From an uncultured virus (IMG/VR IMGVR_UViG_3300002219_000864) (Duplodnaviria > Heunggongvirae > Uroviricota > Caudoviricetes), in IMG/VR virus record IMGVR_UViG_3300002219_000864, positions 1-64,000 of that record: a DNA stretch of 64,000 nt; one strand, given 5' to 3'. How positions within the stretch are numbered: position 1 is the first letter of the stretch; each line of letters starts with the position of its first letter. Below are positions 1-64,000 of the stretch, one piece after another. Made by a program: the position numbers and the translations under genes. The notes under the pieces were generated by a model. That model was not told the origin of the DNA. It was given only the letters and a program-made list of their open reading frames with translations, and did not search any database.

Positions 1-120
1 ATGAATTTTCAGCATATGCCTGAACTGAATTGGTTGCTTGGCTATCCTTGGGCAATTGTGCTGATGATAGCCTCAGGCATTGCTCCATATTTGTATTTCA
101 AACGAAAATGGTGGCTTTGA
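1..120 (+). CDS. corA: CorA-family Mg/Co transporter, C-terminal fragment (5' truncated by window)
   Basis: Frame 1 reads [39 protein letters not shown]: the (G)MN...MPEL loop, the last TM helix and the F(K/R)RK.WL end typical of CorA. Confidence 0.9.
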
Positions 121-340
121 TTGACGTCAGGCACATATCAATTTAAACAGGCCGACCATCCTAGAGACGACAGCTTGGACTTAAAGGTCATGCTGCATTT
201 CAACCTGTAATTCTTAGAATATCATTTCAACAAAGCTATTTAGTTGAAGGTGGAGCATGGGTGCGTATAGCAGTTGGATTCTGCACATCGTAAAAAAAGA
301 CTGATATGGCAACTACTGCACAAAAAAAAGAAAACCCATG

Positions 341-369
341 TTGCCAAAGTGCACACAATGTAGTAAATT
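341..369 (+). promoter_or_regulatory. sigma70-like promoter of the TA pair, probably giving a leaderless mRNA
   Basis: TTGCCA (341-346), 17 bp spacer, TAAATT (364-369). ATG at 376 with no Shine-Dalgarno sequence. Confidence 0.6.
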
Positions 370-375
370 TAATAC

Positions 376-660
376 ATGAAAAGTATAAACTGGAGTACAG
401 AAAAAAGTCAGGCACTGAAAGAGTCACGAGGTATCTGTTTCGAGGATGTGATTTTTTACATTGAGAGGGGTGATATTTTGGATGATTATCTACATCCCAA
501 TCAGAAGGCGTACCCAGGACAAAGAATCATGGTCATTAACGTTGCCAATTATGCATATCTCGTACCCTATGTTGAGAATGAGGAAGAACTATTTCTAAAA
601 ACAATTATTCCGAGCAGGAAAGCAACACAACAATATATTGGAGACAAACATGAAGACTAA
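376..660 (+). CDS. BrnT-like type II toxin (ribonuclease)
   Basis: 94 aa; INWSTEKSQALKESRGICFE and LKTIIPSRKAT match the BrnT-like pattern; overlaps the downstream antitoxin start. Confidence 0.8.
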   Translation: MKSINWSTEKSQALKESRGICFEDVIFYIERGDILDDYLHPNQKAYPGQRIMVINVANYAYLVPYVENEEELFLKTIIPSRKATQQYIGDKHED

Positions 661-967
661 GCTAACAAAAGAAGAGAAAAAGATACTTGACAGCTTCGAG
701 AAAGGGGAATGGGTTCCTGTCAGTGATCTTTCAAAAAGAAAGAAAGAATTGGCGGCGTATGCCCGGAACACATTGCGAAAAGACAAGAGGCTGAACATAC
801 GGATTTCCGAAAGAGACCTCCTGGAACTACAGAGAAAGGCCATCAAGGAAGGCTTACCATACCAGACCTATGTGTCAAGCATCATTCACAAATTCATCAA
901 CGGCACCCTAATCGACGAAGGCAGGGGACGGACGGGACGTTCAGGCAATGTTAAACGTGATGATTAA
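650..967 (+). CDS. CopG/RHH-like antitoxin
   Basis: ATG at 650 overlapping the toxin end; KDKRLNIRISERDL...EGLPYQTYVSSIIHKF is the RHH antitoxin signature of this TA family. Confidence 0.8.
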   Translation: MKTKLTKEEKKILDSFEKGEWVPVSDLSKRKKELAAYARNTLRKDKRLNIRISERDLLELQRKAIKEGLPYQTYVSSIIHKFINGTLIDEGRGRTGRSGNVKRDD

Positions 968-1003
968 TTCGTTGATTGGTTGAAGCTGTCTACTCCTATT
1001 CCA

Positions 1004-4000
1004 TCATTCCCCAACCCTAAGCAACTCCCGTTTCGTCGGTACCATGACTCCCTTTATCTGTCTGCTCATCTCCGATGACCGGATGAGTGGCACCCTGCCT
1101 GCCAGACCTGCATTGATAAGGGCCTTGTTGTATTCACCCTGCTTTTTGTATATCTTCGTCAACCCAGTATTTGTCCTGTTCGGGTTAACTGCCCAGGTCC
1201 GCAGCTCTTCATAGAGAGCGTCTTTCCTTTTTACAAAACCCTGTTCTTCCTGATACATCTCGTTGCTTCTTTCCCGTGTTAACGATTGCCGGGAACTCTG
1301 AAAACCTATGACCCTTGCTGCTGTTTCTCCTACTGTCGGTTTGTACGGCTTTATTCCCTTGTCCCACAGGACACGGGTCTTTTCTGTTACGACACCTGTT
1401 TTGGCTTCCCGTATCCCCCGTAGGATGTTTGCCGCAGCTGTGGGCAGTGTTTTCTCCAGCGCCCTTCCAGTCTGTCCAGTGCTCACGAAATGACTGGCTT
1501 TCGCGATATCCTCGGCAACACCACCTATTGCACCCGTCAGGCCCAATAGCCCTGTCGGGATACCAAGTCCAATCCCCAGCGATCCTGAAATATCGACACC
1601 GGCCAAGCCAAACGTTCCTCTACGCCCTAAAACTTCAGCGTGCTCACCAAGGTATTTCCTCGTCTTGTCCCACACGAACTTGTCCACCCCTGTGGTGATG
1701 CCCAGCATTCGGAGCATGCCGTTGATAAGCCACAGTAACTCATCTTTGAACGGCCACGCAGCTCCACCGGCGATAATCAGCGGTGCAGCCAGCGCCCAGG
1801 TAAAACCAACAATGTTGTGTTTCTTTGCGCCGAGATCATATAAGAGCTCGACATAGTTGTGGCCAAAGTTGCCATAGACATACATGGCCTGCCCTACCCG
1901 TGCACTTGCCGATGTTCCCTGAGCCCATTCCGGCATGTTTGCCTTGCCATATGCTGCATGCGCCTTATCGGTGGCCTCGATCGCCGCACTGTAAGATGCC
2001 TCCACGAGTTCCTCACCGGTCAGCCCTTCCCGTTCAAAGCGCTGTTTTGCCACCTTGTATGCCGCGAGGATCGTCGTGCCCCTGTTCCACTGCTCGGTTT
2101 TGCTGAACATGAACATGGCCACTTTCATCATCCGGTCCCACGAGCGTTCAAGACCTCCCTGCATGGCACCCAACGCATCCCTGGTGAGTTGCGGGGCGTC
2201 GTACCCTTCCCGTGTGATACGCTCGGCTACAACCTGATCCTCTGCCACCAGGGTCCTTCCCGCCATGTGTTTCGCATAGGAACGGCCCGCACTCGCGATC
2301 TCTTTGTGCACGGTCACCATACTCACCTTCCCGCCACCGGCATACTGGTGGATGGCGGCAGGGGCGGATGTCACGATGGCCGTCAGGTTGACGACTGCTG
2401 AGCGCGGGTTGAACCCTAAGAATTTCAAGGTCGCAACTGCTTTTGCATACGCCATAACCCTGTCGGCGATATCGCTGTTTCTCAGGTTCTCCTCGATGTA
2501 CCGCTTCGCGGTGTCGTATGCCTTCGGTTCATTTGTAGGGTCGATCTGCTGGAGAAGCTCGGTCGCTTTCTGAGAGACCTCGCCTTTTGCCATGCCCCCG
2601 GCAACGCCCGACGTGTAGCGCAGGTATGCCTCGATGGGGTCTTCGATGTACCCCTTGACCACCCTCCCCTTGGGAACACGGTGTATCTTGGTGGATTCGA
2701 TGCCCCGCTCGCGGATCATGGTGGCGGCCTGCTCAATCAGGTCTTCGTTGAACTTCGCGAGCAGATCGGCGCTTATCGTGCTCTTCATGCCGGTCACGGC
2801 ATAGTCAATAGACTTCTGCACGTCGATCGTCCTGATGTTCAGGTAGACCGATTCCGGCAGCCTCTGGGAATCTCTCACCTTTACCTCATGGTACCCTTCC
2901 CGCTCAAGCTCCTTTGACCGCAGCTCACTCCAGTATTTGCTCCCCTGTTCGCGGATGTAGTGACGGTCCCCAAATTCGTCTTCCTTGTACGCGGTTATGA
3001 CTATGGATCCGGTCTTTCTCAACCGCGGGAAGTAGTAACCCCGCCACTGGTCCATGACCTGCAAGGCCCCCATAATGGTCTGCCTCAGCTCGGCCTTGTA
3101 ATCCTTGTGGGCCTTCCGGAAGGACTGCTTGTGGTCGTTCCACCAGTCTTCCGCTGTCTGTTCGGTGAACGCTTCCTTCGAGAAATGGATGGCCTGGACC
3201 TCCACACCCCCGGCCCGGCTGTGCCCCATGATATAATTGATCCCTTGGTGGTAGGGCAGCCCTGCCCGCTCCTGCCTCTCCTTCCCCGAAGCGGTCCAGA
3301 AACTGTCGAATTCCTTCGTGGGCCTCACGGTAAAAATGTGGAAATTCTTGGTCCCTTCCTCTTCAAGTGCAAATGGGTCCTCTTCGTATCCCTGCTCTTC
3401 GAGCTTCTTGAGCAGTTCCTTCATGGGTGCCTGCCGTGCGTCGAGCATCTTGTCGAAAGCTGCCCTGATGAGTAGAGCAACCCTTTTGACATCCTCGGAA
3501 ACCTTCATGTTTTTGATGCGGTCTTCAAAGGTCCACTCCTTCTCACGGACCCACTCAGTGTCAGCCACGATCAGGATACGCGAAAGGTCCTCGTAACCCT
3601 TCCTGTCAGTCTTTCGAAGCCTGGCCACTTCCTCGGATACGGTCGTAGCTTTCCCGGTGTCGTTGAAATCGTAAAATAACTCGTGATACGTTTCCTGGCG
3701 GTGGTGGGCCATGACGTTGAAGAGCTGCTTCAACACCGGATGTTCATACCATAAGGGGTTCTTCAGCACCCGTTCAAGGAAATGGGCGTGCGGAAGGTTC
3801 TCCGGCATGTGTGCCATGATGGTTGCCGCTGCCGCCTTCGCGTGATCACGCAGCCATCCCTTGATCTCCAAAGGCGACGCCTTGGGCTCCGGTGGGGCAA
3901 TCGCCTCGATCTGGCGCAAGATGTCATCTAGGACCGTGCTGCCCGTCGAATGACTTTCCATCGCCTTCTTGAAGTACGTCCCGGTGGTAGCCTTCGGCAT

Positions 4001-7000
4001 GACCCCGGAATAGCTTCGCGCCCGGTCAATCAGATGGAGGATGTCGGCATCAGTCCACGCAAGGTTCGGAGCTATCCTTCTCAGCGCTGCCCGAATGATC
4101 CCAAAGACCCTGGTCCATACCGGCGTGGCTTCCCGTGCCTCCGCCATGTGGGCGATGAATTCATTGACGGCAACCCTGCGGTCATCCCTGTCGTTTAAGT
4201 CGAGGGGAAGCCTCAAGGTCCCCATTTTCTGGCCGTACCCTGTGACGATGCGATCCATGAGCGGCGTCCCCTGGTATGCTTTCGCGATCTGCTGCCAGAT
4301 GAGATCCACATCGGCATTCCGAAGAATTGCGGTGATCCCCCGATGCCCGATTGTCTCATGGATGAGGGTAACGATTGCAGACCGTGCGTTCGGGATGGAG
4401 TCAGCGATGATATAGGTGGTGTCCGTTTCCTGATCGTAGGCCCCGAAGATGGTGTCCCCCTCCTGCACATACCGCATGAACCGAACCGGCAGCTCACGAC
4501 CAGACTTGATGACCTGTACCTTCCCGATGTTCTTCCACTGATTCAAGGGCAGTGCAAGGAACTGTCTCACCTGGTCCACTGAGAACCGTGGCGTCTTCGG
4601 CGGTCGGATGTCAAAGGAGAGGTTCTTCATGTCATCCGCGGTGGTCAGCTTGAGGAACGTCGGGTCTGCGTCGGGGGTTACCATGCCCCGCTTCATCATG
4701 CTACCGCCAGCATCGATGACGTCCAAAACCTGGAGGTTGGCTGCCTTCCCAAAATTGGAAATATTCCGAGCTTCCTCTTCGAGAAGCGCTCGCTGCGGGG
4801 CATATACGATCATGTTTGAGGCGTTCCTCCGCTCAGCTTCCTTAAGCAGCATGCGCTGGATCTCTCCCCGTATCGGCGTCAGCCTCTCTATCGCAATGGT
4901 ACTGATTAATTTATTGCGAACGTCGAAAAAACCTACGGTAATATTCGGGTTATCTTCTTTGATCCCGGCGAGGTTGAATATTTTTACCGCCTCGGCAGGG
5001 GATGACGCGGCCAGTCTTCCGGTCTTCTGTTTGCTGTAACGCCGCTCAACAACGGGGATCGTTTCCGTCTGCGGGCGTTTTTTTAGCATTTTGCCGGTCG
5101 TATCCCTTACCCCGCCCTCGTAGTAGTTCATTGCCACATATTCCGTCGGTGTGACGGCCATGATCCCGTGGACCGTCGCTCCCGACCCCTGGGCGAGTCG
5201 AAACAACCTATCCCCTACATTTTTGTCCTCTTCGGACAACTCCGCTACGCCAGACGGGTGGTTGTGGATAAACCATAGCCCCGTCACTCCCTCGGTGTTG
5301 AGGGCTTGCCCGACGGCCACGACAGGCTGCACGATCGACGAGGATATACCGCCCCTGCTTATGCGGTGGACGCTGTGGACAGTACCGTCGTCTTTGGTGA
5401 GGATTGCTGCGAATGTTTCCTGGGGATCGTCGAGAAGGTTGCGGGCTATCTCACTAACATCGTCAATGCTTCTAATCTTGCTTGTTCCAGCGCGATAGCT
5501 GCCGATTCTTTCAGTGAAAACTTCTTGTTTACGCGATACGGCGCTGGGTCTTCGACGAGAAGTTCGTCCGGATTCGGCGGTGTCGGTATTGAATAGCGCA
5601 CCCTGTTCTTGTGCTTTGTCGCCATACCCAAGTTTATTCTCTGCGATACTGGTTGTCAACTGGCCGCCCCCGCCTTCCACATCGAAGATGGGGCTGATGG
5701 CCAGGATTTCTTTCATTACCGCGATCCCGTCGTCGCCGGTGGGGATAAATACCCGTGTCTTATAGCTGATGCGCTCGATGAGTGCACCGCTGTGTTCAAG
5801 CTGCGTCTCGAACCGCCACAGGGTTTCGCCGGTGACTTCGATCCGGTCCATACCCTGGGTTCTCACGCGCTTCAGCGTCCAATCGTTCGCAAGCTGTATC
5901 GTTTCCCCATTGTCCAGGATGGCGTTGTATGCCTGTTCCGGCGTGTACGCTGCAGTTGACTTGTCAACATTGAGCTTTTTCAGCACACCGTTGAGGCTCC
6001 TGTCAGGAATCAGCCGGCCCAGCAGCTTTTCGCCCGTGTTGAGCTTGAGCCGCATCACCCTGACGTGTTCCTGGGGGAGCCGGTCCCATATGGGCAAGAG
6101 GGCACCGGTAATAAGGTGGATCTTTCTCGTTTTCGTCTTCGGCACCTTGTCGTGCTGTTCACCCCATATCGCTTCGGCCTTCGCCATGTCATCAATCCGT
6201 TCGTATTTTTCCCCGTCCTTAAGGTCTTGCGCTTCCACAACATGTACAGTGCCCCGGGGACTCGTGAGGGTTACGACAGCCGTCACTTCGCCGGTGCCGG
6301 TATCGGTGGTGATCCGCTCCCTGTTTGCCGCCCATACAACACCACTCTTTTTGTTCACCACATATCCGGAGGCTGCCCACATTTTACTTGTCCGAAAATC
6401 AACGGTTACAGCGTCCTCGGAGAGTTCGATCTCGTTGTACTTTGTCTGCTCTCCCTGGGGACCGGTGTACACAATTTCTTCCCGGGTCCGTTTCGCCCCC
6501 TTTGCTAAAATGGTTTCCATGCCCGCGTCGAGGGTACCGTCTGCAGCAGCCTTTTCGATGATCTTGTCAAGGTGGGCGTCGAAGGCATTAAAAACTTCCT
6601 CTTGCCGGTCCACGGTCAGCGAAAGCAGCCTGTTCAAAAATTGGGTTATCTCGGGGATGTCGTCCCTGAGCTGACCCTGGTCGTCGGTCAGCCTCATGCC
6701 CGTTTCTTGTTCAAATTCCGCCATAGACATGTTCTCAATTCCGCCGCGGTAAATCGTGTGGATGAGCCGGATGAACGCCTGCCGCGCGTGCGAATTTTCA
6801 AGGTTGTCCTTCAGCTTGAAGATGCCCTGCGTCGCCGTGTCGCGCTGCCCCTTAGTGAGCGATCCCAATTGTTCGAGACGTCGCGCAATAGAGGAGATGA
6901 ACCGTTTCTGCCCCTTCAGGTTTGTTGTGACCAGGTGAACGTAAGGAGGCTGTTTCTGGTTGCTCCGGTGGGTCCGGCCCAACCCCTGGATAGCCCGGTC

Positions 7001-10000
7001 GGCCCTCCAGCCAGGTTGCAGTAAATAATGGTGCCGCAGCCGCTGGTTCTTCTCTGTCTTGTCCGCGTGGAAGCTCCTGCCGGTTCCAGCCGCGTCGGAA
7101 AAAACGAGAAGCTGTTTCTTGTCATTCATGAAAGCATGGATGTCGTTGAGCCCTTTCGCCTTGCTCCACCGTTCCACGACCCGCTCTTTCTCGCCCTGGT
7201 CGTTTGTTTTGTCTACAAGCCTTTTCGACCGGCCCGTTGCCTCCGCTGCCTTCTCGATGCCAAAATGGCGGATAATCATGTCAAGGGGTGCATCCGGCAC
7301 CTTCAGCATGCCGAGCCTCCGCAGCAGCGCGTCGCGCATGGCCACGGCTTCCCGGTTGATGACGGGGTTCCCCTTCGAGTCGAGGACAGGGCGCGAACGA
7401 ATATTTCCGTTGTCGTCGGTGTACTCTTCATATTGCTGGACAGGGAAGCTGTGTTCCAGGTAGTTCATCAGCCCCTCACGCGGGGTGAGATCGAGGTCTT
7501 CCAGACGTTCCCCCTCCTCCCGTCTGGCCATCGCCCGGTCGGTTTGTGCCTCGTTTGTGTTCACGAGCTGCACCACGGCTGCGTCGCCGTCGGCGAGGTT
7601 CTTCTCTATAGCCTTGATGACTGTCGGGGTCTGCATGGACGTGATGATCTGGTTGAAAAACCGCTGATGCGCGCCCCAGAATGCGCCCATGACATTCTTT
7701 CTGGCGTTGCCGTTCCTCGTGATGACCTGCCCGGTGTGGTTGGTCGCGGTTACGCCTGTCGCCTGGAGTGCGGCGTGGATGTTCTGCAACACGATCTGCC
7801 ATGACCGGGCCATCTCATCGTAAATGGCCTTCTGGTTCTCGGTCAACTCGTGCTCGATAGTTTCGTACTTCACCCCGTCAAAGGAAAGGTTCCGGGCACT
7901 ATAGGATCCCATGGCCTTGAGCCCCTGGGCGATCATTTCCATGCCGGCGATACCAGCACCGGAAATCTGCTCGATGAAATTCCGCTTGTTGGAAAAAGGC
8001 GTTCCCTTCCCCCACAACCCGAGGTGATCGCAGTAGGAAAGGTTCGCAACTTCCGTTGCACCCGTTGCTGACGCATAGACAACCCGCGAATTGTATAGAC
8101 GCGACTGCAGCTCAACGCCAACGACCGCCTTCATGGACGGCTTTTTCGTCCCCCGCTTCCCCCTGGTAGACAGAGCGTTTCCCATGTTGTGGGATTCGTC
8201 AAATGCTATGACACCGTCGAAATCCTCACCAGTCCACTCGACGACGGGGTCAATCCGGCGCGCCGCGCCTTTTTTGTACTTTAACGTGTCGTAGCTTATG
8301 AAAAGGATACCCTCTTTCTGCTTGATGGGCTGGCCGAATTTCACGGTGGCATAATCTATTACCAGGTTCGGGTCCATGCCGAGTGCTATAAGATCGCGCT
8401 TTGCGTCGTGGATAAGGTCCGTATTCTGGCTTATCCAGAGAGCCCTGCGCCGGCCCCGATTCCAGTTATCGAGGATGATGCCGGCGATCTCCCGGCCCTT
8501 GCCCACTCCGGTGCCATCACCGATGAAGAATCCCTTGCGGAATGTGTGGAACGTTTTGCCTTCCTGGCTCCCGCTGCTTGCAACGTTGCCTTGTGCGTCA
8601 AGATAGACGCCGGAGTCGAGGGTTTCCCCGTGGGCCTGTCCGGCCATGGTGATAGCTTCGAGCTGGACGTCGCTTAATGCACCGGTTTCAGCGAGTTTCT
8701 TGTCGATATTTGGCACATACCGAGTTTTTGGAGCTTTTACGGTGGCCATCGCCGCACTTTCAACAAGTTCCGCCGGGTGCGGCTGCGCCCCATCAATTTT
8801 TATGGAGGGCGTGTATTCCTCGAAGATGTTGCCCGATTCGAGGTCTTCGTCTGAATATTCTTCGGTTTGTTGAACGGTAAGGGCTGGCTCGGGGGTTAGT
8901 AATTTGCCGCTTCCAGCATGCTCGTCAGCTGGTCTACTACCGCCCACGCCAGGTCTTCCGCTGATATCGTCGGCAGCTCTCTCTGGTCCGCCAGGTCCCC
9001 GTCCCTCTGGAGCAGTCTCCAGGCCCGTTTCGGTTCCAGCCCCGCCAGCTCCTCGAAGAAGGGGTATACCTCCTGGCCCCGGACGCTGTTGAGCGGGACC
9101 CTGCCCGCGTTCCACTGTTCCTCCACCAGCTGGAGGCAATACAGCATCGACGGGTCGGGATCCTTGAGAAACTTCTTCGCTGCCTGGTTGAGCGGATGGT
9201 TGTTCTGTGACACTGTTTCTCGCATCGCGTACTCCTTTCAGGAGGGCAACGGCATGTTTGATGTCGCTGACTTCCTCTTGTATTACTGTAGCATTCATTT
9301 TCGATTTGTCAATCACGATCAAGCGGTTGTCATAGGTGGTGCCGTATTTTTTGTAGCCCTCGCCGGAGATGGTGATATCGGCGATTACGTCATTGGTGAC
9401 ATCGATGTTGTCCAGCCACTCGTTGAAAGTTTTCGATTCGCCGAACAACCCCTTGCCGGTGAGCACCACAAGACGCCCACCTGGCTTAAGCCTCGACAAC
9501 GCCTGGCCAATATGCCTGATGAGGTTCTCGGGGCTTCTGCGCCCCTGCATCCGGCCTGCCGTTGCAGAAAAGGGCGGGTTCATGATGATTACGGTGGGCT
9601 TTATGTGATCTGGAAGGATGTTATTGAGCTGCTCGCCGTTCTCGGTGAACACCTGCCCGAAACCCATCTGCCGCAACATGCTTGCCCTCCGCTGCGAAAG
9701 TTCATTAACGTACACCTTCGCCCCTGCGTTCCGGGCAAACACCGCGAGGCCGCCCACACCTGCCGATGGCTCCAGGACCGTCTCCCCCGGCTTGATGTTC
9801 GCCACCCATGCCATGAGGAAAGCCAAATCCGGGGGTGTCGAGAACTGCTGGTACTCGTCCATCTCCTTTGTTCTGAAGCCATGCTGCGAGGGGATCTTGT
9901 CAAGGACGTGTTCCCGTATGCTGTCAATCGTGTCACGGGCGTCGATGACCATGCCTCTCGTGGGATCGTATAAGCGCTGGCCCTGTCCGAGGTAGCGGTT

Positions 10001-13000
10001 TATACCCAGCTCCATGGCATCGAAGAGGTCCTTCCAGGTGAACGCTCCGCTGGCAATGGTGCCGCCGTACGCCTCTTCCCCCCACTTCATGAGCTGCTCA
10101 CGGGTGAACGTTTCCTGGTTGGCGAGCGCGGCATCGACCTTTGCCATGATGGCGCGGGCGGCCTTTATCTTGTCGGCGTCCATGCGTTCTTCGGTTGGTG
10201 ATGGTGCCTGCGGTTGCTTGGGTTGGGTTCCTTGCCCGGTTGCATTTGGTGCGGCTGTTGTTTGTGTGCTCTCGTCTGTTGTTAGAAATCGAGGATCTTT
10301 ACGCTCTACATCAAACGTTATTCCGTTTCTGGTAGGAGTAAGGCCAACTGGTTCGGTTATCCGGATGGGTCCCTCCATGATGGAGCGGACGCCCTTCTCG
10401 TCCTCGAATATCTCCTGGCCATACTTGTTCTTCCCGATAGCCTTTGGTATCAGTGCCCCCCTGCCCGTCGTTAAGGGTGACTTCTCCGTTCCCCCTTTCT
10501 TGGATTGCCATGGCACCATGTCCGGGTGACTATACATAGCATCGAAAGCCTTGGTGATCTTCTCCGCCGGATCCTCGGTACCGTAAAATGACCATACCTT
10601 CTTAGGGCCGTACCATATTCCTCTCGCCTTCTTGATCGCGTCCTTGTAGTTCCTGGTGTTGCCCCCAAGGTTCCACACGGGATGCCCGTTCTTGGTCGTT
10701 GTCTTTACCAGGGTCAACCCGACGCTTTTCAGCTTGTCGTAAGCGTCTGATGTGCCGGTAACGGTTCCGGTTTCCGGTGTGTGCGCCGCCTGTTGCTGCG
10801 GTGGCTGTTCCTTCGGCTTTGGCCTGATTTTCTCCGCCTCTTCCGGGTATTGACTCGCCCACGCATCAAAAGCGTCCTGGTACTTCTGCGCGTCCTTGTC
10901 GTAGCTTGCAGCGACACGTAAATGAGAAGCCCTGTTAGAATCTTTTCGTGCCCGGGTAGCTGCTTCCCGTGAGTTCTGCGCGTGTTTCTTGCTGTACGAG
11001 ATCATGCCAAAGACGTTCTCGGGTGTCTGCCACCGGCCATCGAAGTAAATATCCTTCACGAGCTTGCCGGTAAACGGTTCTGTTTCGCGTTCAAGTTCCT
11101 TTGCCTGCATGGACGGAAAGCTCAATCCGTTGTCGGTTTCCACTTCATAGGTGACGGTGTGCGATGATTGTCCCCCGAAAATGGGTGTCATGGTGTAGCC
11201 TCCTACCGCCTTGACGACGCCGTGCCTGCCTCGCATGGACAAACCGTAATGCTTATCGTTGATTACAACCCGGTCGCCGGCTTTGTACGTTTCGGGCTTC
11301 GGTGTCTCCTTTGGTGCCTCCGCTTCCTGTTTTTTGGTCATAAGGTCGTGGCGTTTGATGTACTTGAGTACCGCCTCGGCGAAACTCTTGGCGTCCCAGG
11401 TGTTCAGATATACCCTTTGCGATTCCGACAGTGGCGCATTACTGCTCAATATCTCATTAACCACGTCGCCGTGTGCTTCATTAGCCCATTTTTCAAGGGC
11501 TATCAATATATTTCGTTCGCCATTGTCAGCGTTCAGATACGGCTTTGCCTTCTCTATTGTTAGGTCGCGGATCCTCTCGGAAAGAGACATGTCAAACGTT
11601 TTGCCCTTTCCCGCTGGCTTCCCTGCATCTGCCATCAGCTTCTTGTCGATGGCCTCGACGATCTTCGAGGTGTACCAGTTTCCCTCGAATTTCACGCCCA
11701 ACATTCCGGCATACATACGGGCCTTGATAAGATGGTCGCGCCAGCCGTCGGGAGGATCTATTTTGGCTTTCTTCCCCTGGGCGATCTCTGCGGCCACGTC
11801 CCACGCCTTTTTTTCCGACGGGAATATCATTACAGTCGGCAAGAATTCCATGGAGTCATTGTCTCTGATGGATACGGAAAAGCTATTGCCGTTGATGTTA
11901 CCAGCGACGAATATTTCGAGGTTGTTTTCCTTGTCTGGTATGGTGCCAAGAAGTTCTGTCGGGCCAAAAGGCGGCTTCTTTGCCCCGGTTTCGGAGGTTG
12001 TGCCCGTGGGATTTATACCCACGGGCGTTTCCTTTCCTTCCATCGCCCTAGATGCTGCCCGCTGTTCTGCCGTCGGCATCCTCAAATTTCCTGTTGTTGT
12101 ATGCAGTTCATCCTTTATATTGTTGGCTTTTTCTGTTTCTCCCCCCTCGATCGCTTCTTTTATGGCCTTCTTGGTTTCGTCAACCACCGCCTCGTAATCG
12201 GAGAACCTTGGGCCAACCAACTTCTTGAGCCTCGCCCCCAACTCTTCGTCAACATCCCCTATGTTTTCTGCAAGAGCGCTGGACACCGGCCCCCACGAAA
12301 ATCCCTCCTCGGCGGGGCCTTCTTCGATTTCCTTCGGGGCTTCCGTTTTTGCCACTTCCGGTACAGGCTTATTTTGTTCCTCGGCATACTGCGCGGCTGC
12401 CGCTTCGTAAAACTGTTTCGCCTTCCCTTCCGGCTGCGCGTCAACGGCACCAAAGAGATACGCCTTCACATCGAGGCCCTTAGTCGTGGCCCGCTTTGCG
12501 ATCTCTTCAAGGATCGGCCGTAGCTTCTGGTACAGCTCCTGCTTGATACCCTCAGTCTTACCGTAGTCGATACGGGTATCCGATACCTTTCCCTCATCTT
12601 CTTCGATGAAGTGGTTGATTATATCGAATGCGTCTGTGACCAGCTCGTTGATTGATTTCTTTGAAAGGTCCTCGGTTGGTGGAACGTTGATCTTTTGAGG
12701 CTTATTCTTTGCCGCGAGGGCTTCCGCCAGCTTCTTCTTCTGCTCTTCTTCTTTTTCCCGCTCGGTTTGAAATACTGGCTTGGGCCGTGTGAACAGTTCC
12801 GCTTTCGGTTCTTTTGTGGTTTTGAATTCCCCCTGCTTCACGGGCTGGTTGCCGGAGAGGGTGAAGATGTCGTTGGTGTTGAAAAGTTCCCCGTCTGTCG
12901 TGGGGGCTGGCCGCTCGGTTTTGGATTTCTTTACTTGTTCTTTGAGGGCCGCAAGTCTTTCAGCAAACTCTTTGCCAGCGATTTGATTATCACTTGCTGC

Positions 13001-16000
13001 TTCAAGGCCGCTAACAATTTGGCCGATCTCGGTGTCACTGAACCCTTCTTCATATAATTCCTCCTTTAAACCTATAATATTGATCTCAGTTGTGTCAACA
13101 ATCGCCTCAATATCCTTTTCCGGGATAAAACCGTCATCCTGGAGCTGCTCTTCGGTCAGCGGTATTGCTGCCGTTTCAATCTCCTGTTCCTGTTCCTGTG
13201 CTTTCCCGCCCTTATTCTGAAAACGCGCCATTTCGTCCGTTATAAGGTCGAACACCTCCGACTCGGTCCACTCCACCGTGCCCCGTTCCTGTCCAGCCAA
13301 ACCCGAAGGCGGCTGTTTCATGGGAATTTCCCCGTTGTTCATGGCCTCGTTGAACAATTGGGTAAATGAGTTCCAGCGGGAATCGCTGCCGCCGGCAAGG
13401 TCCTGTCCTTTCCTTATTTTCTGCAAAAGCGGTAAAAAGTACCGGTATTGTTTAAAAAACGTGTAGCATGGAAAGGGGGTATCTTCGGTGATAGCCTTGG
13501 GCTTCTTTGTTGTCTTCGGCGTTTTCTCCTTCGCCTCGGCTGCCGCTGACCCTATCTTTTCACGCTCCTTGATATTGCGCATCAAATCGTCACGGGCACC
13601 CCGTTCCGTCATGGCAACACCGATCACATCCTTATGCGGCCCTTCGGTAACGGTCGCCATATACCCGCCTTTATATGTGTCGCCGGTCGTAATTTTCCTG
13701 AGAGTATGGGGTGGAAGCTCTTTCTTCTTCGCCTTGGCCTGCGCTGCCTCTTCCTCTTTCGTTACTTCGTGGATCCCCATTTTAGCGGGTGCTTTTTTTG
13801 TCTGTGCCCCGGCCTCAAGGCTGGATAACCAGGAACGTAAAATGTTGGCTTCTTTTTTCACGGTCGCTGATGATTCGTCTTTCACGCGCTTCTCTAAGGC
13901 ATTCCGATAGTCCTGTATGGCTCCAAGCAAGGCAGCCTCGCGGGTGTCATATTGCTTGCGTTCGTAGATCCCGGGGTGCCGGCCGTGGCCGCCGTTGGCA
14001 ATGTTGATATTATACCCATACGTCCAGGTGCCGTTCGGGGCTTTGCCGAGGGTTATGCCGTTCGACGAAACATAGCCCTTTTTGGATGGTGGCGCCTCTA
14101 TCTCTTCGGTTTGTAGCTTATACTTTGCCCTGCCTAAATTGTCTCTCTGCTTTTCGGTAAATCCCCATATCGTTTCTGCAAGTTCGTCAGCCTGGGCGTT
14201 GTCAGCTTCCGTGTGAGTTAATCCTTCCGGCATTTTCGTTGTTGACATAGCGCCGGCATAGGGGTGCTTTTGTCTGATTGCTTTAACGGCGGCAGAAATA
14301 TCCCCATTTTCTTGCTTGGCGGTCTGCGATTCTTTCGGCACTTTCCCGCCGAATTGCCGTGCTATATCGGGATATTTGGCAAGGACATCCGGCGGAATAG
14401 GATGCTTGAGCTGCAATGCTACCGCCAGCGATGTTTCGCTCCATTCTCCTTTATTTTCTTTGTCAGTAACGGCTTTCTGGTCAGTTATTTTCTTAAATTC
14501 ACTTTCCGGGGCTGCGCTGGCCATCGAAATTAATTCATTCGGCTGCTTATTTGGGTCTTCATCCCACTTTACGTATAGTCTTATGGTGGGCTGGTCTTTG
14601 GTGGGCTGATATATTTGAGCCACCGTTCCGGTTCGCCCTCCCCGTGTTACCCTGTCTCCTATTGAAAAAGCCGAGCTGGTCGATTTATCGGCCGATTCTT
14701 GTTTAGTGCCACTAAACTTTTCGTCATCTTTTAAATTGGTCGTTGCCGTGGTGTCAGAGGAAGGTGCTTCTGCCCCCTGCTCGCCTGTGTCGCTCGCGAG
14801 AGAGAGTAGTTTATTTGACCGTTCAATTTCTTTTTCATCCGGTGCTATATATCCGCCGGGAGTAAGAGCTTTTCCCTCAATGGTTTTCGTGTCAAGCTCC
14901 AAAACATCGTCTGAAGACACTGTCGATTGCGGTTCAACGATATCCGGTACGGTCATCTCATCGAGTTCGTCCATGGGTTCGCTTGGCAATATCGCTGCCT
15001 CTTCCGCTGCTTTTTGCGCTTCCTGTGCCATCCGTATCCCGTCAGCCATGCCTGATGGAAGGTTGGCCATACGCGCGTTGTCGAGAATGACACGGTCCAT
15101 GCGCTGTATTTCCGGGTGTTGTTCACCCAGAACTGCCGCTGCCTTCTGTCTGATGACTCCTGCCTGCTCGGTCGTGATCTGTCCGTTTTCTAAAGAGTTT
15201 TTTACCTGTTCGACAATAGCGGTTGCCTGCTGGTCGCCAGGTGGTAACGGCGGTGTCGGCTGTGGAGATGGTGGCATCGTTGGCGGCTGCGTTCCTGGTG
15301 GGGTCATCGGGGGTTGTACTGCTGGCTGTCCCATTATTGGCGGTTGCGTTGCCGGTTGCCCGCCCAATTCTCCCGTGACTGGTTCGCCGGCCTTTGTTAC
15401 ATCCTTCGTTCCAGCTTCATAAGTCTTCCGAGCGATTGCCCCAGTTGCTCCGCCGATACCAAAGCCACCCACTGCCCCGGCTGCCGCTGCATCGACCGCC
15501 TCCAGAAATTGTTTCCTGGTCAACAAGTCGCTTGGGTCAATACCGTATTGTTCTGCATATGCCTGGAAGAATTCCTCCGATCCTTCACCGAGCATCTGTG
15601 TCAGCGCGGACTGGCTTATGCGGTTCCACAACCCCTTCTTCGCAAATTCAGCAACGTCGGGACCAAATTTGAGCAGCTTGGCCGTTGCTTTCTCAGTGCC
15701 GAGTTCCTCGAACTTCGACGCGATGAATATTGCGGCCAGTCCCCGAAGTGGGCTGAGCTCCCTGGTTTCCCCTTTCTCAAGGCGTTCAATCTGGCCACCG
15801 AGGATCTCTCCCCCTTCCATCATGGCAATGGGTACGTCCATGGGTTTGAGCTTCGCCCAATCCACAAGATACGACAATGCCTTCTTGCCCAGGGTCGTCT
15901 TCGCCACCTCCGGCGCAACCTTGGCCATCTGGACAGCCCTGCCCTGGAGCATAAACGGTGCGGTTATCGCTACCTGCGCCCCCATCTGCCCCAGTGCCCC

Positions 16001-16525
16001 GGCCCCCCACTTGAAAAAGCCTTCCGGATCCTTTATGTCATAAATGGACCCGACTTCCGGCTCAACTTTCTTTAACGGCTCATCCCAATACTGCCGCACC
16101 TGTTTCCCGAACCGCGTCGTCGCACCTTCCTTTGGTGGCCCAGGAGGCGGTTCATAGGTCGGCCCGTTCGGATCCGCTTTTGGTATAGGTGTCCCTAAAT
16201 GCTCCGGCCCAATCTCGTCTATACCCCACTCCGGAGGCGAGCCTGTGTACTGGTCGCCTATTCGTCCGAGGTACTCGATGGCAGAGCCTATGCCCTTGTT
16301 CGCCTGGAGCCATCCGCGGGCAATGCCTTTGACGCCTTCCCGCGTGATGCCCACCATGCTCTCCCCGATCTTCCGGTAGATGCTTCGGTCGTCCGTGTCG
16401 GGGCCGAACGTTTCCGTTGTCCCGGCCAGTTCATCAAGAAATCCTCGTTTTGCCGGTTTTTCTGCTTTTTTTCCCTCTATTGTCGTTGTTCCAGCGAGTT
16501 CATCAAGAAAGTTGTCGTTAGCCAC
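1004..16525 (-). CDS. Giant (5173 aa) DarB-like polyvalent virion/ejection protein: N6-adenine MTase, Strawberry-notch SF2 helicase, RadC/JAB, zincin-like HExxH peptidase, helical C-terminal region
   Basis: GTG start with GGAGG SD. MTase motifs VLEPSAGVGG (~9780) and NPPF (~9575). SBNO motifs GDGTGVGKGRE (~8510), DESH (~8195), QGLGRTHRSNQ (~6975). JAB HNHPSG...S.ED (~5260). HETIGH (~4350). Last gene of the structural module. Confidence 0.9.
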   Translation of the reverse strand: MANDNFLDELAGTTTIEGKKAEKPAKRGFLDELAGTTETFGPDTDDRSIYRKIGESMVGITREGVKGIARGWLQANKGIGSAIEYLGRIGDQYTGSPPEWGIDEIGPEHLGTPIPKADPNGPTYEPPPGPPKEGATTRFGKQVRQYWDEPLKKVEPEVGSIYDIKDPEGFFKWGAGALGQMGAQVAITAPFMLQGRAVQMAKVAPEVAKTTLGKKALSYLVDWAKLKPMDVPIAMMEGGEILGGQIERLEKGETRELSPLRGLAAIFIASKFEELGTEKATAKLLKFGPDVAEFAKKGLWNRISQSALTQMLGEGSEEFFQAYAEQYGIDPSDLLTRKQFLEAVDAAAAGAVGGFGIGGATGAIARKTYEAGTKDVTKAGEPVTGELGGQPATQPPIMGQPAVQPPMTPPGTQPPTMPPSPQPTPPLPPGDQQATAIVEQVKNSLENGQITTEQAGVIRQKAAAVLGEQHPEIQRMDRVILDNARMANLPSGMADGIRMAQEAQKAAEEAAILPSEPMDELDEMTVPDIVEPQSTVSSDDVLELDTKTIEGKALTPGGYIAPDEKEIERSNKLLSLASDTGEQGAEAPSSDTTATTNLKDDEKFSGTKQESADKSTSSAFSIGDRVTRGGRTGTVAQIYQPTKDQPTIRLYVKWDEDPNKQPNELISMASAAPESEFKKITDQKAVTDKENKGEWSETSLAVALQLKHPIPPDVLAKYPDIARQFGGKVPKESQTAKQENGDISAAVKAIRQKHPYAGAMSTTKMPEGLTHTEADNAQADELAETIWGFTEKQRDNLGRAKYKLQTEEIEAPPSKKGYVSSNGITLGKAPNGTWTYGYNINIANGGHGRHPGIYERKQYDTREAALLGAIQDYRNALEKRVKDESSATVKKEANILRSWLSSLEAGAQTKKAPAKMGIHEVTKEEEAAQAKAKKKELPPHTLRKITTGDTYKGGYMATVTEGPHKDVIGVAMTERGARDDLMRNIKEREKIGSAAAEAKEKTPKTTKKPKAITEDTPFPCYTFFKQYRYFLPLLQKIRKGQDLAGGSDSRWNSFTQLFNEAMNNGEIPMKQPPSGLAGQERGTVEWTESEVFDLITDEMARFQNKGGKAQEQEQEIETAAIPLTEEQLQDDGFIPEKDIEAIVDTTEINIIGLKEELYEEGFSDTEIGQIVSGLEAASDNQIAGKEFAERLAALKEQVKKSKTERPAPTTDGELFNTNDIFTLSGNQPVKQGEFKTTKEPKAELFTRPKPVFQTEREKEEEQKKKLAEALAAKNKPQKINVPPTEDLSKKSINELVTDAFDIINHFIEEDEGKVSDTRIDYGKTEGIKQELYQKLRPILEEIAKRATTKGLDVKAYLFGAVDAQPEGKAKQFYEAAAAQYAEEQNKPVPEVAKTEAPKEIEEGPAEEGFSWGPVSSALAENIGDVDEELGARLKKLVGPRFSDYEAVVDETKKAIKEAIEGGETEKANNIKDELHTTTGNLRMPTAEQRAASRAMEGKETPVGINPTGTTSETGAKKPPFGPTELLGTIPDKENNLEIFVAGNINGNSFSVSIRDNDSMEFLPTVMIFPSEKKAWDVAAEIAQGKKAKIDPPDGWRDHLIKARMYAGMLGVKFEGNWYTSKIVEAIDKKLMADAGKPAGKGKTFDMSLSERIRDLTIEKAKPYLNADNGERNILIALEKWANEAHGDVVNEILSSNAPLSESQRVYLNTWDAKSFAEAVLKYIKRHDLMTKKQEAEAPKETPKPETYKAGDRVVINDKHYGLSMRGRHGVVKAVGGYTMTPIFGGQSSHTVTYEVETDNGLSFPSMQAKELERETEPFTGKLVKDIYFDGRWQTPENVFGMISYSKKHAQNSREAATRARKDSNRASHLRVAASYDKDAQKYQDAFDAWASQYPEEAEKIRPKPKEQPPQQQAAHTPETGTVTGTSDAYDKLKSVGLTLVKTTTKNGHPVWNLGGNTRNYKDAIKKARGIWYGPKKVWSFYGTEDPAEKITKAFDAMYSHPDMVPWQSKKGGTEKSPLTTGRGALIPKAIGKNKYGQEIFEDEKGVRSIMEGPIRITEPVGLTPTRNGITFDVERKDPRFLTTDESTQTTAAPNATGQGTQPKQPQAPSPTEERMDADKIKAARAIMAKVDAALANQETFTREQLMKWGEEAYGGTIASGAFTWKDLFDAMELGINRYLGQGQRLYDPTRGMVIDARDTIDSIREHVLDKIPSQHGFRTKEMDEYQQFSTPPDLAFLMAWVANIKPGETVLEPSAGVGGLAVFARNAGAKVYVNELSQRRASMLRQMGFGQVFTENGEQLNNILPDHIKPTVIIMNPPFSATAGRMQGRRSPENLIRHIGQALSRLKPGGRLVVLTGKGLFGESKTFNEWLDNIDVTNDVIADITISGEGYKKYGTTYDNRLIVIDKSKMNATVIQEEVSDIKHAVALLKGVRDARNSVTEQPSAQPGSEEVSQGSRPVDAVLPPAGGGTVERGQGPAQQRPGPGGIPLLRGAGGAGTETGLETAPEGRGPGGPERAADDISGRPGVGGSRPADEHAGSGKLLTPEPALTVQQTEEYSDEDLESGNIFEEYTPSIKIDGAQPHPAELVESAAMATVKAPKTRYVPNIDKKLAETGALSDVQLEAITMAGQAHGETLDSGVYLDAQGNVASSGSQEGKTFHTFRKGFFIGDGTGVGKGREIAGIILDNWNRGRRRALWISQNTDLIHDAKRDLIALGMDPNLVIDYATVKFGQPIKQKEGILFISYDTLKYKKGAARRIDPVVEWTGEDFDGVIAFDESHNMGNALSTRGKRGTKKPSMKAVVGVELQSRLYNSRVVYASATGATEVANLSYCDHLGLWGKGTPFSNKRNFIEQISGAGIAGMEMIAQGLKAMGSYSARNLSFDGVKYETIEHELTENQKAIYDEMARSWQIVLQNIHAALQATGVTATNHTGQVITRNGNARKNVMGAFWGAHQRFFNQIITSMQTPTVIKAIEKNLADGDAAVVQLVNTNEAQTDRAMARREEGERLEDLDLTPREGLMNYLEHSFPVQQYEEYTDDNGNIRSRPVLDSKGNPVINREAVAMRDALLRRLGMLKVPDAPLDMIIRHFGIEKAAEATGRSKRLVDKTNDQGEKERVVERWSKAKGLNDIHAFMNDKKQLLVFSDAAGTGRSFHADKTEKNQRLRHHYLLQPGWRADRAIQGLGRTHRSNQKQPPYVHLVTTNLKGQKRFISSIARRLEQLGSLTKGQRDTATQGIFKLKDNLENSHARQAFIRLIHTIYRGGIENMSMAEFEQETGMRLTDDQGQLRDDIPEITQFLNRLLSLTVDRQEEVFNAFDAHLDKIIEKAAADGTLDAGMETILAKGAKRTREEIVYTGPQGEQTKYNEIELSEDAVTVDFRTSKMWAASGYVVNKKSGVVWAANRERITTDTGTGEVTAVVTLTSPRGTVHVVEAQDLKDGEKYERIDDMAKAEAIWGEQHDKVPKTKTRKIHLITGALLPIWDRLPQEHVRVMRLKLNTGEKLLGRLIPDRSLNGVLKKLNVDKSTAAYTPEQAYNAILDNGETIQLANDWTLKRVRTQGMDRIEVTGETLWRFETQLEHSGALIERISYKTRVFIPTGDDGIAVMKEILAISPIFDVEGGGGQLTTSIAENKLGYGDKAQEQGALFNTDTAESGRTSRRRPSAVSRKQEVFTERIGSYRAGTSKIRSIDDVSEIARNLLDDPQETFAAILTKDDGTVHSVHRISRGGISSSIVQPVVAVGQALNTEGVTGLWFIHNHPSGVAELSEEDKNVGDRLFRLAQGSGATVHGIMAVTPTEYVAMNYYEGGVRDTTGKMLKKRPQTETIPVVERRYSKQKTGRLAASSPAEAVKIFNLAGIKEDNPNITVGFFDVRNKLISTIAIERLTPIRGEIQRMLLKEAERRNASNMIVYAPQRALLEEEARNISNFGKAANLQVLDVIDAGGSMMKRGMVTPDADPTFLKLTTADDMKNLSFDIRPPKTPRFSVDQVRQFLALPLNQWKNIGKVQVIKSGRELPVRFMRYVQEGDTIFGAYDQETDTTYIIADSIPNARSAIVTLIHETIGHRGITAILRNADVDLIWQQIAKAYQGTPLMDRIVTGYGQKMGTLRLPLDLNDRDDRRVAVNEFIAHMAEAREATPVWTRVFGIIRAALRRIAPNLAWTDADILHLIDRARSYSGVMPKATTGTYFKKAMESHSTGSTVLDDILRQIEAIAPPEPKASPLEIKGWLRDHAKAAAATIMAHMPENLPHAHFLERVLKNPLWYEHPVLKQLFNVMAHHRQETYHELFYDFNDTGKATTVSEEVARLRKTDRKGYEDLSRILIVADTEWVREKEWTFEDRIKNMKVSEDVKRVALLIRAAFDKMLDARQAPMKELLKKLEEQGYEEDPFALEEEGTKNFHIFTVRPTKEFDSFWTASGKERQERAGLPYHQGINYIMGHSRAGGVEVQAIHFSKEAFTEQTAEDWWNDHKQSFRKAHKDYKAELRQTIMGALQVMDQWRGYYFPRLRKTGSIVITAYKEDEFGDRHYIREQGSKYWSELRSKELEREGYHEVKVRDSQRLPESVYLNIRTIDVQKSIDYAVTGMKSTISADLLAKFNEDLIEQAATMIRERGIESTKIHRVPKGRVVKGYIEDPIEAYLRYTSGVAGGMAKGEVSQKATELLQQIDPTNEPKAYDTAKRYIEENLRNSDIADRVMAYAKAVATLKFLGFNPRSAVVNLTAIVTSAPAAIHQYAGGGKVSMVTVHKEIASAGRSYAKHMAGRTLVAEDQVVAERITREGYDAPQLTRDALGAMQGGLERSWDRMMKVAMFMFSKTEQWNRGTTILAAYKVAKQRFEREGLTGEELVEASYSAAIEATDKAHAAYGKANMPEWAQGTSASARVGQAMYVYGNFGHNYVELLYDLGAKKHNIVGFTWALAAPLIIAGGAAWPFKDELLWLINGMLRMLGITTGVDKFVWDKTRKYLGEHAEVLGRRGTFGLAGVDISGSLGIGLGIPTGLLGLTGAIGGVAEDIAKASHFVSTGQTGRALEKTLPTAAANILRGIREAKTGVVTEKTRVLWDKGIKPYKPTVGETAARVIGFQSSRQSLTRERSNEMYQEEQGFVKRKDALYEELRTWAVNPNRTNTGLTKIYKKQGEYNKALINAGLAGRVPLIRSSEMSRQIKGVMVPTKRELLRVGE
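5446..5625 (-). CDS. Candidate overprinted 59-aa ORF inside the giant gene (+1 frame), probably leaderless
   Basis: MATKHKNRVRYSIPTPPNPDELLVEDPAPYRVNKKFSLKESAAIALEQARLEALTMLVR*; ATG lies 5 nt after a TTGACA-17-TAAACT promoter. Confidence 0.5.
   Translation of the reverse strand: MATKHKNRVRYSIPTPPNPDELLVEDPAPYRVNKKFSLKESAAIALEQARLEALTMLVR
5631..5659 (-). promoter_or_regulatory. Intragenic sigma70-like promoter
   Basis: Minus strand TTGACA (5659-5654), 17 bp ACCAGTATCGCAGAGAA, TAAACT (5636-5631). Confidence 0.65.
8896..9225 (-). CDS. Candidate overprinted 109-aa protein in the MTase-helicase linker of the giant gene (+1 frame)
   Basis: SD AAAGGAG (9238-9232) 6 nt before ATG. Product has globular helical composition, while the host frame here is low-complexity G/P/R-rich. 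Confidence 0.65.
   Translation of the reverse strand: MRETVSQNNHPLNQAAKKFLKDPDPSMLYCLQLVEEQWNAGRVPLNSVRGQEVYPFFEELAGLEPKRAWRLLQRDGDLADQRELPTISAEDLAWAVVDQLTSMLEAANY
9285..9312 (-). promoter_or_regulatory. Intragenic sigma70-like promoter with extended -10
   Basis: Minus strand TTGACA (9312-9307), 16 bp spacer ending in TGC, TACAGT (9290-9285); about 60 nt upstream of the nested ATG at 9225. Confidence 0.6.
12931..13053 (-). CDS. Candidate overprinted 40-aa basic peptide inside the giant gene (+1 frame)
   Basis: AAAGGAGG (13067-13060), 6 nt, then ATG: MKKGSVTPRSAKLLAALKQQVIIKSLAKSLLKDLRPSKNK*. TTGTTGACA at 13101-13093 and TATTAT at 13079-13074 upstream. Confidence 0.4.
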   Translation of the reverse strand: MKKGSVTPRSAKLLAALKQQVIIKSLAKSLLKDLRPSKNK

Positions 16526-16539
16526 GCTTTGTCCTCCCG

Positions 16540-17910
16540 TTACCGTACACCCTTAAATTGTTTCCAGCCCTGCTTTATGCTGTCCTCGCTGTAGCCTGCC
16601 GCTATGAGCCTGTCATACATGGCTTTTTGGCCAAGTGTGCCGGCATTATCGCGGAAATAATCAGCCGCTTTGGAAATGTTGCCGGTTTTATTTGCCTTGT
16701 AATCCTGTTTCCCGTTTCCGCCGATAGCTCCGCCGGCCTTGGGCTGTTTGCGGTACCGTGCCCAGTGATCGGGGTAGTCTTCTTGCATGAGTGATTCAAG
16801 GCTGTTGATCTGCCCCTGGATCGTGGCCTTTGCCGCCTCGATCTGATCTTGCGGTATGATCTGTTGCGTAATCGGGTCAACGCCCTTCTGGATGCCGGCC
16901 ATGGATTTGTAGAGGCCGTTGAGCTGGCCCAGGTGCATTCTAAATTCCCGTGTATCAGCCGCGCTGCCCCTGCCATTTCCGCCGCTCCCTCCACCGCCGT
17001 CGGGTTTATGGATGCGGTATGGTGCGCCGAATGGTACGTCGTGGTTGCCCGTCTGCGGGTTCCACTGGAATTTCTGCTGCATATTCGGGCCGATGGGCTT
17101 CTCGACGTACATCTGCGGTGTCGGCACCTTCCCTCCGGCTGCGGTTGGCTTCTGGACCATCTCAAACGTTCCGTTTTTGTTCCAGCGGACAAGGCCGTCG
17201 CCGCCTATTTTCATGAAGCTCCACTCACCCTTTTGGGTAATATCCCCCGGCTTGACCTGGCCATATTTCTTTGTGATCCACGGGTTGGAGTTCCATGCCT
17301 TCATGGCTCCCTGTGGTGATATCTTCGCAATCGCAAAAATGTTGTCGAGTTCGGCCTTCTGAATCTTATTGGCCGCGTCAAACTGGCCATTCGCCAGGAG
17401 CGTGTCATGGATCTTCATCATCATCTTGCCGCGTTCTTGAAGTGCCGGTTCGTTTTGCGGCGGGTTCGTCACCGGGTCGTTGTTCTGGAGTTCTACTGGC
17501 CCCGGTATGGATTGCTGCCCTGGTGCCTGCGGTGGTGCTTGAGGTGGTGGCTGCGCTATGGCCGTTCCGGACCCGCTGTCAACGTTCGGCTGTCCGATTG
17601 TCGTCACGGTTGGTACCGATGGAGCAGGGGTACCCGACGTCAGCAACAATGGAGACACCTGGGGTTGCTGTGGCTGCCCGCCGCCGATAGCCGGACCTGG
17701 CGGAAGGTTCGCCACCGCGTTCCGGTATTCGTCAACGTGGCCCTTTATTGTCGCCAGGAGTTCCTCTTCCCGCTGCGCTTTTCTCAGCTGGAGGGCGTGG
17801 GTGTCTTTTCTCATTCCCAGTTCTTCGTTGCGGATCGCGCGTTCATCTATTTCGGGGATCCCCTTGTTGAGTGCGTGGGTAAAACCTATGGACACGTCTT
17901 TTAAATTCAT
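16540..17910 (-). CDS. Putative internal virion/ejection protein
   Basis: 456 aa, Q/G/P-rich with helical stretches; position between tail genes and the giant gene is typical of podoviral ejection proteins. Confidence 0.6.
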   Translation of the reverse strand: MNLKDVSIGFTHALNKGIPEIDERAIRNEELGMRKDTHALQLRKAQREEELLATIKGHVDEYRNAVANLPPGPAIGGGQPQQPQVSPLLLTSGTPAPSVPTVTTIGQPNVDSGSGTAIAQPPPQAPPQAPGQQSIPGPVELQNNDPVTNPPQNEPALQERGKMMMKIHDTLLANGQFDAANKIQKAELDNIFAIAKISPQGAMKAWNSNPWITKKYGQVKPGDITQKGEWSFMKIGGDGLVRWNKNGTFEMVQKPTAAGGKVPTPQMYVEKPIGPNMQQKFQWNPQTGNHDVPFGAPYRIHKPDGGGGSGGNGRGSAADTREFRMHLGQLNGLYKSMAGIQKGVDPITQQIIPQDQIEAAKATIQGQINSLESLMQEDYPDHWARYRKQPKAGGAIGGNGKQDYKANKTGNISKAADYFRDNAGTLGQKAMYDRLIAAGYSEDSIKQGWKQFKGVR

Positions 17911-19298
17911 TAGTACACCTCCCCGGTTATTCTTTCATATTGTGGAACCAACGCGCCGAATATACTGCATAATCCAAGAAATGCCTTGGTTACGAAATAG
18001 CTCGTCACGGACGGCCATCTGGTTGTCTTTCCTGTAGCCCACATTCCGTATGGTATGAGCCGGTCAACGAGGAGCCGCTTTACTGCTTTTTTCAGCCCGG
18101 GCTTTTGCGTCATGCGAGGCACGAGCAGTTCAGCCATAACATAATAGCCGCGGATCTGCCGCTTTGACATGAACCGGTCGCGGTATTCTTTGGCGATCTG
18201 AACCTCTTTTGAATTACTTCCATGGCAGCACGTGACGATGATGCAGTCATCCTCGAAGGCCGTGGCTACACCTCCGGCTATGCCGCCGAGAAGCCCGCCG
18301 ACCGCTGTTCCTACCCCTGGGAAAACCCATGTTCCCGCTGCGGCCCCTGCCGCTGCTCCGCCTGTAACACCTCCGGCGATGTCCTGTTCGTTTTCTCCGC
18401 CCTGGCCCAAAAGCATGGCCTTTCCCACGTCGTCCCTGACGCCCGTGGCTCCCATGATACCGGATGCAATGGATCCTGCGCCAGCCGGCCCAAGTGCGGA
18501 CGTTGCCGAGAAGGCTGGTGCCGTCGATGCAACCTGGCTGCCTATCTGCGTCGCCCCTGTTTCCGCCAGCGCGCTTCCCCCAAGTTCTGCCACCGGCTCT
18601 ATCAAGTTTGTTCCCAGTTCCGCTACCGGTGTTGCTATTCCCTGCCCTCCGAGTTGGCTTGAAGGAAGGATCGCCCCGCCGGTTTCCACGGTCGGCCCGA
18701 CAAGCGGACCAGGTGTTACCGGTGGTGCCGTTACCGGCCCCGGCCCCGGCAGTGTTGACGGTGCAAGCTCAAGCGATTCCATGTTGGCCGCGCTTCCATA
18801 CCCGGCCAAGGGGTTCCCCTCCGGCATGAGCGTGGGTTGTCCGCCGAGGCTTACGTTTTCTCCGCCAAGCGTCTTCATTCTGCCAAGCTCCATGGGCTGT
18901 CCGCCGATGGTGTTCAGCTCTCCCGATACCGACGCGCCGGGCGTTGCCCCTGGCTTTGCTGTTTCCGGGAAGAATTTTTTATCAACGTATTTGGCCCCGT
19001 AACGAAGGCCGATGTTCCCGAGGGTGCCGCCGATCCCTTTGGCCATCTCCGCGTCCTGTGCCTTTCTCGCGGCGTGTTCCTGGCGTCTCGTCTCGTAAGC
19101 CTCTTTCATCCCGGTCACGTTCTCCGCTCCCTGGAGCCTGTTCAGATCGGTGCCGGTCTTCAGCGCGGCACTGTACATGGCCTCCATCATTTCGGGGGTA
19201 ACCACGGTCCCGGTAGCCTGCATCTGCCGCATCTTCGCCTCGATCTGCTTGAGTGCGTCCGGTTGTAAGCTGTAATTTGTAGTATTTGGTGTTCTCAT
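17910..19298 (-). CDS. Putative ejection protein with glycine-zipper segment and C-terminal CFI-box-CTERM-like domain
   Basis: GGAAAGAAAGTWVFPGVGTAVGGLLGGIAGG followed by DDCIIVTCCHGSNSKEVQIAKEYRDRFM...GYY; translationally coupled (TAATG) to the next gene. Confidence 0.6.
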   Translation of the reverse strand: MRTPNTTNYSLQPDALKQIEAKMRQMQATGTVVTPEMMEAMYSAALKTGTDLNRLQGAENVTGMKEAYETRRQEHAARKAQDAEMAKGIGGTLGNIGLRYGAKYVDKKFFPETAKPGATPGASVSGELNTIGGQPMELGRMKTLGGENVSLGGQPTLMPEGNPLAGYGSAANMESLELAPSTLPGPGPVTAPPVTPGPLVGPTVETGGAILPSSQLGGQGIATPVAELGTNLIEPVAELGGSALAETGATQIGSQVASTAPAFSATSALGPAGAGSIASGIMGATGVRDDVGKAMLLGQGGENEQDIAGGVTGGAAAGAAAGTWVFPGVGTAVGGLLGGIAGGVATAFEDDCIIVTCCHGSNSKEVQIAKEYRDRFMSKRQIRGYYVMAELLVPRMTQKPGLKKAVKRLLVDRLIPYGMWATGKTTRWPSVTSYFVTKAFLGLCSIFGALVPQYERITGEVY

Positions 19299-19311
19299 TG
19301 TCCGTCTCCTT

Positions 19312-22178
19312 CTATTGCCGTAATGTCATACCGGTGACGTCTTTCCATTCGCCCCCCGTTTGTACCTGTATTGCGGTTACGTCCTTCCACTCACCGTCAA
19401 TTTGGATTATGGCCCCTAAATTCCCGTACGCTATCCCGCCCAGGGCAATGTTCGGCATCGTCAACGCATGGGCCGCGTCGTTGATGGTGAGCGTCCCGGG
19501 CATGACAAGGCCAACGTTCGGCATGGTGAGGCCATGGGTCGCGTCGGCAATCGTCAGCGTGTCCGGCATCGTGAGGGTTACATTTCCCATGGTCAACGCG
19601 TGTGCGCTGTCCTCGATCACGAGCTCTTGTGCTGTTGACACGATCAGAACGATACCCGTCATGGTAATGCCGTGCGCCGTGTCGTGGATCGTCATTTCGA
19701 CAATCTTGAGCAGGGTCGCGGCGGATCCGGTGATAGTAAATATGTTCCGGAAGGCCGGCTGCTGGAATACGGTGGCGATGTGGACTTTGTCGCCGTTTAC
19801 GCCCTGGAATGACCATGTAAAATCCACGTCTCCTGTGTCGCCGTAACGATGCGACAGGCCATGGGCGAAATGCCCGGTGTTCAAATTGGCTATTACGGTC
19901 TGATCCACCCCTGGCGTGATCGCGTACCAGGCAATCGTGTGAACCAGCCAGTCGAAGGGGAATTGTCCCGGCTGCACGTCCTCGACCGTGTTGGATATTT
20001 CAGCGCCGTAATTAACAAACGATGCCGCAACGTCGCCGAACGGGTCATATTGGTTGACGTTATAGTAATGTTCAACCCGGTAGATGGTCCATGTGCCTTG
20101 CGAGTCGTTCAGCGTGATCGCAAACTCCGATTCTACGTGGGGCGGGTTTACAAGGCACCACAGTTCACCCCGGTGGTAGCCCGATCCTGTTCCCTCGACT
20201 TCGGCAAGTTTCGTGAATTCTCTTCCCCCGAGGGTAACGGACGCGATCTCCGCGCGGCTGTCCAGGCCAAACAATACGATCGCGATGTCGTCCGGCAGAT
20301 CTGTCGGAGTCCATGTGGTTGTCAGCGACGCCTGGGCGAATTCCCCTTCCCATGCGTCGGCAGCATAGCGCGTGATAACGGTTTCGCTTTTGTCGGGATC
20401 CGCGGCAAGGATATGGTCTTTTAAAAGCCCCGTTCCCGTTCCCGTGACGGCTAACGTTCCCGGCGAGGCCAGGACGCCCTGCGTTCTTTCAAATGTCGCC
20501 ACTGTGCCGGTGACGGCGAAGGTGCCCTTTGAGACGCTGAAAAGGTATGATCGGCATAGGTCTGCTGCCGAGCCGGTGACTGCNNCGCTGCCGCAATACC
20601 CATTCCCGCCACAAAATCAACTGCCGTGCAGGTTATGGCATACGATCCCGCGCTCGCGCCGAGTATTCTGCTGTACAGAAATGTCGCCGCTGTTCCGGTG
20701 ACGGTATATTCGTCGGATGACGCGGCCAGGACGTGCGAGCGAATGAAGCCCGCCGCAGTGCCCGTAACGGCAAATGAGCCTTCCGAAGCCGGCACAAGGC
20801 TCAATGACTTCTTGAGGGTCTTACCGCCGACGGGACCCATTATGTAGAAATCAGCGGATTCCGCTGTCAGTGTCCGCACTGTTTGTGTGTACGTCAGGGT
20901 GGCTGCTGTCCCGGATACGACGTACGATCCAGCCCCGGCGCCTACCAGGCTGCTTTTTTTAAGGGTGGCTGCTGTCCCGGTGACGGAGTACGATGAACCG
21001 GTTGCATCAAGGGTCCTGTTAACCGGAAGGGTAAACTCGACTTGCAGCCCATACTGATAACAAGTGCAGCTTCCAGTACCTTCAAGATCATAACCCCATA
21101 CCCAAGCCCGATAATCTTGTGTTGCATCCAAAGAAGCATAAATGTCATCAGCATCAACTGCCTGGTCTTGGGGAACGCTGCCTGACGTTAATTCACCACC
21201 ACCCAGTGACAGAGATGCAACATTACCAGTACCATTCCATTCCCTTAGAATAACTCCGAAAGAAACATCTGTTTGACCACCACCAAAGGCATGGGCGAAG
21301 AACTTAGCCGTTATCGTCTTACATGACCAATCTGCCTTGGTAAACTCAAAATAAATTGGTACATATATACCAGTGGGTAAAGAACCTGACATTTGCGGAA
21401 CAGCTATGAGCGAACAGCTTTTAGAGAAGTTTTGCTGTACGATGATAAGTGAGGCTCCACTGGTGTAACCAGTTCCAGCGCCACCGTCTTTCTGCCGAAT
21501 ACCATATTCTTTTGCATCGGCAATGCTTGCCTTTATATCGGCTGACCTGTTTCTGCCATACGTTGTGCTGTTGGAAGTTAGCTCTACAATTTGTGCTGAA
21601 TTGCTCTTGTTGTAAAGCTCACAGCCCATGCTGACAGCCCCAGTGCTGTGCATCAGCTCTGCTTCAAAAAAGATTCCCGTAATGCCATCATACATATCGG
21701 CATCGTACATCCATGAATATGAATTGCCTACATAGCCATAAGAGCCAGCCGTTGTGCCATCGGGCATACCAGCAAGGTCAATGTAGGTGGCAGTCTTGGT
21801 AATCGTTCCTGACTGCTTGATGACCAGTCGGCATCCGCCAAGCTGGCCGTTTCCTACTGCTCTTTTAGCCCTTACATGGTATTCGGTGTTGTCGGTGAGG
21901 GTGATAGCCCCAGAACGGACAAGGGTAGGGGTAGTTGTTCCTGTCAGTGAGATTTCAGAGCCTTCTACTTGATTGCCAGCCCCATCGTAGAGGGCTGCAT
22001 AGATAGTTCTTGCAGCACCCACTGGATCGAGGGTAGCGTCAAAGAAAACTTCTATCGTACCGTCATACAGGTCGGCATCCCAATATCTGTGGACGATATT
22101 GCCAATGGCCGCATAAGAGGTTGCAGATATGGCCTCTATATCTGTCTGAAGCGATATCTGTTGGACAATACTGGCCAT
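19312..22178 (-). CDS. Repeat-rich fibre/virion protein; probably one ~955-aa gene split by N bases at 20584-20585
   Basis: GS(Y/F)xVTGTAA ~22-aa repeats continue across the NN in the other frame (AVTGSAADLCRSYLFSVSKGTFAVTGTVATFERT...), joining ORFs 20451-22178 and 19312-20502. Confidence 0.7.
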
Positions 22179-22213
22179 TTCACTCCCTTTTTACTCCCCC
22201 TGCATGGCGGTTA

Positions 22214-22245
22214 TGCCGGGTACGGGCTTGAACCCGCACCCGGCA
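22214..22245 (-). other. GC-rich intergenic stem-loop
   Basis: Minus strand TGCCGGGTGCGGG-TTCAAG-CCCGTACCCGGCA, 13-bp stem with one G-U pair; no U-tract. Confidence 0.5.
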
Positions 22246-22255
22246 CCTGTGATTC

Positions 22256-22666
22256 TTACGTTATGGTGAATATGGAGGCCCCGAAATCGACCTTGAACTT
22301 CTCGCCATTGGCAAGGGAAATGCTTGAGCCGTAATCCCACCAGCCGATAAGCGCATCATTACCATGGGTATCATTATAGAGGACTGCGTATCTGAACGGC
22401 CCCACTGCCCCCGTCGCAGTCCACTCCACGTCGACGCCGGTCACCGAAGCGGTGCCGCTTGATTCTGCCACGTCATTCTGGATGTCTGCGGCGGCATAGC
22501 CGTTCTGCTCGGTAATGCCTGCAAGGTCGGTCAAGACGGCATCGTCAGCGGCGCTTGGCGCGTTGTTCGTCAGGTATACCTTGACGACATCCCCTGCCGC
22601 ATGGAGGTGGTGCGCCCCCTTTGCCAGTTCTTCCACAAATTTGTTAAACTTGTTGAAATCAGCCAT
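22256..22666 (-). CDS. Small phage structural protein
   Basis: 136 aa; KVYLT...NGY...FRYAVLYNDT...LIGWWDYGSSISLANGE pattern recurrent in phage structural regions; AAAGGAG SD. Confidence 0.65.
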   Translation of the reverse strand: MADFNKFNKFVEELAKGAHHLHAAGDVVKVYLTNNAPSAADDAVLTDLAGITEQNGYAAADIQNDVAESSGTASVTGVDVEWTATGAVGPFRYAVLYNDTHGNDALIGWWDYGSSISLANGEKFKVDFGASIFTIT

Positions 22667-22679
22667 GATTGTTCTCCTT

Positions 22680-23087
22680 TTATGCTGGTAGTGATGGGTC
22701 TGCCACTTCTATGTCCCACGCCGGAAAGGTGATGGTGCCGCCCGCCACGAGCGTTAATTCTTCGCACGTTGTGACGTACACCAATTTCTGGTCCGTGTAC
22801 GTACCGTTGTAATACGCTGTCAAAGCGACGTGCGTCGCCAGCCCGCTGTTCGTTATGGGCGCATCTGCCACCTCGGGGATCGTCATCTTCCGTCCCCAAG
22901 TATCACCGTCCTCCTGTGTCACGGATGACAAGTCAACCACTGTCTCGGCGAGCATATACGTTGTCCTGGCCTCGTCGAAGGTCAGCGGCTGCGCGCTACA
23001 TGCGCTGAGCCTCGTGTCATACGGAAGCCCCGCGCGAATAATCTCCAAAAAAAAATCCAGGATCTCGTCAGTTATCCACTGGGCCAT
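22680..23087 (-). CDS. Phage structural protein, paralogue of 23241-23615
   Basis: CSAQPLTFDEARTTYMLAE...SGLATHVAL...VTTC..LVAGGTITFPAWDI. Confidence 0.65.
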   Translation of the reverse strand: MAQWITDEILDFFLEIIRAGLPYDTRLSACSAQPLTFDEARTTYMLAETVVDLSSVTQEDGDTWGRKMTIPEVADAPITNSGLATHVALTAYYNGTYTDQKLVYVTTCEELTLVAGGTITFPAWDIEVADPSLPA

Positions 23088-23229
23088 GGCCTTTCTCCTG
23101 TTTTGGTTTGGTTGTTGTGCCGATCGAGATGCTGTGTACCTTCAAGACTACCGGTTTTTGTTCTTCCTTGAGGATTTCCTTGAACCTGGTCTCTAATCTG
23201 CAAATCCTACATTTTAAAGATTCTTTCAT
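23068..23229 (-). CDS. Hypothetical 53-aa protein
   Basis: GAGGAG SD before MKESLKC; fills the gap between the two paralogues. Confidence 0.4.
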   Translation of the reverse strand: MKESLKCRICRLETRFKEILKEEQKPVVLKVHSISIGTTTKPKQEKGHGPVDN

Positions 23230-23240
23230 CGTCGTCTCCT

Positions 23241-23615
23241 CTATGTCGGCTGCCCCAGGATGATCTCCCACGAGGGCACCGTGACCTTTCCGCCGCTTAC
23301 CAGTGCTTGCGTGTCGCACGTGGTGACGGCAACAAGGGCAAACGTGGTTGCGGGGTTCTCCCTCACCAGCGCGATGTGCGTTGCATCCCCTGATCCGGTT
23401 ATGTCGAGTCCCTCGGCCACGGGTATGGTGAGTTTTCCCGCGTCGTCGGGTACAATATCCGCGTAGTCAAATTCTTTTTCCGCAAGGTTGTACGTTGTCC
23501 GCGCCTCTTCAACCGTGGCGGGCTGCGCGCTGCATACACACTCGTAAACCTTGTAATTTCCTCTGATAAGCCCTATTCCCAGGGCCAAATACAACTCCAA
23601 GCAATGCTTTGCCAT
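23241..23615 (-). CDS. Phage structural protein, paralogue of 22680-23087
   Basis: CSAQPATVEEARTTYNLAE...SGDATHIAL...VTTC..LVSGGKVTVPSWEI. Confidence 0.65.
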   Translation of the reverse strand: MAKHCLELYLALGIGLIRGNYKVYECVCSAQPATVEEARTTYNLAEKEFDYADIVPDDAGKLTIPVAEGLDITGSGDATHIALVRENPATTFALVAVTTCDTQALVSGGKVTVPSWEIILGQPT

Positions 23616-23627
23616 TACCGGCCTCCC

Positions 23628-24275
23628 TTATGGAGTGTACTGAAAGTAAATGGACCCTTCCGGGACCGTTGACGCATCCGGCGGATCACCCGTGCCATAG
23701 AACAGCGTCACCCGCTTGTAAACCAGCGGCCAGGTTATGGCCGCGATCGCCGATCTCGCCTTTGCTTCCGCAGCCGCTCCGGTGCCGAACCATGAAGGGC
23801 AGCACTCTTTCACCGCTCCCGGGCCGAAGACGACCGAGCCGGCACCCGTGAACACCGGGTACAGCCCTGCCGAAAAGGATCCGGTAAAGGTGAGCGTCTT
23901 CCCGGTTGCCACGTTGTAAGTAACTCCCTTGGGCGGGGCTACATTTGTTGTTACCGTCCTGTCTGCCGCGACGGCATATTCCCCGAGGACGATGTCCTCG
24001 ATGTACACGTTGTCAATGGTAAGGGCCGTCATGGTGCCCTTGGAGCATACGATCTTGAAGGTTTGATCAACATCGTAGTCGAAGGCGTCAACATAAAAGG
24101 TGTACCGCCCGGCCTCGTCGGACACGATTCCGTTGACGGCTGTTTCCCCGGTCAGCGTCGTGTAGATGTCCGCCGGGGTTGTCGTCCCTGCCAGGAAGAC
24201 AGAAACCGACGCGCTGGCTACGATGTTCCCGTGTCGGTCACGGACGGTTGCGCTGTATTTTCTCCGCATCGTCAA
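23628..24275 (-). CDS. Virion structural protein resembling a tail-spike N-terminal anchor domain
   Basis: V.VFLAGTTTPADIY...SDEAGRYTFYV pattern of tail-spike N-termini; overlaps the upstream stop. Confidence 0.55.
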   Translation of the reverse strand: MTMRRKYSATVRDRHGNIVASASVSVFLAGTTTPADIYTTLTGETAVNGIVSDEAGRYTFYVDAFDYDVDQTFKIVCSKGTMTALTIDNVYIEDIVLGEYAVAADRTVTTNVAPPKGVTYNVATGKTLTFTGSFSAGLYPVFTGAGSVVFGPGAVKECCPSWFGTGAAAEAKARSAIAAITWPLVYKRVTLFYGTGDPPDASTVPEGSIYFQYTP

Positions 24276-27055
24276 TCTCCTTCGTTATAGAGCCATGACC
24301 TGGCCAAAGCCCCGTAAGGCTGGTTGGGCTTGACCCGCTGGTGTTCGATCTCGTAGTGGTACATCCACAAGAGCGGCTCGAAGGCTATGTCCTCGTCGTC
24401 GCAGGAAAAGGACGCTTTGCCGGAATGGAAGACTGCATAGGGTGACTTCACCTTGGCGATCATGTTCGCCACCCGTTTCCCGTCCGCCCTGGGGGCCAGG
24501 GTAATATCCCGGTCCATGACTGTCACGTTCGTGTCGAGGTAATGGTCGTACGTCACGTTGTCGGTGGACACTTCCTTGGCCATGCAGAGGATCTGCACCT
24601 GTTCGCATCGTGTCTCGATGGTAGGATCCCCCGTAAGGGCGACGTCGCCGGGCCACATGGTACATACAATGTCGTCTCCGTCGAAGCTGGTGCCGTATTC
24701 AAGGCGCTTGACATAAGCGTCGCTGCACGTGCCGTAGGTGTAGTGCTTTTTATAGGTGTCCTTCACGGAAAAGCCGAATTCGAGGAGGTGGCTCCCCCGG
24801 TCGATCTCGAACCATTCCATGGTTTGGAGGTTGAGGACCATTTCCTTTCTTGTTTCTGCCGTGCCGGAAAGAAAAAGCCAGTGGTATTCGAGAAGGTCGT
24901 AGTCCATGAAGCCCACTGATTTGTCCAAATTGTAAGGGAGGATGTAGTCGTCGTGCCTCGGGTCAAAATATTGCTCGATGTCCTTGCTCACGATCCGTGG
25001 CGGGCGCCCGTCACTAATGAAGATGCCGGTGGCTCCCTGGCCGATGGCGACGGTTGTGCCGAATCCAGGTATGGATATGGGGAGGTTGGCGACAACCAGC
25101 GTGTCGGGGGCGGCCAGCCCGTCGTAGCGGGAAAGCTCATGGCGTTTCCAATCGGGTCCGGTGCCGGTGAGAAGAAAGGTTGCCGTCTTCTTGAAGATAA
25201 GGATGGGGCTGTAATACTCCGATCCCTGGATGCTGAAGAGGTGACAGCCTCCCGTTATGGGGCTTTCATCTCCCATGGTAAACGTGACGTGTTCGGACCC
25301 GTTTATGACCGACGGCCTGCTCACGGGGGAGCATTCGAGCGTGTTCTCCTTCACAAGGAAGAGTCGGTCCTGGGCAACGAAGGCGCTGGTGCTTCCGGTC
25401 AGCGGCACCGGCATAGGGATACCGACAATCTTGTCTACCCACACGTCGCTGTCCGATAGGTATGTTGACCAATACACGCAGTAATAGAACAGCTCAACAT
25501 CGTTGTTGACGCACGTCTTGAATTCTACTGATGCCGCCGGGGGCGTCCACGTGACCGTGCCCGACAACCAGAGCGATTTGCCGTCGTTCACTGTTCCGTC
25601 CCGGATGTCCGCGCAGCGCACCCAGGTTGTGCCGTTGAAGTAATCGACGCGAATGATCGCCGCCCTTCTGTTCCGGTCATCCTGTGACATGGTAATCTGC
25701 AATCCCGTCAGCCTCACTGCGCTGCCAAAGTACATTCTGTCGGCCGCCTTGAAGCCGCTGAGATTCATGGCGAAAGACGGGTTGCTTCTCCAGCTCCCGA
25801 CATACACCTTGACGTTATCTTGTTCTGCCACCACGGTGGTGTAGTCGATGTACTTATCTGTCGAGGGGCTTTTCCATGCCGCGAGAAGCGGCGTTGGCGT
25901 TCCGTCCCATATATTCGTCAATAATTGCATGGGCGCGTCGATGGTGACAAAATACAGTATGGGCCTGCTCGTTCCCGAGTTCGGCACGTTCTTGAAGCGG
26001 AAGCGATACCAATAAAGCATCCTTCCGAAGATTAGGGCCGGTTCAACCAGGGCGGTTGTGTCGGACAAGAACGTAACGGATCCTGTTTGTGTCAGCGTGT
26101 TGGTGCCGGTCTTGGTGCCGTCGGTGTTCAAAACATCCTGCATCCCGCCGTTGGCCCAATAGGCCGTCTCGCAGTTTTGGGTTGCCGGGGTGTAGCCCAC
26201 GGGATTCTGAACGTAAAACTTCGCCCCGTTGATGCGGTAGGGCGACCCGATGTACACATCCGCGCTGTACACGCCGAGGCTGTATGAGAGGCCGGTCACG
26301 ATGGCAACATTCCGGTCGTCGGTGAAGGTGTTCTGAAGATGGTCGGTGAAATCGAACATGTCGTCCATGTCCGGCATGGGAAAAGCTGCCGTGCTTGCGT
26401 TCACCACTGCTCCGGCCCTGTGTTCCGTTCCCGGCCATATGAGGATCTTGGCGCTGTTGGCGTAAACGAGCGAGCCGTCCGTTGTAAGGGAAAATGCCCC
26501 GTGAAGGGTCCCCTCCCGGCATATCCACACGGACGTATTGTCAAGGATTGTAGCCAGCGGAGTTGTCGGCCACGTGGGTTCGGTGGTTCCATGGGTGGTA
26601 CCGGCCTTGACGCACTCGTAATGGTATCCGCTGTGCGTCGTCGGGAAGACGATGGTGCCCTTCGTGACTGCCGTTGCCGCTGCCCATTTCTCGGCCACGC
26701 TGTAAAGCATGGTGCCGAAGGTGTCGGCACTGGGGATGGCGCCGTCGAGGGTGTACAGGCGCAGGGAGTTCTCCGCGTAATTGTACGCCTCGACAACGAT
26801 GTGGCTTTCGTAGGGTTCCTCTTTGACGAAATGGATGGCGTTTCGTATCTTTGCGGCGCGGTTCTGCGCATCCTCGAAGGTCAGGGCCGCAGTCGTAACT
26901 TTCGTCATGCCCCCCACTGCCCTCTTGTGCGTCGCGGTGGGCCTCAAGTTCTTCAGCTCACGGAAGTTCTCGCCAACCATGATAGGATCAACGGCCTCGA
27001 TGAGCCTTCCCGTCATGGGGATCGAGCGTATCTTGTAGGGAATTGCTTCCGGCAT
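24272..27055 (-). CDS. Tail tubular protein B / nozzle-like protein
   Basis: 927 aa, beta-rich, directly after the adaptor gene; contains a WAAATAV..G...YEC.KAGT..TEPTWPT module. Confidence 0.65.
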   Translation of the reverse strand: MPEAIPYKIRSIPMTGRLIEAVDPIMVGENFRELKNLRPTATHKRAVGGMTKVTTAALTFEDAQNRAAKIRNAIHFVKEEPYESHIVVEAYNYAENSLRLYTLDGAIPSADTFGTMLYSVAEKWAAATAVTKGTIVFPTTHSGYHYECVKAGTTHGTTEPTWPTTPLATILDNTSVWICREGTLHGAFSLTTDGSLVYANSAKILIWPGTEHRAGAVVNASTAAFPMPDMDDMFDFTDHLQNTFTDDRNVAIVTGLSYSLGVYSADVYIGSPYRINGAKFYVQNPVGYTPATQNCETAYWANGGMQDVLNTDGTKTGTNTLTQTGSVTFLSDTTALVEPALIFGRMLYWYRFRFKNVPNSGTSRPILYFVTIDAPMQLLTNIWDGTPTPLLAAWKSPSTDKYIDYTTVVAEQDNVKVYVGSWRSNPSFAMNLSGFKAADRMYFGSAVRLTGLQITMSQDDRNRRAAIIRVDYFNGTTWVRCADIRDGTVNDGKSLWLSGTVTWTPPAASVEFKTCVNNDVELFYYCVYWSTYLSDSDVWVDKIVGIPMPVPLTGSTSAFVAQDRLFLVKENTLECSPVSRPSVINGSEHVTFTMGDESPITGGCHLFSIQGSEYYSPILIFKKTATFLLTGTGPDWKRHELSRYDGLAAPDTLVVANLPISIPGFGTTVAIGQGATGIFISDGRPPRIVSKDIEQYFDPRHDDYILPYNLDKSVGFMDYDLLEYHWLFLSGTAETRKEMVLNLQTMEWFEIDRGSHLLEFGFSVKDTYKKHYTYGTCSDAYVKRLEYGTSFDGDDIVCTMWPGDVALTGDPTIETRCEQVQILCMAKEVSTDNVTYDHYLDTNVTVMDRDITLAPRADGKRVANMIAKVKSPYAVFHSGKASFSCDDEDIAFEPLLWMYHYEIEHQRVKPNQPYGALARSWLYNEGD

Positions 27056-27066
27056 GGCTTACCCTT

Positions 27067-28026
27067 TTATATGCGGTATTTGCTGCTTGCTCCGCGTCCT
27101 TTGAGCTGCGTAGCAACTCTCATTTGTTCGATCGATGCCGTTTTCCTGGGACCGAATACGGCGGTGAACAATTCCAGGTGCGTCATGGACCGTTGAAGGT
27201 CGAGGGTCTTCTTCCCGTTCTTCTTGTATGCCAAATAGCATATGTAGTCGATCAGATCGCGGTGGTACTGCTCCGGGATCTCCGGCGAGGACGATACAAC
27301 CACGGGTTCCCCTGCTGCCTCGTTTATGATCGTTTCCGAAACGGTCAGCACGGTTTTGGCAACGGTGGTAATAGTGTAGTCTCCGTCATTACTTACCGAG
27401 CCTTTGATGTTCACCGTTCCCCCCGCCTGGTAGCCATCGGTTGTAAACGAACCGGCAGCGCGGCGGATCTGCTTGGTTGTCTCGTCAAAAGAGATGTCCG
27501 TTCCGTATTCTGGTACAGCCATGGGAAAGCGTGGGAGAATGGCAACGGTGAAATAGGCGGTGTACGCAGCGTCCGGTATGGGCCAAAAGAGCAATTCGGT
27601 GCCGATCTCGGCAATGAGATACTCGGGCACCCCGGAAATAGATGCTGCGGCAAGCGTCAAAGCATCCTCGCCTTCCACGTTCATAAGCTGTTGCCTGGTT
27701 ACTATGGAAAGGGGGTACTCTTCGTCTTTTAACCGCGCCGAAATGATCTCGATGATCTTCGGGTTCCTGACATACTCGGCAATGCCTGTCGTGATGGCGA
27801 CCGTGCAATAGGCGTCGGCCTCTTTGCTTGGCAAGGCAGGGTTTGCCGTGCCGAATATGTCGCTCGTATGCCGGTAGCGCAAACAAAGGGAGCGGGCTGC
27901 TGCCTCCCGTTCGGCCTTGTTGAAATAGTTGGTCAGTTCCTCGATGCCCCAAAAGTGTTCGGTGGCCTCGTCTTCCAGGGCTGTCCATGCTCCGTCATAG
28001 TCAACGATCAATTCGTAGAGGGTCAT
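27067..28026 (-). CDS. Head-tail adaptor (tail tubular protein A-like)
   Basis: W..EELTNYFNKAERE, LLFWPIPDAAY and PEIPEQYHRDLIDY motifs typical of podoviral adaptors. Confidence 0.75.
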   Translation of the reverse strand: MTLYELIVDYDGAWTALEDEATEHFWGIEELTNYFNKAEREAAARSLCLRYRHTSDIFGTANPALPSKEADAYCTVAITTGIAEYVRNPKIIEIISARLKDEEYPLSIVTRQQLMNVEGEDALTLAAASISGVPEYLIAEIGTELLFWPIPDAAYTAYFTVAILPRFPMAVPEYGTDISFDETTKQIRRAAGSFTTDGYQAGGTVNIKGSVSNDGDYTITTVAKTVLTVSETIINEAAGEPVVVSSSPEIPEQYHRDLIDYICYLAYKKNGKKTLDLQRSMTHLELFTAVFGPRKTASIEQMRVATQLKGRGASSKYRI

Positions 28027-28422
28027 CTATTTCTTCCCTTTTTTGATCGTTACCTTTGGCCCTTCCGGTGCAGGTGTTATTTCAGCTTCCTTTATGGCGG
28101 GAATAGGCCCATCATCTTCCACACTGTCTCCGACAAGTGATACTGACGCCGTGTCCCCGCTCGGGCTCTTTTCCATCATTGTTGGTTCAGGCACACTCTG
28201 CTCTTCCTGGTTCTTTAGTGTGGGCTGTGATTCTGATTCGAAAGGTCCGCCAACAACCTTGAAAATGGCTATATTTGTTCGTAACAGATAGGCAGCGTCG
28301 CCATACTCGACTGGTGCAGTCATTTCGTTGCCTTTATCAAAGGTATATTCTGCCTTGAGGCGAGCCATGGTCAGGTGCAGGGATGGTTTCTTTCCAATGT
28401 ACTGCAGTCTCACGTATTTCAT
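28027..28422 (-). CDS. Hypothetical phage protein
   Basis: ATG at 28422 after GAGGAG; co-directional and tightly packed. Confidence 0.55.
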   Translation of the reverse strand: MKYVRLQYIGKKPSLHLTMARLKAEYTFDKGNEMTAPVEYGDAAYLLRTNIAIFKVVGGPFESESQPTLKNQEEQSVPEPTMMEKSPSGDTASVSLVGDSVEDDGPIPAIKEAEITPAPEGPKVTIKKGKK

Positions 28423-28426
28423 AATA

Positions 28427-28738
28427 TTATTTCTCCTCGACGACATTTATTTCAGGGGCTTCGAGGATCCTTCGGACGAATTCCACGTCCTCTTTCCCAT
28501 ACCCCCTCACAGTTTCGCAGGCTTTTTTCAACTCAGCATAGTCGGCCTCTTCGAGAAGCATGTGGCCCTCTGCCGCCATGATCCGTTGGGCCAGCGTGTT
28601 AGTCTTGAGCAGTTCAACTGCACTTAACTTTCTGTCCGGGTTAAAAAGTACAGTCACCGCCGAATCCTTCACGCGGTATGGCATGGTCTGCCCGTTCTGT
28701 ATGGTCACTTCATACTCCGATACGTCAAATTTCCGCAT
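28427..28738 (-). CDS. Hypothetical phage protein
   Basis: ATG at 28738 after AAAGGAG; 103 aa. Confidence 0.6.
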   Translation of the reverse strand: MRKFDVSEYEVTIQNGQTMPYRVKDSAVTVLFNPDRKLSAVELLKTNTLAQRIMAAEGHMLLEEADYAELKKACETVRGYGKEDVEFVRRILEAPEINVVEEK

Positions 28739-28763
28739 GGTTTTCTCCTTTCGTACAATAAGT

Positions 28764-28782
28764 GGGGGAGTCACCCTCCCCC
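28764..28782 (-). terminator. Possible terminator/stabilising hairpin
   Basis: GGGGGAG-GGTGA-CTCCCCC followed by ACTTATTGT on the minus strand, just after the 28787 stop. Confidence 0.4.
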
Positions 28783-28786
28783 GTTG

Positions 28787-29479
28787 TTATGCCAGTGTTG
28801 CAATCAGGTACAGGGCGCGGTTGCCTGTTTCGTCCCAGCATCTGATCTTGACGGTGTTGCCGGTAGCCCACGTTGGTTCATCTCCTGCCGCGCCGATCAC
28901 GTTGCCGGACCCCCCGGTGAACCCCGAGAAGCTCAAGGCATAGGCAGTGTCGTCAATGGCCGCGATACCGGTTGCGTTTCCGCCGTTCACGAGTCTCACG
29001 CAGGCCCACTTTCCCCCGATGGTCGAGCTTGCGCCATCGGAGTATAGCTCGGCCTGGAGCGCTGCCCCGGTACCTCCGAGGGACCTGTTCGGCACATGCA
29101 CCGTTGCCCTCACTGCTGTCCCGAGGCCGGTGACGTTCCCGGCTGAGGATCCGAAGTTCAGAGATATATGAGCCCCGTTGACCGTGTCCACCGGCGTGTT
29201 GCTGCTCACCGTGCAGAAGGCGCGTAACGCTTCTCCGCCTGCACCGCCGGTGAGATAAAGCCGCAAATACATGCCCCGGGATGTGCCGGATGGCGCAGAT
29301 GATCCCAGGTAAAATGAAATGAAATTCTTGTCTGCCAGTGACGTAGACTTGTATGAAGTCGATTTGCCCGACCCGAGGATAAGCCCGTCGTGCTGATAGA
29401 GCCCAAGGGTAATGGCGTTGAGCGCGTTCTTGTCGGGATCGCTGCTGCGCCATGTTGGTCTTCCGATAAGTAATGACAT
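28787..29479 (-). CDS. Hypothetical virion protein
   Basis: 230 aa, G/S/T-rich beta-type composition; AAAGGAGG SD. Confidence 0.6.
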   Translation of the reverse strand: MSLLIGRPTWRSSDPDKNALNAITLGLYQHDGLILGSGKSTSYKSTSLADKNFISFYLGSSAPSGTSRGMYLRLYLTGGAGGEALRAFCTVSSNTPVDTVNGAHISLNFGSSAGNVTGLGTAVRATVHVPNRSLGGTGAALQAELYSDGASSTIGGKWACVRLVNGGNATGIAAIDDTAYALSFSGFTGGSGNVIGAAGDEPTWATGNTVKIRCWDETGNRALYLIATLA

Positions 29480-29548
29480 GATAGCCCTCCTTTATAAGGG
29501 GACCGGGGCGCGGAATCATGTCCCGTTAACGCCCCGGTTTATACACGG

Positions 29549-30007
29549 TTATGCGTAGGTGTTTAGCTCGTCTTCGATGGTGTCTCCCATCTTGTAGAAG
29601 ACGTTCATGAAGATCGTCTGATTCACCTCAAGGGTATCACCGAGCCACTTCACGTCGATGGTGTCGTCGGCGGCATACTGATAGTTTTCAACGCACGCCA
29701 TGTCGCCATCTTCGTGGTAGTCGCTTCTGATCGGGCCACTCGACGGGTCAATCCCATCGAGAAACCTGTCAACGGTGGTTCCGTCGCCCACGTCGAAGGT
29801 CCTGCCTGCGCCTGAGTCGCCCACGAACATGTGGATGTCGAGGATCTGCGCCCCCTTCGGTACCGGAACCATCTGAACGACGCTGTTCGCATCGAGGGCG
29901 GCTGCTGCCTTGTAATACCCGGTCCTGCACAAAACAACGCCGGCCCTTCTGTCGTCGGGTTTGATCCCGGCTAATACTGCACTTGACTGCACGGTTACTG
30001 CTGCCAT
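29549..30007 (-). CDS. Putative head decoration/cement protein
   Basis: 152 aa directly after the capsid gene; VPKGAQILDI...DVGD...DRF.DG pattern. Confidence 0.6.
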   Translation of the reverse strand: MAAVTVQSSAVLAGIKPDDRRAGVVLCRTGYYKAAAALDANSVVQMVPVPKGAQILDIHMFVGDSGAGRTFDVGDGTTVDRFLDGIDPSSGPIRSDYHEDGDMACVENYQYAADDTIDVKWLGDTLEVNQTIFMNVFYKMGDTIEDELNTYA

Positions 30008-30024
30008 GGTATCACCCCCTTATC

Positions 30025-31104
30025 CTATGCGTTCGGGTTGATGCAGTAAGTGTCCACTGCAACGACCCCGAAGTCTTTGCTGTTGTACCGGGACTTCTTC
30101 ACGCCGTAGATGGTGCCTGCAGTAATAGCCAGCGCGTTGCCCCTGTCGTCCGTCTCCTCGTTCCAGGTGTACCGTCCGGGGGCGTTGTTCCCGCCCCAGG
30201 CGATGATCCCCGCCTGCGCGCCGAGCAGAAGCGCCCTGGCTGCGGGCTGTGCTCCGTCGGAGCCGTAGTCGGAAAAGCGGATCACGTTCCGGTGCTTGTG
30301 CATGACAATTCCGTTGTAGCTGCCCAAAGCGTTCTTGTAGATCAGGCTGTCCTTGCCGTCGGTGTTCTTGTGGATGTCGATCCAGTCGTTGGCGCTCACC
30401 GAAGCCCTGAGATCAAACGCCTGCCACACGTGCATGAGCAGCACGTATTCAAGCTCTCCGTCCACGGAGAAGGGGAGCATGACCGGGTCAACCGTTTCCA
30501 CGGAGGCCACGGCCTTGTCGCAGATGGTGAGGTCCATCTTGTCGCCTGAGTCGAGGTCAGCCTTGCCGGTTGCGTTCCCTCCGTAGAAGATGTGGTTTGA
30601 GTCCGGCACGGTCAGCGCATTGCTCGCCCGACCGGTGAAGCCCAGCGGCGCGTGCAGCGACGCATCGATCCCTCTGGCGCCGGCGAGGTACATCATGATC
30701 TGCTCGTCATAGTCCTCTGCCCACCACGTGGCAAGGGCGTCGCGGCCTTCTTTCCTCATGTTGTAGGGGACGCGCTGCTCGGACATCTGGCCCTTGGACT
30801 TGGTGCCCTTCCTCCTCTGGTCGATGTAGAGCGCATCGTAGAAGAAGTTGAGGGCCTCTTCCGCACTCGTTCCCTCGATGATGTTGTCGCCCTCGGTGCC
30901 GTCCCCGGCCAGTTTCATTCTGAGGCCCACGGTGATCATCTCACCGGCCTTCTTGGACAATTCCTGCTGAATCTTGATCAGCGCATTCTCGTCGGTGCCC
31001 ATGAACTTCCGGAAGTACTGCTTCTTCTCGGCTTCCACGGCCAGCGACGTGCTCCACCGGCGCACTGCCAATGGGTCGTTTAATGGAAAATCTGTTGCTG
31101 CCAT
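30025..31104 (-). CDS. Major capsid protein, N4-gp56/DUF4043 family
   Basis: ELSKKAGEMITVGLRMKLAGDG.EG, IDQRR, RALLLGAQA, EE.DDRGN, G.KKSRYNSKDFGVVAVDT. Confidence 0.9.
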   Translation of the reverse strand: MAATDFPLNDPLAVRRWSTSLAVEAEKKQYFRKFMGTDENALIKIQQELSKKAGEMITVGLRMKLAGDGTEGDNIIEGTSAEEALNFFYDALYIDQRRKGTKSKGQMSEQRVPYNMRKEGRDALATWWAEDYDEQIMMYLAGARGIDASLHAPLGFTGRASNALTVPDSNHIFYGGNATGKADLDSGDKMDLTICDKAVASVETVDPVMLPFSVDGELEYVLLMHVWQAFDLRASVSANDWIDIHKNTDGKDSLIYKNALGSYNGIVMHKHRNVIRFSDYGSDGAQPAARALLLGAQAGIIAWGGNNAPGRYTWNEETDDRGNALAITAGTIYGVKKSRYNSKDFGVVAVDTYCINPNA

Positions 31105-31127
31105 GTTCGTTCTCCTTATTTAGGGTC

Positions 31128-32213
31128 TTATCTGCCCTGGAGGTACCGCTCCTGTTCTTCCGTTGACATCCGCGCCATTTCCGCCTCGGTAACGACCCGG
31201 TTGGGGTCGTTCGGCACGGACGATCCGCCGGGAGGGGTGCCCCCGATATTGCGATAGCCCGTTGTTGTGTTGTGTATTTTCCCCAGGAGCTCTGCTGCCC
31301 CCTGGGCCTTCAGTAAATCTTCCTTTGTTAAATCAGGCTTCACAGCCTTGTATGCGTTGTTGAGCAGGGTGAGCATCTGCACCGCCCCTTTCCCGAGGAG
31401 TACTACGCGCCCGTCCTCCCCGACGATGCGGGTGGTGGGGTCGGTCAGGACGGAGACGAACGTCTCGTCCATGCCGTTGTCAGCCGCAAACCTGGTGAGT
31501 GACTTGTTGACGTCACCATCCTCGGCGAATATCCCCGGCACCGCCTGTTCCATCTCGGTGTAGCGCTGCTGGATCAGGGCCTTCGTCTGGTGCTCAGCGG
31601 CCTTCCTCTGCTGCTCTTCCTTCTGGTTCTGTTCCTCCTGCTTCTGAAACCGGTTCAGGTTGTGGAGGTAGATCTGGGCTTCCACCAGGTCGTTCTCGGC
31701 AAGCTCGCGGTACTCTTTTGCGCTCAATACCTTGAAATCCTGGGGCAATCCTTCCTCTTCCCTGGCCTGCACCTCTTCTTTCTGCGGCTGTTGTTCCTCT
31801 GCCGGTTTCCCCTGGGACAGGGTCGCAACCGCTGCCTCAAGTTCCTGAATCCGTGAGGACATTGCCTGCCGTTTGCCCCGTTCCTCGTGGAGCGCTGCCA
31901 GCGGCACGTATCCCGTTGGAGGCTTCACCGCCTCTTTTGTTTCTCCTTCCCGGGGGGCATCATTGCGTTCCTCGGGGGGCGGCTCTGCGTCCTCCGCGTT
32001 TTCGGGTTGTTCCCCGCTTTCCGCTGGTTCTTCCAGGGTTTCCCCTGCTGGTTCCTCGCCCATGAGTTCGGCGTCGGTCACGGTCTCCCCGAACAGCGAG
32101 GATGTTACGGTTTCGTTCTCGGGCGCACGGCTCTCTGCTGCGTCCTGAACGCTCGGGTCATCACGCTGATCCGCGGCGTCGGTTGGTGCTTCTACTGCTG
32201 TGTTTGTTTCCAT
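31128..32213 (-). CDS. Capsid scaffolding protein
   Basis: Acidic N-terminus, VPLAALHEERGKRQ, coiled coil, C-terminal MSTEEQERYL; immediately upstream of the capsid gene. Confidence 0.8.
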   Translation of the reverse strand: METNTAVEAPTDAADQRDDPSVQDAAESRAPENETVTSSLFGETVTDAELMGEEPAGETLEEPAESGEQPENAEDAEPPPEERNDAPREGETKEAVKPPTGYVPLAALHEERGKRQAMSSRIQELEAAVATLSQGKPAEEQQPQKEEVQAREEEGLPQDFKVLSAKEYRELAENDLVEAQIYLHNLNRFQKQEEQNQKEEQQRKAAEHQTKALIQQRYTEMEQAVPGIFAEDGDVNKSLTRFAADNGMDETFVSVLTDPTTRIVGEDGRVVLLGKGAVQMLTLLNNAYKAVKPDLTKEDLLKAQGAAELLGKIHNTTTGYRNIGGTPPGGSSVPNDPNRVVTEAEMARMSTEEQERYLQGR

Positions 32214-32306
32214 GTGTCACTCCTTTTTCTGCCTGCTCTTTTCCGGGTTGCAGGCCCCCGAATGTATGGTGCCGGTATTCGCTACCGGGAAAGCGTCACA
32301 ACGAAA

Positions 32307-32371
32307 AGCCCCCTGAAGACCGGTACGTCACGAAGGGAAGTGTTTCCCATGCGTACCGGTTCCAGGGGGCT
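32307..32371 (-). other. Long intergenic stem-loop before the scaffold-capsid genes
   Basis: AGCCCCCTG(GA)ACCGGTACG...CGTACCGGT(CTT)CAGGGGGCT enclosing GGGAAACACTTCCC, followed by TTTCGTT on the minus strand. Confidence 0.6.
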
Positions 32372-32439
32372 CATTTTAAGCGCGCTGGCTGCCCTTGATA
32401 CCGCTTACTTTTGCGGCGGGCGATATGTGCGTTTTTGTC

Positions 32440-32760
32440 TTATTTCATGGTTGCGGTCTCCCTGGCCGCTTTCACCTTATTCACAACGTCCTTGACTACA
32501 GACACGATCGCCATGATTGCCCCGTGGGCCTGGATGCCGATGGTAGTGAGCAGGACGATGGCGTCACTGGTTTCGTTCAGCGCGGTCTCATCGATGGACA
32601 CGCCGAAGAACTCCCGCACTATCTGTCCTATCAGAATAAGGACTGGCCCCACCGCCTTCCTTGACAGCAGCACGCCGAAGATCTTCCCGATGGAATACTC
32701 TGCCGCGATGGCGGCCCTGGCGTCTTTAAACTTCGCATACAGCTTGAGATATTTCATCAT
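32440..32760 (-). CDS. Holin-like membrane protein
   Basis: 106 aa, two hydrophobic segments, LLSRK motif, in the lysis cluster. Confidence 0.5.
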   Translation of the reverse strand: MMKYLKLYAKFKDARAAIAAEYSIGKIFGVLLSRKAVGPVLILIGQIVREFFGVSIDETALNETSDAIVLLTTIGIQAHGAIMAIVSVVKDVVNKVKAARETATMK

Positions 32761-32763
32761 TGC

Positions 32764-33063
32764 CTATTCCTCTGTCTTGAGCTTCTGGACCGCTGCCTCG
32801 ATCGCTGCATAGATCATGGAGGTCGTCACCTGGACGCCGAGGGTGATGCCCTGCCCTTTCAGGTCGGTTACTATGGCATCGAATGCCGCTTTCCTCTTGT
32901 CGTTGCCGTCAGCGTCTCCCATGGTTTGGGCCATGGTCTTCACTGCCGCTATGGCCGACGCTGCCAGTATGTTCCCCGCGCTCGACAGAAACACCCTGAC
33001 GAAGGGCGCAAGAAAGTCCCATATCCTGGAAAACACGAGCTTCAGTTTCTCTGAAAATGTCAT
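32764..33063 (-). CDS. Holin-like protein (LL-H-like)
   Basis: DGNDKRKAAF...IYAAIEAAVQKLK pattern; near the endolysin. Confidence 0.55.
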   Translation of the reverse strand: MTFSEKLKLVFSRIWDFLAPFVRVFLSSAGNILAASAIAAVKTMAQTMGDADGNDKRKAAFDAIVTDLKGQGITLGVQVTTSMIYAAIEAAVQKLKTEE

Positions 33064-33065
33064 GG

Positions 33066-33206
33066 TTATTCTCCTTTGCGAAACAGTTTCTTGAAGAATT
33101 TCGCGATGGTGTCGTCCCAGTTCCAGCGGAAAGTCTTGCCGATCCTGACAACAAATCCACCGTTTTTGAGGTCATCACGTTTCGCTATCTCTTCTATTAC
33201 ATTCAT
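33066..33206 (-). CDS. Hypothetical 46-aa protein
   Basis: MNVIEEIAKRDDLKNGGFVVRIGKTFRWNWDDTIAKFFKKLFRKGE*, GGGAG SD; below the ORF-track cutoff. Confidence 0.45.
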   Translation of the reverse strand: MNVIEEIAKRDDLKNGGFVVRIGKTFRWNWDDTIAKFFKKLFRKGE

Positions 33207-33222
33207 GGAGTTGCTCCCCTGT

Positions 33223-33810
33223 TCATCCATTCAGCACGCTCCGCACCTTCTCGCGGAAGATGCCGCGAAATGTCGTATCTTTGTCAGCCTCTGCCAGCAT
33301 CAACCGAATCCGCGTTATGGCCTGGCTGGTCTCGTACCACTCACAGAGTGCAGCCGATGCTGCCAGGACAGACAGAGCCCGCCTGGTCAGCCCCCGGAAG
33401 AATCCCACGTATCCCGGCAGCCGGTCCGCAAGGGACAGGTAGTAGGTGATCTGGTGGAGGGCAAACCCGTTGATGTTCGGTGATTTCCTTAATAATTCCT
33501 TAGCCCTGAAGGGGCCGGAATTGAATGCGAAGTCCGTCGTCTGAACATCCTGGCCGGGTGGTAATGTATCCGCCTTTACCCGGTTCCAGAATTCCTTCTG
33601 GTACACGTCGAGGACAACGTTGTCCGTCACGAGGTAAACATCGTCCACGGTCACACATCCGTCATGGTTGAGGTCCAGCCGCAAGTTTTTCATCAGCCCC
33701 AGGGTGAGACCCATCTTGGTAGGGCCACCCCGGTCGTTCGGGTCGTTCACAAACACGACGCCCTCAGCGAGCATGGTGGTTCTGAATCCGTATACAAGGT
33801 TTTCCTTCAT
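33223..33810 (-). CDS. Endolysin, glycoside hydrolase family 108
   Basis: EG..FVNDPNDRGGPTKMGLT, Y..EFW, D.AFNSG motifs. Confidence 0.85.
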   Translation of the reverse strand: MKENLVYGFRTTMLAEGVVFVNDPNDRGGPTKMGLTLGLMKNLRLDLNHDGCVTVDDVYLVTDNVVLDVYQKEFWNRVKADTLPPGQDVQTTDFAFNSGPFRAKELLRKSPNINGFALHQITYYLSLADRLPGYVGFFRGLTRRALSVLAASAALCEWYETSQAITRIRLMLAEADKDTTFRGIFREKVRSVLNG

Positions 33811-33991
33811 GTGCTATCCTCCTGCACTCCGGACACAAGGTATGGTGTTCGCTGTACCCGTTCCTTGTAATCTCACCCCACTCATCATCTGTAAGATGAG
33901 CCCAGTGAGGCAACCGGTCACCCCTGCGGTACTTCTGGACGCGCCCGCACACGGAACAAATTTTGAGAACAATCCGGAATACCCCATGTCG

Positions 33992-34216
33992 CTATCCTTT
34001 CTGCGGGATTACCACGTTCCCGCCTCCGTTGTGCCGGTGGTAGTTGACCCTGTCCCACAGTTCCCGGTGGGCTTCTTCATTTTGCCTGCACATTTCCTTC
34101 ACGTGATCCCGCAGCTCCTTTTTCCATGCCCGCAGCGATGTGAGCATGATGCCGAGCAGCGCCACCCCTGTCGCAGAAAACCCTGTCAGCAATGCCAGCC
34201 ATGCGTTCTCCCCCAT
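33992..34216 (-). CDS. Small membrane protein with coiled coil
   Basis: N-terminal TM segment then CRQNEEAHRELWDRVN. Confidence 0.5.
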   Translation of the reverse strand: MGENAWLALLTGFSATGVALLGIMLTSLRAWKKELRDHVKEMCRQNEEAHRELWDRVNYHRHNGGGNVVIPQKG

Positions 34217-34224
34217 AGCCGCTC

Positions 34225-34458
34225 CTATTCGCACGGCCTGTTATAGTCAAGTCGGAGCCTCGCATGGTCGGTGAACTCAACCGTTTCACCGTTTGACAGT
34301 GTGACGCGCCACTTGCTGCCCACCTTTGCCACCTTGGTGGCGCAGTACTTCTCGTAGGTGACCTGGTGACCATCCTCTGTCTGGGTGATGGTGTCGATCC
34401 GGTCGCCCACGAGGATGAACCCGGCAAATCCGACAAGGAACAGTGCCAGCTGCTTCAT
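34225..34458 (-). CDS. Hypothetical exported 77-aa protein
   Basis: MKQLALFLVGFAGFILV...; coupled to the upstream gene (TGATG). Confidence 0.5.
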   Translation of the reverse strand: MKQLALFLVGFAGFILVGDRIDTITQTEDGHQVTYEKYCATKVAKVGSKWRVTLSNGETVEFTDHARLRLDYNRPCE

Positions 34459-34850
34459 CACCTGGCCCCCTGAAGGATCGCAGCAACCTCTGCTGCCTTC
34501 AACCCGGTCGGTGCCGGGAGGGGAATAGTGGTGGAAATCTCGTTCGAGGGACCCGACTCCAGCGAGCCAAGGTACGCTGTCATCACGAAAAACTTTGTGC
34601 CCGGTGATACGTTGGCCAGGGTGTATGTGGTCGCAGTCTTCGGCGTGATGGTTGCCACGCGGTTGGCCGCAACAATCTGGACCCCTGCAGCTGTCCCCAT
34701 GTAAAGGTGAAACCCGTCGGCCTCGGAGGTGTAGCTGTCCCACGCAAATTTGAGATCCGCTGCGTGTGCCATCACAGCCACGAGAAGGGCAATCATGATG
34801 GCGAAGAGCGCTGCACAAAATATCCTGTTCATCATCCTGTTTGTGTCCAT
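34458..34850 (-). CDS. Secreted fibronectin type III domain protein
   Basis: Signal peptide ending AHA, then FAWD...GFHLY...TYTL.N..PG..FFVMTAY..LESGPSNE; AAAGGAG SD. Confidence 0.7.
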   Translation of the reverse strand: MDTNRMMNRIFCAALFAIMIALLVAVMAHAADLKFAWDSYTSEADGFHLYMGTAAGVQIVAANRVATITPKTATTYTLANVSPGTKFFVMTAYLGSLESGPSNEISTTIPLPAPTGLKAAEVAAILQGAR

Positions 34851-34863
34851 AGTGGTTCTCCTT

Positions 34864-35049
34864 TCATATCCCAACGCCTGGGGCGCTGGGGAAGATTCGG
34901 TCAAAGTTGTGCCGGTAGTGCGCTAAATCCGCCTCGTTGTTAAACCGAAACGTGTTCCACCGGAAATCCCGTCCATGGGGCAGCTCCCGGTGGCTGCGAA
35001 AATGCCGCTCTGCCCTTGCCTCGAATACTGCTTCCTCGTGTCGTGTCAT
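34864..35049 (-). CDS. Hypothetical 61-aa phage protein
   Basis: YRHNFDRIF motif; ATGA overlap with the reconstructed portal stop. Confidence 0.55.
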   Translation of the reverse strand: MTRHEEAVFEARAERHFRSHRELPHGRDFRWNTFRFNNEADLAHYRHNFDRIFPSAPGVGI

Positions 35050-37143
35050 GCTGTGCCTCCTGCTGCCATTGCCTTCCGGTATCCGTTGCCGATAGCCGCC
35101 TTCTTTGCTGTTTCCGGGTTATATCCGGTCCTTGTGGCGATCATGTCTTTCTGCATGTCATACCCGGCCCGGATTCCTCGCAGGNNGGGCCGCGTCGTCA
35201 CGCTTCACCCTGTCGCCTGCCCTGAGCGACTCGATCTCGGCAGTGAGCTTTTGGTTGACGAGCTGGAGGTTCTCAAGCTTGAGCCGCAGCGCCGCCTCCT
35301 CTACCTGGGCAGCTTTTGCCTGTGCCGCCTTCTGCGCCTCCAGCTGCTGCGCAACCTGGGCCTTGATCTCTTCCGGGCTCCTGTTCTGGTCGTCGCCCTC
35401 GATGCCGATGATGGGCCTGATCCGCGCCATGAGCTGGTCCTTGTTGGGGAGGTTCGATATCTCCATGGCCGCGTTCATGAGGTACGGGATGATCTCGGGC
35501 GGGCTCTTCTTCACCCACTCGATGAGCATGTTGAGGTGCTGTTCTCTCACGGTGTCGGTTGCCGGTGCCTCGGAGACGACGCAATCGAACTTGCCCTGGG
35601 TGATGTTGTTGTGCAGGACGACCTCGCCCATGGGACCCTGCTCGCGCTTGTTCAGGTGCACCCACTTTCTGGCACCCGTGAGCCTGTCGGTGACCCGGAG
35701 GATCTTCTCCCCCCTCCACTGGCTCTGGACCTCGGGGATGATCAGCTCTCCAAGACGCTTCTCAGACCGTCTCTTGTTCCCAAAGATGGGCGCGAGGATG
35801 GTGTTGCCCTGCTGCTGTTTGCGCTCGATGGCCACACCGGAAACCTGGCTGGATTTGTACCCGAGGGAATCAGCGTTCGCCCCGGACACCTCCTGGATCT
35901 CCCGCTCCGATTGCAACAACAAATCGACCTGGGGGCGGTACAGTTCGGCCATCTCCTCAACCTTGACGGCGTTGATCTTGCCTTCCTTGACCACGATGAA
36001 CCCGTCGAGCTTGTTCGCCTCTTCGTAGATGTCCTGGAGCTTGGTGGCGTCGTCCACCACCTTCTCCTCCACGGTCACCCGCCTGCTCTTGAGCAGCGCC
36101 AAAGCCATTGACCGGCGCTTGTTGATCTCCTCGTTCTGGCCCCGGAGGTTGCGCGGGACACCGTAGGGGTAGTTGAACCGGTCAAGATATCCGTAGAACG
36201 GTATGAAGGGATACTCGTCGTGTCTGTACGGGCTGTACCCCCAGTTAAGCACGATGTCGCCGAGGAAGGTGATGGTTTTGATCTTCGGGACCTGCGCCTT
36301 GACGACCTCCTGTGCGGACAGGACAGCCTGCCGCAGGAAAAGGGGGTCGGCGTCTCTCGTGAGCTCAATGGAATCCCCGTTGGCGAACCTGGCCCAGAGG
36401 CCTTCCTCGTACACGCAATACCACAGCTCCACAGGCCTGACCCGCTTCCTGCCATAGGCGTTGATGGCAACCCGTTCCTTCATCTCTTCGATCAACGTTG
36501 ACTCATCCACAACAGCTCCGCGGGACATGCTGCCCCTGCGGGACAGCTCGTGATACTCCTCAAAGGCATCCCGTAATTCCTGCTTTTTCTCGGGGAACTG
36601 CGTGATCAGCCAGTCCAGGTCCTTCCAGGGCTGGTAGTAGACGTAGCGGCACCCGTTGGCCGACAGCCACGGGTCTCCGAAGGGGTCCCACCCCATGTCC
36701 TTCCAGTCGTGATACTGAACCCACACACGCTCCCTGCGGGGGTCAGGGTTATGACTGATTGACAGGAACCCTGCTCCCGGTATGACACTGTCCTTGAATG
36801 CCTGCGATACCAGCGCTGGGCCGTTGTACTGCTCCATGATGTAGCGGACCGCCTCGGTCATGGTGGTGCTGATCTCCGCGTCGTCCTGGGTGCGTCCCTC
36901 GATGGTGATGTCGTTCTTGTTTATCTGCTCTGACCCTAAAAGAAGATTGACCACGGGGAATGTCCGGTTGATGGTCAGGGGGTCAATGCCCGCTTCTTTC
37001 GCCTTTCGATAGTCTTCTTCAGTCCACTGCTTGCCGTCGTAGATCTCACAGTCCCGCCATGCCTCTGCGCGCCACGCCTCAGACACAAGCATGGACTCGT
37101 AGACGAAGTCCTGGATCTCTTTTAACGTGTAGTCGCCGGTCAT
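35046..37143 (-). CDS. Portal protein (P22/N4-like)
   Basis: YDGKQW, PLTINR..P.VN...G, PFIPFYG, Q.EINKRRS, SGVAI. Start MTGDY overlaps the terL stop. Past the NN at 35185-35186 the alternative frame runs to TGA at 35046. Confidence 0.9.
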
Positions 37144-38648
37144 CGGCTTCTCCTGGGGACGAAACCGGAATTGCTTGTGCCTCCCATGCTGCCGGAGGCA
37201 ACCGCAAGGGTAAGGAAGGCGTCTGCGGGGTTGCTGGCCCAATCGTGGAGGGGCTCCTGCTTGTAGCAGCCATTTTTGTCGTCCCATGCCTTCCGGTATG
37301 CTTCCAAGCCCTTGATGCCGTCACTGCAATGCACCTCGTCGAACCAGCAGAACTGGAGGAAGTTCCTGGCCGCCTCGATCTGGTCTGCCTTGGCCAGCTT
37401 CGGGGCGACGGTAAAGTCGATGCCGTAGGTGGCTGCCTGCTCCTTCCTGGTCTTGCCGGTGCCAAGCTCGTGGACCTCGATGTCGTGAGGGGCGAAGTGG
37501 CCGCCGTAGTGGTACTCACGGTCGCGCAGCACCTGGGCATAGTGGGCGAGGCCCTCACCGTTGTTCTCATAGAAGTCGATGATCCTCCACTGGTGGCCGT
37601 GGTGTTGGGCGAACCAGATATCGGTGGTGTCATCCATGCCGAGGTCCCACGCGGTGTAGACCGTCAGGCCCTCCTCGTAGGGGACGACGGTGATGCGGTT
37701 CTCCCGGTAGACGCGCTCAAACTGGTGGGCGAAATATGCCCCCTCCAGGCTCGCCTCGAAGGCCTCGTCGAAGGTCGAGGGGTACTCGCGTTTCATGTCG
37801 GTTCCCTGGAGTTTCCACTTGAGGTAATACCAGGCTTTCTGTCCTTCGGTCAGGGTAATGCTCTCGCTCGCTTCGATGGAGCGGAAGTATACGTTCATGG
37901 ACTCGGGGATGACGATGTTTTTCGGATCGACGCTGTTCTTGGCGTCGTGGTACCAGGGGAAGAAAAAAAGCCGCCATTCGAGGGAGGCGAGCTTGCCGCC
38001 CCGCATGCCGCTCTTGTGGGCATCGGTGCAGTAGTCGTAAAAGTAGCCGGACTTGCCTTCAGCCGTCGACTCGATGGTGATGACCTGTCCCGGGTGGACC
38101 GTGTTCAGCGATCCGGTGACAATCTCCTTTGCCTTGTCCGGGTACTTCGCGCAGATCTTGCCGAACTCCGATATGTGCAAAAGCTGCAACGTAGAACCGC
38201 GAAGCGAGGTGCCGACACGGATCGCGCTGTTGTTGCCAAACGATAGCTCTCGTGCGCTCCGGGAATCAGCAGGAACCATTCCTTTGACCTGGTCCGGGAG
38301 GTTGTCGTAAGCGTACTTGATCTTGTCGTTGAAGAAGATCTCCGCGTCGTCGCGGGTATGGGCGATGATGCCGGCCCGGATGTTCGGGGTGAAGAGGCAG
38401 TAATCGAGGTAAAGGATGCAGATGTCGGTGGTGATGCCGTGCTGGCGTGACTTCAAGATCAGGTTGAGGTACCAGAGGCTGTGGTTGAGGTGGTGCTGGA
38501 TGCCGTTGGGCTGGAACAAAACGCGGTTGCCCTTGGCGTCGATAATGTAATAGAGGTTGTTCAGGCGCCACTCACGGTCGCCCAGGCGGTCGAGTGATTC
38601 ATCATGATAAAACTGCTGCAACGCTTCCGCTTCTTCAGTCATTGTCAT
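37140..38648 (-). CDS. terL: Terminase large subunit
   Basis: LKSRQHGITT (Walker A), LHISEFG (Walker B), ESTAEG, AWDLGMDD and SNPADAF nuclease motifs. Confidence 0.93.
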   Translation of the reverse strand: MTMTEEAEALQQFYHDESLDRLGDREWRLNNLYYIIDAKGNRVLFQPNGIQHHLNHSLWYLNLILKSRQHGITTDICILYLDYCLFTPNIRAGIIAHTRDDAEIFFNDKIKYAYDNLPDQVKGMVPADSRSARELSFGNNSAIRVGTSLRGSTLQLLHISEFGKICAKYPDKAKEIVTGSLNTVHPGQVITIESTAEGKSGYFYDYCTDAHKSGMRGGKLASLEWRLFFFPWYHDAKNSVDPKNIVIPESMNVYFRSIEASESITLTEGQKAWYYLKWKLQGTDMKREYPSTFDEAFEASLEGAYFAHQFERVYRENRITVVPYEEGLTVYTAWDLGMDDTTDIWFAQHHGHQWRIIDFYENNGEGLAHYAQVLRDREYHYGGHFAPHDIEVHELGTGKTRKEQAATYGIDFTVAPKLAKADQIEAARNFLQFCWFDEVHCSDGIKGLEAYRKAWDDKNGCYKQEPLHDWASNPADAFLTLAVASGSMGGTSNSGFVPRRSR

Positions 38649-39060
38649 TCACCAGTCCCGTTGCCTGTCCGACGATCTCTTCGTAGAGCATCTGGAGGGG
38701 TCCGCCGCCTGCCCCGGTGATCTCCCGCTTCTCAGCCGGATAGTCCCCGCGAAGCTTGTGGGCGTCCATGCGGGCGCGTTGCCGTATATCCCAGGCTATC
38801 TCATCCCACTCGATGACAGTTTCCCCGTCGCCGAATGAATCTTTGTCCTTTGTCTGTATGATTGTTCCTGACGCAGCCACTATACGCCGGCCCTTAACAA
38901 GCTGGTCGGCATTGACGGCACCCTTAACTTTGATTGATTTCGTGACCTTGGCCCTGAGCTCCCTCTTGAGCAGCTTCGTCAATGTGGGCAATGTGAGCCC
39001 GTTCTGTTCGAAATACTCAAGGGCTGATGGTCCATGTACTTCGTCAAGTGTCGCAGGCAT
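38635..39060 (-). CDS. terS: Probable terminase small subunit
   Basis: 141 aa overlapping the terL start; C-terminal KREITGAGGGPL typical of TerS. Confidence 0.7.
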   Translation of the reverse strand: MPATLDEVHGPSALEYFEQNGLTLPTLTKLLKRELRAKVTKSIKVKGAVNADQLVKGRRIVAASGTIIQTKDKDSFGDGETVIEWDEIAWDIRQRARMDAHKLRGDYPAEKREITGAGGGPLQMLYEEIVGQATGLVNDND

Positions 39061-39067
39061 GATTGCG

Positions 39068-39096
39068 AGGATAAAACAACGCTCTTACCCCGTCAA
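39068..39096 (-). promoter_or_regulatory. sigma70-like promoter directly upstream of terS (probably leaderless)
   Basis: TTGACG (39096-39091), 17 bp, TATCCT (39073-39068), 7 nt, ATG; no SD. Confidence 0.6.
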
Positions 39097-39107
39097 AAGG
39101 CTATAGT

Positions 39108-39146
39108 GGCGGCAATAAGAGCGGTAGCTCAAGGGCGGCAATCAGA
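39108..39146. repeat. 13-bp direct repeat pair upstream of the terS promoter
   Basis: GGCGGCAATAAGA (39108-39120) and GGCGGCAATCAGA (39134-39146), 12/13 identical. Confidence 0.55.
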
Positions 39147-39704
39147 AATGGCAGAAAAGCATAAATAAAATATTTTTGTGTGGTTACGACGATATCAGAA
39201 CAGATAAGGCTTCATGCAGATCAAAACTACACTTTTACAAGACGCTTTTACTGAAAGATAAAATTTTTACAACACGCCGTACAATATAAAATACTTATAG
39301 TTTACAAACCGATTTATGTAAAAGATATACGTAGCCTCAATGAGGTATGATAATAGATCATTCTTTTCTCCGGGAGGCATATACACCATTGTTGAAAATA
39401 AGGGTGGGTTGATTGTAACTGGCATGGGTCCCGTACACATATTTTATGCTCTTAAAAAAACTCTGGTGGCTTGCAAAGTCTTCCTAAGCTGTTGTTTTAT
39501 GTTATATTTTTTCAATATATAATAGTATTACAAATGACATTTAATAATTCACTAAGTGGTGATTCACTGCTGCTCGGCTGATTGTCTTAAAAGGCATCTG
39601 TTCAACTTCGGTTTTTTAACCATAATATCGACATGTTAGTATTGATAGTTTGCCTCTCTTGTGTTATTCGTATCGTATGATGAAAAGGAACTTCCTATCA
39701 ATTT

Positions 39705-42566
39705 ATGTATAGTAATGTCCTTGCCCCCGGTGCCCGGGTTCTGATCCGGGATGCAGAATGGCTCGTCCGGAAGGTGGATCGCACCGATACGGGCCGACAG
39801 GCTATCTCTGTCATCGGTCTTTCCCAGATCGTCAAAGATCGGGAGGCCATTTTTCTGGAAGAGATCGATCAGATCGAGCTTCTCAATCCTGCCGACACGG
39901 ACCTCGTCGCCGATACCTCCAGCTTCTACCGGGATTCCATCCTTTTCATGGAAAGTCTCCTGCGTCAAACCCCGCCAACGGATGAGAATCTCTACATCGG
40001 CTATCAGGGCGCTATGGACGTAGTGCCCTATCAGCTCGATCCTGCCATACAGGCCCTGCAGCAACCTCGGCAGCGCATCCTGATGGCCGACGCTGTCGGT
40101 CTCGGCAAGACCATCGAGGCGGGCATTCTTCTGTCAGAACTCATTCGCCGGGGCAAGGGCAAACGCATTCTAGTTCTGACGGTAAAAAGCATGCTCACAC
40201 AGTTTCAGAAGGAACTCTGGAGCCGCTTTACTATCCCGCTGACGCGCCTAGATTCCGTGGGCATTCAGCGGGTTCGCTCCTGCATCCCCACGAATCACAA
40301 TCCCTTCTATTATTTTGACCGGGCCATCATCTCCATCGACACCCTCAAACAAGACGCCGAATATCGGACGTATCTGGAGAAATGCTACTGGGATATCATC
40401 GTCATTGACGAGGCCCATAATGTCGCCGCCCGTGGAACAGACTCCGCCTCCCTTTCCATGCGTTACCGTCTGGCCAACCTCCTCAAACACCGCTCAGATA
40501 CCCTGATTATGCTCTCCGCTACACCACATGATGGCAAACCAAGGGCCTTCGCTAGCCTGATGAACATGCTTAATCCAACGGCCATTGCTAATCAGGAAGA
40601 ATATGGCCCCGAAGATATCAAGGGCCTCTTCATTCGCCGCTTCAAAAAGGATATCAAGGATCAGGTAGCAAAATCATTCATGGAGAGGAAGATTTCCGTG
40701 GCCAAGTGCCAGGCTTCACCGGAAGAAGAAACCGCCTTCGAAGTTTTTACTCGGATGAATTTTATCCGTCTGGACCAGCGGCGCACGGCTGGTAAGCTCT
40801 TCAAGACCACCCTGGAAAAGTCACTTTTTTCCAGTCCTGCGGCCTGCCTGCAGACGATTCAACACCGGATCGACCGGCTTCAAAAAGAAGAGAGCGAAGA
40901 GCCAACAAAAGACATACAATCCCTCGAAGAACTGGCCAACACCCTCCAGCAAATCACTTCTAACAATTTCAGCAAGCACCAGAAACTCCTATCCGTCATC
41001 CAGGATCCGCTTTACGGTTTTGGCTGGACGGGCAAAGATACTCAGGATCGCCTGGTCATCTTTACTGAACGGATCGAGACACTGATATTTCTGAACGAAC
41101 ATTTACCGAAAGATCTAGGACTCAAAGAAGACCAAATCACCATCCTTCACGGCGGTCTGCCCGATGTGGACCAGACGAAGATCGTGGAAGACTTTGGTCG
41201 TGAAGAGGCACCCGTCCGCCTGCTGTTGGCCTCCGATGTGGCTTCCGAGGGGATCAACCTTCATTTTCTCTGTCACAAGATGATCCACTTCGATATTCCC
41301 TGGTCCTTCATGTGTTTCCAGCAGCGTAACGGCCGGATTGACCGCTACGGGCAGGAGCGCGAGCCCCGGATCGTATATCTGATGACGGAAAGCGTCAGCG
41401 AAAAAATCAAGGGAGACAACCGGATACTGGAATTGCTGATCACGAAAGACGAACAGGCCGTGAAGAACATCGGCGACCCATCGGCCTTGATGGGCGTGTA
41501 TGATATGGAGGAAGAGGAAAACATCACCGCTGCTGCCATTGAAGGTAGCGCAGACGTCGATGATTTCGAAAAGCTGCTTGCGAAAGCGCCCAAAGATCCC
41601 TTGGGACTCCTCATGGGCGACGAAGCCATTCCCATGGGTGAAGACACAGCCAAGGCCGAGCGACGCATGCCCTCCCTCTTTTCAAGCGATTATGCATTTT
41701 TCCGGGAAGCTATCGCGTATCTCAAGGGGTCTCAGCCCCTCCAGGCGGAATTCGACGACGACGCCCGGACGGTCAACTTCGCCGTCCCTCTGGAGATGAA
41801 ACGGGAACTGGAACATAGGTTTCGCTTTCTCCCCCGGGAGATCTGGCCGGAAAGCGGCGAGTTCACCCTTTCCGGCGACCGTGACCTGATTATGGCGGAG
41901 ATCAGTAGAACCCGCAAAGAGGATGACACCTGGCCAAAGCTCCAGCTTCTCTGGGATCTCCACCCCCTGATGCGGTGGCTGACAGATAAACTCCTCGCCA
42001 TCTTTGGCCGTCAGCAGGCGTCAGTCCTGACCCTTTCCGGTAAATTAAAGACAGGGGAAACCATTTTCATCCTCTACGGGATCATCCCCAACCGGAAAAG
42101 CCAGCCCCTGATTGCCTCCTGGATGGGGGTGCGTTTTCTGGCCGGGCAATTCGACGGGATAATAGACTTTCAGGATATCCTAGCGCAGACAGGACTGGAC
42201 CGTAACAAAATACCGAATCAGAACAAACCATTTGACAAAGAAACCCTGAAAAGGATGCTTTCCGTCGCCATTGCCAAAAGTAAAGAACGGATGCATGAAC
42301 ACCGTCAAGCTTCTGAAGCGGCCATCAATGTGAAACTGAATGCACAACTCAAGGAACTGGACCGTCTGAAGCAGAAGCAATACTGCCAATTGGAATTTGA
42401 CTTTGGTGATGCAGCGCCAGCTTCCCGCATACTTGACAAGAAACAACAAAAACAACGGGAAATAGACCGTATCTTCGACGAATACTGGAGCTGGATCGAA
42501 AACTCCCTGCTCACGGAAGACATCCCCTATATCCGGGTAGTCGCCGTCCTGAAGGGAGACGACTAA
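39705..42566 (+). CDS. SNF2-family helicase (DrmD-like) of a DISARM-related defence operon
   Basis: ADAVGLGKT, DEAH, LSATPHDG, SEGINL, QRNGRIDRYGQ; 953 aa; coupled to the MTase (TAATG). Confidence 0.9.
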   Translation: MYSNVLAPGARVLIRDAEWLVRKVDRTDTGRQAISVIGLSQIVKDREAIFLEEIDQIELLNPADTDLVADTSSFYRDSILFMESLLRQTPPTDENLYIGYQGAMDVVPYQLDPAIQALQQPRQRILMADAVGLGKTIEAGILLSELIRRGKGKRILVLTVKSMLTQFQKELWSRFTIPLTRLDSVGIQRVRSCIPTNHNPFYYFDRAIISIDTLKQDAEYRTYLEKCYWDIIVIDEAHNVAARGTDSASLSMRYRLANLLKHRSDTLIMLSATPHDGKPRAFASLMNMLNPTAIANQEEYGPEDIKGLFIRRFKKDIKDQVAKSFMERKISVAKCQASPEEETAFEVFTRMNFIRLDQRRTAGKLFKTTLEKSLFSSPAACLQTIQHRIDRLQKEESEEPTKDIQSLEELANTLQQITSNNFSKHQKLLSVIQDPLYGFGWTGKDTQDRLVIFTERIETLIFLNEHLPKDLGLKEDQITILHGGLPDVDQTKIVEDFGREEAPVRLLLASDVASEGINLHFLCHKMIHFDIPWSFMCFQQRNGRIDRYGQEREPRIVYLMTESVSEKIKGDNRILELLITKDEQAVKNIGDPSALMGVYDMEEEENITAAAIEGSADVDDFEKLLAKAPKDPLGLLMGDEAIPMGEDTAKAERRMPSLFSSDYAFFREAIAYLKGSQPLQAEFDDDARTVNFAVPLEMKRELEHRFRFLPREIWPESGEFTLSGDRDLIMAEISRTRKEDDTWPKLQLLWDLHPLMRWLTDKLLAIFGRQQASVLTLSGKLKTGETIFILYGIIPNRKSQPLIASWMGVRFLAGQFDGIIDFQDILAQTGLDRNKIPNQNKPFDKETLKRMLSVAIAKSKERMHEHRQASEAAINVKLNAQLKELDRLKQKQYCQLEFDFGDAAPASRILDKKQQKQREIDRIFDEYWSWIENSLLTEDIPYIRVVAVLKGDD

Positions 42567-45500
42567 TGTCGCTTGATCTGACCGGCATCAGCAACGAAAA
42601 CGAATTCTATACCCATCACTACCTGACTGCCATTCTGGAAAACGATCTGAATGGCCTCTTCGGCCAGTGGGAGGAACAGGAAGCACAATCAGGCATTAAG
42701 CCTCCATACGAACTCCTAGCCCGCCTGCACAGGGATTATTTTGCCTTGCGCAACCGGATGGAACGTCTCCGCAAACCGGAAGAAATCCTGGCAGCTCAGC
42801 GGGAATTTCTCCCTGAACTTCTCACCACCCTAGGTTATGATTTCGCTCCTGATCTAAAGGAACTCGATTCCGGGGCCGTGATTCCCATCATCGTTGATGT
42901 TCGTAAGAAAAACGGGGCGCCGGACCTCTGGATTATGGAGACAATCAGCCCGGTTACGGAAAATACAGATCCCCTCGAAAGCTCATTTCTGTCAGCCCAG
43001 TATGGAACCATTGAGGCAGACAGCATGTTTATTGATATTTCACTGACGGAGATCATCACGAAACTGATCTTTACCCTGGCAGAGCCACCCCGCTGGATTA
43101 TCCTCCTGAGTTTATCCCACATAATCCTTCTGGATCGGAGCAAATGGAACGAGCGGCGCTTCCTACGCTTCGACCTGGCGGAAATTCTCAGTCGCCGCGT
43201 ACCGGCCACCCTGCGAGCCATGTCAGCCCTCCTGCACCGCGAGAGTATATGTCCGGAATACGGAATAAGCCTCTTAGACACCCTGGATGAGAGTTCCCAC
43301 AAGCACGCCTTCGCCGTTTCAGAGGATCTGAAATACTCAGCCAGGGAGGCTGTGGAGATCCTGGGAAACGAGGCCCTCTACTATATCCGCAATGTCCGCA
43401 AAGAGGGCATTTATGGCAAGGACATGGCAGAGCAGCTCACCCGTGAATGTCTCCGCTATCTCTATCGGCTCCTATTCCTCTTCTATATCGAGGCCCGTCC
43501 TGAGTTAGGTTATGCCCCCATGAACAGCGAGGAATACCGCACTGGCTATAGTCTGGAAGACCTTAGAAACCTGGAATTGCAGCCCTTGACGGAAGAACCC
43601 TCACAGAACGGTTTTTTTATCCACGACTCCCTCCAGATGCTTTTTCGTCTCATCTTCGAGGGGTTCAATTATGAGCAAAAACCGAGTGCCCTTGCTTTCG
43701 AGGAACAGCACCCAGTCTTTCGCCTCTTTCCTTTGAACAGCCACCTCTTCGACCTTGCCCGGACGGCACTGCTCAATGGCGTGAAATTTCGGAATGTCGT
43801 CCTCCAGAAAGTCATCGATCTTCTCTCCCTCTCCCGCGGTGGAAGCGGCAACAAACGACGCGGCCGGATCAGCTACGCCCAGCTTGGCATCAACCAGCTT
43901 GGGGCTGTCTATGAGGGACTCCTCTCCTACACCGGCTTTTTTGCCGAAACGGACCTATATGAAGTCAAAAAGGCAGGGACAGATGTCAACGAACTGGAAC
44001 CCGCCTTTTTTGTCGGTGCCGAGGACTTCCAGCAATATGAGGAATCCGAGAGGGTGTACAATAACAACGGCACCTTGAAAATCTACTCCCGTGGAACTTT
44101 TATCTACCGTCTGGCCGGTCGGAACCGTGAAAAGACGGCGTCTTACTATACTCCAGAGGTTCTAACCCGCTGCCTTATCAAATACGCACTGAAGGAGCTT
44201 CTGAAAGACAAACAAGCCGAGGATATTTTGAAACTGACTGTTTGTGAGCTTGCCATGGGAAGCGCTGCCTTCCTCAACGAGGCCATCAACCAGTTGGCCG
44301 AGGCCTATCTGGACAGAAAGCAAAAAGAAACGGGTAAAACCATCGCCCATGATGCATACGGAAAGGAAAAGCAGAAGGTGAAGGCTTTCATTGCCGACAA
44401 CAATGTTTTTGGCGTGGACTTAAACCCGGTGGCGGTGGAACTGGCAGAGGTCTCTCTTTGGCTCAATGCCATGTACGTGCAGGATGACGGTGCTCCGCCT
44501 GTCATTCCCTGGTTCGGGAACCAGCTTGTCTGCGGCAACTCCCTCGTCGGCGCGAGGCGCCAGGTCTTCGACGCCGAACTCCTCGCAGAAAACCGCAAGG
44601 GCAAAGAGACTTGGCTGGATGTCGTCCCTGAACGGGTCCCAGTTGGACAACCTCGACAGCCAAAAACGGTTTATCATTTCCTTCTTCCCGACGAAGGCAT
44701 GGCCAAATACACGGATAAGGTTGTTCGGGGAATGGCAAAAAAAGAAACAGAGAAGATGAAGCAATGGCGAAAAGATTTCATCAGGCCATTTAATAATGGA
44801 GAGATCGACACCTTACTCAGACTCTCCAATGCTGTGGACAATCTCTGGAAGCGGCACACGGCCCAATCAGCCAGGATCCGTTTTCAGACCCGTTCCGCAT
44901 ACCAATTTTTCGGCTATGACGATACAAATGTCTACAAACAGCCCCTGACAACCAAAGAAAAAGACGAACTTTACAACCGGGAACTCCTGTCGCAAAACGC
45001 TCCTAATTCCAGCCCCTTTCGGCGGCTCAAACTTGTCATGGACTACTGGTGCGCCCTGTGGTTCTGGCCTATCCAGGAGGCGGACATGCTCCCTTCCAGG
45101 GACGAATTTTTCTTGGATCTAAGCCTGATTCTTGAGGGGACAGTCTATGAAGCATTTCCGGTTGCGGGCGAACAGATGTCTCTGATCCCCGATAATCGCC
45201 CCAGGCAGCAGGAGCTGGATTTCACAAATGAATTCGGTCATGTGAATGTGGACGCCCTTTGCGACAGTATCGAGCGGTTGTCCGTCGTCCGTAACCTGGT
45301 AGCCAAGCACCACTTTCATCACTGGGAACTGGTCTTCGCCGACATCTTCGCCGACCGTGGCGGTTTTGATCTCAATGTCGGTAATCCACCGTGGATCAAG
45401 ATTGAATGGAACGAAGGTGGTCTTTTAGGCGATTACGATCCATTGTTCGTCATCCGGAATATGTCGGCTTCTCAAATGGCCGTCATAAGGGAGGAAACGA

Positions 45501-47275
45501 TTGCCAAACGGAGGATCCGCGATGAATATTTCGGCGAATATGTGTCCTTTGAAGGGACCCAGAGCTTCCTGAACGCCTATCAGAATTACCCGATCCTGAA
45601 GGGTATTCAGTCGAACCTCTATAAGTGCTTCCTTCCCCATGCATGGCATATCGGGTCAGAGCAGGGTGTATCAGGTTTTCTTCACCCGGAAGGGGTTTAC
45701 GATGACCCAAATGGGGGAAGGTTAAGGGAGGCAATCTATCCACGCCTCAAATATCATTTCCAGTTCGAGAATGAGTTTTCACTATTTGTGGGTACCAATG
45801 ATCATGGTCGCATGCGTTTTGGCCTCCATATTTACCAAAACAGTCCCAATTCTGACATCAGCTTTACTCACATAAGCAATCTTTTCAATCCGAGAACCGT
45901 TGATTCTTGTTTTAACCATGCTGGTGAAGGATTGGTTGGCGGGATCAAGAATGATGAAAATGATTGGAACACACAGGGGCATCTTCATCGTCTCATTCTT
46001 GTTGATTATTCAACCTTGGACCTTTTTTCTCGACTTTACGACGACATGGGTACTCCGGCTACCCAAGCCCAACTCCCCGTTATCCATTCCCGACAGGTTA
46101 TAGAGGTGCTTCGGAAATTAGCCGTCCATCCGAGGCGCTTAGCCGATCTTGAAGGTGAGTATTTCTCGACAGAAATGTGGCATGAAACAAACGCCGAGAA
46201 GGACGGCACAATCAAACGATCAACCCGGTTCGCAGAAAAGCCGGAAAACTGGATCCTCTCAGGACCCCATTTTTACGTGGGTAACCCATTTAATAAAACA
46301 CCACGTAGAAGCTGCACTGCAAATAGTCATTACGATCCTCTTGATTTAACAGGTCTTTCCGATGATTACCTTCCTCGGACTAATTACATCCTTGCCTGTG
46401 ATACAAAAGTATATTTGAAAAGGACTCCGAAGGTCACATGGGATGAGAATAATCCTGTTACGGAATACTATCGTCTTGTTTTTCGAGGAATGATAGGGCC
46501 AATGGCTGAACGGACCTTGATCGGTGCAATAATACCGCCGAATGCCGCGCACATCAACGGTGCACAAACGACCGCCTTCAAAGGCTCCACTAACCTGCTG
46601 AAAAGCGCTTTCATAGCAATGGCGCTGGTCAGTGACTTCTACATCAAGTCCACCGGTCGAAGCAATCTTCACTACATTTGGGAAAACCTCCCGCTTATCG
46701 ATATTTCACCCGTCGGTATCGGACGAATCCTCCAGCTCAACTGCCTCACCACCCACTACGCCGAACTTTGGGAGGAATGCTGGGACGAGTCCTTCCGGCA
46801 GGAACGCTGGACCAAGGATGATCCACGTCTGGTCAACGGCAAATTCGCCAACTTGACCCCGAAATGGCAGCGCAACTGCGCACTCAGGACGGATTACGAG
46901 CGGCGTCAGGCCTTTGTGGAAATCGACGTCCTGGCGGCGATGGCCCTGGGCCTTACCCTCGATGAGCTCTGCACGATCTACCGGATTCAGTTTCCTGTCC
47001 TGCGTCAGAACGAAAACGACACCTGGTACGACCAAAACGGACGCATCGTCTTCACGTGCAGCAAGGGCCTTCCCGGCGTAGGATTCTCCCGCCCGGAATG
47101 GAACGACATTAAGGATATGAAATCAGGGGCCGTCTCCCGGACGATTATGGACGACACCCTCCCCGGTGGCCCCCGGGAGCGCACCATCACCTACGCCGCT
47201 CCCTTCGACCGCTGCGACCGTGAAACTGACTACACCACCGCGTGGGCAGTTTTTGAGCAGAGAGGGGTCAGATAA
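42566..47275 (+). CDS. Large N6-adenine DNA methyltransferase (DrmMI/type IIG-like)
   Basis: SYYTPEVL, CELAMGSAAFL (motif I), GVDLNP, GNPPW (motif IV); 1569 aa. Confidence 0.9.
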   Translation: MSLDLTGISNENEFYTHHYLTAILENDLNGLFGQWEEQEAQSGIKPPYELLARLHRDYFALRNRMERLRKPEEILAAQREFLPELLTTLGYDFAPDLKELDSGAVIPIIVDVRKKNGAPDLWIMETISPVTENTDPLESSFLSAQYGTIEADSMFIDISLTEIITKLIFTLAEPPRWIILLSLSHIILLDRSKWNERRFLRFDLAEILSRRVPATLRAMSALLHRESICPEYGISLLDTLDESSHKHAFAVSEDLKYSAREAVEILGNEALYYIRNVRKEGIYGKDMAEQLTRECLRYLYRLLFLFYIEARPELGYAPMNSEEYRTGYSLEDLRNLELQPLTEEPSQNGFFIHDSLQMLFRLIFEGFNYEQKPSALAFEEQHPVFRLFPLNSHLFDLARTALLNGVKFRNVVLQKVIDLLSLSRGGSGNKRRGRISYAQLGINQLGAVYEGLLSYTGFFAETDLYEVKKAGTDVNELEPAFFVGAEDFQQYEESERVYNNNGTLKIYSRGTFIYRLAGRNREKTASYYTPEVLTRCLIKYALKELLKDKQAEDILKLTVCELAMGSAAFLNEAINQLAEAYLDRKQKETGKTIAHDAYGKEKQKVKAFIADNNVFGVDLNPVAVELAEVSLWLNAMYVQDDGAPPVIPWFGNQLVCGNSLVGARRQVFDAELLAENRKGKETWLDVVPERVPVGQPRQPKTVYHFLLPDEGMAKYTDKVVRGMAKKETEKMKQWRKDFIRPFNNGEIDTLLRLSNAVDNLWKRHTAQSARIRFQTRSAYQFFGYDDTNVYKQPLTTKEKDELYNRELLSQNAPNSSPFRRLKLVMDYWCALWFWPIQEADMLPSRDEFFLDLSLILEGTVYEAFPVAGEQMSLIPDNRPRQQELDFTNEFGHVNVDALCDSIERLSVVRNLVAKHHFHHWELVFADIFADRGGFDLNVGNPPWIKIEWNEGGLLGDYDPLFVIRNMSASQMAVIREETIAKRRIRDEYFGEYVSFEGTQSFLNAYQNYPILKGIQSNLYKCFLPHAWHIGSEQGVSGFLHPEGVYDDPNGGRLREAIYPRLKYHFQFENEFSLFVGTNDHGRMRFGLHIYQNSPNSDISFTHISNLFNPRTVDSCFNHAGEGLVGGIKNDENDWNTQGHLHRLILVDYSTLDLFSRLYDDMGTPATQAQLPVIHSRQVIEVLRKLAVHPRRLADLEGEYFSTEMWHETNAEKDGTIKRSTRFAEKPENWILSGPHFYVGNPFNKTPRRSCTANSHYDPLDLTGLSDDYLPRTNYILACDTKVYLKRTPKVTWDENNPVTEYYRLVFRGMIGPMAERTLIGAIIPPNAAHINGAQTTAFKGSTNLLKSAFIAMALVSDFYIKSTGRSNLHYIWENLPLIDISPVGIGRILQLNCLTTHYAELWEECWDESFRQERWTKDDPRLVNGKFANLTPKWQRNCALRTDYERRQAFVEIDVLAAMALGLTLDELCTIYRIQFPVLRQNENDTWYDQNGRIVFTCSKGLPGVGFSRPEWNDIKDMKSGAVSRTIMDDTLPGGPRERTITYAAPFDRCDRETDYTTAWAVFEQRGVR
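47181..47257 (+). repeat. Direct repeat copy 1 (3' end of the MTase gene)
   Basis: 66/77 nt identical to 52879-52955 by manual alignment; 35/36 in the core gctcccttcgaccgctgcgaccgNgaaactgactac. Confidence 0.9.
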
Positions 47276-50200
47276 TGAACCAGCGGGATTTTCAAAACGA
47301 GATTATACGGAAGACGACAGGGGAGATAAGAACCTTTCTGTCCCAGTTAGCTTATGAAACATCAGGATACAAGAGTTTGCACAATCTCACCGAGCAGGTC
47401 GAGCATCAATATCACGGACGTTTTCTGATCGAGCTTATTCAAAATGCCCATGATGCCATGAATGAACACAATGAACCCGGCGATCATGGTCGGCTGGATA
47501 TCCTCGTTGACCGTGATGAAACACCTTATGGAGCACTATATGTTGCCAATGACGGTTCGCCTTTCACAAGATCGAACTTCGAACACCTTTCACAATTGGG
47601 GCAGAGCGATAAAGATCCCGAAAAATCGATTGGCAATAAAGGTATCGGGTTCCGTAGTGTTCTGGAAATATCTAATGCACCGGAGATTTATTCGCGTAGT
47701 ACTAAAAATAGCGTGCAATTTGACGGCTACTGCTTTTATTTTAGCCCAAGCGTCACAAAAATGTTTGAAAAACCAATCCTTGACCTTATCAAAGGCGACG
47801 ACAAACCATGCTCGCCGATCGATAGTACAGTGCCGCTTATTGAATGGGGTCGTGAACAGTTAACAAACTTCCGGAATCTCTATTGCTCTAGGGACGATCA
47901 TTGGCTAACTAAGGAGCTGAAATACCTTTCCCCGTACCTTCTTCCGATTCCAATCCAGCCATCAAATAAAACAAAAGCGATCAAAGCTTTTGAAGACAAA
48001 GGCTTCGCGTCCGTTATCCGACTTCCTTTTAAAAGTGATGCCGCATGTGCCCTTGCAATGAAGATGACTGAGGCGCTCGACGAGAACACCATCCTGTTTC
48101 TTGATCGGGTCAAGTTCCTCTCTTTGAACTCCGGAATAAAACTACGACTCATTGAAAGAAAACCTCAAGCCCTGAACGATCCAAATAACGGCCACGAAAT
48201 TAAGTTGGAAGTGGTCGAAGATGGAGAAGAGGGATATACCAAGAAAAAGTACTGGCTGTGGTCGATTACACTCGGCGAGGAAAACAATCTGGAGGAAAGA
48301 GAAGAGATAAAAAAGGCCATACTTGAAGACGAACTTCCCGGCCGTTGGCCTGAATTGTCAAAGGCGACGGTCTCTATCGCCATAAGGATAGATAAAGAAG
48401 CGGAAGAGGGCCGGATTAATATCTATCTTCCTACGCAGCTGCCAACAGGATGTGCTGCTCATTTCAATGGGCCATTCTACGGGGATATGAGCCGTACGGC
48501 TATTGATTTTGAAAAACGTTTTAACAAGCTTTTATTGCGTAGAATTGGAAGCAAGGCGATCGAAATTATCTTAGAAAGCCTCGCCGGTAAAGGCGTGGAC
48601 GATGCAAGAGCAATTTTGGATATTTTATCGCCTTCACCATATGAGACACATGCGGGTAGTGAGTGGTTTAATATTGTTAAGGAAGCCTGCAAAGAAAAGA
48701 AAATCAATCTTTCTGAACAGCCAATTATGCTGACCGATGAAGGCTGGAAAGCTATCGGTTACGCAAAACTTATCCCGGGAATTCATTCACCGAATGTTCT
48801 AACTCCCGATAAAATACGTGACTGTGCCGCTTTTGATGTGGTCCATAAAGATTTGATGAGCAGACAGAGAGAAATCACATCTCTTTTTGAGGCAATTGGT
48901 ATAAGACTTTTTCCGCTTGATGAAGATCTGGCAGCAACTGTGGAAAATATCGCTGGAGAACAACTTAAAGCAGGGGAAGATGCCAATTGGAATGGGTTCT
49001 GGCATGATCTCATTAAACTTTTCAAAAACAACGCTGAGCCGCTAAAAGAAAAGAAAATTCTTTTAGGAAGTGACGGGGAACTCCATTCATGCGATCAAAG
49101 TTGCACGATCTTTTTTCCACCCAGGCAAGGTTTAGATGATGACGAGATACAGATTGAAGGAGATTCAGGCGATATTCCTCAAACCCTTAGGGCTCATATT
49201 GCATTTCTGAATGAAAAAATAGAGATTTATAATCCGAAAGATGCGAGACAACAAACAGTCATTCGTAAATTTGTGGAATTATCACTGGTGCAGCGCTATC
49301 GTGTCATGGAGATCATCAAATCTGTTTTAATCCCCAAAATCCCATCACTACCAGTGCCATTGCGTGGTGACCAAAGTAGAATTTGTCAGGATATTCTTCT
49401 ATGGGCATTAAAACTGGTAGCAGGCATGCCTGATAGAGGTAAGGGTCGAAGTGGAACATTGCAACTATTGCGACAGATCCCGGTACCTTGTTATGGCGGA
49501 TGGTATCCCATTGAACTGAGCTTATTCGGTCCAAGTTGGCAGCGTACGGCGGGAACGGATGTATTTGACTATCTGAATGGAGCGAATACTAGAGAATGTC
49601 AGGAACATTTAAAAAAGATGCTTTTACCGCCTATCGATAAGTTATGGGATGGAAAAGGTGAAATGTATCAAGATCTTTTGGAATCGGCCGGTGTAATTGA
49701 TGGACTGAGACTTGTATCAATAGAACCAAAAGACTGGGACGCGGGGACAATGGCATATAAGTCTTCGTACCAACTTCCAGATATATCGCCACCTTGCATG
49801 CCTGATGATTTATGGAAAAAATATACAGAAGTTTACTCTCCAAAGGTTCGAGACCAAATGTATTATTCAGGTTATTTTTCTTATGAGGTTCAATCATTGT
49901 CTATGGTTCCGGGCCTTGAGCGATACGCTATTTTCGATGAAAAGACTCGCATAGCATTAATGAATTCACTTTTTGCCGGTATGCATCGATGGAAAGAATC
50001 GTGGCTTACTTCTGATATCAAGAAAGTTGATGGTCTAGAACAACATATTAAGGTAGAATCGCCACTGGCATATTGTCTCAAGTCGTTGCCTTGGATTGAA
50101 ATTGAATCGGATGGGAATAAGGAATGGGCGATTCCTTCGCAACGCTGGTATATTCCAAAAAAACATTTGTTGGTAGGCAGAAGCTGGCGGTATGGCCATT

Positions 50201-52779
50201 TAAGACCATTGCCCGGCATACTGGCCGATAAAATAGACCGATGTCCCCAGTTATATGATCAGGCACTTGCTCATCTCGGCATGCCGAAATTCGATCCCGA
50301 TGCCGACGAAAGATCTGGCAATACAAGACTTTTAGACGACTTAGCTTCGGCATTAGCTTCCGATATTCCAGACCCAAATATGTTTCTTAATCATATTCGT
50401 CTCGCCTGGAGTAATTATGCAACGGTTGATAGTGATACTTTTCCGAAATACATCATCATCAGTAATGCGCAAAAACAACTTGAAGCTGTTAAACCAGATG
50501 CAGGATTACCGATCTATCTTCCTGATAGTTCCTCTTCATTTGCGAGTGAACTAAATTTGTTTTCCTTGTCGGTCATTGAAATTGAAACGATGGATGCAAA
50601 GAGATTGGCTCCAGATTTTAAACGTTCCTATGGCGATGCTGTTCGTTTGGCTTCTGAGTTGGATGTTTGGCCAATAGTGGAGGGAAAGCGTTGGGAAAAA
50701 GAACCAGGGACACAATTTGTTGAGGACAAATTTGCTTGGTTACCTTCTGTTCTATTAACTTTGTATGCATTTGTCGGCTCTTCACCCCCAGGTCTTTATG
50801 CTAAAAAAATGTCTGGTTCGGTGCAAATCATGCGCGATGCTAAAATTTGCTGGGTTGACTCTCTCAATGCTGGTTTATGGATGGGGGATGAATCCATTGC
50901 CACTCCCGCTGTGACAGCAATGTGGTTATCACAAGAAAAGGTCCTTGTCTGCGACATCGCATTCAAAGATCAAATGAGCAAATACGCTGAAGCATTGAAG
51001 ACAATTATCGACAGAGATGATCTTGAATTACCTCTTAGGCATGTTCTCGAAAAACTGGAATACTTCGATGCGCCCACACATGATAATATCTGTACTGCTC
51101 TTGAATCCCTAAAGATTAAACCAGCGCAATATGACCAAGCCCTTGATTTATGGCAAGGTGATATTGGCCAAATGATCAGAATGACAATGCCTGTTGTTGC
51201 GTTACTAAATCCTGCGATGGAGATTGGTGCAATAGCAGATATTAAGAATGAAGAGAATTTAGAAATTTATCTGCAAAAATTAGAAATTAGCAATCTGACG
51301 CCACAAAAAATCTTAAGCCTTATCCGATCCGCAGACGACTATTATACACTTGGCAATAATCTATATGAAATACTTGGCGAAACAGCTCAGTTGGACCGGT
51401 GGAACGTGGCGCTTGTCAGAGTTGGAGAAAGACAAGTGTCCAATAGTAATGCTGAAGAGGAATTTCGCAACCAGCTAAGAAGCGCAAAAGGTCTCTTACT
51501 GGCAACATTAGCACATATTATACGGCGCCATAGTGCTGGATTACCATTTGAGGAAATAACGGAGCAACTGGAAAGGATTCCGTTTCCAGCGGTCTTAGCA
51601 TTCCAATTATGGGACGTCGAATTTGAACATGCCCTGCAAAACATTGTACCCTTCTTCGAAACCCTGAACGCCCTGCCTGATGAACTATCAGCCTTGAAAG
51701 ACTCAGACACACTTGAAGACCTGAAAAGTAATCTTCTGTCTGCCGGGGTAGAAGCAAATATCAACCCTATTTTGATACACAAAAAAAACCATGAGAATTT
51801 CAAAAATGTCCTGTTTGAATTTATGAAGATTGCCGTTGCTTTTTGCCTTCGGGAAAATATCAGCCCTTTGTCTTGGGAAAAATCACCCGAAGAGTCACTT
51901 TCTAATTTTGCAGAATTTTTCAAACATAAGGCATATTTGCATTTATGTAACAATGAGGAATATTATGAATTGATTCAATATCTCCCACGTGAAGAAACCC
52001 ATATAAATTTCTGGAATCATGTGGACCATTCAACAAATCTACAGACCCTGGCTGCATCACTATCGTTATCACCCGAACAAATAGAAGGGGCTGATATAGA
52101 ACTCGAAAAATATAAAGAGTTGAAGAGAAAACAAAATAGGTTGACACCTGTCTGCGAAAAGGAATTTGACTATACCGATGAAAACCTTTCACAACTTTGG
52201 AATCACATTATTGGGCAAATTCAAGAAGAATCTCTACCTGAAATTAATTTGAAAAGCATTTCTTCATTAGATTCAATAGCAAAGAGAAAAAAGAGACAAC
52301 ATGAAGAGACAAAAAAAACAAGTAAGCCAAAAGGCAGGACAAACAAAGAAATGGAACACCTGATAGGGTTTGCAGGTGAAATACACTCTTATCGGATGTT
52401 AAATAAAACCTATGGTAATGAGGTTGTTCATCCGGGAACGTGGAAATCATCATATAGCAAAAGAGTGTTTCCGGGCAATAGTTCGGACGATGAGATAGGT
52501 TGTGACTTTATTATTAATCAAAAGAAAATTAACTACTATATAGAAGTTAAAGCGTCTATGGAGGAGAACGATTCTTTTGAACTTGGCTCAAGCGAGATCC
52601 GTAAAGCAATGGATCTTGTAAAAAAGAAAAAACATATTTTCGTGATCATGCACGTACAAAATGCACTTTCAAAGAATCCAAAATTTCGACTGCTTCCAAA
52701 TCCTTATGACCCAAAATGCCACGGGGTTTACTCTATTGAAGATGCAGGAGCTCGAATACGATATCGCCTGAAGTCATGA
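47275..52779 (+). CDS. Sacsin/No-vein-like GHKL ATPase with C-terminal DUF3883-like PD-(D/E)XK nuclease
   Basis: ELIQNAHDA, V.NDG, IGNKGIGFRSV at the N-terminus; G.AGE...GCDF...YIEVKAS at the C-terminus; visibly more AT-rich than its neighbours. Confidence 0.85.
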   Translation: MNQRDFQNEIIRKTTGEIRTFLSQLAYETSGYKSLHNLTEQVEHQYHGRFLIELIQNAHDAMNEHNEPGDHGRLDILVDRDETPYGALYVANDGSPFTRSNFEHLSQLGQSDKDPEKSIGNKGIGFRSVLEISNAPEIYSRSTKNSVQFDGYCFYFSPSVTKMFEKPILDLIKGDDKPCSPIDSTVPLIEWGREQLTNFRNLYCSRDDHWLTKELKYLSPYLLPIPIQPSNKTKAIKAFEDKGFASVIRLPFKSDAACALAMKMTEALDENTILFLDRVKFLSLNSGIKLRLIERKPQALNDPNNGHEIKLEVVEDGEEGYTKKKYWLWSITLGEENNLEEREEIKKAILEDELPGRWPELSKATVSIAIRIDKEAEEGRINIYLPTQLPTGCAAHFNGPFYGDMSRTAIDFEKRFNKLLLRRIGSKAIEIILESLAGKGVDDARAILDILSPSPYETHAGSEWFNIVKEACKEKKINLSEQPIMLTDEGWKAIGYAKLIPGIHSPNVLTPDKIRDCAAFDVVHKDLMSRQREITSLFEAIGIRLFPLDEDLAATVENIAGEQLKAGEDANWNGFWHDLIKLFKNNAEPLKEKKILLGSDGELHSCDQSCTIFFPPRQGLDDDEIQIEGDSGDIPQTLRAHIAFLNEKIEIYNPKDARQQTVIRKFVELSLVQRYRVMEIIKSVLIPKIPSLPVPLRGDQSRICQDILLWALKLVAGMPDRGKGRSGTLQLLRQIPVPCYGGWYPIELSLFGPSWQRTAGTDVFDYLNGANTRECQEHLKKMLLPPIDKLWDGKGEMYQDLLESAGVIDGLRLVSIEPKDWDAGTMAYKSSYQLPDISPPCMPDDLWKKYTEVYSPKVRDQMYYSGYFSYEVQSLSMVPGLERYAIFDEKTRIALMNSLFAGMHRWKESWLTSDIKKVDGLEQHIKVESPLAYCLKSLPWIEIESDGNKEWAIPSQRWYIPKKHLLVGRSWRYGHLRPLPGILADKIDRCPQLYDQALAHLGMPKFDPDADERSGNTRLLDDLASALASDIPDPNMFLNHIRLAWSNYATVDSDTFPKYIIISNAQKQLEAVKPDAGLPIYLPDSSSSFASELNLFSLSVIEIETMDAKRLAPDFKRSYGDAVRLASELDVWPIVEGKRWEKEPGTQFVEDKFAWLPSVLLTLYAFVGSSPPGLYAKKMSGSVQIMRDAKICWVDSLNAGLWMGDESIATPAVTAMWLSQEKVLVCDIAFKDQMSKYAEALKTIIDRDDLELPLRHVLEKLEYFDAPTHDNICTALESLKIKPAQYDQALDLWQGDIGQMIRMTMPVVALLNPAMEIGAIADIKNEENLEIYLQKLEISNLTPQKILSLIRSADDYYTLGNNLYEILGETAQLDRWNVALVRVGERQVSNSNAEEEFRNQLRSAKGLLLATLAHIIRRHSAGLPFEEITEQLERIPFPAVLAFQLWDVEFEHALQNIVPFFETLNALPDELSALKDSDTLEDLKSNLLSAGVEANINPILIHKKNHENFKNVLFEFMKIAVAFCLRENISPLSWEKSPEESLSNFAEFFKHKAYLHLCNNEEYYELIQYLPREETHINFWNHVDHSTNLQTLAASLSLSPEQIEGADIELEKYKELKRKQNRLTPVCEKEFDYTDENLSQLWNHIIGQIQEESLPEINLKSISSLDSIAKRKKRQHEETKKTSKPKGRTNKEMEHLIGFAGEIHSYRMLNKTYGNEVVHPGTWKSSYSKRVFPGNSSDDEIGCDFIINQKKINYYIEVKASMEENDSFELGSSEIRKAMDLVKKKKHIFVIMHVQNALSKNPKFRLLPNPYDPKCHGVYSIEDAGARIRYRLKS

Positions 52780-52878
52780 TGAGGACTAGATTAAAGCATT
52801 TCGAGCATTTAGGAATAAATAAAACAGCTGACTCATATATTGTCCACAGCATCACCGTGCTCGGTGAACAAAGGGGAG

Positions 52879-52955
52879 GCGCCATCGCCTACAAAGCTCC
52901 CTTCGACCGCTGCGACCGGGAAACTGACTACGCCACCGCCTGGTCAGTCTTTGAA
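52879..52955 (+). repeat. Direct repeat copy 2: orphan duplicate of the MTase C-terminus (within the 64-aa ORF 52776-52970)
   Basis: Encodes AIAYKAPFDRCDRETDYATAWSVFE versus TITYAAPFDRCDRETDYTTAWAVFE in the MTase. Confidence 0.9.
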
Positions 52956-53051
52956 AAAAAGGTATTATAATGATGTGTATTCATAATACCCTTTGTGCAA
53001 AAAAAACATGCATCGAAACGACCCGATGGTTGAATAATCTATAGGAGGGAA

Positions 53052-54119
53052 ATGATGGCACATGAACTCTATATCAGAAAAGACGGCAAGGCTGCGATGA
53101 TGTATGTAGGCGAAGTTCCCTGGCATGGCCTGGGCATAAAACTTGACAAGCCTCCCAATTCATTAGAAGCAATAAAAGCGGCAGGACTGGATTGGGAAGT
53201 CGCCAAGTATCCTTTATTTGTTCAGTTTGGGAAAGATACTCAATTCATGAAGAAGGTTGACCGATATGGTCTCATGCCTGTCGATCGGATAAACTTGCCT
53301 GATTGTCCTGTATTTGGTGTTGTCGGCCAGGATTACGGAATCGTTCAAAATCGGGATGCGTTTTCTTTTTTTGACCCTATCATCTCTGACACACTTGCCT
53401 TTTATGAAACAGCGGGTGCTTTAGGAGAGGGTGAGCGGGTATGGGTACTTGCTAGACTCCCGGGAGACGTTGTTGTTTACAAAGACGACCGGTTGATGAA
53501 ATACCTCCTGTTGGTCAATTCCCATACGGGCATGGCGTCCGTTCAGATCAAACTGACCCCGGTCCGTGTCGTCTGCAATAATACGCTGACAATGGCGCTT
53601 TCTTTCGGCGAATCCATGAGGATTCCTCACTTTCCAGATGTGAAAAAGCGGCTGGACTTCGCCAGCACCACCATAAAAAAGGTCTTTGATAATTATCGTA
53701 TTGTGGAAGAGAGCTTCAAAAAAATGGCGTCAAAACCATTTAAGGAACAAGACTACAGAAACTACCTGGATGGCGTCCTGCCCGTTCCGAAATTGAATCC
53801 CGGCGACGGTAAGCAGAAGGAGCAACGAATCGAAAGAATCGTCGGACAAAGAGAAGACTGCACCCGCATGTTCGAAATTGGCCATGAAAATGATCCTCCA
53901 GAAATAAAACATACCCTTTGGACCGCATACAACAGCATCGTTTATTTTGCCGATTACATTCTTCCGTTGTCGGATAGGATTGAAATCTCCAATTTAAATG
54001 ACTTATGGAAAAAGTATGAAAAAGAAGACCTGGAGAGGCGCATCAAAAGAATCTGGTTCGGGGATGCAGCGAATTTGAAAGTGCGAGCTTATGATACAGC
54101 AGTTGGATTTATGAATTAA
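53052..54119 (+). CDS. DUF932 / TIGR03299-like mobile-element protein
   Basis: MAHEL...PWHGLG, AGLDWEV, QN.DAF.FFD, YETAGAL, NSH.G, TPVRVVCNNTL; AGGAGG SD. Confidence 0.85.
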   Translation: MMAHELYIRKDGKAAMMYVGEVPWHGLGIKLDKPPNSLEAIKAAGLDWEVAKYPLFVQFGKDTQFMKKVDRYGLMPVDRINLPDCPVFGVVGQDYGIVQNRDAFSFFDPIISDTLAFYETAGALGEGERVWVLARLPGDVVVYKDDRLMKYLLLVNSHTGMASVQIKLTPVRVVCNNTLTMALSFGESMRIPHFPDVKKRLDFASTTIKKVFDNYRIVEESFKKMASKPFKEQDYRNYLDGVLPVPKLNPGDGKQKEQRIERIVGQREDCTRMFEIGHENDPPEIKHTLWTAYNSIVYFADYILPLSDRIEISNLNDLWKKYEKEDLERRIKRIWFGDAANLKVRAYDTAVGFMN

Positions 54120-54134
54120 ATGAAAGCAGGTTAG

Positions 54135-57100
54135 ATGATACCATCCGTCTTATCTAGTCAAGTTCAAAAGGGCGTTGAGGATTTTCTCAAGACGACCTTC
54201 CCCGTTTCTACTCCGTTTTTCCGCGGGGTGATGGACCGGTTTTTGGGGGAGGCCGGCGGTATTTTCAAGGGACCTTACATCTCAATAAAGCTTCCCTACC
54301 GAATCGCGTCCATCAGCCCGTTTTTTTTTCCGGACATTCCCCTTCCCTTTCCGCCCTACCTGCACCAAGAACAGTCATTTCGAAGGCTCTCCGGGGAGCA
54401 CCCCATCTCCACTATCATCGCCACAGGCACCGGTTCGGGAAAGACGGAATGTTTTCTCTATCCGATCCTAGATTACTGCCGACGACACCGGGGGGAACCG
54501 GGCATTAAGGCTATCATCATCTACCCCATGAATGCCTTGGCCACAGACCAGGCGAAGCGCATTGCCCGGCTTATTCATGATAACCCTAATCTCAAAAACC
54601 AGATTAAGGCGGGGCTTTACATCGGCGGTCAGCAGGGAACTCACACCATCCCGGTTATGGGCCTTGAGAATATCATCACCGACCGTGATACCCTCCGTCT
54701 TTCACCGCCCGATATCCTGCTAACTAACTACAAAATGTTGGATTACCTGCTAATCCGCCCCAGAGACTTCCCCCTGTGGAAGGAAAACGACCCAGAAACA
54801 TTGAAATATCTGGTGGTTGATGAAATCCACACCTTCGACGGCGCACAGGGGACAGACCTGGCTTGCCTGATCCGCCGTCTCAAAAGCAGATTGAAATTGG
54901 AGAAGGAGCGCCTTTGTTGTGTAGGGACCTCCGCCACCTTAGGCGAGAAGGAAACGCAAAGGATCTGTGCATATGCAGGGAAGGTTTTTGGCGAAACTTT
55001 TGACACGGATGCAGTTATCGCGGAATCCCTTGTGTCCTCAGAAGAATTCCTGTCGGACAGCCAGATTGAGCGCAGCAACGTCATTTCGCCGGACCATACG
55101 GAAGCGCTCAACCCGGAGAGCTATGAGAATGATCAGACCTATCTCAAGGCCCAGTATAAGCTTTGGTTCGGGGATGTCGTTGACACGGACGACGAGAGGT
55201 GGCCTGTTTCTTTGACAGAAATGTTTAGAAAACACGGTTTCTTCTGGAAGCTCATTCTCTCGCTTAATAACCGAATTGTCCCTCTCGATGAACTTATCCT
55301 GCTCTTTGATCGGTTCACCCCTGAGTTTGCCGATGCTCCAGAGGAATATAAGCGCTACGTCATGGACAGCATGATCGCCTTGATCTCGGCGGCCCGGGTA
55401 AAAAGGGGTAACGGCCTGGCGCCTTTCCTCAATGTCCGGCTGCATCTCTGGCTCCGGGAACTCCGACGGATTGTTGGCAATATCGAGCATCCACCTGCAC
55501 TTCATTTTTCCGATGATTTGAAAGAAGAGGATCAAAGCTGTCATCTGCCCATTATCCACTGCCGGGAGTGCGGCGCCATGGGATGGGGTGGCACAAAACG
55601 GGAGCAAGATCAGCAGATCAATCCCGATTTGCAGCATTTTTACACCACTTTCTTCCACTACAGTCCCACGATTGTTGTGCTCTTTCCCGACGTCGCACAG
55701 GTGGAGCAAGGAGGCCAGGACGAGTTCGGGTGGGTTTTTTGCGGCAATTGCCTTCATGTTGCAATGGGCAAGCACGTCAAGAACGCCTGTTCCGCATGCG
55801 GCGACAAGGATCACCTGATACCGGTCTTTATGCCAAACTTAAGACGAAAAAAGGAACACGCCGTGGTGGGAAGCCATGACTGTCCTTACTGCCAGGGTTA
55901 CAACAGCCTGACTATTCTCGGTTCACGGGCCGCAAGCCTTACCAGTGTTGTCATCAGTCAGCTTTATGCCTCAACCTTCAATAAAGACAAAAAGCTCCTG
56001 ACCTTCTCAGACTCTGTTCAGGATGCCGCCCATCGGGCCGGGTTTTTCGCTGCCCGGACATATCGCTTCAATCTGCGCGGGGCGATTCAGAAATTCCTGA
56101 ATGAACAGGCAACGGAACTGCCACTGACGGAAATCCCTGCCGCTTTTGTCCGTTTCTGGCGGGAACGCCTGGGTGAGGAGAAATTTGTCGCCACGTTCCT
56201 TCCCCCTGATATGGCATGGTTCAACGACTACGAAACACTGGTGGAGACAGGGAAATTACCGTCGGGATCAGCCCTTTTGGACGATCTGAAAAGGCGCATC
56301 GATTGGGAAATCATTAGCGAATACGGTTTCAACGGACGTATCGGCCGTACCCTGGAGAAGACGGGATCATCCGTGGCCTGCGTGGACCGTGAGAAGCTCC
56401 GGGACGCGGCGGATACGCTTTGTGAGACCCTTCGTAACGAAATAGGGATTCTGCAGGACCTCGATCAAGAGATCGTCTCAAGGTTTATGGTCGGCCTTCT
56501 GAACCAGATGAGGACAAAAGGTGCCCTTTTTCACCCGGCACTGAAGAACTACATAGAAGACTGGGGCAACACCTATTTCATCAATAAAATATTACAATGG
56601 ATGCCCAATTTTGGTAAGTTTTCTCGAACACCAGCATTTTTGACCACAAAGCGGGGGACCCGTTTTGACGTCCTTCTCAGTTCCGGTCGCTCTCTTCTAA
56701 CCTGGTACGAAGATTGGCTCTTAAAATCCCTCAGCCCGATCCATCCCCAACTCATTGAATACCGTGAACCCATTTTCAACCTGGTGATCAAGGCACTCTT
56801 GAATAGCGGGATATTGGGTGAGAGGCAGGTGAAGGGCTTCCCTGTCTGGGGGATGAACGCGGAGTATTTCCGCGTCACCAGCCGGGTAGTTCAGTTTCGG
56901 TGTCAGGTATGCAGCCACAACGTTTCGGTCGCCGCTGATGAAGAAGACCTCTGGCAGGACAATGCGTGTCAGCGTTTCTCATGCCGGGGCAGGTATTTCC
57001 GGGAAGCGCCTTCCCGCGACTATTACGGCCTCCTCTATGCCACCGGCGATGTACAAAGGATCTTCACGGCGGAACATACGGGGCTTTTGCAACGGGACAA

Positions 57101-60100
57101 GCGGGAGACACTTGAGAAGCGTTTCATGGTCGAGAATCCACCCCCCGGTGCTCCTAATCTTCTTTCCTGTACACCTACCCTGGAGCTTGGGATCGATATC
57201 GGTGACCTTTCCTCCGTGATTCTCTGTTCCGTCCCGCCTGCCGAATCCAACTATATGCAGCGTATCGGGCGCTCGGGACGTAAGAACGGGAACTCATTTA
57301 ACCTTACCGTAGCTAACGGCCGCCCCCACGACCTCTATTTCTATTCGGAACCGGAAGCGATGATCTCCGGGAACATCGAACCACCTGGATGCTTTCTCGA
57401 CGCTCCGGCTGTTCTAGAAAGGCAGATGACGGCCTTCTGTTTTGATCATTGGATCGAGTCGGATATTCCAGTGACGGCTATCCCCGACCATCTCGGCCAG
57501 GTGCTTAGTCAGCTTAGCGATCATGGTAACAAGAAAAAATTTCCCTTCAATTTCATATCTCATATTGAGCTACACCGAAGTCAACTCTTGGCGGATTTTA
57601 TTGCCATGTTTCATGATTCCCTGACTGACCACTCCCACGAGCACCTCCGCGGCTTTATTTATGGCAGTGCCGACGGCAAGCAGGGCTTGATCTACCGCAT
57701 TATCGAGTGTTTGAACGGCATCCATAAAGAACGTGACAATCTCCGCAAGCGGGTCCAGAAATTAAACCAGCTAATCAAGGAAAAAGAACGTAACCCGATC
57801 AAAGATCAGAATTATGAAAGCGAGATGGATGAGCTCTTCCGGGAAAAGGAGGCCCTCAACAGCATCATTAGAAGAATGAACGAAAAAGAAACGTATAACT
57901 TCTTCACCGACGAGGGGCTTTTGCCAAATTATGCTTTTCCGGAGGCGGGGATAGTATTGCAGTCCATCATCTACAAACGGAAACAGAAACCTGACAAAGA
58001 GGGAAAATACCAAACGACAACGTATGATTACGAGCGCCCGGCAGTCTCAGCGATACACGAACTGGCTCCGGACAGTCATTTCTATGCCGAAGGCCGTAAG
58101 GTGAAAGTTGACCAGATCAATTTAAGTCTATCTGAAATCGAGGAATGGCGGTTCTGTGACAAATGCTCCCATATGGAACTGGTAGTGGGCGATACATCAT
58201 CCACCTGTCCATCCTGCGGCAGCGTCCTTTGGTGCGATGATGGTCAGAAAAAGCGGATGATTAGAATGCGACAGGTTATGGCCACAACCTCTGACTACAC
58301 AAGCCGCATCCAGGATGACAGTGACGAACGGGAACCAGAATTTTTTCACAAGCAGATTCTTCTTGATATGGATGAATCATCAGTGGAATCGGCTTTCAAA
58401 GTCAGCGACGAGGTCTTTCCTTTTGGAATGGAATTTGTCCGGAAGGTTACGTTCCGGGAGATGAATTTTGGAAAACAGGGAAATACCGGTGAGACCGTAA
58501 TGATTGCGGGACGGGAAATCCCGAAGAATGGATTTGCTGTTTGCCGGGGCTGCGGCAAGGTTCAGGGGGGTGAGAGGCCCGTTCATACTATGACCTGCAG
58601 CAAGAGGGATGCAGATCCTGCAAAAAACATTCTTGATTTTCTTTATCTCTATCGTGAATTCTCCTCGGAAGCCCTGCGAATTCTCTTGCCGGCGAAACCC
58701 CTTTCCTGGCCGGACAGGAAGCTCCATTCCTTCACGGCGGCGTTCTACCTAGGATTGAAGAAAAAATTCGAGGGCAATATAGACCATATCCGGGCGACTA
58801 TCCATGAAGAACCGTCGCCGGATCATCAATACAGGAAAAGATACCTTGTCCTGTATGACATGGTTCCGGGAGGCACCGGGTATCTTAAGGAACTCATGCA
58901 GGATGAACAACCGCTTATGGACGTCTTCCAGATGGCCCTGGATGTTCTTAAGGCATGTGACTGCAATCAGGATCCCGAAAAAGACGGCTGTTATCGATGC
59001 CTCTATGCCTACCGGAACAATTATGAACGAAACAACACTTCGCGGGATTCTGCCATCGAGTTACTATCCGAGATTCTCAAATATCGTGATCGACTGGTCA
59101 AAACTGACTCTTTGAAAAACCTGTCAATAAACCCCCTTTTGGACAGTGAATTGGAGGAGCGCTTCATTGAGGCACTTCGATCATTCCAAGCGCAGGATAT
59201 CGAAATTACCCTGCGTAAGGAAGTCGTCAAGGGGAAACCCGGCTGGTACCTCAAAGTCAATGATCGAGGTTATTTCATCGTTCCCCAAGTGGAACTGGGA
59301 TTCGGGGAGGGAATTGTCGTTCCGTCGCGGGCAGATTTTATCTTTTATCCGGAATTGTCCCGCGATGGTAAACCAGTTGTGGTTTTTACTGATGGGTTCA
59401 TGTACCACGCCGGGAAAGGCAACCATAATCGCATCGGCAAGGACCTTGCCCAACGGATGGCCATTGCCCGAAGCGGTAAGTATGTCGTCTGGTCTCTTTC
59501 CTGGGACGACGTGGACAACAGTATCCATAAGAAGGACTGCCACTATGATAATTTTCTCGGCGATGGGAATGAAAAAATCAATGGCTTCCATGCCCATTAC
59601 GATGCCCAATTCAACGTCAAAAAATTGGGAGCAATACGATATCAAGCAAGTTTTGACATACTGATGACATATCTTGCCGATCCCAATTCTAACATGTGGC
59701 GGATGTATGCCCTCATCCACGGACTGGTTCATCTGGACTGTGTCTGTAAGGATGAGGTGATTCGTTCTGCTACTGATGAACTGTGGGAAGATTTATCATG
59801 GCGCGATATCCAAGTGGGCATTAATCCCGACAAGTCAGGGTCTTCTTTTGTCGGGCTGTACCAAAAAAACTGCGAGGATAACCCCTTAATAAAGCTGGTT
59901 GTCTACATTGGCAAGGATGATTATAGAGAAAATCGTTTCCATAGTATATCAGTTATTTGCCGTTTTTTTGATGACGACGATCTTGCGGACAAAACCTATT
60001 TCAAGGGGGCATGGAATGGTTTTATTAGGATGTACAACGTCTATCAATTTATCCCGGACGCCGTTTTTATTACGACAAAAGGAATTTCCGAAGGTCAGTA

Positions 60101-60449
60101 TCTATGGCTAATGGCCGACTCAGCCACGCAAAAAGATCAATCGTCCGAAGAATCCAATGCACTGGTCACATTGCAAACCGTTACCGATGCACGCATTCAT
60201 CCGCTCCTGTCTTTTCTCGTAACACACAACTTGCCGCTTCCCGAAGCGGGATTTGAATTATGTGATGAAAAGGGTGAAATCATCGCAACCGCCGAACTCT
60301 CCTGGCCTGCCAAGAAGATCGCTTTTCTGAGAGAGAATGAACAGGGATACGAGCATGTCTTTACTGCTAATGGCTGGCGGTCTGCTGCGCTTAATACTGT
60401 GATTGCCAGTCCATCAATATGTATTTCCATCTTTAATGAGGAGAAATAA
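54135..60449 (+). CDS. YprA-like DEAD/DEAH helicase with DUF1998 and C-terminal nuclease-like region
   Basis: TGTGSGKTE, YPMNALATDQ, DEIH, TPTLELGIDIG, QRIGRSGR, several CxxC clusters, YDMVPGGTGYL, DGCYRCL, ADF...VFTDG..YH; 2104 aa. Confidence 0.9.
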   Translation: MIPSVLSSQVQKGVEDFLKTTFPVSTPFFRGVMDRFLGEAGGIFKGPYISIKLPYRIASISPFFFPDIPLPFPPYLHQEQSFRRLSGEHPISTIIATGTGSGKTECFLYPILDYCRRHRGEPGIKAIIIYPMNALATDQAKRIARLIHDNPNLKNQIKAGLYIGGQQGTHTIPVMGLENIITDRDTLRLSPPDILLTNYKMLDYLLIRPRDFPLWKENDPETLKYLVVDEIHTFDGAQGTDLACLIRRLKSRLKLEKERLCCVGTSATLGEKETQRICAYAGKVFGETFDTDAVIAESLVSSEEFLSDSQIERSNVISPDHTEALNPESYENDQTYLKAQYKLWFGDVVDTDDERWPVSLTEMFRKHGFFWKLILSLNNRIVPLDELILLFDRFTPEFADAPEEYKRYVMDSMIALISAARVKRGNGLAPFLNVRLHLWLRELRRIVGNIEHPPALHFSDDLKEEDQSCHLPIIHCRECGAMGWGGTKREQDQQINPDLQHFYTTFFHYSPTIVVLFPDVAQVEQGGQDEFGWVFCGNCLHVAMGKHVKNACSACGDKDHLIPVFMPNLRRKKEHAVVGSHDCPYCQGYNSLTILGSRAASLTSVVISQLYASTFNKDKKLLTFSDSVQDAAHRAGFFAARTYRFNLRGAIQKFLNEQATELPLTEIPAAFVRFWRERLGEEKFVATFLPPDMAWFNDYETLVETGKLPSGSALLDDLKRRIDWEIISEYGFNGRIGRTLEKTGSSVACVDREKLRDAADTLCETLRNEIGILQDLDQEIVSRFMVGLLNQMRTKGALFHPALKNYIEDWGNTYFINKILQWMPNFGKFSRTPAFLTTKRGTRFDVLLSSGRSLLTWYEDWLLKSLSPIHPQLIEYREPIFNLVIKALLNSGILGERQVKGFPVWGMNAEYFRVTSRVVQFRCQVCSHNVSVAADEEDLWQDNACQRFSCRGRYFREAPSRDYYGLLYATGDVQRIFTAEHTGLLQRDKRETLEKRFMVENPPPGAPNLLSCTPTLELGIDIGDLSSVILCSVPPAESNYMQRIGRSGRKNGNSFNLTVANGRPHDLYFYSEPEAMISGNIEPPGCFLDAPAVLERQMTAFCFDHWIESDIPVTAIPDHLGQVLSQLSDHGNKKKFPFNFISHIELHRSQLLADFIAMFHDSLTDHSHEHLRGFIYGSADGKQGLIYRIIECLNGIHKERDNLRKRVQKLNQLIKEKERNPIKDQNYESEMDELFREKEALNSIIRRMNEKETYNFFTDEGLLPNYAFPEAGIVLQSIIYKRKQKPDKEGKYQTTTYDYERPAVSAIHELAPDSHFYAEGRKVKVDQINLSLSEIEEWRFCDKCSHMELVVGDTSSTCPSCGSVLWCDDGQKKRMIRMRQVMATTSDYTSRIQDDSDEREPEFFHKQILLDMDESSVESAFKVSDEVFPFGMEFVRKVTFREMNFGKQGNTGETVMIAGREIPKNGFAVCRGCGKVQGGERPVHTMTCSKRDADPAKNILDFLYLYREFSSEALRILLPAKPLSWPDRKLHSFTAAFYLGLKKKFEGNIDHIRATIHEEPSPDHQYRKRYLVLYDMVPGGTGYLKELMQDEQPLMDVFQMALDVLKACDCNQDPEKDGCYRCLYAYRNNYERNNTSRDSAIELLSEILKYRDRLVKTDSLKNLSINPLLDSELEERFIEALRSFQAQDIEITLRKEVVKGKPGWYLKVNDRGYFIVPQVELGFGEGIVVPSRADFIFYPELSRDGKPVVVFTDGFMYHAGKGNHNRIGKDLAQRMAIARSGKYVVWSLSWDDVDNSIHKKDCHYDNFLGDGNEKINGFHAHYDAQFNVKKLGAIRYQASFDILMTYLADPNSNMWRMYALIHGLVHLDCVCKDEVIRSATDELWEDLSWRDIQVGINPDKSGSSFVGLYQKNCEDNPLIKLVVYIGKDDYRENRFHSISVICRFFDDDDLADKTYFKGAWNGFIRMYNVYQFIPDAVFITTKGISEGQYLWLMADSATQKDQSSEESNALVTLQTVTDARIHPLLSFLVTHNLPLPEAGFELCDEKGEIIATAELSWPAKKIAFLRENEQGYEHVFTANGWRSAALNTVIASPSICISIFNEEK

Positions 60450-62597
60450 ATGTTTACCACACCGAAGCAAAAATTGATTGTCGCCATATCAAACGATTTT
60501 CTAAAATCTTTTTCGGGGATTCCCAAAAAAGAACAGGGTAAGGTCCGAGAGTTTTTTGAGAAATTCCGCGTGAACCCCGCATCGCCTGCCATTCAGTATG
60601 AGAAAATTCAGAAAGCAAAGGATGAAAACATTCGATCTGTCAGGATTGATCAGGATTATCGAGGAATCATTTTAAAACCGTCCTCTGGAAACGTTTACAT
60701 GCTCCTTTGGGTGGACCATCATGACAAAGCCTATGCCTGGGCAGAAAACCGACTTTTTTCTATTAACGCAGAGACGGGCGGCCTCCAGGTGATGAATATT
60801 GAAGAACAAAGCCTACCCGAAAAAGCGGCTCAATTGAAGGATTCAGGCTGGAATCTCTTCGATTCTTACAAAGATATGGACTTGATGCGGCTGGGCGTCC
60901 CCGAAATCCTTTTGCCGCTTGTGCGCCAACTTAAGTTAAAGGAAGATCTGGATGCATTTGAAAACCAATTGCCCCAGGAAGCCTATGAAGCCCTCTTTTT
61001 TTTGGCCGAAGGATTTTCCATGGAGGATGTCCTCAAGGATCTTGAAAAAGAACAAACACCGCTACAAGTAGATACCGCTGATTTTGTTACAGCGCTTGAA
61101 AATCCAGACAGCAAGCGAAGGTTCCATGTTGTTGAAGGGGCTTTGGAACTGGCGGAAATTTTGAATTCACCATTGGAGTTGTGGCGAATATTTCTCCATC
61201 CTTCTCAGAGAAGCATTGTAGAAAAGGAATATAATGGTCCCGTCCGTGTCCTTGGCGGAGCAGGGACCGGCAAAACAGTTGTTGCGATGCATAGAGCACG
61301 ATGGTTAGCGGAAAAGGTATTCGTAAGGGAGAACGATCGCATATTGTTTACGACTTTCACCAAGAATCTGGCGGCGGATATCAAAGAAAATCTCAGGAAG
61401 CTGTGTTCGTCCGATACCATGAAGAAAATCGATGTTATCAATCTAGATGCATGGGTGATTCAGTTCCTGAAAAAACATGGCTATAGCTATACTTTGATTT
61501 TCCAGGACAATACTGGGGGGTACTGGCAGAACGCCCTAAATATGGCTCCGGCAGATATGGATATAGACGAATCCTTTTATCCTCAGGAGTGGTCGCAGGT
61601 TATTCAAGCACAAGGAATAACGACTTCCGATGAATACCTGAAAGCTTCTCGGGTAGGACGGCAGAGAAAATTGACCCGTCCCATGAAACAAAAAATATGG
61701 TCTGTATTTGAGGAATATCGGGCACAATTGAATGCAAAAGGCCTGAAGGAAATGACGGATGCCGTGAGAGACGCCCGGATCATCTTACAAAACAAAGGTG
61801 ATGTTTTGCCTTATCAAGCCATTATTGTGGATGAGGCCCAGGATATGGGCATGGAAGCCTTTAAGCTTATACGGCAAATGATACCCGAGTCGAGGGGGGA
61901 ATCGAAAAATGAACTTTTCATTGTCGGGGATGCCCACCAGAGAATCTATCGGCACAAAGTTGTCTTGAGCCGCTGCGGTATCAATATCAGGGGGCGAAGC
62001 AAGAAACTTAAAATCAATTATCGCACAACGGAAGAAACTCGCAAATGGGCCACTAAGCTGTTGGAGGGTACAGCCGTTGACGATCTTGACGGCGGTGTGG
62101 ACTCGCAAAAAGGTTACAAATCGCTGCTTCACGGTGATTCACCGGAGGTCCAATGCTTCAATTCCTTTACAGAGGAAATACAGTACATTGCTGCCTACCT
62201 GAATGAATTGGTCAAGGAGGGGGTTGATGTGAGTACGGTTTGTCTTGTGGCGAGAACAAATGATCTTATGAAGCAATACGAATCAGCCCTTCAGGAAAGG
62301 GGTGTCAAAACATATCTGGTCAAACGGAGCGTCGCCGAGGACCGAAAAACAGCTGGTTTGCGCCTGTCCACTATGCATCGCGTCAAGGGACTGGAGTTCG
62401 ATCATGTGATCATTGCAAGCATCAATGATGGTGTGGTGCCATTGCAATCGTCTTCATTTTGGGATCCTTCTTCCGATCGGGCGGAAGAGAGCGAGAATTT
62501 AGAGAGAGCCCTGCTTTACGTTTCCGCGACACGGGCTAAGAAAAAGGTACTGATGACCAGTTATGGGGTAAAGAGCAGATTTTTAAACAATGGTTGA
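60450..62597 (+). CDS. UvrD-like SF1 helicase with N-terminal RelE-like domain
   Basis: GGAGTGKT, DEAQD, GD..QRIY, NYR, STMHRVKGLEFD, LYVSATRA; N-terminal YEKI...RSVRIDQDYRGII. Confidence 0.88.
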   Translation: MFTTPKQKLIVAISNDFLKSFSGIPKKEQGKVREFFEKFRVNPASPAIQYEKIQKAKDENIRSVRIDQDYRGIILKPSSGNVYMLLWVDHHDKAYAWAENRLFSINAETGGLQVMNIEEQSLPEKAAQLKDSGWNLFDSYKDMDLMRLGVPEILLPLVRQLKLKEDLDAFENQLPQEAYEALFFLAEGFSMEDVLKDLEKEQTPLQVDTADFVTALENPDSKRRFHVVEGALELAEILNSPLELWRIFLHPSQRSIVEKEYNGPVRVLGGAGTGKTVVAMHRARWLAEKVFVRENDRILFTTFTKNLAADIKENLRKLCSSDTMKKIDVINLDAWVIQFLKKHGYSYTLIFQDNTGGYWQNALNMAPADMDIDESFYPQEWSQVIQAQGITTSDEYLKASRVGRQRKLTRPMKQKIWSVFEEYRAQLNAKGLKEMTDAVRDARIILQNKGDVLPYQAIIVDEAQDMGMEAFKLIRQMIPESRGESKNELFIVGDAHQRIYRHKVVLSRCGINIRGRSKKLKINYRTTEETRKWATKLLEGTAVDDLDGGVDSQKGYKSLLHGDSPEVQCFNSFTEEIQYIAAYLNELVKEGVDVSTVCLVARTNDLMKQYESALQERGVKTYLVKRSVAEDRKTAGLRLSTMHRVKGLEFDHVIIASINDGVVPLQSSSFWDPSSDRAEESENLERALLYVSATRAKKKVLMTSYGVKSRFLNNG

Positions 62598-62719
62598 AAC
62601 AGTGCTATGAAGCTTTTAGTGGACAACAAGTTTGATATCATATCCGATTATTGTGGAGAGAATACAAAGCAATCCATCCGACGTCTCACAGCCGCCGCTT
62701 ATTTTTGTGTTAGATGCAG

Positions 62720-63277
62720 ATGAAAACAATCGCTGACATAGAGCATTACTTCCGCGACCGAGCAAAGGAGCTGAAAGCGTTCTCACAAAATGGTACGCCA
62801 TGGGAATTTCTCTGTATGGCCGCCTTCGTCGAATACTTATCCAAACTCGTGTATGGTCAAGATAATGGTGCTCTCGGATTCAAAAATTTCGTCATAGATT
62901 ACTTGGCTAAAATCAATCCCCTGTATCAGAACTTCAAATATAAGAACGGCGAATCCGACTTGAACAAACAGATGTATCATATATTGCGATGTGGCATTGT
63001 GCATTCGTTCTCACTTGTTCCTGACAAAAAAAGCATCAAGGAGGGTGGCCGGCTGCGGTCTATCGTTCTAGCCCACAAGAAATCTGGTCAATCCCATCTC
63101 AGCGCTTACTCTTCCTGCGATGCTCATGACGCCGCCATATTTATTTCAGAGGATTTTGCCTGCGATATTGAGCTCGTAGTTGACCACATATTCGGTGAAG
63201 CAAAGACTTGCCCCGCTTTGAGGCGCAATATTGAAACATGGTTAAGCACCCAACCTCCAATAACTGGAGGTATCTAA
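62720..63277 (+). CDS. Hypothetical protein with HEPN-like RxxxxH motif
   Basis: YHILRCGIVH; start at ATG 62714 or 62720. Confidence 0.55.
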   Translation: MKTIADIEHYFRDRAKELKAFSQNGTPWEFLCMAAFVEYLSKLVYGQDNGALGFKNFVIDYLAKINPLYQNFKYKNGESDLNKQMYHILRCGIVHSFSLVPDKKSIKEGGRLRSIVLAHKKSGQSHLSAYSSCDAHDAAIFISEDFACDIELVVDHIFGEAKTCPALRRNIETWLSTQPPITGGI

Positions 63278-63330
63278 TGATGCTATGCGCGCCTCATCGC
63301 GCACCGCTCCAGTTGATGGCCATGTTATGT
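63272..63330 (+). other. Degenerate attC-like site (59 bp)
   Basis: ATCTAAT overlapping the stop codon and GTTATGT at 63324-63330; ATCTAA is complementary to TTAGAT of the GTTAGAT at 62709-62715. L boxes pair poorly. Confidence 0.35.
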
Positions 63331-63353
63331 ACGTAAGGTGGAGTCCATAAACT

Positions 63354-64000
63354 ATGGAGCAGGAAAAAATTAGATTCGGTCTTTGTGATGAATGGGTAAT
63401 TTTTCTGGAAAGGCACGGGAAGTTTGTAGAGAAACAAAAACGGCTCATTGATACTTTTCATAACATTTTTATAAGAGACGTGGAAACAAGCAACTCAGCC
63501 GATTGCGTTGTGTTTATGTTGGGTCGCCTCGCTGTCGAGGATTTCATGGAGATTCTTCTGCTCTGCGGGAATGGCTATGGCATAGGCGGTATGAAGCTTC
63601 TGCGGGGGCTCTATGAAAAAGCTGTTACTTTAGGCTACATTGCAAAAAATCCTGACAAGGCGGAGCAGTTTCTTGAATACTATTACGTTCATCAGGGCAA
63701 GCATTTCAATCATGCAAAGAAGGTATTTGCCATGGATGAGTTTTTGTCCTCTTCTCAAATCGAGCAGATTGAAAGTGCCTACGAGAAAGCCAAACAGAAG
63801 TATCAAGAAGTGCTATGCAAGAAGTGCGGGACCACACGAACACGGATTTCATGGTCGGAGTTGGACCTTCTCTCAATGGCACGTAAAGCCGGTCTTGATA
63901 AATTGTACCTGCAATGCTATTACGATCCGACGCTTCAGGCACACACAACTTTTTCCTCGCTTGCATCTAAGTTGAAAGTTAAGGAAAACGGGCATGTAAG
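63354..64000 (+). CDS. DUF5677-like protein, 3' truncated by window
   Basis: Open from MEQEKIRFG to the window end; LLCGNGYG...LLRGLYE...WS...MARKAGL..Y...H pattern. Absent from the ORF track because it has no stop. Confidence 0.6.
   Translation, partial: MEQEKIRFGLCDEWVIFLERHGKFVEKQKRLIDTFHNIFIRDVETSNSADCVVFMLGRLAVEDFMEILLLCGNGYGIGGMKLLRGLYEKAVTLGYIAKNPDKAEQFLEYYYVHQGKHFNHAKKVFAMDEFLSSSQIEQIESAYEKAKQKYQEVLCKKCGTTRTRISWSELDLLSMARKAGLDKLYLQCYYDPTLQAHTTFSSLASKLKVKENGHV

Follow-up and report, generated by a model that had tools for sequence, protein, structure and literature searches.

The 64,000-nt stretch of DNA analysed here (hereafter the window; positions 1-64000 of the 78,958-bp provirus record IMGVR_UViG_3300002219_000864) corresponds, with a probability of about 85%, to the late half of a temperate short-tailed phage in its integrated state, with Bcep22 (Lessievirus) and the Ralstonia phage GP4 as distant relatives. 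Replication genes lie just past the window, separated from the late half by a 27-kb defence block. Followed along the minus strand, the record reads early genes (78,958 to 66,594), cargo (66,593 to 39,177), a leader, the late operon (39,060 to 1,004), a small cargo and the end of a corA gene; its phage part, from the stop codon of the giant last late gene to the record end, measures 77,955 bp. The late and early blocks have similar GC contents (0.56 and 0.54), that of the island being 0.476 and that of the left flank 0.41. The host probably belongs to the Desulfobacterota.

The original prediction had described a complete morphogenesis and lysis module, unbroken from terS to a giant gene and devoid of replication, integrase and repressor genes, and had offered three explanations: a domesticated GTA-like operon with an N4-type capsid, a prophage that had lost its early region, or a prophage whose early genes lie beyond position 64000, behind a defence island of more than 24 kb inserted before terS. 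The module proved complete, and the absence of these genes holds inside the window and, for the integrase, over the whole record, but not for replication genes, which are found at contig 66,594-78,958 on the strand of the late block, as the third explanation had it.

A late operon from terminase to giant gene

From 39060 down to 1004, minus-strand ORFs follow one another without interruption, with family matches along the block, and constitute one unbroken operon comprising a small terminase (terS) candidate, the large terminase (terL), a P22-like portal, lysis genes, the capsid, an adaptor, tail genes and the giant gene. No replication, integrase or repressor family was matched by the 26 late proteins or pieces scanned. 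Purifying selection acts on the late genes, all of them intact: dN/dS is 0.015-0.58 in the 24 gene pieces compared (for one the ratio is undefined, dS being 0), and the proviruses G001 and G002 share their full synteny. Between neighbouring late genes dS ranges from 0 to 1.1, a spread which we read as phage-type mosaicism.

The terS candidate (38635..39060, 141 aa; all late genes are on the minus strand) is designated by position: it found no family match in profile scans, and it lies directly 5' of terL in all close relatives, with 84-90% identity. The large terminase (37140..38648) matches phrog_2472 (7.4e-90) and phrog_2 (5.1e-28), and the portal gene (35158..37287; PF16510, 2.2e-109) is touched at its 3' end by an NN gap. 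The lysis cassette (32440..33810) comprises a GH108 endolysin (33223-33810), a holin (32764-33063) and a 106-aa gene, with matches to PF05838 (1.3e-15), PF09682 (9.5e-8), phrog_315 and phrog_6918. Between this cassette and the capsid gene, a 361-aa gene (31128..32213) is by its position a scaffold candidate; it is kept at 84-93% identity in relatives and gave no family match in profile scans.

The major capsid protein (30025..31104; PF13252, 6.7e-51; phrog_334, 1e-93) is 99% identical in G001-G003, with a dN/dS of 0.015-0.021 versus G002 and G001. The solved capsid nearest to it is that of the Ralstonia podophage GP4 (PDB 8h89, E 2.8e-87), which is described as T=9 (PMC9698820). Four small head or connector genes (28027..30007) are syntenic in relatives. 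By position only, the 152-aa gene adjoining that for the capsid is a candidate for the cement protein; in the description of GP4 (PMC9698820), the cement protein is gp1 and the capsid protein gp2, neighbours in gene number. The head-to-tail adaptor (27067..28026) matches PF24175 SU10_adaptor (1.1e-11) and phrog_399 (5.6e-16).

On the tail side, a 927-aa structural gene (24272..27055) is a tail or nozzle candidate by position, kept at 88-94% identity in relatives (dN/dS ~0.10), for which no PDB or family assignment was found. Four small genes of 136, 135, 124 and 215 aa (22256..24275; dN/dS 0.06-0.21) are syntenic in G001 and G002, their sole family match being phrog_644, which has no annotated function. 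The tail-fibre-like gene (19312..22178, ~959 aa) contains in its N-terminal half the most variable late segment (56-66% identity). Two genes of 456 and 462 aa (16540..19298) are internal or ejection protein candidates by position only; they had no confident family match in profile scans, and their identity is 95-96% in G002 and 61-73% in G001 (dN/dS 0.13-0.23).

As predicted, two frameshifts are associated with N letters, at 20584-5 and 35185-6, and both sites are assembly gaps. A second assembly has 10 additional letters at the first and 4 fewer at the second (35183). The first splits the tail-fibre-like gene into two ORFs; the frame of the 396-aa ORF is open as far as the NN, with the additional 10 nt it shares one frame with the 575-aa ORF, and the G001 homologue is a single ORF of 955 aa.

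The last late gene (1004..16525) encodes a polyvalent virion protein of 5173 aa in an open frame, 89-91% identical in G001 and G002 (dN/dS 0.11-0.14). Along it we found a DNA methyltransferase domain (aa ~2214-2428, 9242..9886; phrog_15406, phrog_6263 and others, down to 3.5e-19) with a visible NPPF motif, a Strawberry-notch-type helicase (aa 2582-3337, 6515..8782; AAA_34 and Helicase_C_4, PF13872 2.6e-107 and PF13871 4.4e-82), a RadC-like JAB domain (aa 3685-3800, 5126..5473; PF04002 9.6e-14, phrog_10276) and a C-terminal PLxRFG ('tail-700') domain (aa 4497-5135, 1121..3037; NCBIfam NF032893, 2.8e-34, 118.6 bits against a cut-off of 100). A HExxH motif was seen by eye, and for the PLxRFG domain tblastn retrieved Klebsiella podophage genes labelled 'PLxRFG protein / DarB-like antirestriction'. 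The giant protein would be packaged and injected as a DarB-like, polyvalent counter-defence protein.

Early genes beyond the window and the limits of the element

The early genes at contig 66,594-78,958, all on the minus strand, encode a resolvase (Hjc/VRR-NUC), an SSB (PF00436, 7e-31), a Toprim-DnaB primase-helicase (phrog_239, 8.5e-78), a replication initiator (phrog_16167, 7.5e-42), a Gp3-like protein, a ParB-DUF5131 protein, SbcC-like (1.3e-40) and SbcD-like (2.3e-27) proteins and, at the record end, an HTH_3 regulator. Given that they adjoin the window, the readings of a GTA-like operon and of a lost early region both fail. Cognate-looking early genes just outside the window were the very finding that the original prediction had named in advance as refuting the former, and we consider the two scarcely tenable. 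In their favour, the window contains no replication or lysogeny genes, the record has no integrase, and purifying selection on late genes is expected of a domesticated operon too; a head-tail-lysis block without adjacent replication genes also recalls GTAs of the RcGTA type, inside the window only. Against them stand the complete set of replication and recombination genes that lies 27 kb upstream in the same orientation, the podophage architecture and T=9-family capsid protein, which differ from those GTAs, the dS spread between adjacent genes read as mosaicism, and two features that fit an infectious phage, a 15.5-kb gene of counter-defence type and a variable fibre. Moreover, the chromosomal neighbours vary, with corA here, HU in G001 and MutS in G004, and the locus is therefore neither fixed nor vertically inherited.

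Early and late genes would belong to one phage. They might instead come from two neighbouring elements, the early genes from another prophage or island and the late block a remnant beside a chromosomal defence island, a reading that we regard as unlikely. Early and late genes occur together in no close relative (the records of G001 and G002 end within the cargo), the viral collection yielded no close relatives for the early genes, the island differs in GC and lies on the opposite strand, and defence islands often adjoin mobile elements. However, the early and late blocks share strand and nearly GC (0.54 versus 0.56, the flank being at 0.41), no integrase, att repeat or host housekeeping gene was found between them, and the other three close relatives also have defence cargo at exactly the same spot. 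Homologues of the early proteins also precede terL in other elements. In the distant terL relative L029, SSB (44%), initiator (46%) and primase-helicase (24%) lie ~2-5 kb 5' of terL on the same strand; in L044, another such relative, resolvase (37%) and initiator (33%) are directly 5' of it, again on the same strand; and in G004 SSB (40%) and initiator (35%) are found ~9-11 kb 5' of terL, with other genes between. Replication genes were located ≤10 kb 5' of terL in 8 of 15 loci scanned, drawn from the 22 with usable upstream sequence among the 64 terL loci found.

G004 is a full prophage of ~56 kb with matching gene order on a 1.3-Mb Desulfobaculum contig. It runs from cargo through the giant gene, the late genes, terL, a second cargo, lysin, VRR-NUC and SSB to the initiator, after which come a cI-like S24 repressor in divergent orientation, a Gam-like gene, a methylase, an integrase (417 aa; phrog_1, 1.3e-11) and then host genes. 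By comparison with this relative, which has both beyond its early genes, the repressor and integrase of the present phage would sit just past the right end of the record.

Within the record neither a cI-type repressor nor a tyrosine or serine integrase was found, profile searches giving 0 matches each for PF00589, PF00239 and PF07508. In agreement with the original prediction, no att repeat was detected, there being no common word of ≥14 nt between the two ends or between the two island junctions. Given these absences, integration is inferred from two things only, the end of a corA gene and the provirus label of the record. The former (1..120, plus strand) consists of the last 39 codons and stop of a corA-like gene, either host flank or a displaced gene end; positions 1-117 align over their whole length with the final 39 residues of CorA chains (E 5e-6), and the record start coincides exactly with the ATG of this ORF. 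Of the predicted left neighbours, corA was thus recovered, while the toxin-antitoxin pair is doubtful. Two overlapping small plus-strand genes (376..967) may be such cargo: that at 638-967 resembles CopG_antitoxin (E 3e-4) and NikA-like proteins (E 2.5e-4), both below cut-offs, and that at 376-660 matches phrog_38250 (2e-11), a family without annotated function; PADLOC, NCBIfam and PDB searches lent the pair no support. At the equivalent position G001 has an AbiEi/AbiEii pair.

The defence island beside terS

The divergent defence operon predicted at the right of the late block was confirmed as a plus-strand cargo block of ~27.4 kb (39,177-66,593), located 5' of the conserved terS leader, with matches to DrmD-like helicase, type IIG restriction-modification, Tiamat TmtA, DUF932, DruE-like helicase and UvrD-like helicase models. 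It begins with an SNF2 helicase (953 aa) and a type IIG restriction-modification enzyme (1569 aa) joined by a stop/start overlap (39705..47275; PADLOC DrmD 6.4e-102; REase_MTase_IIG 4.4e-300 over the full length; DrmMI 1.3e-48; Pfam SNF2-rel_dom and Eco57I). A Tiamat-type TmtA of 1834 aa follows (47275..52779; PADLOC TmtA 3.2e-252; Pfam SACS, HATPase_c_3 and NOV_C), whose residues 5-1833 cover profile positions 12-1781 of 1782 and whose segment has the lowest GC of the island (0.38-0.44). Further on (53052..62597) are a DUF932 protein (355 aa; PF06067 1.6e-47, TIGR03299 1.3e-56), a DruE-like DEAD and MrfA-Zn helicase (2104 aa) and a UvrD-type helicase (715 aa), the helicases matching PADLOC DruE (2.8e-109) and GajB-like (5.6e-36) models. 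The last cargo in the window (62714..64000) is a 187-aa ORF and a DUF5677 gene (PF18928, 2.3e-22) that ends at contig 64172, and the block extends to about contig 66,593. The island would protect the lysogen against other phages.

Its terS-side boundary is formed by a conserved leader (39061..39176, minus strand). In a four-way alignment ~115 nt before the terS ATG are near-identical and the sequences are unrelated further out. The leader contains a TTGAC(G/C) motif and a T-rich hexamer that are partly invariant across the four sequences (4/6 and 5/6 positions), and the score of a promoter scan was not above shuffles; the late operon would have its own promoter within this leader. The four elements carry four different defence cargos here, only the terS-side boundary being mapped, and since close relatives differ in cargo at the same spot, the terS-proximal position is a defence-cargo hotspot. 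Defence hotspots are described for temperate phages and satellites (P2/P4, PMC9122126; PMC13586616). Comparable here is a fixed spot by the packaging genes at which phages that are otherwise nearly identical (99% in the capsid protein) carry unrelated defence systems. The present case differs in the phage group and probably the host phylum, and in a cargo of ~27 kb that matches several different defence families.

A wrong joining of a phage late region, the island and the early region of another phage is very unlikely. The record comes from a metagenome and has two NN gaps, and the second assembly is interrupted at ~27,000 (a variant bubble) and ~40,217. Nevertheless, the terS/island junction (39,060-39,705) is spanned with 0 mismatches by one 13,181-nt contig of that assembly, at the depth of the rest of the late region (13.4-13.9), and gene order agrees with relatives. 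As the second-assembly run may be the source sample, this junction support is not independent.

The size of the island raises a further possibility, tentative and of less than even probability, which is a sub-case of the preferred reading and not exclusive of it: a 'grounded' prophage, complete in its modules and made over-length by the 27-kb island, which would take the genome beyond T=9 headful capacity. A whole genome with terminal redundancy would then no longer be transmitted, and the element would survive chiefly as a defence-gene carrier. The phage part of 77,955 bp is ~130% of the ~60 kb expected for the lineage, and by analogy with G004 several kb more probably lie past the record end. 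This expectation follows from CheckV completeness, which is length over expected length, for relatives of 47,266 bp (79%), 40,351 bp (67%) and 12,143 bp (20%); isolated relatives measure 55-64 kb, contigs of terL relatives that may be whole genomes 54-63 kb, and relatives have capsid proteins of 99% identity. Conversely, T=9 heads of other phages (N4) can hold more than 60 kb, every late gene is intact and under purifying selection, sequence alone does not give capsid capacity, and the records of close relatives are partial. Also counted for an over-length prophage are the headful packaging described for Bcep22-like phages (PMC9144972) and the limit that capsid size is stated to set on phage cargo (PMC13586616).

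Comparison with isolated phages

The nearest isolated phages are the Bcep22/GP4-like podophages, that is, the genus Lessievirus (Bcep22, BcepIL02, DC1, BcepMigl, JC1) and related Ralstonia podophages including GP4. They share the capsid family PF13252 (40-44% identity), terL (39% identical to the Bcep22 terminase), the portal (30%) and a late operon whose last gene exceeds 4,000 aa and encodes a virion protein with a methyltransferase; in Bcep22 this is a 4602-aa gene labelled 'DarB-like antirestriction'. JC1 is described as temperate and headful-packaging (PMC9144972). In contrast, DNA similarity amounts to just 385 nt at 72%, which places the element outside Lessievirus. Pairwise comparison of the giant protein with Bcep22 gp75 gave no significant similarity, and the two cannot be aligned, outside the NPPF motif of the methyltransferase. 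Here the lysis genes lie between the portal and capsid genes, whereas theirs are at the genome end; a primase-helicase replaces their initiator and DnaC-like loader, no recombinase was found in this record, and the element is at least 78 kb long versus 61-64 kb.

The giant protein also resembles the polyvalent proteins of phages and conjugative elements, whose prototype is given as P1 DarB (Iyer et al. 2017, PMC5512222), in uniting a methyltransferase, a superfamily-2 helicase and a RadC JAB domain in one polypeptide within a portal-terminase late operon. With 5173 aa it stands at the large end of that class, and differs from it in that its C-terminal 640 aa are a PLxRFG 'tail-700' domain.

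Late genes of a short-tailed phage

From 39060 to 1004, the minus-strand ORFs follow one another without a gap. Family searches identified a large terminase (phrog_2472, 7e-90; phrog_2, 5e-28), a P22-like portal (PF16510, 2e-109), a major capsid protein (PF13252, 7e-51; phrog_334, 1e-93), a SU10-adaptor-like protein and a GH108 endolysin with a holin, while a 141-aa small-terminase candidate, identified by position and conservation only, lies directly upstream of terL. Tape-measure, sheath and tube families were all absent from the late-block matches, which is consistent with a short tail; nor did the late proteins give any match to replication, integrase or repressor families. The original prediction was therefore correct in describing this block as contiguous, with morphogenesis and lysis families and without early-gene families. 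Kinship to SU10/Kuravirus was dropped, as the adaptor domain was the sole match; PDB searches with the adaptor and with the 927-aa protein gave no usable match.

The comparisons of synteny and dN/dS proposed with the prediction were carried out on two close relatives, G001 and G002, in which 24 of 24 late gene pieces have syntenic homologues. The dN/dS values are mostly 0.05–0.25 (range 0.015–0.58; one undefined, dS = 0), with 0.015–0.021 for the capsid protein. Among adjacent late genes dS runs from ~0 to 1.1, from which we infer mosaic exchange of the phage type.

Two shifts in this block are indeed tied to N sites (NN at 20584-5 and 35185-6), as had been noted, but they are assembly gaps rather than gene breaks, as indicated by the lengths at both sites in a second assembly, the restored frame and single-ORF homologues. 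For this, contigs of sequencing run X1 were aligned to 20001-40000; 99% of the sampled words occur in X1, which is possibly the source sample and thus not independent. Compared with the record, this second assembly is 10 letters longer behind 20585 and 4 letters shorter at 35183. The net +10 joins the 575-aa and 396-aa ORFs in one frame, since (22178-20502+10) is a multiple of 3, and the 396-aa frame is open all the way to the NN. Both G001 and G002 have the homologue as one ORF, of 955 and 827 aa, respectively. The fibre-like gene is one gene of ~959 aa, and the other NN site touches the portal 3' end. A 13,181-nt contig from X1, again perhaps the source sample, spans 27,033-40,000 with 0 mismatches and extends ~217 nt beyond, thereby bridging the junction between terS and the defence island; its depth is even (13.4–13.9). 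Two 146-nt variants occur at 26,917-27,062 with depths of 11.5 and 3.7, and both long contigs end there, which suggests strain variation where the adaptor gene meets the 927-aa gene. A second run, X2 (share 0.06), gave short pieces only, mostly 90–95% alike, and offers no basis for a habitat or strain claim.

The capsid protein is 40–44% identical to those of Bcep22-like Burkholderia podophages and Ralstonia podophages (42–44% for Bcep22 itself, with 39% for terL and 30% for the portal). Its best solved match is 8h89 (E 2.8e-87), from Ralstonia podophage GP4, the capsid of which is described as T=9 and about 740 Å across (PMC9698820). The element thus shares with the Bcep22/GP4-like phages homologues of their capsid protein, portal and large terminase. 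Megablast of 12.1 kb of late genes against isolated phages returned a single 385-nt match at 72%, and membership of the genus Lessievirus was rejected for want of genome-wide nucleotide similarity. Judged from its sequence, the element is a distant relative of the Bcep22/GP4 podophages, outside Lessievirus. When bacterial genomes were searched with the capsid protein, four relatives turned up, each in a Desulfobacterota record. These data document a distant lineage of this type, with its nearest genomic relatives in Desulfobacterota genomes and MAGs and with a 5173-aa polyvalent virion gene. For phage JC1, headful packaging, a serine recombinase and a DarB-like gene taking up 22% of the genome are described (PMC9144972).

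Early genes beyond the window edge

The window comprises bases 1-64000 of one 78,958-bp record classed as a provirus. Contig 66,594-78,958 of this record carries early genes that all share the minus strand with the late genes and encode a Hjc/VRR-NUC resolvase, an SSB (7e-31), a Toprim-DnaB primase-helicase (phrog_239, 8.5e-78), a replication initiator (phrog_16167, 7.5e-42), a Gp3-like protein, SbcC-like and SbcD-like proteins (1.3e-40 and 2.3e-27, respectively) and an HTH_3 regulator whose start codon is the record's last base. A further gene at contig 72,179-73,765 (10179-11765 of locus L001) fuses an N-terminal ParB-like part to a DUF5131 part, the latter also matching the PADLOC candidates PDC-M41B and PDC-M30B (~3e-36). 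Transposase-type families were absent among the scanned early genes, and a Mu-like transposable phage was dropped. The statement that replication, integrase and repressor genes are missing thus holds for the late proteins, but not for the record, where inspection beyond 64000 revealed replication genes; as for integrases, PF00589, PF00239 and PF07508 had 0 matches in the whole record, and none in the close relatives G001–G003.

Several lines point to the early and late genes being one element, among them the early homologues found upstream of terL in distant members of the lineage and the gene order of a complete prophage. The GC content is 0.56 in the late block and 0.54 in the early block, compared to 0.476 in the island and 0.41 in the left flank. 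Of 22 loci with usable upstream sequence, 15 were scanned (L012, L016, L019, L023, L027, L057 and L059 were left out), and 8 of these 15 have replication genes no more than 10 kb upstream of terL. Just upstream of terL and on the same strand, L029 carries an SSB (44%), an initiator (46%) and a primase-helicase (24%), and L044 a resolvase (37%) and an initiator (33%).

The complete prophage, G004, is one of the four Desulfobacterota relatives and occupies ~56 kb of a 1.3-Mb Desulfobaculum contig. It starts beside host MutS with a cargo (HNH, a 1219-aa Schlafen/AlbA_2 protein, Dcm, HNH), a 3401-aa giant gene, the late genes and terL; an 843-aa AAA protein, opposite-strand AbiEi-type cargo, a GH108 lysin, VRR-NUC, SSB and a replication initiator follow. 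Its divergent end carries a cI-like S24 repressor, a Gam-like gene, a C5 methylase and a 417-aa integrase (phrog_1, 1.3e-11; detected with PHROGs only) before host genes resume. Other tyrosine-recombinase matches in this genome lie outside the prophage, the nearest at C12:982 kb. By synteny with G004, a repressor and an integrase should adjoin contig 78,958 on its far side. In L015, a distant terL relative, a tyrosine integrase (6897-7925) lies ~2 kb upstream of terS, so that the module order varies in the wider lineage.

Early and late genes share a record in no close relative, G001 (47,266 bp) and G002 (40,351 bp) both ending in cargo upstream of terS. Searches of the viral collection for close relatives of the early proteins (primase-helicase, SbcD-like) gave 0 confirmed, as did the terL alignment against genome contigs (55 pattern matches). 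Against isolated phages, the primase-helicase matched those of Tunturiibacter best, at 31%; Bcep22-like phages were absent among the best 12 of 1030 records, so this gene offers no link between the early module and the Bcep22 group.

Seen through the 64 kb window, an uninterrupted particle operon without early genes could be read as a domesticated GTA-like locus, as the original prediction had suggested. Early genes outside the window, which the prediction had itself set against that reading, are what we found: replication and recombination genes at contig 66,594-78,958. Moreover, the host neighbours differ (corA here, HU in G001, MutS in G004), arguing for a mobile phage and not a fixed domesticated locus. 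On gene content and locus, the GTA reading is refuted, and the third alternative offered with it, early genes beyond 64000 and a defence island before terS, is right, with ~27.4 kb of cargo between the two blocks. We read the element as an integrated podophage of the Bcep22/GP4 type, its genome split, in the window's view, by a large defence cargo at a hotspot specific to the lineage. This removes a false lead: the window edge and the cargo together had made a normal prophage look like a particle operon lacking early genes.

Defence cargo and genome length

We aligned the sequence upstream of terS in four close elements, namely the one studied (G000), G001 (as locus L010; L003 is the same element), G002 and G003. 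The four are near-identical over ~115 nt before the terS ATG and unrelated beyond, which sets the boundary at about window 39,176. Upstream of this leader, each has its own cargo: the ~27.4 kb block of defence-model genes in the element studied; a split Mrr-type type IV enzyme, an 891-aa methyltransferase, an AAA_5 protein and a McrBC-family component in G001; a DrmC-like PLD nuclease (4.8e-15) in G003; and a cNMP-binding protein like Pycsar effector sensor domains (2.5e-9), with unknowns, in G002. Four elements with four different cargos and a sharp boundary, as compared on the terS side, constitute a prophage defence hotspot. Such hotspots are described for P2/P4 temperate phages (PMC9122126) and for other temperate phages (PMC13586616), and the one beside terS adds a new case to a phenomenon already known, sharply bounded and holding a different defence set in each close relative. 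The Mrr-type gene of L010 (731-1659) is split into two overlapping ORFs, Mrr_N and Mrr_cat, possibly by a frameshift or as a pseudogene.

The island (window 39,177 to contig 66,593) bears out the divergent defence operon that had been proposed as right neighbour, its plus-strand genes matching defence models. They encode a DrmD-type SNF2 helicase (PADLOC DrmD, 6e-102), a type IIG restriction-modification enzyme (REase_MTase_IIG, 4.4e-300, residues 50-1565 against 42-1575 of the 1584-position PADLOC profile; Pfam Eco57I), Tiamat TmtA (PADLOC, 3.2e-252), a DruE-type helicase (PADLOC, 2.8e-109), a UvrD/GajB-like helicase, a DUF932/TIGR03299 protein and a DUF5677 protein. The type IIG enzyme is a full-length fusion of endonuclease and methyltransferase, and Tiamat is represented, by model match, by its single full-length protein. 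DISARM class 1, which needs DrmA, DrmB and DrmC with DrmD and DrmMI, was rejected as incomplete. A DrmMI-like match (1e-48) falls on the methylase that fits type IIG far better (4e-300), the SNF2-type DrmA model matched the DrmD-like helicase weakly and below DrmD, the only DrmA/B-type candidate is a 2104-aa helicase with a weak DrmA match (7e-15), and the PADLOC scan found no PLD gene in the island. Druantia was likewise rejected: the DruE match stands, but its neighbours match none of the DruA-D, DruM/F/G and DruH models. Given that both sets are incomplete, we treat the island genes as model matches and not as proven systems.

Neither the type IIG nor the DruE-like protein had a confirmed relative in the viral collection (0 confirmed), and promoter and terminator scans of 38,900-39,800 and of contig 64,000-67,000 did not rise above shuffled controls. 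At window 47,275-53,000 (the TmtA gene and its downstream spacer), GC drops to 0.38–0.44 from 0.45–0.55 elsewhere in the island, which looks assembled from pieces of different origin.

The phage part, from the giant gene stop to the record end, measures 77,955 bp and has an HTH_3 regulator only, whereas Bcep22/GP4-like genomes of ~55–64 kb carry both a recombinase and a repressor; the record possibly stops before its lysogeny module. Isolated relatives measure 55–64 kb, and several contigs of terL relatives 54–63 kb. Taking CheckV completeness as length over expected length, the values for relatives (79% for 47,266 bp, 67% for 40,351 bp and 20% for 12,143 bp) imply an expected genome of ~60 kb. 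With a lysogeny module beyond the record, the element would be ~83–87 kb, and its capsid protein is 99% identical to that of its relatives. We give about one chance in three to the prophage being over-length and incapable of transmitting its full genome. The stronger version, in which the 27 kb island overloads a T=9 headful podophage to ~130–140% of the lineage length, makes packaging of the full genome impossible and leaves an anchored carrier of the defence island, we consider less likely than not. Were it true, any particles would hold incomplete headfuls starting near terS and, in function, resemble transducing or GTA-like particles more than an infectious phage; the terS-side hotspot would then serve podophages of sulfate-reducing bacteria generally as a reservoir of defence systems. 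The unusually large cargo poses a testable question, namely how much accessory DNA a headful phage can take up before it is stranded in its host.

The left end and the giant gene

The first 117 nt of the window match the last 39 CorA residues end to end (E 5e-6), in agreement with the left neighbour originally predicted. The toxin-antitoxin pair placed beside it fared less well: the small overlapping genes at 376-967 gave CopG_antitoxin at E 3e-4, under the cut-off, and nothing in PADLOC, NCBIfam or PDB, and are only weakly toxin-antitoxin-like in sequence. This putative pair occupies a second, smaller cargo spot downstream of the giant gene, which holds AbiEi/AbiEii in G001 and a Schlafen/Dcm/HNH set in G004. 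The record starts at an in-frame ATG within the CorA C-terminus and ends at the HTH gene start codon; both ends look cut at called-gene boundaries rather than at contig ends or att sites. The att repeat reported missing was not found here either: no common word of at least 14 nt links the left end with contig 64-79 kb or the two island junctions, the longest being 12–13 nt.

The last late gene (1004..16525, minus strand) is a 5173-aa ORF with a DNA methyltransferase region, a Strawberry-notch-type helicase (PF13872, 2.6e-107; PF13871, 4.4e-82), a RadC JAB domain, an HExxH motif seen by eye in the translation and a C-terminal PLxRFG 'tail-700' domain (NF032893, 2.8e-34, above the cut-off) that matches 'PLxRFG / DarB-like' genes of Klebsiella podophages. 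Methyltransferase, AAA_34/Helicase_C_4, RadC and PLxRFG in one polypeptide of the late operon characterize a polyvalent protein, and the mix fits the class described by Iyer et al. 2017, here beside a portal-terminase system (PMC5512222). By analogy with that literature, we infer that the protein would be packaged and injected (PMC5512222). The Bcep22 late operon also ends with a giant gene (4602 aa, annotated 'DarB-like antirestriction'), alike in position and size class and with a methyltransferase, although BLASTP against this protein, gp75, recovered the NPPF motif of the methyltransferase alone (E 0.01).

In G001, beyond the AbiEi/AbiEii pair and adjoining the HU gene, a ~62-codon remnant with one internal stop (L009, 852-1037) is 58% identical to the very C-terminal end of the giant gene; it may be the scar of an earlier related prophage, or of a cargo insertion into the giant gene 3' end. 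In L047, a distant terL relative, a polyvalent gene of >2127 aa (2-6385) combining InPase, LPD39 and RadC domains lies upstream of terS and ends ~3 kb away from it, an arrangement that fits a circularly permuted order with the giant gene as the last late gene.

Follow-up and report, generated by a model that had tools for sequence, protein, structure and literature searches.

Small same-strand reading frames nested in the giant polyvalent-protein gene of a podophage-like provirus: evidence for a second coding layer

The enclosing gene and its nested frames

Can a single very long phage gene hold smaller genes that are read from the same strand in another frame, and would such genes be transcribed from promoters of their own? 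The question is raised by a giant gene in the 64,000-nucleotide window (the whole stretch of DNA analysed here), in which a sequence-only reading had pointed to three promoter-preceded small ORFs, here called U1, U2 and U3 (Table 1). The source of the giant gene is a podophage-like provirus (79-kb provirus record). It is the last gene of a portal-capsid-adaptor structural module, which ends with it, and from this position the giant protein would be packaged in the virion and injected.

Pfam searches of the giant protein gave AAA_34 (2.8e-107) and Helicase_C_4 (4.7e-82), which together make up a Strawberry-notch-type helicase, and RadC (1e-13). An N6-methylase NPPF motif is found in the giant translation near aa 2316, AAA_34 begins at aa 2582, and the RadC-like JAB domain covers aa 3685-3800. 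The enclosing gene encodes a polyvalent protein with a methylase-helicase dyad, in which several conflict-type enzyme domains are joined within a phage module. P1 DarB is also a polyvalent protein with a DNA methylase-helicase dyad. The architecture, with a methylase, a Strawberry-notch-type helicase and a RadC-like JAB domain in a phage, is like that of the polyvalent dyad proteins described by Iyer et al. 2017 (PMC5512222), while the nested frames set this gene apart, that paper describing no such frames and the word "overlapping" occurring 0 times in the available portion of its text.

Table 1. Coordinates of the giant gene, the nested reading frames and their putative signals in the window
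Feature	Coordinates	Strand	Description
Giant polyvalent-protein gene	1004..16525	minus	5173 codons (5173 aa), GTG start, 15.5 kb
U1	12931..13053	minus	+1-frame ORF, 40 aa, pI 11.4, predicted basic amphipathic helix
U1 Shine-Dalgarno AAGGAGG	13060..13066	minus	6 nt before ATG; invariant in 6/6 sequences
U1 promoter-like TTGACA-N16-TATAGG	13071..13098	minus	weak
U2	8896..9225	minus	predicted +1-frame gene, 109 aa, pI 4.7, all-helical, unnamed family
U2 Shine-Dalgarno AAAGGAG	9232..9238	minus	6 nt before ATG; kept in clade
U2 promoter-like TTGACA-N16-TACAGT	9285..9312	minus	TG before -10; 10/12 positions in tool scan
U3	5446..5625	minus	+1-frame ORF, 59 aa, pI 9.6; upstream TTG 5631 is an alternative start
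U3 promoter-like TTGACA-N17-TAAACT	5631..5659	minus	5 nt to ATG, leaderless geometry; 10/12 positions in tool scan

All three ORFs lie wholly inside the giant gene, on the same strand and in a different frame, where they had been placed: the giant gene's codons begin at 1 mod 3 positions, and the ATGs (13053, 9225 and 5625) are all 0 mod 3, i.e., in the +1 frame. A TTGACA box is indeed present upstream of each (13098-13093, 9312-9307 and 5659-5654), and the two strong Shine-Dalgarno (SD) sequences at 6-nt spacing (U1, U2) and the one leaderless-looking start (U3) can be read directly in the sequence. The further claim, that the ORFs occupy inter-domain linkers, is borne out by U2, which corresponds to giant aa 2434-2543 and falls between the NPPF methylase motif and AAA_34, and by U3, which corresponds to aa 3634-3693 and immediately precedes RadC, while for U1 (aa 1158-1198) it can only be said that no Pfam domain covers the region.

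Homologous giant genes were compared from L001-L004 (78-90% nucleotide identity) and the more distant L005, together with the deep lineages L006, L013, L014 and L025/L037. Gene-wide, substitutions by giant-frame codon position number 1220/840/3510, and alignment codons 2450 to 3800 evolve more slowly overall. The homologue alignment that had been proposed as a check came out in favour of the nested ORFs, since U1-U3 are intact with the same start, stop and length in all close homologues. A common +1 frame is unremarkable alone: the gene has 30 alternative-frame ATG ORFs that reach 30 aa or more, and 23 of them are +1. Start and length are kept in all four homologues by only four of these 30, and three of the four are U1-U3, with identical lengths; as the ORFs had been picked from promoter/SD motifs before conservation data, this amounts to 3/3 picks intact vs 1/27 other ORFs. 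The fourth intact ORF (6335-6219, +2 frame) shows no selection signal (omega 1.88), and thus intactness alone can arise by chance. Long antisense open frames were intact in all four homologues in 0 of 15 cases.

In a blind +1-frame dN/dS scan of the whole gene (40-codon windows, which overlap and are not independent), the deepest minima fall on U2 (0.17), U3 (0.49) and U1 (0.52), and all remaining dips are at least 0.68. The codon-position GC of U1, U2 and U3 also follows the +1 frame; among similarly overlapping windows, those as extreme in GC by codon position amount to 0/4519 for U2, 0.27% for U1 and 4.9% for U3. Judged from these sequence comparisons, the nested ORF set is not due to chance. 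A real nested coding layer, in which at least U2 and one more ORF are genes, is highly probable, and we lean slightly towards all three being real genes.

U2, its family and the direction of overprinting

U2 is almost certainly a real gene. Its omega is 0.31 in the +1 frame vs 1.40 in the giant frame, with 0 of 3993 other (overlapping) windows as low, and its substitutions by giant-frame codon position (34/11/11) reverse the gene-wide pattern. L001-L004 and L005 all retain the ATG, stop and length, SD-like purine runs precede the U2-type ATG in L005, L013, L014, L025 and L006, and every row of the 26-row family alignment has the initiator Met. The AF2 model of U2 has a pLDDT of 92.3 and a pTM of 0.84.

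A profile search with U2 returned 31 matches at E<=1e-3, which are mostly 104-132 aa long and full-length, and the family is present in 15 of 401 genomes, in 12 of them (bacterial) as a free-standing gene. At the nine free-standing relatives examined, the giant frame is closed, its open stretches being limited to 3-98 codons, and in seven of the nine a Met coincides with the aligned U2 start or is a few residues away from it. A U2-type +1 ORF occupies the same methylase-helicase junction in L005, L013, L014 and L025/L037, and weakly in L006; U2-frame identity is higher than giant-frame identity in 10/10 deep pairs, in an alignment built on the U2 frame. For a named family, there were 0 curated matches in Pfam (26 + 7 members), PHROGs (26), NCBIfam (8) and PADLOC (9). 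The best scores in fold comparisons were E 1.8 (Foldseek vs PDB), Z 4.1 (VIA wide) and E 0.68 (BFVD), and neither the family nor the structure searches found a match pointing to function. By its model and its matches, U2 is predicted to be a folded protein with relatives elsewhere, and its family, as far as sequence comparison can tell, is widespread, unnamed and missed by standard annotation.

Could these signals come from something other than translation? A mutational cold spot, phage recombination, or RNA or DNA structure might be proposed as their source, with none of U1-U3 translated, and the slower evolution of alignment codons 2450 to 3800 fits this. However, a cold spot lowers all positions equally and cannot reverse a codon-position pattern, and it yields neither a confident U2 fold nor free-standing homologues. 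For U2, this explanation is contradicted by the codon-position pattern, the omega values, the profile matches, the AF2 fold and the free-standing homologues, and for the three ORFs taken together we consider it hardly credible.

Frameshift products are common in phage structural genes, and a programmed +1 ribosomal frameshift from the giant frame into U2 would give a truncated methylase-U2 fusion. The same-strand frame overlap and the SD-like run just upstream of U2 are compatible with such an event, but a +1-frame TGA stands 5 codons before the U2 ATG and leaves only 4 codons for the shift, and all 26 aligned family members share the N-terminal Met. The free-standing relatives examined mostly begin at, or a few residues from, the same point, and the SD has the canonical 6-nt spacing. 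On the upstream TGA and the invariant Met, U2 was rejected as a frameshift product, which we regard as very improbable.

Taking U2 as a gene with its own start, the relation between the two frames can be considered. The giant reading across U2 is a low-complexity, G/P/R-rich linker without purifying selection on its residues, and it is this linker, rather than the small gene, that looks like the secondary reading frame. The sequence-only reading had described small genes overprinted inside the virion gene; its hidden coding layer stood, but the direction of overprinting is probably wrong for U2, because the free-standing relatives have the giant frame closed and the giant-frame omega is 1.40. 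To hypothesize, the giant frame across U2 would be a linker between methylase and helicase that is kept open while its sequence is unconstrained.

U1 and U3 as clade-restricted candidates

The cases for U1 and U3 rest on 5-6 related sequences. U1 keeps its ATG, stop and length in L001-L005, and the ATG is retained as NAT-G through Y/N/H changes in the giant frame; the +1 omega over the ORF is 0.66 (3.3% tail), which together with the scan minimum is suggestive only, and the synonymous-resampling null for an intact ORF gave P=0.008. U3 keeps its ATG, stop and length in L001-L004, with an equally suggestive +1 omega of 0.65 over the ORF (2.8% tail); its resampling null was marginal (P=0.07), and AF2 modelled it poorly (pLDDT 74.9, pTM 0.34). 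Both ORFs are equally conserved in the two frames (U1, 0.77 vs 0.77; U3, 0.67 vs 0.70), and this also fits a shared non-coding constraint. A word-based protein search found no U1 homologues beyond the clade, and U3 was not found in L013, in the 401 genomes or in the word-based search.

It could be argued from these results that only U2 is a gene, and that U1 and U3 are short open frames without a functional protein product, maintained by locally low divergence, giant-protein constraint or a nucleic-acid element. The equal conservation of both frames, the marginal U3 nulls (resampling and GC), the lack of U1 and U3 homologues beyond the clade in the searches made, the poor U3 model and the equally intact ORF 6335-6219 with its omega of 1.88 are in line with this. 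Against it, the second and third deepest minima of the blind scan lie exactly on U3 and U1, U1 combines its resampling result with a GC3 signature in the top 0.27%, the U1 start survives amino-acid changes next to an invariant SD, and the motif-picked ORFs are all intact. We find it unlikely that U2 stands alone. U1, restricted to this clade, is with good probability a real gene, and U3, likewise clade-restricted, is probably one too, with somewhat less assurance. Both are probably younger than U2.

Promoters, expression and comparison with known systems

On its sense strand the giant gene contains 11 TTGACA sites vs a mean of 4.7 in 1000 synonymous-codon shuffles. Ten of the 11 are in the same codon phase, and several ORF-less ones are also conserved; a -10 box of at least 4/6 at 16-17 nt is found only at the sites ahead of U1-U3. 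The shuffled-codon null that had been suggested gave a divided answer. Units of an ORF of at least 40 aa with an upstream TTGACA and a -10 of at least 4/6 number 3 here and 0.017 on average in shuffles (maximum 1), although the unit thresholds were set after seeing the data, which makes the p-value optimistic, whereas promoter-like sites gene-wide (7 vs 8.2 in shuffles) are not above the null.

The U2 and U3 sites have the 16-18 nt spacing and the A2 and T6 of a sigma-70-type promoter, and they are the best two coding-strand sites in the promoter tool scan. The U1 site lacks T at position 6 of its -10 box and is absent from the tool-scan output, and its -35 box is kept in 5/6 sequences and lost in L004. 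TTGACA-N16-TA(C/A)A(G/C/A)T of U2 is present in 6/6 sequences and in L011; L013 and L014 lack its -35 box and L006 has an imperfect one, while all three keep the SD-ATG. For U3, TTGACA-N17-TA..CT-N5-ATG is present in 5/5 sequences, and the sequence ahead of its ATG contains no SD. Changes in the giant-frame residues beneath the -10 boxes leave TA...T intact. No coding-strand terminator-like sites were found after the nested ORFs in a scan of the giant gene.

That U1-U3 have their own promoters is, on these sequence signals, close to an even matter and a little short of it. The nested genes may instead be real but promoterless, being translated from the giant late mRNA via internal ribosome-binding sites, with the TTGACA and -10 boxes as by-products of conserved codons (Ile-Asp-Lys, Leu-Thr); this is a plausible reading, though we would not give it half the weight. 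Conserved I-D-(K/R) residues at the end of the methylase encode the U2 -35, and TTCGAT or ATCGAT replaces it in L013 and L014, where U2 with its SD-ATG remains. The shared codon phase, the conserved ORF-less sites, the gene-wide count and the missing terminators also agree with promoterless expression. On the other side stand the restriction of good -10 boxes to the U1-U3 sites, the rank of the U2 and U3 sites in the tool scan, the persistence of TA...T under changing residues and the single unit at most in shuffles; for U3, with no SD and its ATG 5 nt after the -10 in 5/5 sequences, no other translation route is evident.

In the mechanism that we propose, the provirus giant gene would carry three real same-strand genes in the +1 frame. 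U1 and U2 could be translated from the long late structural-operon mRNA via their conserved internal SD-ATG. For U3, which lacks an SD and has its ATG 5 nt downstream of a conserved -35/-10 pair, a leaderless transcript starting inside the giant gene would be needed, and would be the only way to make it; a real U3 would imply at least one working internal promoter. Lambda PRM makes a leaderless cI mRNA, and the U3 ATG, at the expected start of a predicted sigma-70-type transcript, is similar in this respect. The U1-U3 products might be made in the producing or lysogenic cell as small accessory or regulatory proteins of the cytoplasm, separate from the injected polyprotein.

The lambda gene Rz1 has its own start and is contained entirely, in the +1 frame, within the larger same-strand gene Rz; its product, a lipoprotein, pairs with the Rz protein. 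U1-U3 are likewise small, same-strand, +1-frame and wholly inside a larger gene; unlike Rz1, which is embedded in Rz among the lambda spanin genes (PMC5295617), they number three in a single polyvalent gene of 15.5 kb, and free-standing cellular relatives exist for U2. An Rz1-type outer-membrane spanin was considered and rejected, as the U1-U3 translations have no hydrophobic leader or lipobox; U1 and U3 contain no Cys, and the single Cys of U2 (residue 30) is inside an LYCLQL helix.

An out-of-frame gene within a phage DNA methylase gene is also described for Mycobacterium phage Applejack, where it encodes an HNH endonuclease (PMC12613952). In contrast to that mobile homing-type nuclease, as presented in the sections available, U2 has no HNH or other Pfam match and has passed down deep lineages together with the methylase-helicase junction. 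The olg1/olg2 genes of Pseudomonas phage Fc02 are a further case of small phage ORFs that overlap in alternative frames; they are transcribed in the lysogen, and one has exclusion activity (PMC9936078). Expression in the prophage state is shown for them and would be a prediction for U1-U3; in the excerpts at hand, they adjoin the repressor gene and are not inside a virion gene. The overprinted genes of small viruses and Microviridae (PMC8227390) share with our case two proteins per DNA stretch, an ordered and a disordered frame, and asymmetric selection. In the available parts of that review, overprinting is read as genome compression in tiny genomes, whereas here the provirus record is 79 kb and, for U2, it is the long gene's linker that looks like the secondary frame.

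A more general reading is doubtful at present: the linkers of giant polyvalent phage proteins that are injected would hold a second, conserved layer of small genes under host-type promoters of their own. If true, the small genes would be made while the virion gene is silent, in the prophage or in early infection; U2, related to a small bacterial protein, would have been kept by phages at the methylase-helicase junction since before the divergence of the giant genes, and its role would be to act on the host or to regulate the adjacent enzyme domains. Methylase and helicase would then have been fused by reading across the intervening gene in another frame.

Nested frames and selection in the giant gene

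Three conserved ORFs, U1, U2 and U3, are nested in the +1 frame of the giant gene, with a conserved Shine-Dalgarno (SD) sequence and ATG in U1 and U2, and selection acts on this frame, strongly so in U2. The sequence-only reading had described a common +1 frame, TTGACA boxes, two SDs at 6-nt spacing and a third unit with no SD, and all of these are present in the sequence. The shared frame carries little weight alone, since +1 holds 23 of the gene's 30 alternative-frame ATG ORFs that reach 30 aa. As for the promoters claimed for each unit, it is their combination with ORFs that is unusual, and not the total of promoter-like sites in the gene (7, against a shuffle mean of 8.2). Across 1000 synonymous-codon shuffles, units in which such a promoter precedes an ORF of 40 aa or more occurred with a mean of 0.017 (maximum 1) compared with 3 observed, the thresholds having been picked after the data were seen. 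Only the three sites before U1-U3, of 11, have a -10 box of at least 4/6 at 16-17 nt behind TTGACA, and the best two coding-strand promoter-like sites in a scan of the gene (10/12 positions) are those of U2 and U3.

For comparison, four viral contigs (L001-L004) were used, each of which spans the full giant gene with 78-90% nucleotide identity, and an ORF was called intact when its ATG and at least 90% of its length were kept in all four. Four of the 30 alternative-frame ATG ORFs are intact, three of them being U1-U3, whose lengths are exactly identical in the window and all four contigs. As U1-U3 had been chosen from motifs alone, this is an independent test, and the conservation of +1-frame ORFs that the earlier reading had proposed to test in homologous giant genes is borne out. 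The fourth is a +2 ORF, which varies in length, has an omega (dN/dS) of 1.88 and was read as chance. Two other alternative-frame ORFs (see table) were rejected as genes, each being broken in at least one homologue, as were the antisense frames of at least 150 codons, of which 0/15 are intact in all four and each is broken in at least one.

Substitutions at giant-frame codon positions 1/2/3 number 1220/840/3510 gene-wide vs. 34/11/11 in U2, and the wobble position within U2 is that of the +1 frame. Nei-Gojobori counting puts the omega of U2 at 0.31 when +1 is read and at 1.40 for the giant frame, and a +1 omega as low as this was reached by 0 of 3993 other windows. In a blind 40-codon scan of +1 omega over the whole gene, the deepest minima are at 9288-8793 (0.17), 5658-5433 (0.49) and 13134-12903 (0.52), all other dips being at least 0.68. 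When synonymous codons were resampled with the homologues' giant-frame proteins fixed, the ORF stayed intact in all four with P=0.008 (U1) and P=0.07 (U3); the U2 value (0.40) carries no information, as most changes within U2 also change the giant-frame protein. GC by codon position, which is 0.58/0.43/0.64 for the whole giant gene, equals.37/.38/.68 (U1),.66/.38/.79 (U2) and.53/.41/.54 (U3) when read in +1, i.e., the coding pattern is found in +1 and not in the giant frame. Windows with an equally extreme difference between GC3(+1) and GC3(giant) make up 0/4519 for U2, 0.27% for U1 and 4.9% for U3.

Features of the giant gene and its surroundings in the window (giant aa, residue of the giant protein)
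Feature	Position	Strand	Length	Remark
Giant gene	16525-1004	-	5173 codons	largest gene of the window
U1	13053-12931	-	40 aa	nested, +1
U2	9225-8896	-	109 aa	nested, +1
U3	5625-5446	-	59 aa	nested, +1
+2 ORF	6335-6219			intact in homologues, rejected
+1 ORF	9882-9601		93 aa	rejected
+2 ORF	7802-7476		108 aa	rejected
Promoter-like site TTCATA-N18-TATAAT	13049-13078	+		10/12 positions
N6-methylase NPPF motif	near giant aa 2316
Strawberry-notch-type helicase	giant aa ~2582-3337			Pfam: AAA_34 2.8e-107, Helicase_C_4 4.7e-82
RadC-like JAB domain	giant aa ~3685-3800			Pfam
Linker motifs 'GELFNTND', 'QGALFNTD'	giant aa ~1205-1215 and ~3643-3650
Six ORFs with no Pfam match	16540-22178 and 23628-27055	-	215-927 aa
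Block of very large genes	39705-62597	+		GC 0.41-0.54
SNF2-type helicase	in 39705-62597	+	953 aa
Eco57I-type methylase	in 39705-62597	+	1569 aa
Sacsin/HATPase protein	in 39705-62597	+	1834 aa
DUF932	in 39705-62597	+
DEAD helicase with MrfA Zn-binding domain	in 39705-62597	+	2104 aa
UvrD-type helicase	in 39705-62597	+	715 aa

The U2 family inside and outside giant genes

A U2-type ORF, likewise in +1 and at the methylase-helicase junction, is present in more distant giant genes, namely L005 (66% protein identity to the giant gene of the window), L013 and L014 (shared core 42-49% identical), L025/L037 (inside a 3949-codon ORF of a bacterial genome) and, weakly, L006 (E=0.028). In each of these lineages the giant frame across U2 is rich in G, P, R and S and unalike between lineages. 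The identity of the U2 frame is higher than that of the giant frame over the same nucleotides in 10/10 deep pairs, in an alignment that was built on the U2 frame and so favours U2.

With a profile from eight U2 sequences, 31 proteins were found at E<=1e-3 among 1.84 billion representatives, mostly 104-132 aa long and aligned end to end, and the family pattern is M-x-E-x-L-x-x-N-x-x-P-L-N-Q-x-A-K ... P-D-P-x-x-L-Y-C-L-Q-L; one pattern hit, L016, was set aside as chance. No named family for these relatives was found in Pfam, PHROGs, NCBIfam or PADLOC. The AlphaFold2 (AF2) model of U2 (26-row alignment) is all-helical, with pLDDT 92.3 and pTM 0.84; fold searches with it gave no match above noise, and the ESM Atlas gave no lead (best score 0.79). 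The tblastn search proposed for the nested peptides returned no match for U2 among phage and plasmid records, and a word-based protein search found only 2 near-identical copies. Nine of ten protein clusters checked have one member, with longest contigs of 508-10,540 bases. Such singleton or tiny clusters on short contigs arise because gene callers drop ORFs inside longer ORFs, and the family is indeed almost invisible among public proteins, as would be expected if callers report the ORF just where its enclosing gene is truncated.

The six-frame search covered 401 genomes from the phylum of the genome holding L011, a sequence which covers U2 of this phage, and the family is present in 15 of them: 12 free-standing, 2 nested in a giant frame and 1 covered by a 431-codon ORF (these counts leave aside a second hit in genome G001). 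In nine free-standing loci the frame equivalent to the giant gene is open for only 3-98 codons, and at the other three no ORF of 200 codons or more overlaps the gene. Ordinary chromosomal genes surround the free-standing copies. Ppx/GppA is upstream in L034, L035, L036 and L041 (genomes G184, G002, G349 and G272), directly so in L041 and with a hybrid histidine kinase in between in the first three, and this conserved neighbourhood might hint at a cellular role of the family; in two other genomes, cytochrome c552 and AsmA/DUF748 are downstream. An Hpt phosphotransfer role, raised since free-standing relatives follow hybrid histidine kinases, was rejected, as the alignment contains no invariant His. 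In the covered locus (L038, G230:C109), the 431-codon ORF (2241-3533, no Pfam match) spans the whole U2-type gene and ends ~80 nt past it; a Prim-Pol/DnaB_C gene is near, and the ORF may be a giant-gene remnant in a mobile element.

In the tree, which has no established root and so gives no direction of transfer, 6/7 free-standing sequences form one well-supported clade (99/100) and the nested ones are scattered in an unresolved radiation. From the selection asymmetry, the composition and the closed giant frame in free-standing copies, we infer that U2 is probably the constrained, primary frame, and the giant linker a reading that has stayed open over it. The simplest origin for this linker would be that a methylase gene and a helicase gene became fused over a small gene lying between them.

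The enclosing gene and its module

The giant gene closes a module of genes on one strand that also encodes a P22-like portal, a capsid protein and an SU10-type adaptor. A tyrosine integrase (PF00589) was not found in the record, which is classed as provirus (78,958 bases), and the giant gene had no megablast match among phage and plasmid records. It was assigned as a polyvalent protein because of its domain set and its position ending the phage module, and its make-up is that of the phage polyvalent proteins with a methylase-helicase dyad, as set out by Iyer et al. 2017 (PMC5512222). Going only by gene position, the giant protein would be packaged and injected.

The coding strand of the gene is purine- and A-rich, and all 16 terminator-like sites within it are on the + (antisense) strand. 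A linker motif of the type (Q/E)G(A/S/E)LF(N/G)T is repeated in the giant protein, the L013 linker has 'QGSLFG' twice, and the motif may serve in docking or cleavage. The six Pfam-less ORFs lie between the adaptor and the giant gene and are presumably tail or ejection proteins. The block of very large + strand genes has a lower GC than the phage module (~0.55-0.60) and resembles a DISARM-like defence island, be it part of the provirus or of the host flank.

U1, U3 and possible expression of the nested genes

U1 and U3 are known only within this clade, the former from 6 sequences, one of them L005, and the latter from 5. The U1 SD, AAGGAGG, is invariant in 6/6 sequences, and its ATG is kept through giant-frame Y/N/H changes, always as NAT-G; the peptide has a pI of 11.4 and, judged by its residues, reads as one amphipathic helix. 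The opposite-strand promoter-like site listed in the table lies directly over the U1 start region. Upstream of U3, TTGACA-N17-TA..CT-N5-ATG is found in 5/5 sequences, while giant-frame residues under the -10 box change, and since U3 has no SD, no way of translating it is evident other than from a leaderless transcript. What counts against both as genes is the equal conservation of their two frames, the small number of sequences and the lack of relatives elsewhere. The word-based protein search returned none for either, a U3 profile had 0 matches in the 401 genomes, and the corresponding linker of L013 yielded no U3-like ORF. The AF2 model of U3 is also poor. The genome behind L011 has one contig of this phage only, which covers U2 and not U1 or U3. 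From these few sequences, U1 is probably a real, clade-restricted gene, and U3, restricted in the same way, a somewhat less probable one.

Translation of U1 and U2 would begin at internal ribosome-binding sites, and on the long late mRNA this takes no promoter. The sigma-70-type boxes of U2 and U3, conserved at synonymous positions in the clade, could permit expression while the structural operon is silent. Against separate transcription, the -35 box of U2 is not kept in L013 and L014, the promoter box of U1 is weak with its -35 lost in L004, and no terminator-like sites were found on the giant-gene coding strand. Judged on these motifs, expression of the nested genes from their own promoters is possible, though we hold it tentatively, with better prospects for U3 if U3 is real. 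Our best guess, of low confidence, is that the products act in the cytoplasm as small accessory or regulatory proteins and stay out of the virion.

Embedded same-strand phage genes are already known, Rz1 in Rz being one. Two papers describe an out-of-frame HNH gene inside a phage methylase gene (PMC12613952) and overlapping prophage-expressed ORFs (PMC9936078). No description of nested genes in polyvalent proteins was found in full-text literature searches, though one may still be in print, and in the text of the Iyer paper (PMC5512222) the word 'overlapping' occurs 0 times. New here are the protein family and an unusual probable origin, that of a linker written across a gene. By its model, U2 represents a protein family that is predicted with confidence to fold and has neither a named relative nor a fold match, and it occurs in several deep giant-gene lineages and in 15/401 genomes, yet forms tiny clusters in protein collections. 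Its locus is a clean natural example of a long protein with a linker written over another gene. The 'linkers' of polyvalent anti-defence proteins can thus hide separate products, which matters when such proteins are dissected or expressed, and should the internal promoters function, a late virion gene would double as a platform for prophage-state or early expression.

Follow-up and report, generated by a model that had tools for sequence, protein, structure and literature searches.

Can an open reading frame (ORF) of 109 codons that lies wholly inside the coding sequence of a giant viral protein be a gene in its own right? In double-stranded DNA phages and in bacteria, few long same-strand overlapping genes stay conserved over large evolutionary distances, and such cases are often disputed. 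The case considered here comes from the virus record IMGVR_UViG_3300002219_000864, which is classed as a provirus; 'the window' denotes the whole stretch of 64,000 nucleotides that was analysed. On its minus strand, the ORF for a 5173-residue protein (the host gene, read in the 'giant frame') contains a second, complete ORF, which runs on the same strand and is read in the +1 frame relative to the host. The product of this nested ORF has the N-terminal sequence MRETVSQNNHPLNQAAKKFL. An earlier note, made from the DNA sequence, had read the nested ORF as a gene with its own expression signals. The features concerned are collected in Table 1.

Table 1. Positions of the nested ORF, its candidate expression signals and the surrounding host-gene modules in the window.
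Feature	Position	Strand	Basis and remarks
Host gene, polyvalent protein of 5173 aa	1004..16525	-	Closes the phage structural module, following head and structural genes
Methyltransferase (MTase) module	9220..9928	-	NPPF motif; ends ...VIDK...LLKGVR; directly upstream of the nested gene; Pfam UPF0020
Sigma-70-like promoter, TTGACA, 16 nt, (TG)C TACAGT	9285..9312	-	Sequence scan; predicted
Shine-Dalgarno sequence AAAGGAG	9232..9238	-	6 nt 5' of the nested ATG; formed by giant-frame L-K-G-V codons
Nested +1-frame gene (probable)	8896..9225	-	ORF call and translation; 109 codons plus TAA stop
Overlapped giant-frame spacer, ~residues 2434-2543	8899..9226	-	G/P/R/E-rich, low-complexity, unconserved, stop-free
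Strawberry-notch-type helicase module	6515..8782	-	Downstream of the nested gene; Pfam

The nested ORF occupies the spacer that joins the MTase and Strawberry-notch helicase modules of the host gene. The MTase module scores 23.7 bits against Pfam UPF0020 (cut-off 22.3), with MTS and N6_Mtase remaining under their cut-offs. The helicase module consists of matches to AAA_34 (7814-8782; E = 2.8e-107) and Helicase_C_4 (6515-7288; E = 4.8e-82). Pfam also recognises RadC in the host protein, and its C-terminal part matches the PHROG 'DarB-like antirestriction'. The overall layout is DarB-like: a single giant polypeptide joins an adenine MTase to an SF2/SWI2-SNF2-type ATPase that follows it.

The ATG of the nested ORF lies at 9225-9223 and its TAA at 8898-8896; an in-frame TGA is found at 9240-9238, four codons 5' of the ATG. 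Neither the Shine-Dalgarno (SD) sequence nor the ATG varies in five out of five close relatives. Across the 43 homologous loci, the start codon is ATG in 39, and a GGAG/GGAGG-like stretch precedes it in most (read by eye). Further upstream, a candidate promoter matches the consensus at 10 of 12 positions and has a TG in addition. Its -35 hexamer (TTGACA, 9312-9307) and -10 hexamer (TACAGT, 9290-9285) are separated by a spacer that ends in TGC, corresponding to the TGn of an extended -10 element. In the promoter scan, 3 sites per 4 kb were found, compared with 1.2 +/- 1.0 in shuffled sequence. The -35 and TGn elements are unchanged in all five close relatives, with a -10 of either TACAGT or TAAACT. 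The -35 hexamer is encoded by the I-D-K codons of the MTase (ATT GAC A), and comes free with these conserved codons.

Beyond the close relatives, 18 of 35 lineages have a promoter-like site ahead of the nested gene, compared with 27 of 987 control windows (2.7%; p = 2.5e-17). Where TTGACA is present at this position, a correctly spaced -10 is also found in 12 of the 15 lineages, and two of the loci (L032 and L042) carry a near-consensus TTGACA-17-TATAAT. About half of the lineages have no such promoter, among them every GC-rich lineage. A scan of 7000-11000 found no intrinsic terminator after the nested gene on the minus strand. Judging from the position of the -10 element, a nested transcript would have a leader of ~53 nt; the promoter presumably fires, and the nested protein is presumably made. 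The 21 sequencing runs listed for the region are all DNA metagenomes. The positions that the earlier note had given for the -35, -10, AAAGGAG, ATG and stop are all correct on the minus strand, and its view that these are expression signals gains from the fixed SD and ATG in close relatives and from the excess of promoter-like sites over controls.

Evidence that the nested frame encodes a protein comes from the pattern of variation. When the window is aligned with four relatives, variable sites at giant-frame codon positions 1/2/3 number 144/82/543 in the flanks, but 30/10/11 within the nested ORF (chi-square p = 5e-13); the variation moves from the third position of the giant frame to the third position of the nested frame exactly within the nested ORF. 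Likewise, dN/dS within the overlap is 0.28 for the nested frame and 1.39 for the giant frame, compared with 0.08-0.12 in the flanks. Together with homologues at ~20-35% identity, site periodicity and dN/dS indicate purifying selection on the nested frame. Along the 10.3 kb of host gene that could be aligned (window 14225-3906), the nested ORF is the only sustained frame switch. The earlier note had listed other nested candidates besides this one; since there is a single sustained switch in the aligned stretch, those that fall inside 14225-3906 find no support.

The giant frame, in turn, is kept open across the overlap, and this was the case in 43 of 43 loci. Nested codons ending in T are entirely missing from those contexts that risk a stop in the giant frame, i.e. 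before AA, AG or GA (0/1331), compared with 285/3015 (9.5%) in other contexts. Across the risky contexts, ~126 giant-frame stops would be expected; none is present (p = 9e-48, pooled lineages). When codons are reshuffled synonymously at genome codon usage, the giant frame stays open in just 0.1-0.6% of trials. For the window's own clade, permutation of codons within the gene gives P = 0.47 for an open giant frame, so the argument from codon choice depends on the pooled lineages. Given the nested gene's own low T3, an open giant frame is unremarkable in the window phage taken alone. Directly past the nested stop, coding in the giant frame restarts (variable sites 6/3/22), and no start codon for the helicase part is seen there in the giant frame; the helicase part therefore needs read-through of this frame. 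Openness in all loci, avoidance of stops and resumption of coding all indicate that the host frame is maintained and read through the overlap. The earlier note had ascribed the G/P/R-rich character of the giant frame to selection on the other frame, a view confirmed by the two dN/dS values and by the depletion of T-ending nested codons. Taken together, these comparisons suggest, with a probability of roughly 0.88, that 8896-9225 on the minus strand is a genuine, dual-coding protein gene.

How widely is this arrangement found? An HMM of the family detects a nested homologue at the same site and in the +1 frame in 43 of 44 related viral contigs, at a junction identity of 38-93%; the remaining contig, L050, matches the family by hhalign with 83% probability. 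The same holds for 18 of 79 loci from bacterial genomes, and for four plasmids in PLSDB. Methylomonas loci are among the hosts carrying the nested gene, and in the plasmid of Methylotuvimicrobium alcaliphilum 20Z (MEALZ_p) the homologue lies, unannotated, inside MEALZ_RS20390. There it occupies the complement of 105153-105497 in NC_016108.1, and its predicted product has 114 aa. Indeed, the nested gene is missing from the annotation of all three plasmid records that are annotated at this spot. In relatives down to ~20-35% protein identity, the ORF remains open in the same frame and place. Nested gene and host gene co-diverge (Mantel r = 0.44; 0 of 2000 permutations as high), at a median identity of 24% for the nested protein compared with 55% for the flanks.

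Among all loci inspected, the family occurs only inside methylase-helicase genes and is never free-standing, though a free-standing copy may exist among the database proteins P0005-P0019. A profile search of 1.84 billion representatives returned true relatives that are all small, and no convincing in-frame fused form; two long matches (P0007 and P0016) were rejected as repeat proteins. Host homologues without the nested segment also exist, and form a large clade with shorter spacers; for example, the homologue on the Nostoc sp. MS1 plasmid has a short spacer and no nested ORF. Searches of cultured phages gave little: the DNA of the region has no match among them, and a search with the giant junction recovers no more than the MTase part (~35% identity), from Pseudomonas and Vibrio phages of which none has the full layout. 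A tblastn search with the 109-aa protein gave one chance-level match in phages (E = 0.7) and none in plasmids, and the family member P0018 found nothing in phages. Viral contigs scanned with P0006 yielded no locus; the sole locus from the corresponding scan with P0005 (L005) is an ArdA-like ORF picked up via one short pattern, and was discarded as spurious.

The nested protein is predicted by AF2 to be compact and all-helical, with a pLDDT of 87.8 and a pTM of 0.81 for a 44-sequence alignment; with a 7-sequence alignment, the pLDDT was just 62. None of the 44 family members matches an endonuclease family in Pfam or any PHROG. Equally, no lead emerged from PDB sequence profiles, from Foldseek against PDB or BFVD, from VIA-align wide (best Z 4.3), or from the ESM Atlas (best 0.79). 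On this basis, the predicted protein is a new, unannotated family without a family or fold match. Net charge within the family ranges from -12 to +6, with a median pI of 5.2; the idea of a DNA mimic was dropped, since acidity is not a uniform trait of the family. Structure prediction and a search for homologues had both been put forward in the earlier note as checks on the nested gene. Its reading has survived them: the peptide is modelled as folded, not disordered, homologues exist in viral contigs and bacterial genomes alike, and the ORF stays open in relatives.

Alternative explanations for these data need to be considered. That there is no gene at all is hardly credible; the ORF would then have arisen by chance in a GC-rich spacer, or its conservation would be due to an RNA or DNA element. 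Openness by itself says little, given that in the window each of the three frames is long and open, the third over 124 codons; yet all relatives retain an intact nested frame, and two of them (L002 and L004) have a broken third frame. Variation keeps its three-base rhythm in the nested phase, protein homology extends down to ~20% identity, and the alignment yields a confident fold. On another reading, the nested frame belongs to the giant protein and is reached through recoding, by a programmed +1 frameshift, with translation either terminating at the TAA or shifting back. SD-like sequences can stimulate frameshifting, as in prfB and dnaX, and there is one just upstream of the nested frame, which moreover holds the only conserved amino-acid sequence of the overlap. 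This would nevertheless be very surprising. An in-frame stop lies 1-4 codons 5' of the ATG in the window, in L013-L017 and in L019-L021, so that a shift site could hardly be accommodated there; the alignment of close relatives contains no conserved slippery motif. The nested ATG is also conserved, and holding the giant frame stop-free (0/1331) would be pointless if ribosomes left it. A selfish in-frame insertion carrying an out-of-frame ORF, akin to the ShiLan element of actinophage methylases, is likewise very improbable. That element shares the layout seen here: a hidden ORF in an insert that is stop-free in the host frame and lies in or next to a phage methylase (PMC11855218). The segment is also missing from the large clade with shorter spacers. 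However, none of the 44 members has a match to a Pfam endonuclease family or to a PHROG, and nothing clear emerged from the fold searches, although a divergent nuclease might escape such comparisons. The distribution is not the sporadic one of a mobile element among close relatives, as 43-44 of the 44 contigs carry the segment at one and the same site (43 by HMM, the last by hhalign), and it co-diverges with the host gene.

Of more weight is the possibility that the gene is real but encodes an independent accessory effector, for which the mutation-tolerant spacer is mere real estate. Such a protein could act in anti-defence or superinfection exclusion, or be a moron-like protein expressed in the lysogen, with its own sigma-70 promoter setting its timing apart from that of the late giant gene. 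In many lineages a near-consensus promoter does lie within this late structural gene (as in L032 and L042), and the provirus classification of the record would suit expression of this kind. Fast evolution, here a median identity of 24% against 55% in the flanks, is typical of proteins involved in conflict. De novo overprinted viral proteins, too, are often accessory counter-defence factors, for example tombusvirus p19 (PMC11044054). Even so, an independent effector is judged unlikely: in the viral loci (43 of 44) and the genome loci (18 of 79) that carry it, the family was found nowhere but inside methylase-helicase genes, it co-diverges with the host gene, and it accompanies the same domain pair in phages and conjugative plasmids, which suggests a link with that pair. 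The promoter, moreover, is missing in about half of the lineages.

The preferred reading is that a separate small gene has been overprinted in the +1 frame on the MTase-helicase spacer of a DarB-like polyvalent protein. Ribosomes translating the giant frame would traverse a stop-free, unconserved, G/P/R-rich spacer, while separate initiation at AAAGGAG-6 nt-ATG would give rise to the 109-aa helical protein. The codons for L-K-G-V-R-D-A in the giant frame would at the same time make up the nested start signal. A predicted sigma-70-type promoter lies ~90 nt upstream in the window phage and in about one-third to one-half of the related lineages, so the small gene could also be transcribed on its own; in lineages without it, the small protein would be translated from the giant mRNA. 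As to function, the nested gene travels with the methylase-helicase pair in both phages and conjugative plasmids, and its product may therefore be a small partner of this pair, acting as chaperone, inhibitor or regulatory subunit. This assignment is a tentative one, to which somewhat less than even odds are given. The earlier note had likewise proposed that the product may regulate the flanking MTase or helicase. A promoter of its own would suit an effector with separate timing no less well than a stoichiometric partner.

This picture is extended by a distant clade of host genes (L059, L062 and L064), which displays the same frame switch at the same spacer. The nested ORFs of this clade show no profile similarity to the family described here (hhalign, 0.8%), and homology between the two is not supported. 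A third ORF occupies the spacer in L072, and is a further candidate for a nested gene; again, homology finds no support (hhalign, 0.5%). It is conceivable, if doubtful, that the methylase-helicase spacer is a long-lived cradle of obligately nested genes, and that the present family is a hidden third component that was born by overprinting and was never free-standing. If so, the textbook two-domain DarB-type module would be a three-protein system, with its small subunit missing from the plasmid annotations that were checked.

The nested gene would provide a clear-cut case of dual coding in nature: over more than 100 codons, both frames are kept in dozens of lineages, and the confidently predicted protein matches no known fold or family. 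Since the gene is unannotated in the three annotated plasmid records, work on DarB-type systems, which are studied for their part in anti-restriction, may have missed a component; any mutation or truncation of the spacer in a DarB-type methylase-helicase would strike two genes together. M. alcaliphilum 20Z, a cultivable methanotroph whose plasmid carries the unannotated nested gene, offers a tractable system. More generally, the disordered linkers of giant proteins from mobile elements are spots where gene finders systematically overlook real genes.

Same-strand overprinted genes are well known from phages, and include lambda Rz1 inside Rz, and phiX174 E inside D and B inside A. The nested gene resembles Rz1, E and B in being a complete ORF in a shifted frame of the same strand, with a candidate ribosome-binding site of its own and, presumably, with both products needed or maintained. 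It differs in its host, which encodes a 5173-aa multi-enzyme protein and is overlapped only in a disordered spacer between domains. Unlike Rz1, E and B, it often has its own candidate promoter, and its family spans phages and conjugative plasmids; the three classical genes, unlike the nested family, have known roles. A looser parallel may be drawn with VirE1 of Agrobacterium, the small acidic secretion chaperone for the translocated DNA-binding effector VirE2. The nested product, too, would be a small, mostly acidic helical protein, encoded beside or inside a large one that is presumably delivered to a recipient cell. No sequence or fold similarity was detected, however, and charge in the family is not uniformly acidic (-12 to +6).

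The host gene itself corresponds in layout to the DarB-type methylase-helicase pair described by Iyer et al. 2017 (PMC5512222), with an adenine MTase fused to, and preceding, an SF2/SWI2-SNF2-type ATPase within one giant protein of a phage or plasmid. A Methylomonas Strawberry-notch example is named in that paper. The word 'overlap' does not occur in its main text, and the nested gene is thus not described in that part of the work. DarB of phage P1 was not recovered when cultured phages were searched by tblastn with the giant junction, so the host gene is a relative of DarB in layout only. Nested out-of-frame genes with distinct products are also documented for tombusvirus p19/p22 (PMC11044054) and E. 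coli GndA (PMC11230408). These reside in an RNA plant virus and in a cellular metabolic gene, respectively, and bear no relation to the nested gene in sequence or context. In the ShiLan case, an out-of-frame HNH homing endonuclease is encoded in a stop-free insertion of actinophage DNA methylase genes (PMC11855218). Both there and here, a hidden ORF in an alternative frame, within a stop-free insert by a phage DNA methylase, was missed by standard pipelines. Yet the ShiLan insertion codes for a homing endonuclease and acts like a mobile element (PMC11855218), while the nested ORF, which has no match to a nuclease family, is found at one fixed site between two domains and diverges together with the gene that contains it.

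The 109-aa ORF nested in the spacer between the methyltransferase (MTase) and Strawberry-notch helicase modules is, with a probability of roughly 0.9, a genuine gene. It lies in the +1 frame relative to the 5173-aa ORF (1004–16525, −) of the giant protein, whose own frame is low-complexity and G/P/R-rich across exactly the nested codons. The signals that the earlier note had described (TTGACA-16-TACAGT with TG, AAAGGAG, then the 109-aa ORF) can all be read on the minus strand. The promoter-like site has 10 of 12 consensus matches plus the TG; a consensus scan finds three such sites in 4 kb versus 1.2 ± 1.0 in shuffles. GC content is 0.60–0.67 within the nested ORF and drops to 0.43–0.46 across the promoter-like stretch. 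No terminator-like site was found downstream of the nested gene on the minus strand.

Features of the window and of related loci (L-numbers denote contig, genome or plasmid loci with relatives)
Feature	Position	Strand	Detail
−35-like element	9312–9307	−	TTGACA; sequence reading
Spacer	between −35-like and −10-like elements	−	16 nt, ends TGC
−10-like element	9290–9285	−	TACAGT; sequence reading
In-frame stop upstream of nested ATG	9240–9238	−	TGA
SD	9238–9232	−	AAAGGAG
Nested start	9225	−	ATG
Nested stop	8898–8896	−	TAA
Terminase	37140–38648	−	first in minus-strand gene order
Portal	35158–37287	−	after terminase
Major head protein	30025–31104	−	after portal
Giant protein, MTase module			NPPF; Pfam UPF0020, 23.7 bits vs cut-off 22.3
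Giant protein, Strawberry-notch-type ATPase			AAA_34, E = 2.8e-107; Helicase_C_4, E = 4.8e-82
Giant protein, RadC/JAB domain			
Giant protein, C-terminal region			matches PHROGs of 3400–4600-residue proteins, one labelled DarB-like antirestriction
+1 ORF, distant clade	L059:2201–2620		
+1 ORF, distant clade	L062:2201–2608		
+1 ORF, distant clade	L064:2201–2608		
Further +1 ORF, same distant clade	L057:2177–2494		22–26% junction identity
Further +1 ORF, same distant clade	L058:2225–2506		22–26% junction identity
Nested member, Methylotuvimicrobium alcaliphilum 20Z	L145:9683–10027 = NC_016108.1 complement 105153–105497		114 aa

The virus record that contains the window comprises 78,958 bases and is classed as a provirus with an estimated completeness of 100%. 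On the minus strand, the major head protein gene is followed by further structural genes and then by the giant gene. The plus strand carries a series of very large ORFs (39705–62597; 953, 1569, 1834, 2104 and 715 aa). Several of them match helicase PHROGs and one weakly matches a methyltransferase; together they may form a second large module of the phage, either of nucleic-acid enzymes or for conflict functions.

Selection on the nested frame was assessed in the window and four viral contigs with copies 90–94% identical, whose alignment to the window is free of gaps beginning roughly 1 kb before the nested start. The giant and nested frames are open in all five sequences; two of the five have a broken third frame. 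Inside the nested ORF, variable sites at giant codon positions 1/2/3 number 30/10/11 (giant position 1 being the nested third position), versus 22/9/51 and 16/10/38 in the far and near upstream flanks and 6/3/22, 18/12/65, 18/12/95 and 64/36/272 in downstream flanks 1 to 4 (pooled chi-square, p = 5e-13). By the Nei–Gojobori method, dN/dS is 0.28 (dS 0.19) for the nested frame and 1.39 for the giant frame over the same bases, in agreement with the earlier proposal that the giant frame turns G/P/R-rich where the other frame is under selection; in the flanks, the giant frame has a dN/dS of 0.08–0.12 (dS ~0.45). Within 10.3 kb of the giant gene, a sustained periodicity switch occurs at the nested ORF only, and a chance ORF is an unlikely explanation. 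Between the helicase C-terminal and RadC domains (5466–5645, −), codon positions vary about equally (18/12/17; 15/9/13); this segment resembles a relaxed linker, with no switch of frame.

If synonymous codons are drawn at random for the nested gene according to genome-wide usage, only 0.1–0.6% of trials leave the giant frame open, and about five stops are expected. The window's nested gene is itself poor in T at the third codon position (T3; 4.6% vs 20.7%), so a single phage alone is not decisive on the openness of the giant frame; within-gene permutation in its clade gives P = 0.47. Pooled over 35 non-redundant lineages, T-ending nested codons number 0 of 1331 before AA, AG or GA, where T would create a giant-frame stop, and 285 of 3015 elsewhere. 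About 126 stops would be expected (p = 9e-48), and in these codon statistics the pooled signal for an open giant frame is unambiguous. In 32 of the 35 lineages, T3 is lower in the nested gene than in the flanks. Giant-frame coding restarts directly after the nested stop and no start codon is seen there; the helicase half would therefore be reached only by reading through the spacer. Frameshift recoding is an unlikely origin of the nested frame. Judged by sequence comparison, both frames are functional: a single stretch of DNA holds two maintained reading frames, the smaller with its own conserved start signals.

Among the five close sequences, neither the SD nor the ATG varies. Among 43 loci, 39 start with ATG, mostly preceded by a GGAG-type SD (judged by eye). 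These signals are embedded in a conserved giant-frame motif, L-L-x-G-V-R-[D/N]-x: the SD comes from the codons GGA GTx and the ATG from GAT or AAT plus the next G. Likewise, the −35 TTGACA is made by the I-D-K codons of the MTase (ATT GAC A). The exact hexamer is found at the −35 place in 15 of 35 lineages, of which 12 add a −10 (TATAAT, TATACT, TATGAT, GATAAT, CAAAAT or TACAGT) at 16–17 nt, in a stretch over which the giant protein otherwise varies. In 18 of 35 lineages, the 160 nt upstream contain a promoter-like site, compared with 27 of 987 control windows (p = 2.5e-17); no GC-rich lineage is among them. Ribosomes would initiate internally at the nested SD and ATG; in promoter-bearing lineages, a short transcript would begin about 53 nt upstream.

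The search for free-standing or nested homologues that the earlier note had proposed yields nested ones in viral contigs, genome contigs and plasmids, and no free-standing relative. A word-indexed protein search returned two relatives of 109 aa each. The 16 matches (E ≤ 1e-3) of a HMMER pass over 1.84 billion representatives comprise ten full-length proteins (109–125 aa), four shorter or partial ones (55, 96, 119 and 201 aa) and two repeat proteins rejected as false; those looked up are all named hypothetical, and most lie on contigs below 4.2 kb. In the 201-aa protein, residues 1–38 match the family and the remainder is G/R/S-rich, as if called into another frame, probably through an indel or assembly error in its contig. 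The homologue is also present, again in the +1 frame, in three viral contigs with 32–34% identity; in each it sits inside an open frame exceeding 2600 codons, between the giant motifs "...YGTTxDNRxLVIDK...LLxGVR" and "...HPxxLVESAAM". Scanning viral contigs with the junction (the MTase-spacer-helicase region of the giant protein) gave 53 loci. An HMM match at the same site and in the +1 frame is present in 43 of the 44 loci with 38–93% identity, with the giant frame open through all 43; the 44th has a 120-aa +1 ORF there, matching the family profile at 83% probability. Nested and flank identities correlate (Mantel r = 0.44, reached by 0 of 2000 permutations), and the nested protein evolves faster (median identity 24% vs 55% for the flanks). 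By tblastn, the gene was not found in the cultured phages of the collection.

At least 470 stretches of genome contigs encode relatives; the best 80 correspond to 79 loci, 18 of which have a nested homologue (a Syntrophorhabdus MAG, Methylococcales isolates, Clostridia MAGs, a Burkholderiales MAG and several other MAGs). Two loci without an HMM match are cut off upstream of the site and uninformative, one (L072, below) has a +1 ORF there without detectable similarity to the family, and the other match-free loci (~58) are mostly Alphaproteobacteria. Six of these were inspected (L078, L088, L100, L104, L133 and L143): their spacer is shorter and of ordinary sequence without G/P/R richness, other frames hold junk with no nested ORF, and LLxGVR[D/N], the motif in which the SD and ATG are embedded, is absent. 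The closest genome-contig relative, a 4.8-kb contig binned to the Syntrophorhabdus MAG (L066; 87% junction identity to the window), has the nested gene and is a weak hint at Syntrophorhabdus as phage host.

The gene also occurs on four PLSDB plasmids (tblastn). The M. alcaliphilum 20Z copy, on a conjugative plasmid, is unannotated; its host gene, MEALZ_RS20390 (WP_014133156.1; 2547 aa), belongs to the transfer region and comes after traI, the coupling protein, traF and topoisomerase III. Further plasmid relatives come from Methylomonas sp. LL1, Methylomonas sp. AM2-LC and Thioflavicoccus mobilis 8321. In the last (NC_019941.1), no more than 1340 codons of giant frame are open around the homologue, and most of this stretch has no listed CDS; the record may contain a broken host gene or one flagged as a pseudogene. 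The single Nostoc plasmid examined has no nested gene.

Structure prediction, likewise suggested earlier, indicates a folded protein: AlphaFold gave a pLDDT of 62 with seven near-identical sequences, and a compact six-helix bundle (pLDDT 87.8, pTM 0.81) with 44 diverse members. None of the 44 matches a Pfam or PHROG family, and a PDB sequence search gave nothing significant; structural searches gave best E values above 1 (Foldseek against PDB and BFVD) and at most Z 4.3 (wide search), and the ESM Atlas peaked at 0.79. The family is mildly acidic overall (median pI 5.2), and a DNA-mimic reading was dropped because net charge spans −12 to +6.

In the loci inspected, the nested gene is found only within methylase–helicase genes, in phages and conjugative plasmids alike. 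This confinement, together with co-divergence, favours a small partner of the methylase–helicase domain pair, a tentative assignment; such a partner could serve as a chaperone or inhibitor that handles the large protein inside the donor cell, or as a regulatory subunit. Somewhat less probable, and on balance unlikely, is the main rival, an independent accessory effector that uses a mutation-tolerant spacer, with its own promoter for separate timing. A homing element resembling ShiLan (PMC11855218) is also unlikely. Overprinting on an expanded linker, or one ancient insertion, would fit as the gene's origin, since short-spacer homologues lack it, no free-standing or in-frame relatives were found, and the predicted fold has no relatives.

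A distant methylase–helicase clade (L059, L062 and L064; 22–24% junction identity) shows this periodicity switch too, across about 360 nt (30/12/12 variable sites vs 49/32/194 elsewhere, p = 5e-11), coinciding with a +1 ORF behind AAGGAG-7 nt-ATG in a G/P/R-rich spacer; this ORF has no similarity to the nested family profile (hhalign 0.8%). L057 and L058 are too diverged from one another for the periodicity test. In a Clostridiaceae MAG (L072:2189–2536), a 116-aa +1 ORF starts at the same ...IRND... position behind GGAGG; similarity to the nested family is not detectable (hhalign 0.5%), and the ORF could represent a third nested family or else a family member that has diverged to an extreme degree.

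Full-text literature searches returned no account of a gene nested in polyvalent proteins of the DarB or Strawberry-notch type, and the word "overlap" is absent from the main text of the polyvalent-protein paper (PMC5512222). As described there, the methylase–helicase domain pair is known from polyvalent proteins of phages and conjugative elements, and the giant protein carries the same pair. Same-strand overprinted genes are well known as a kind; what is new is this nested family, together with its site inside a giant protein with several enzyme modules and its occurrence in phages as well as plasmids.
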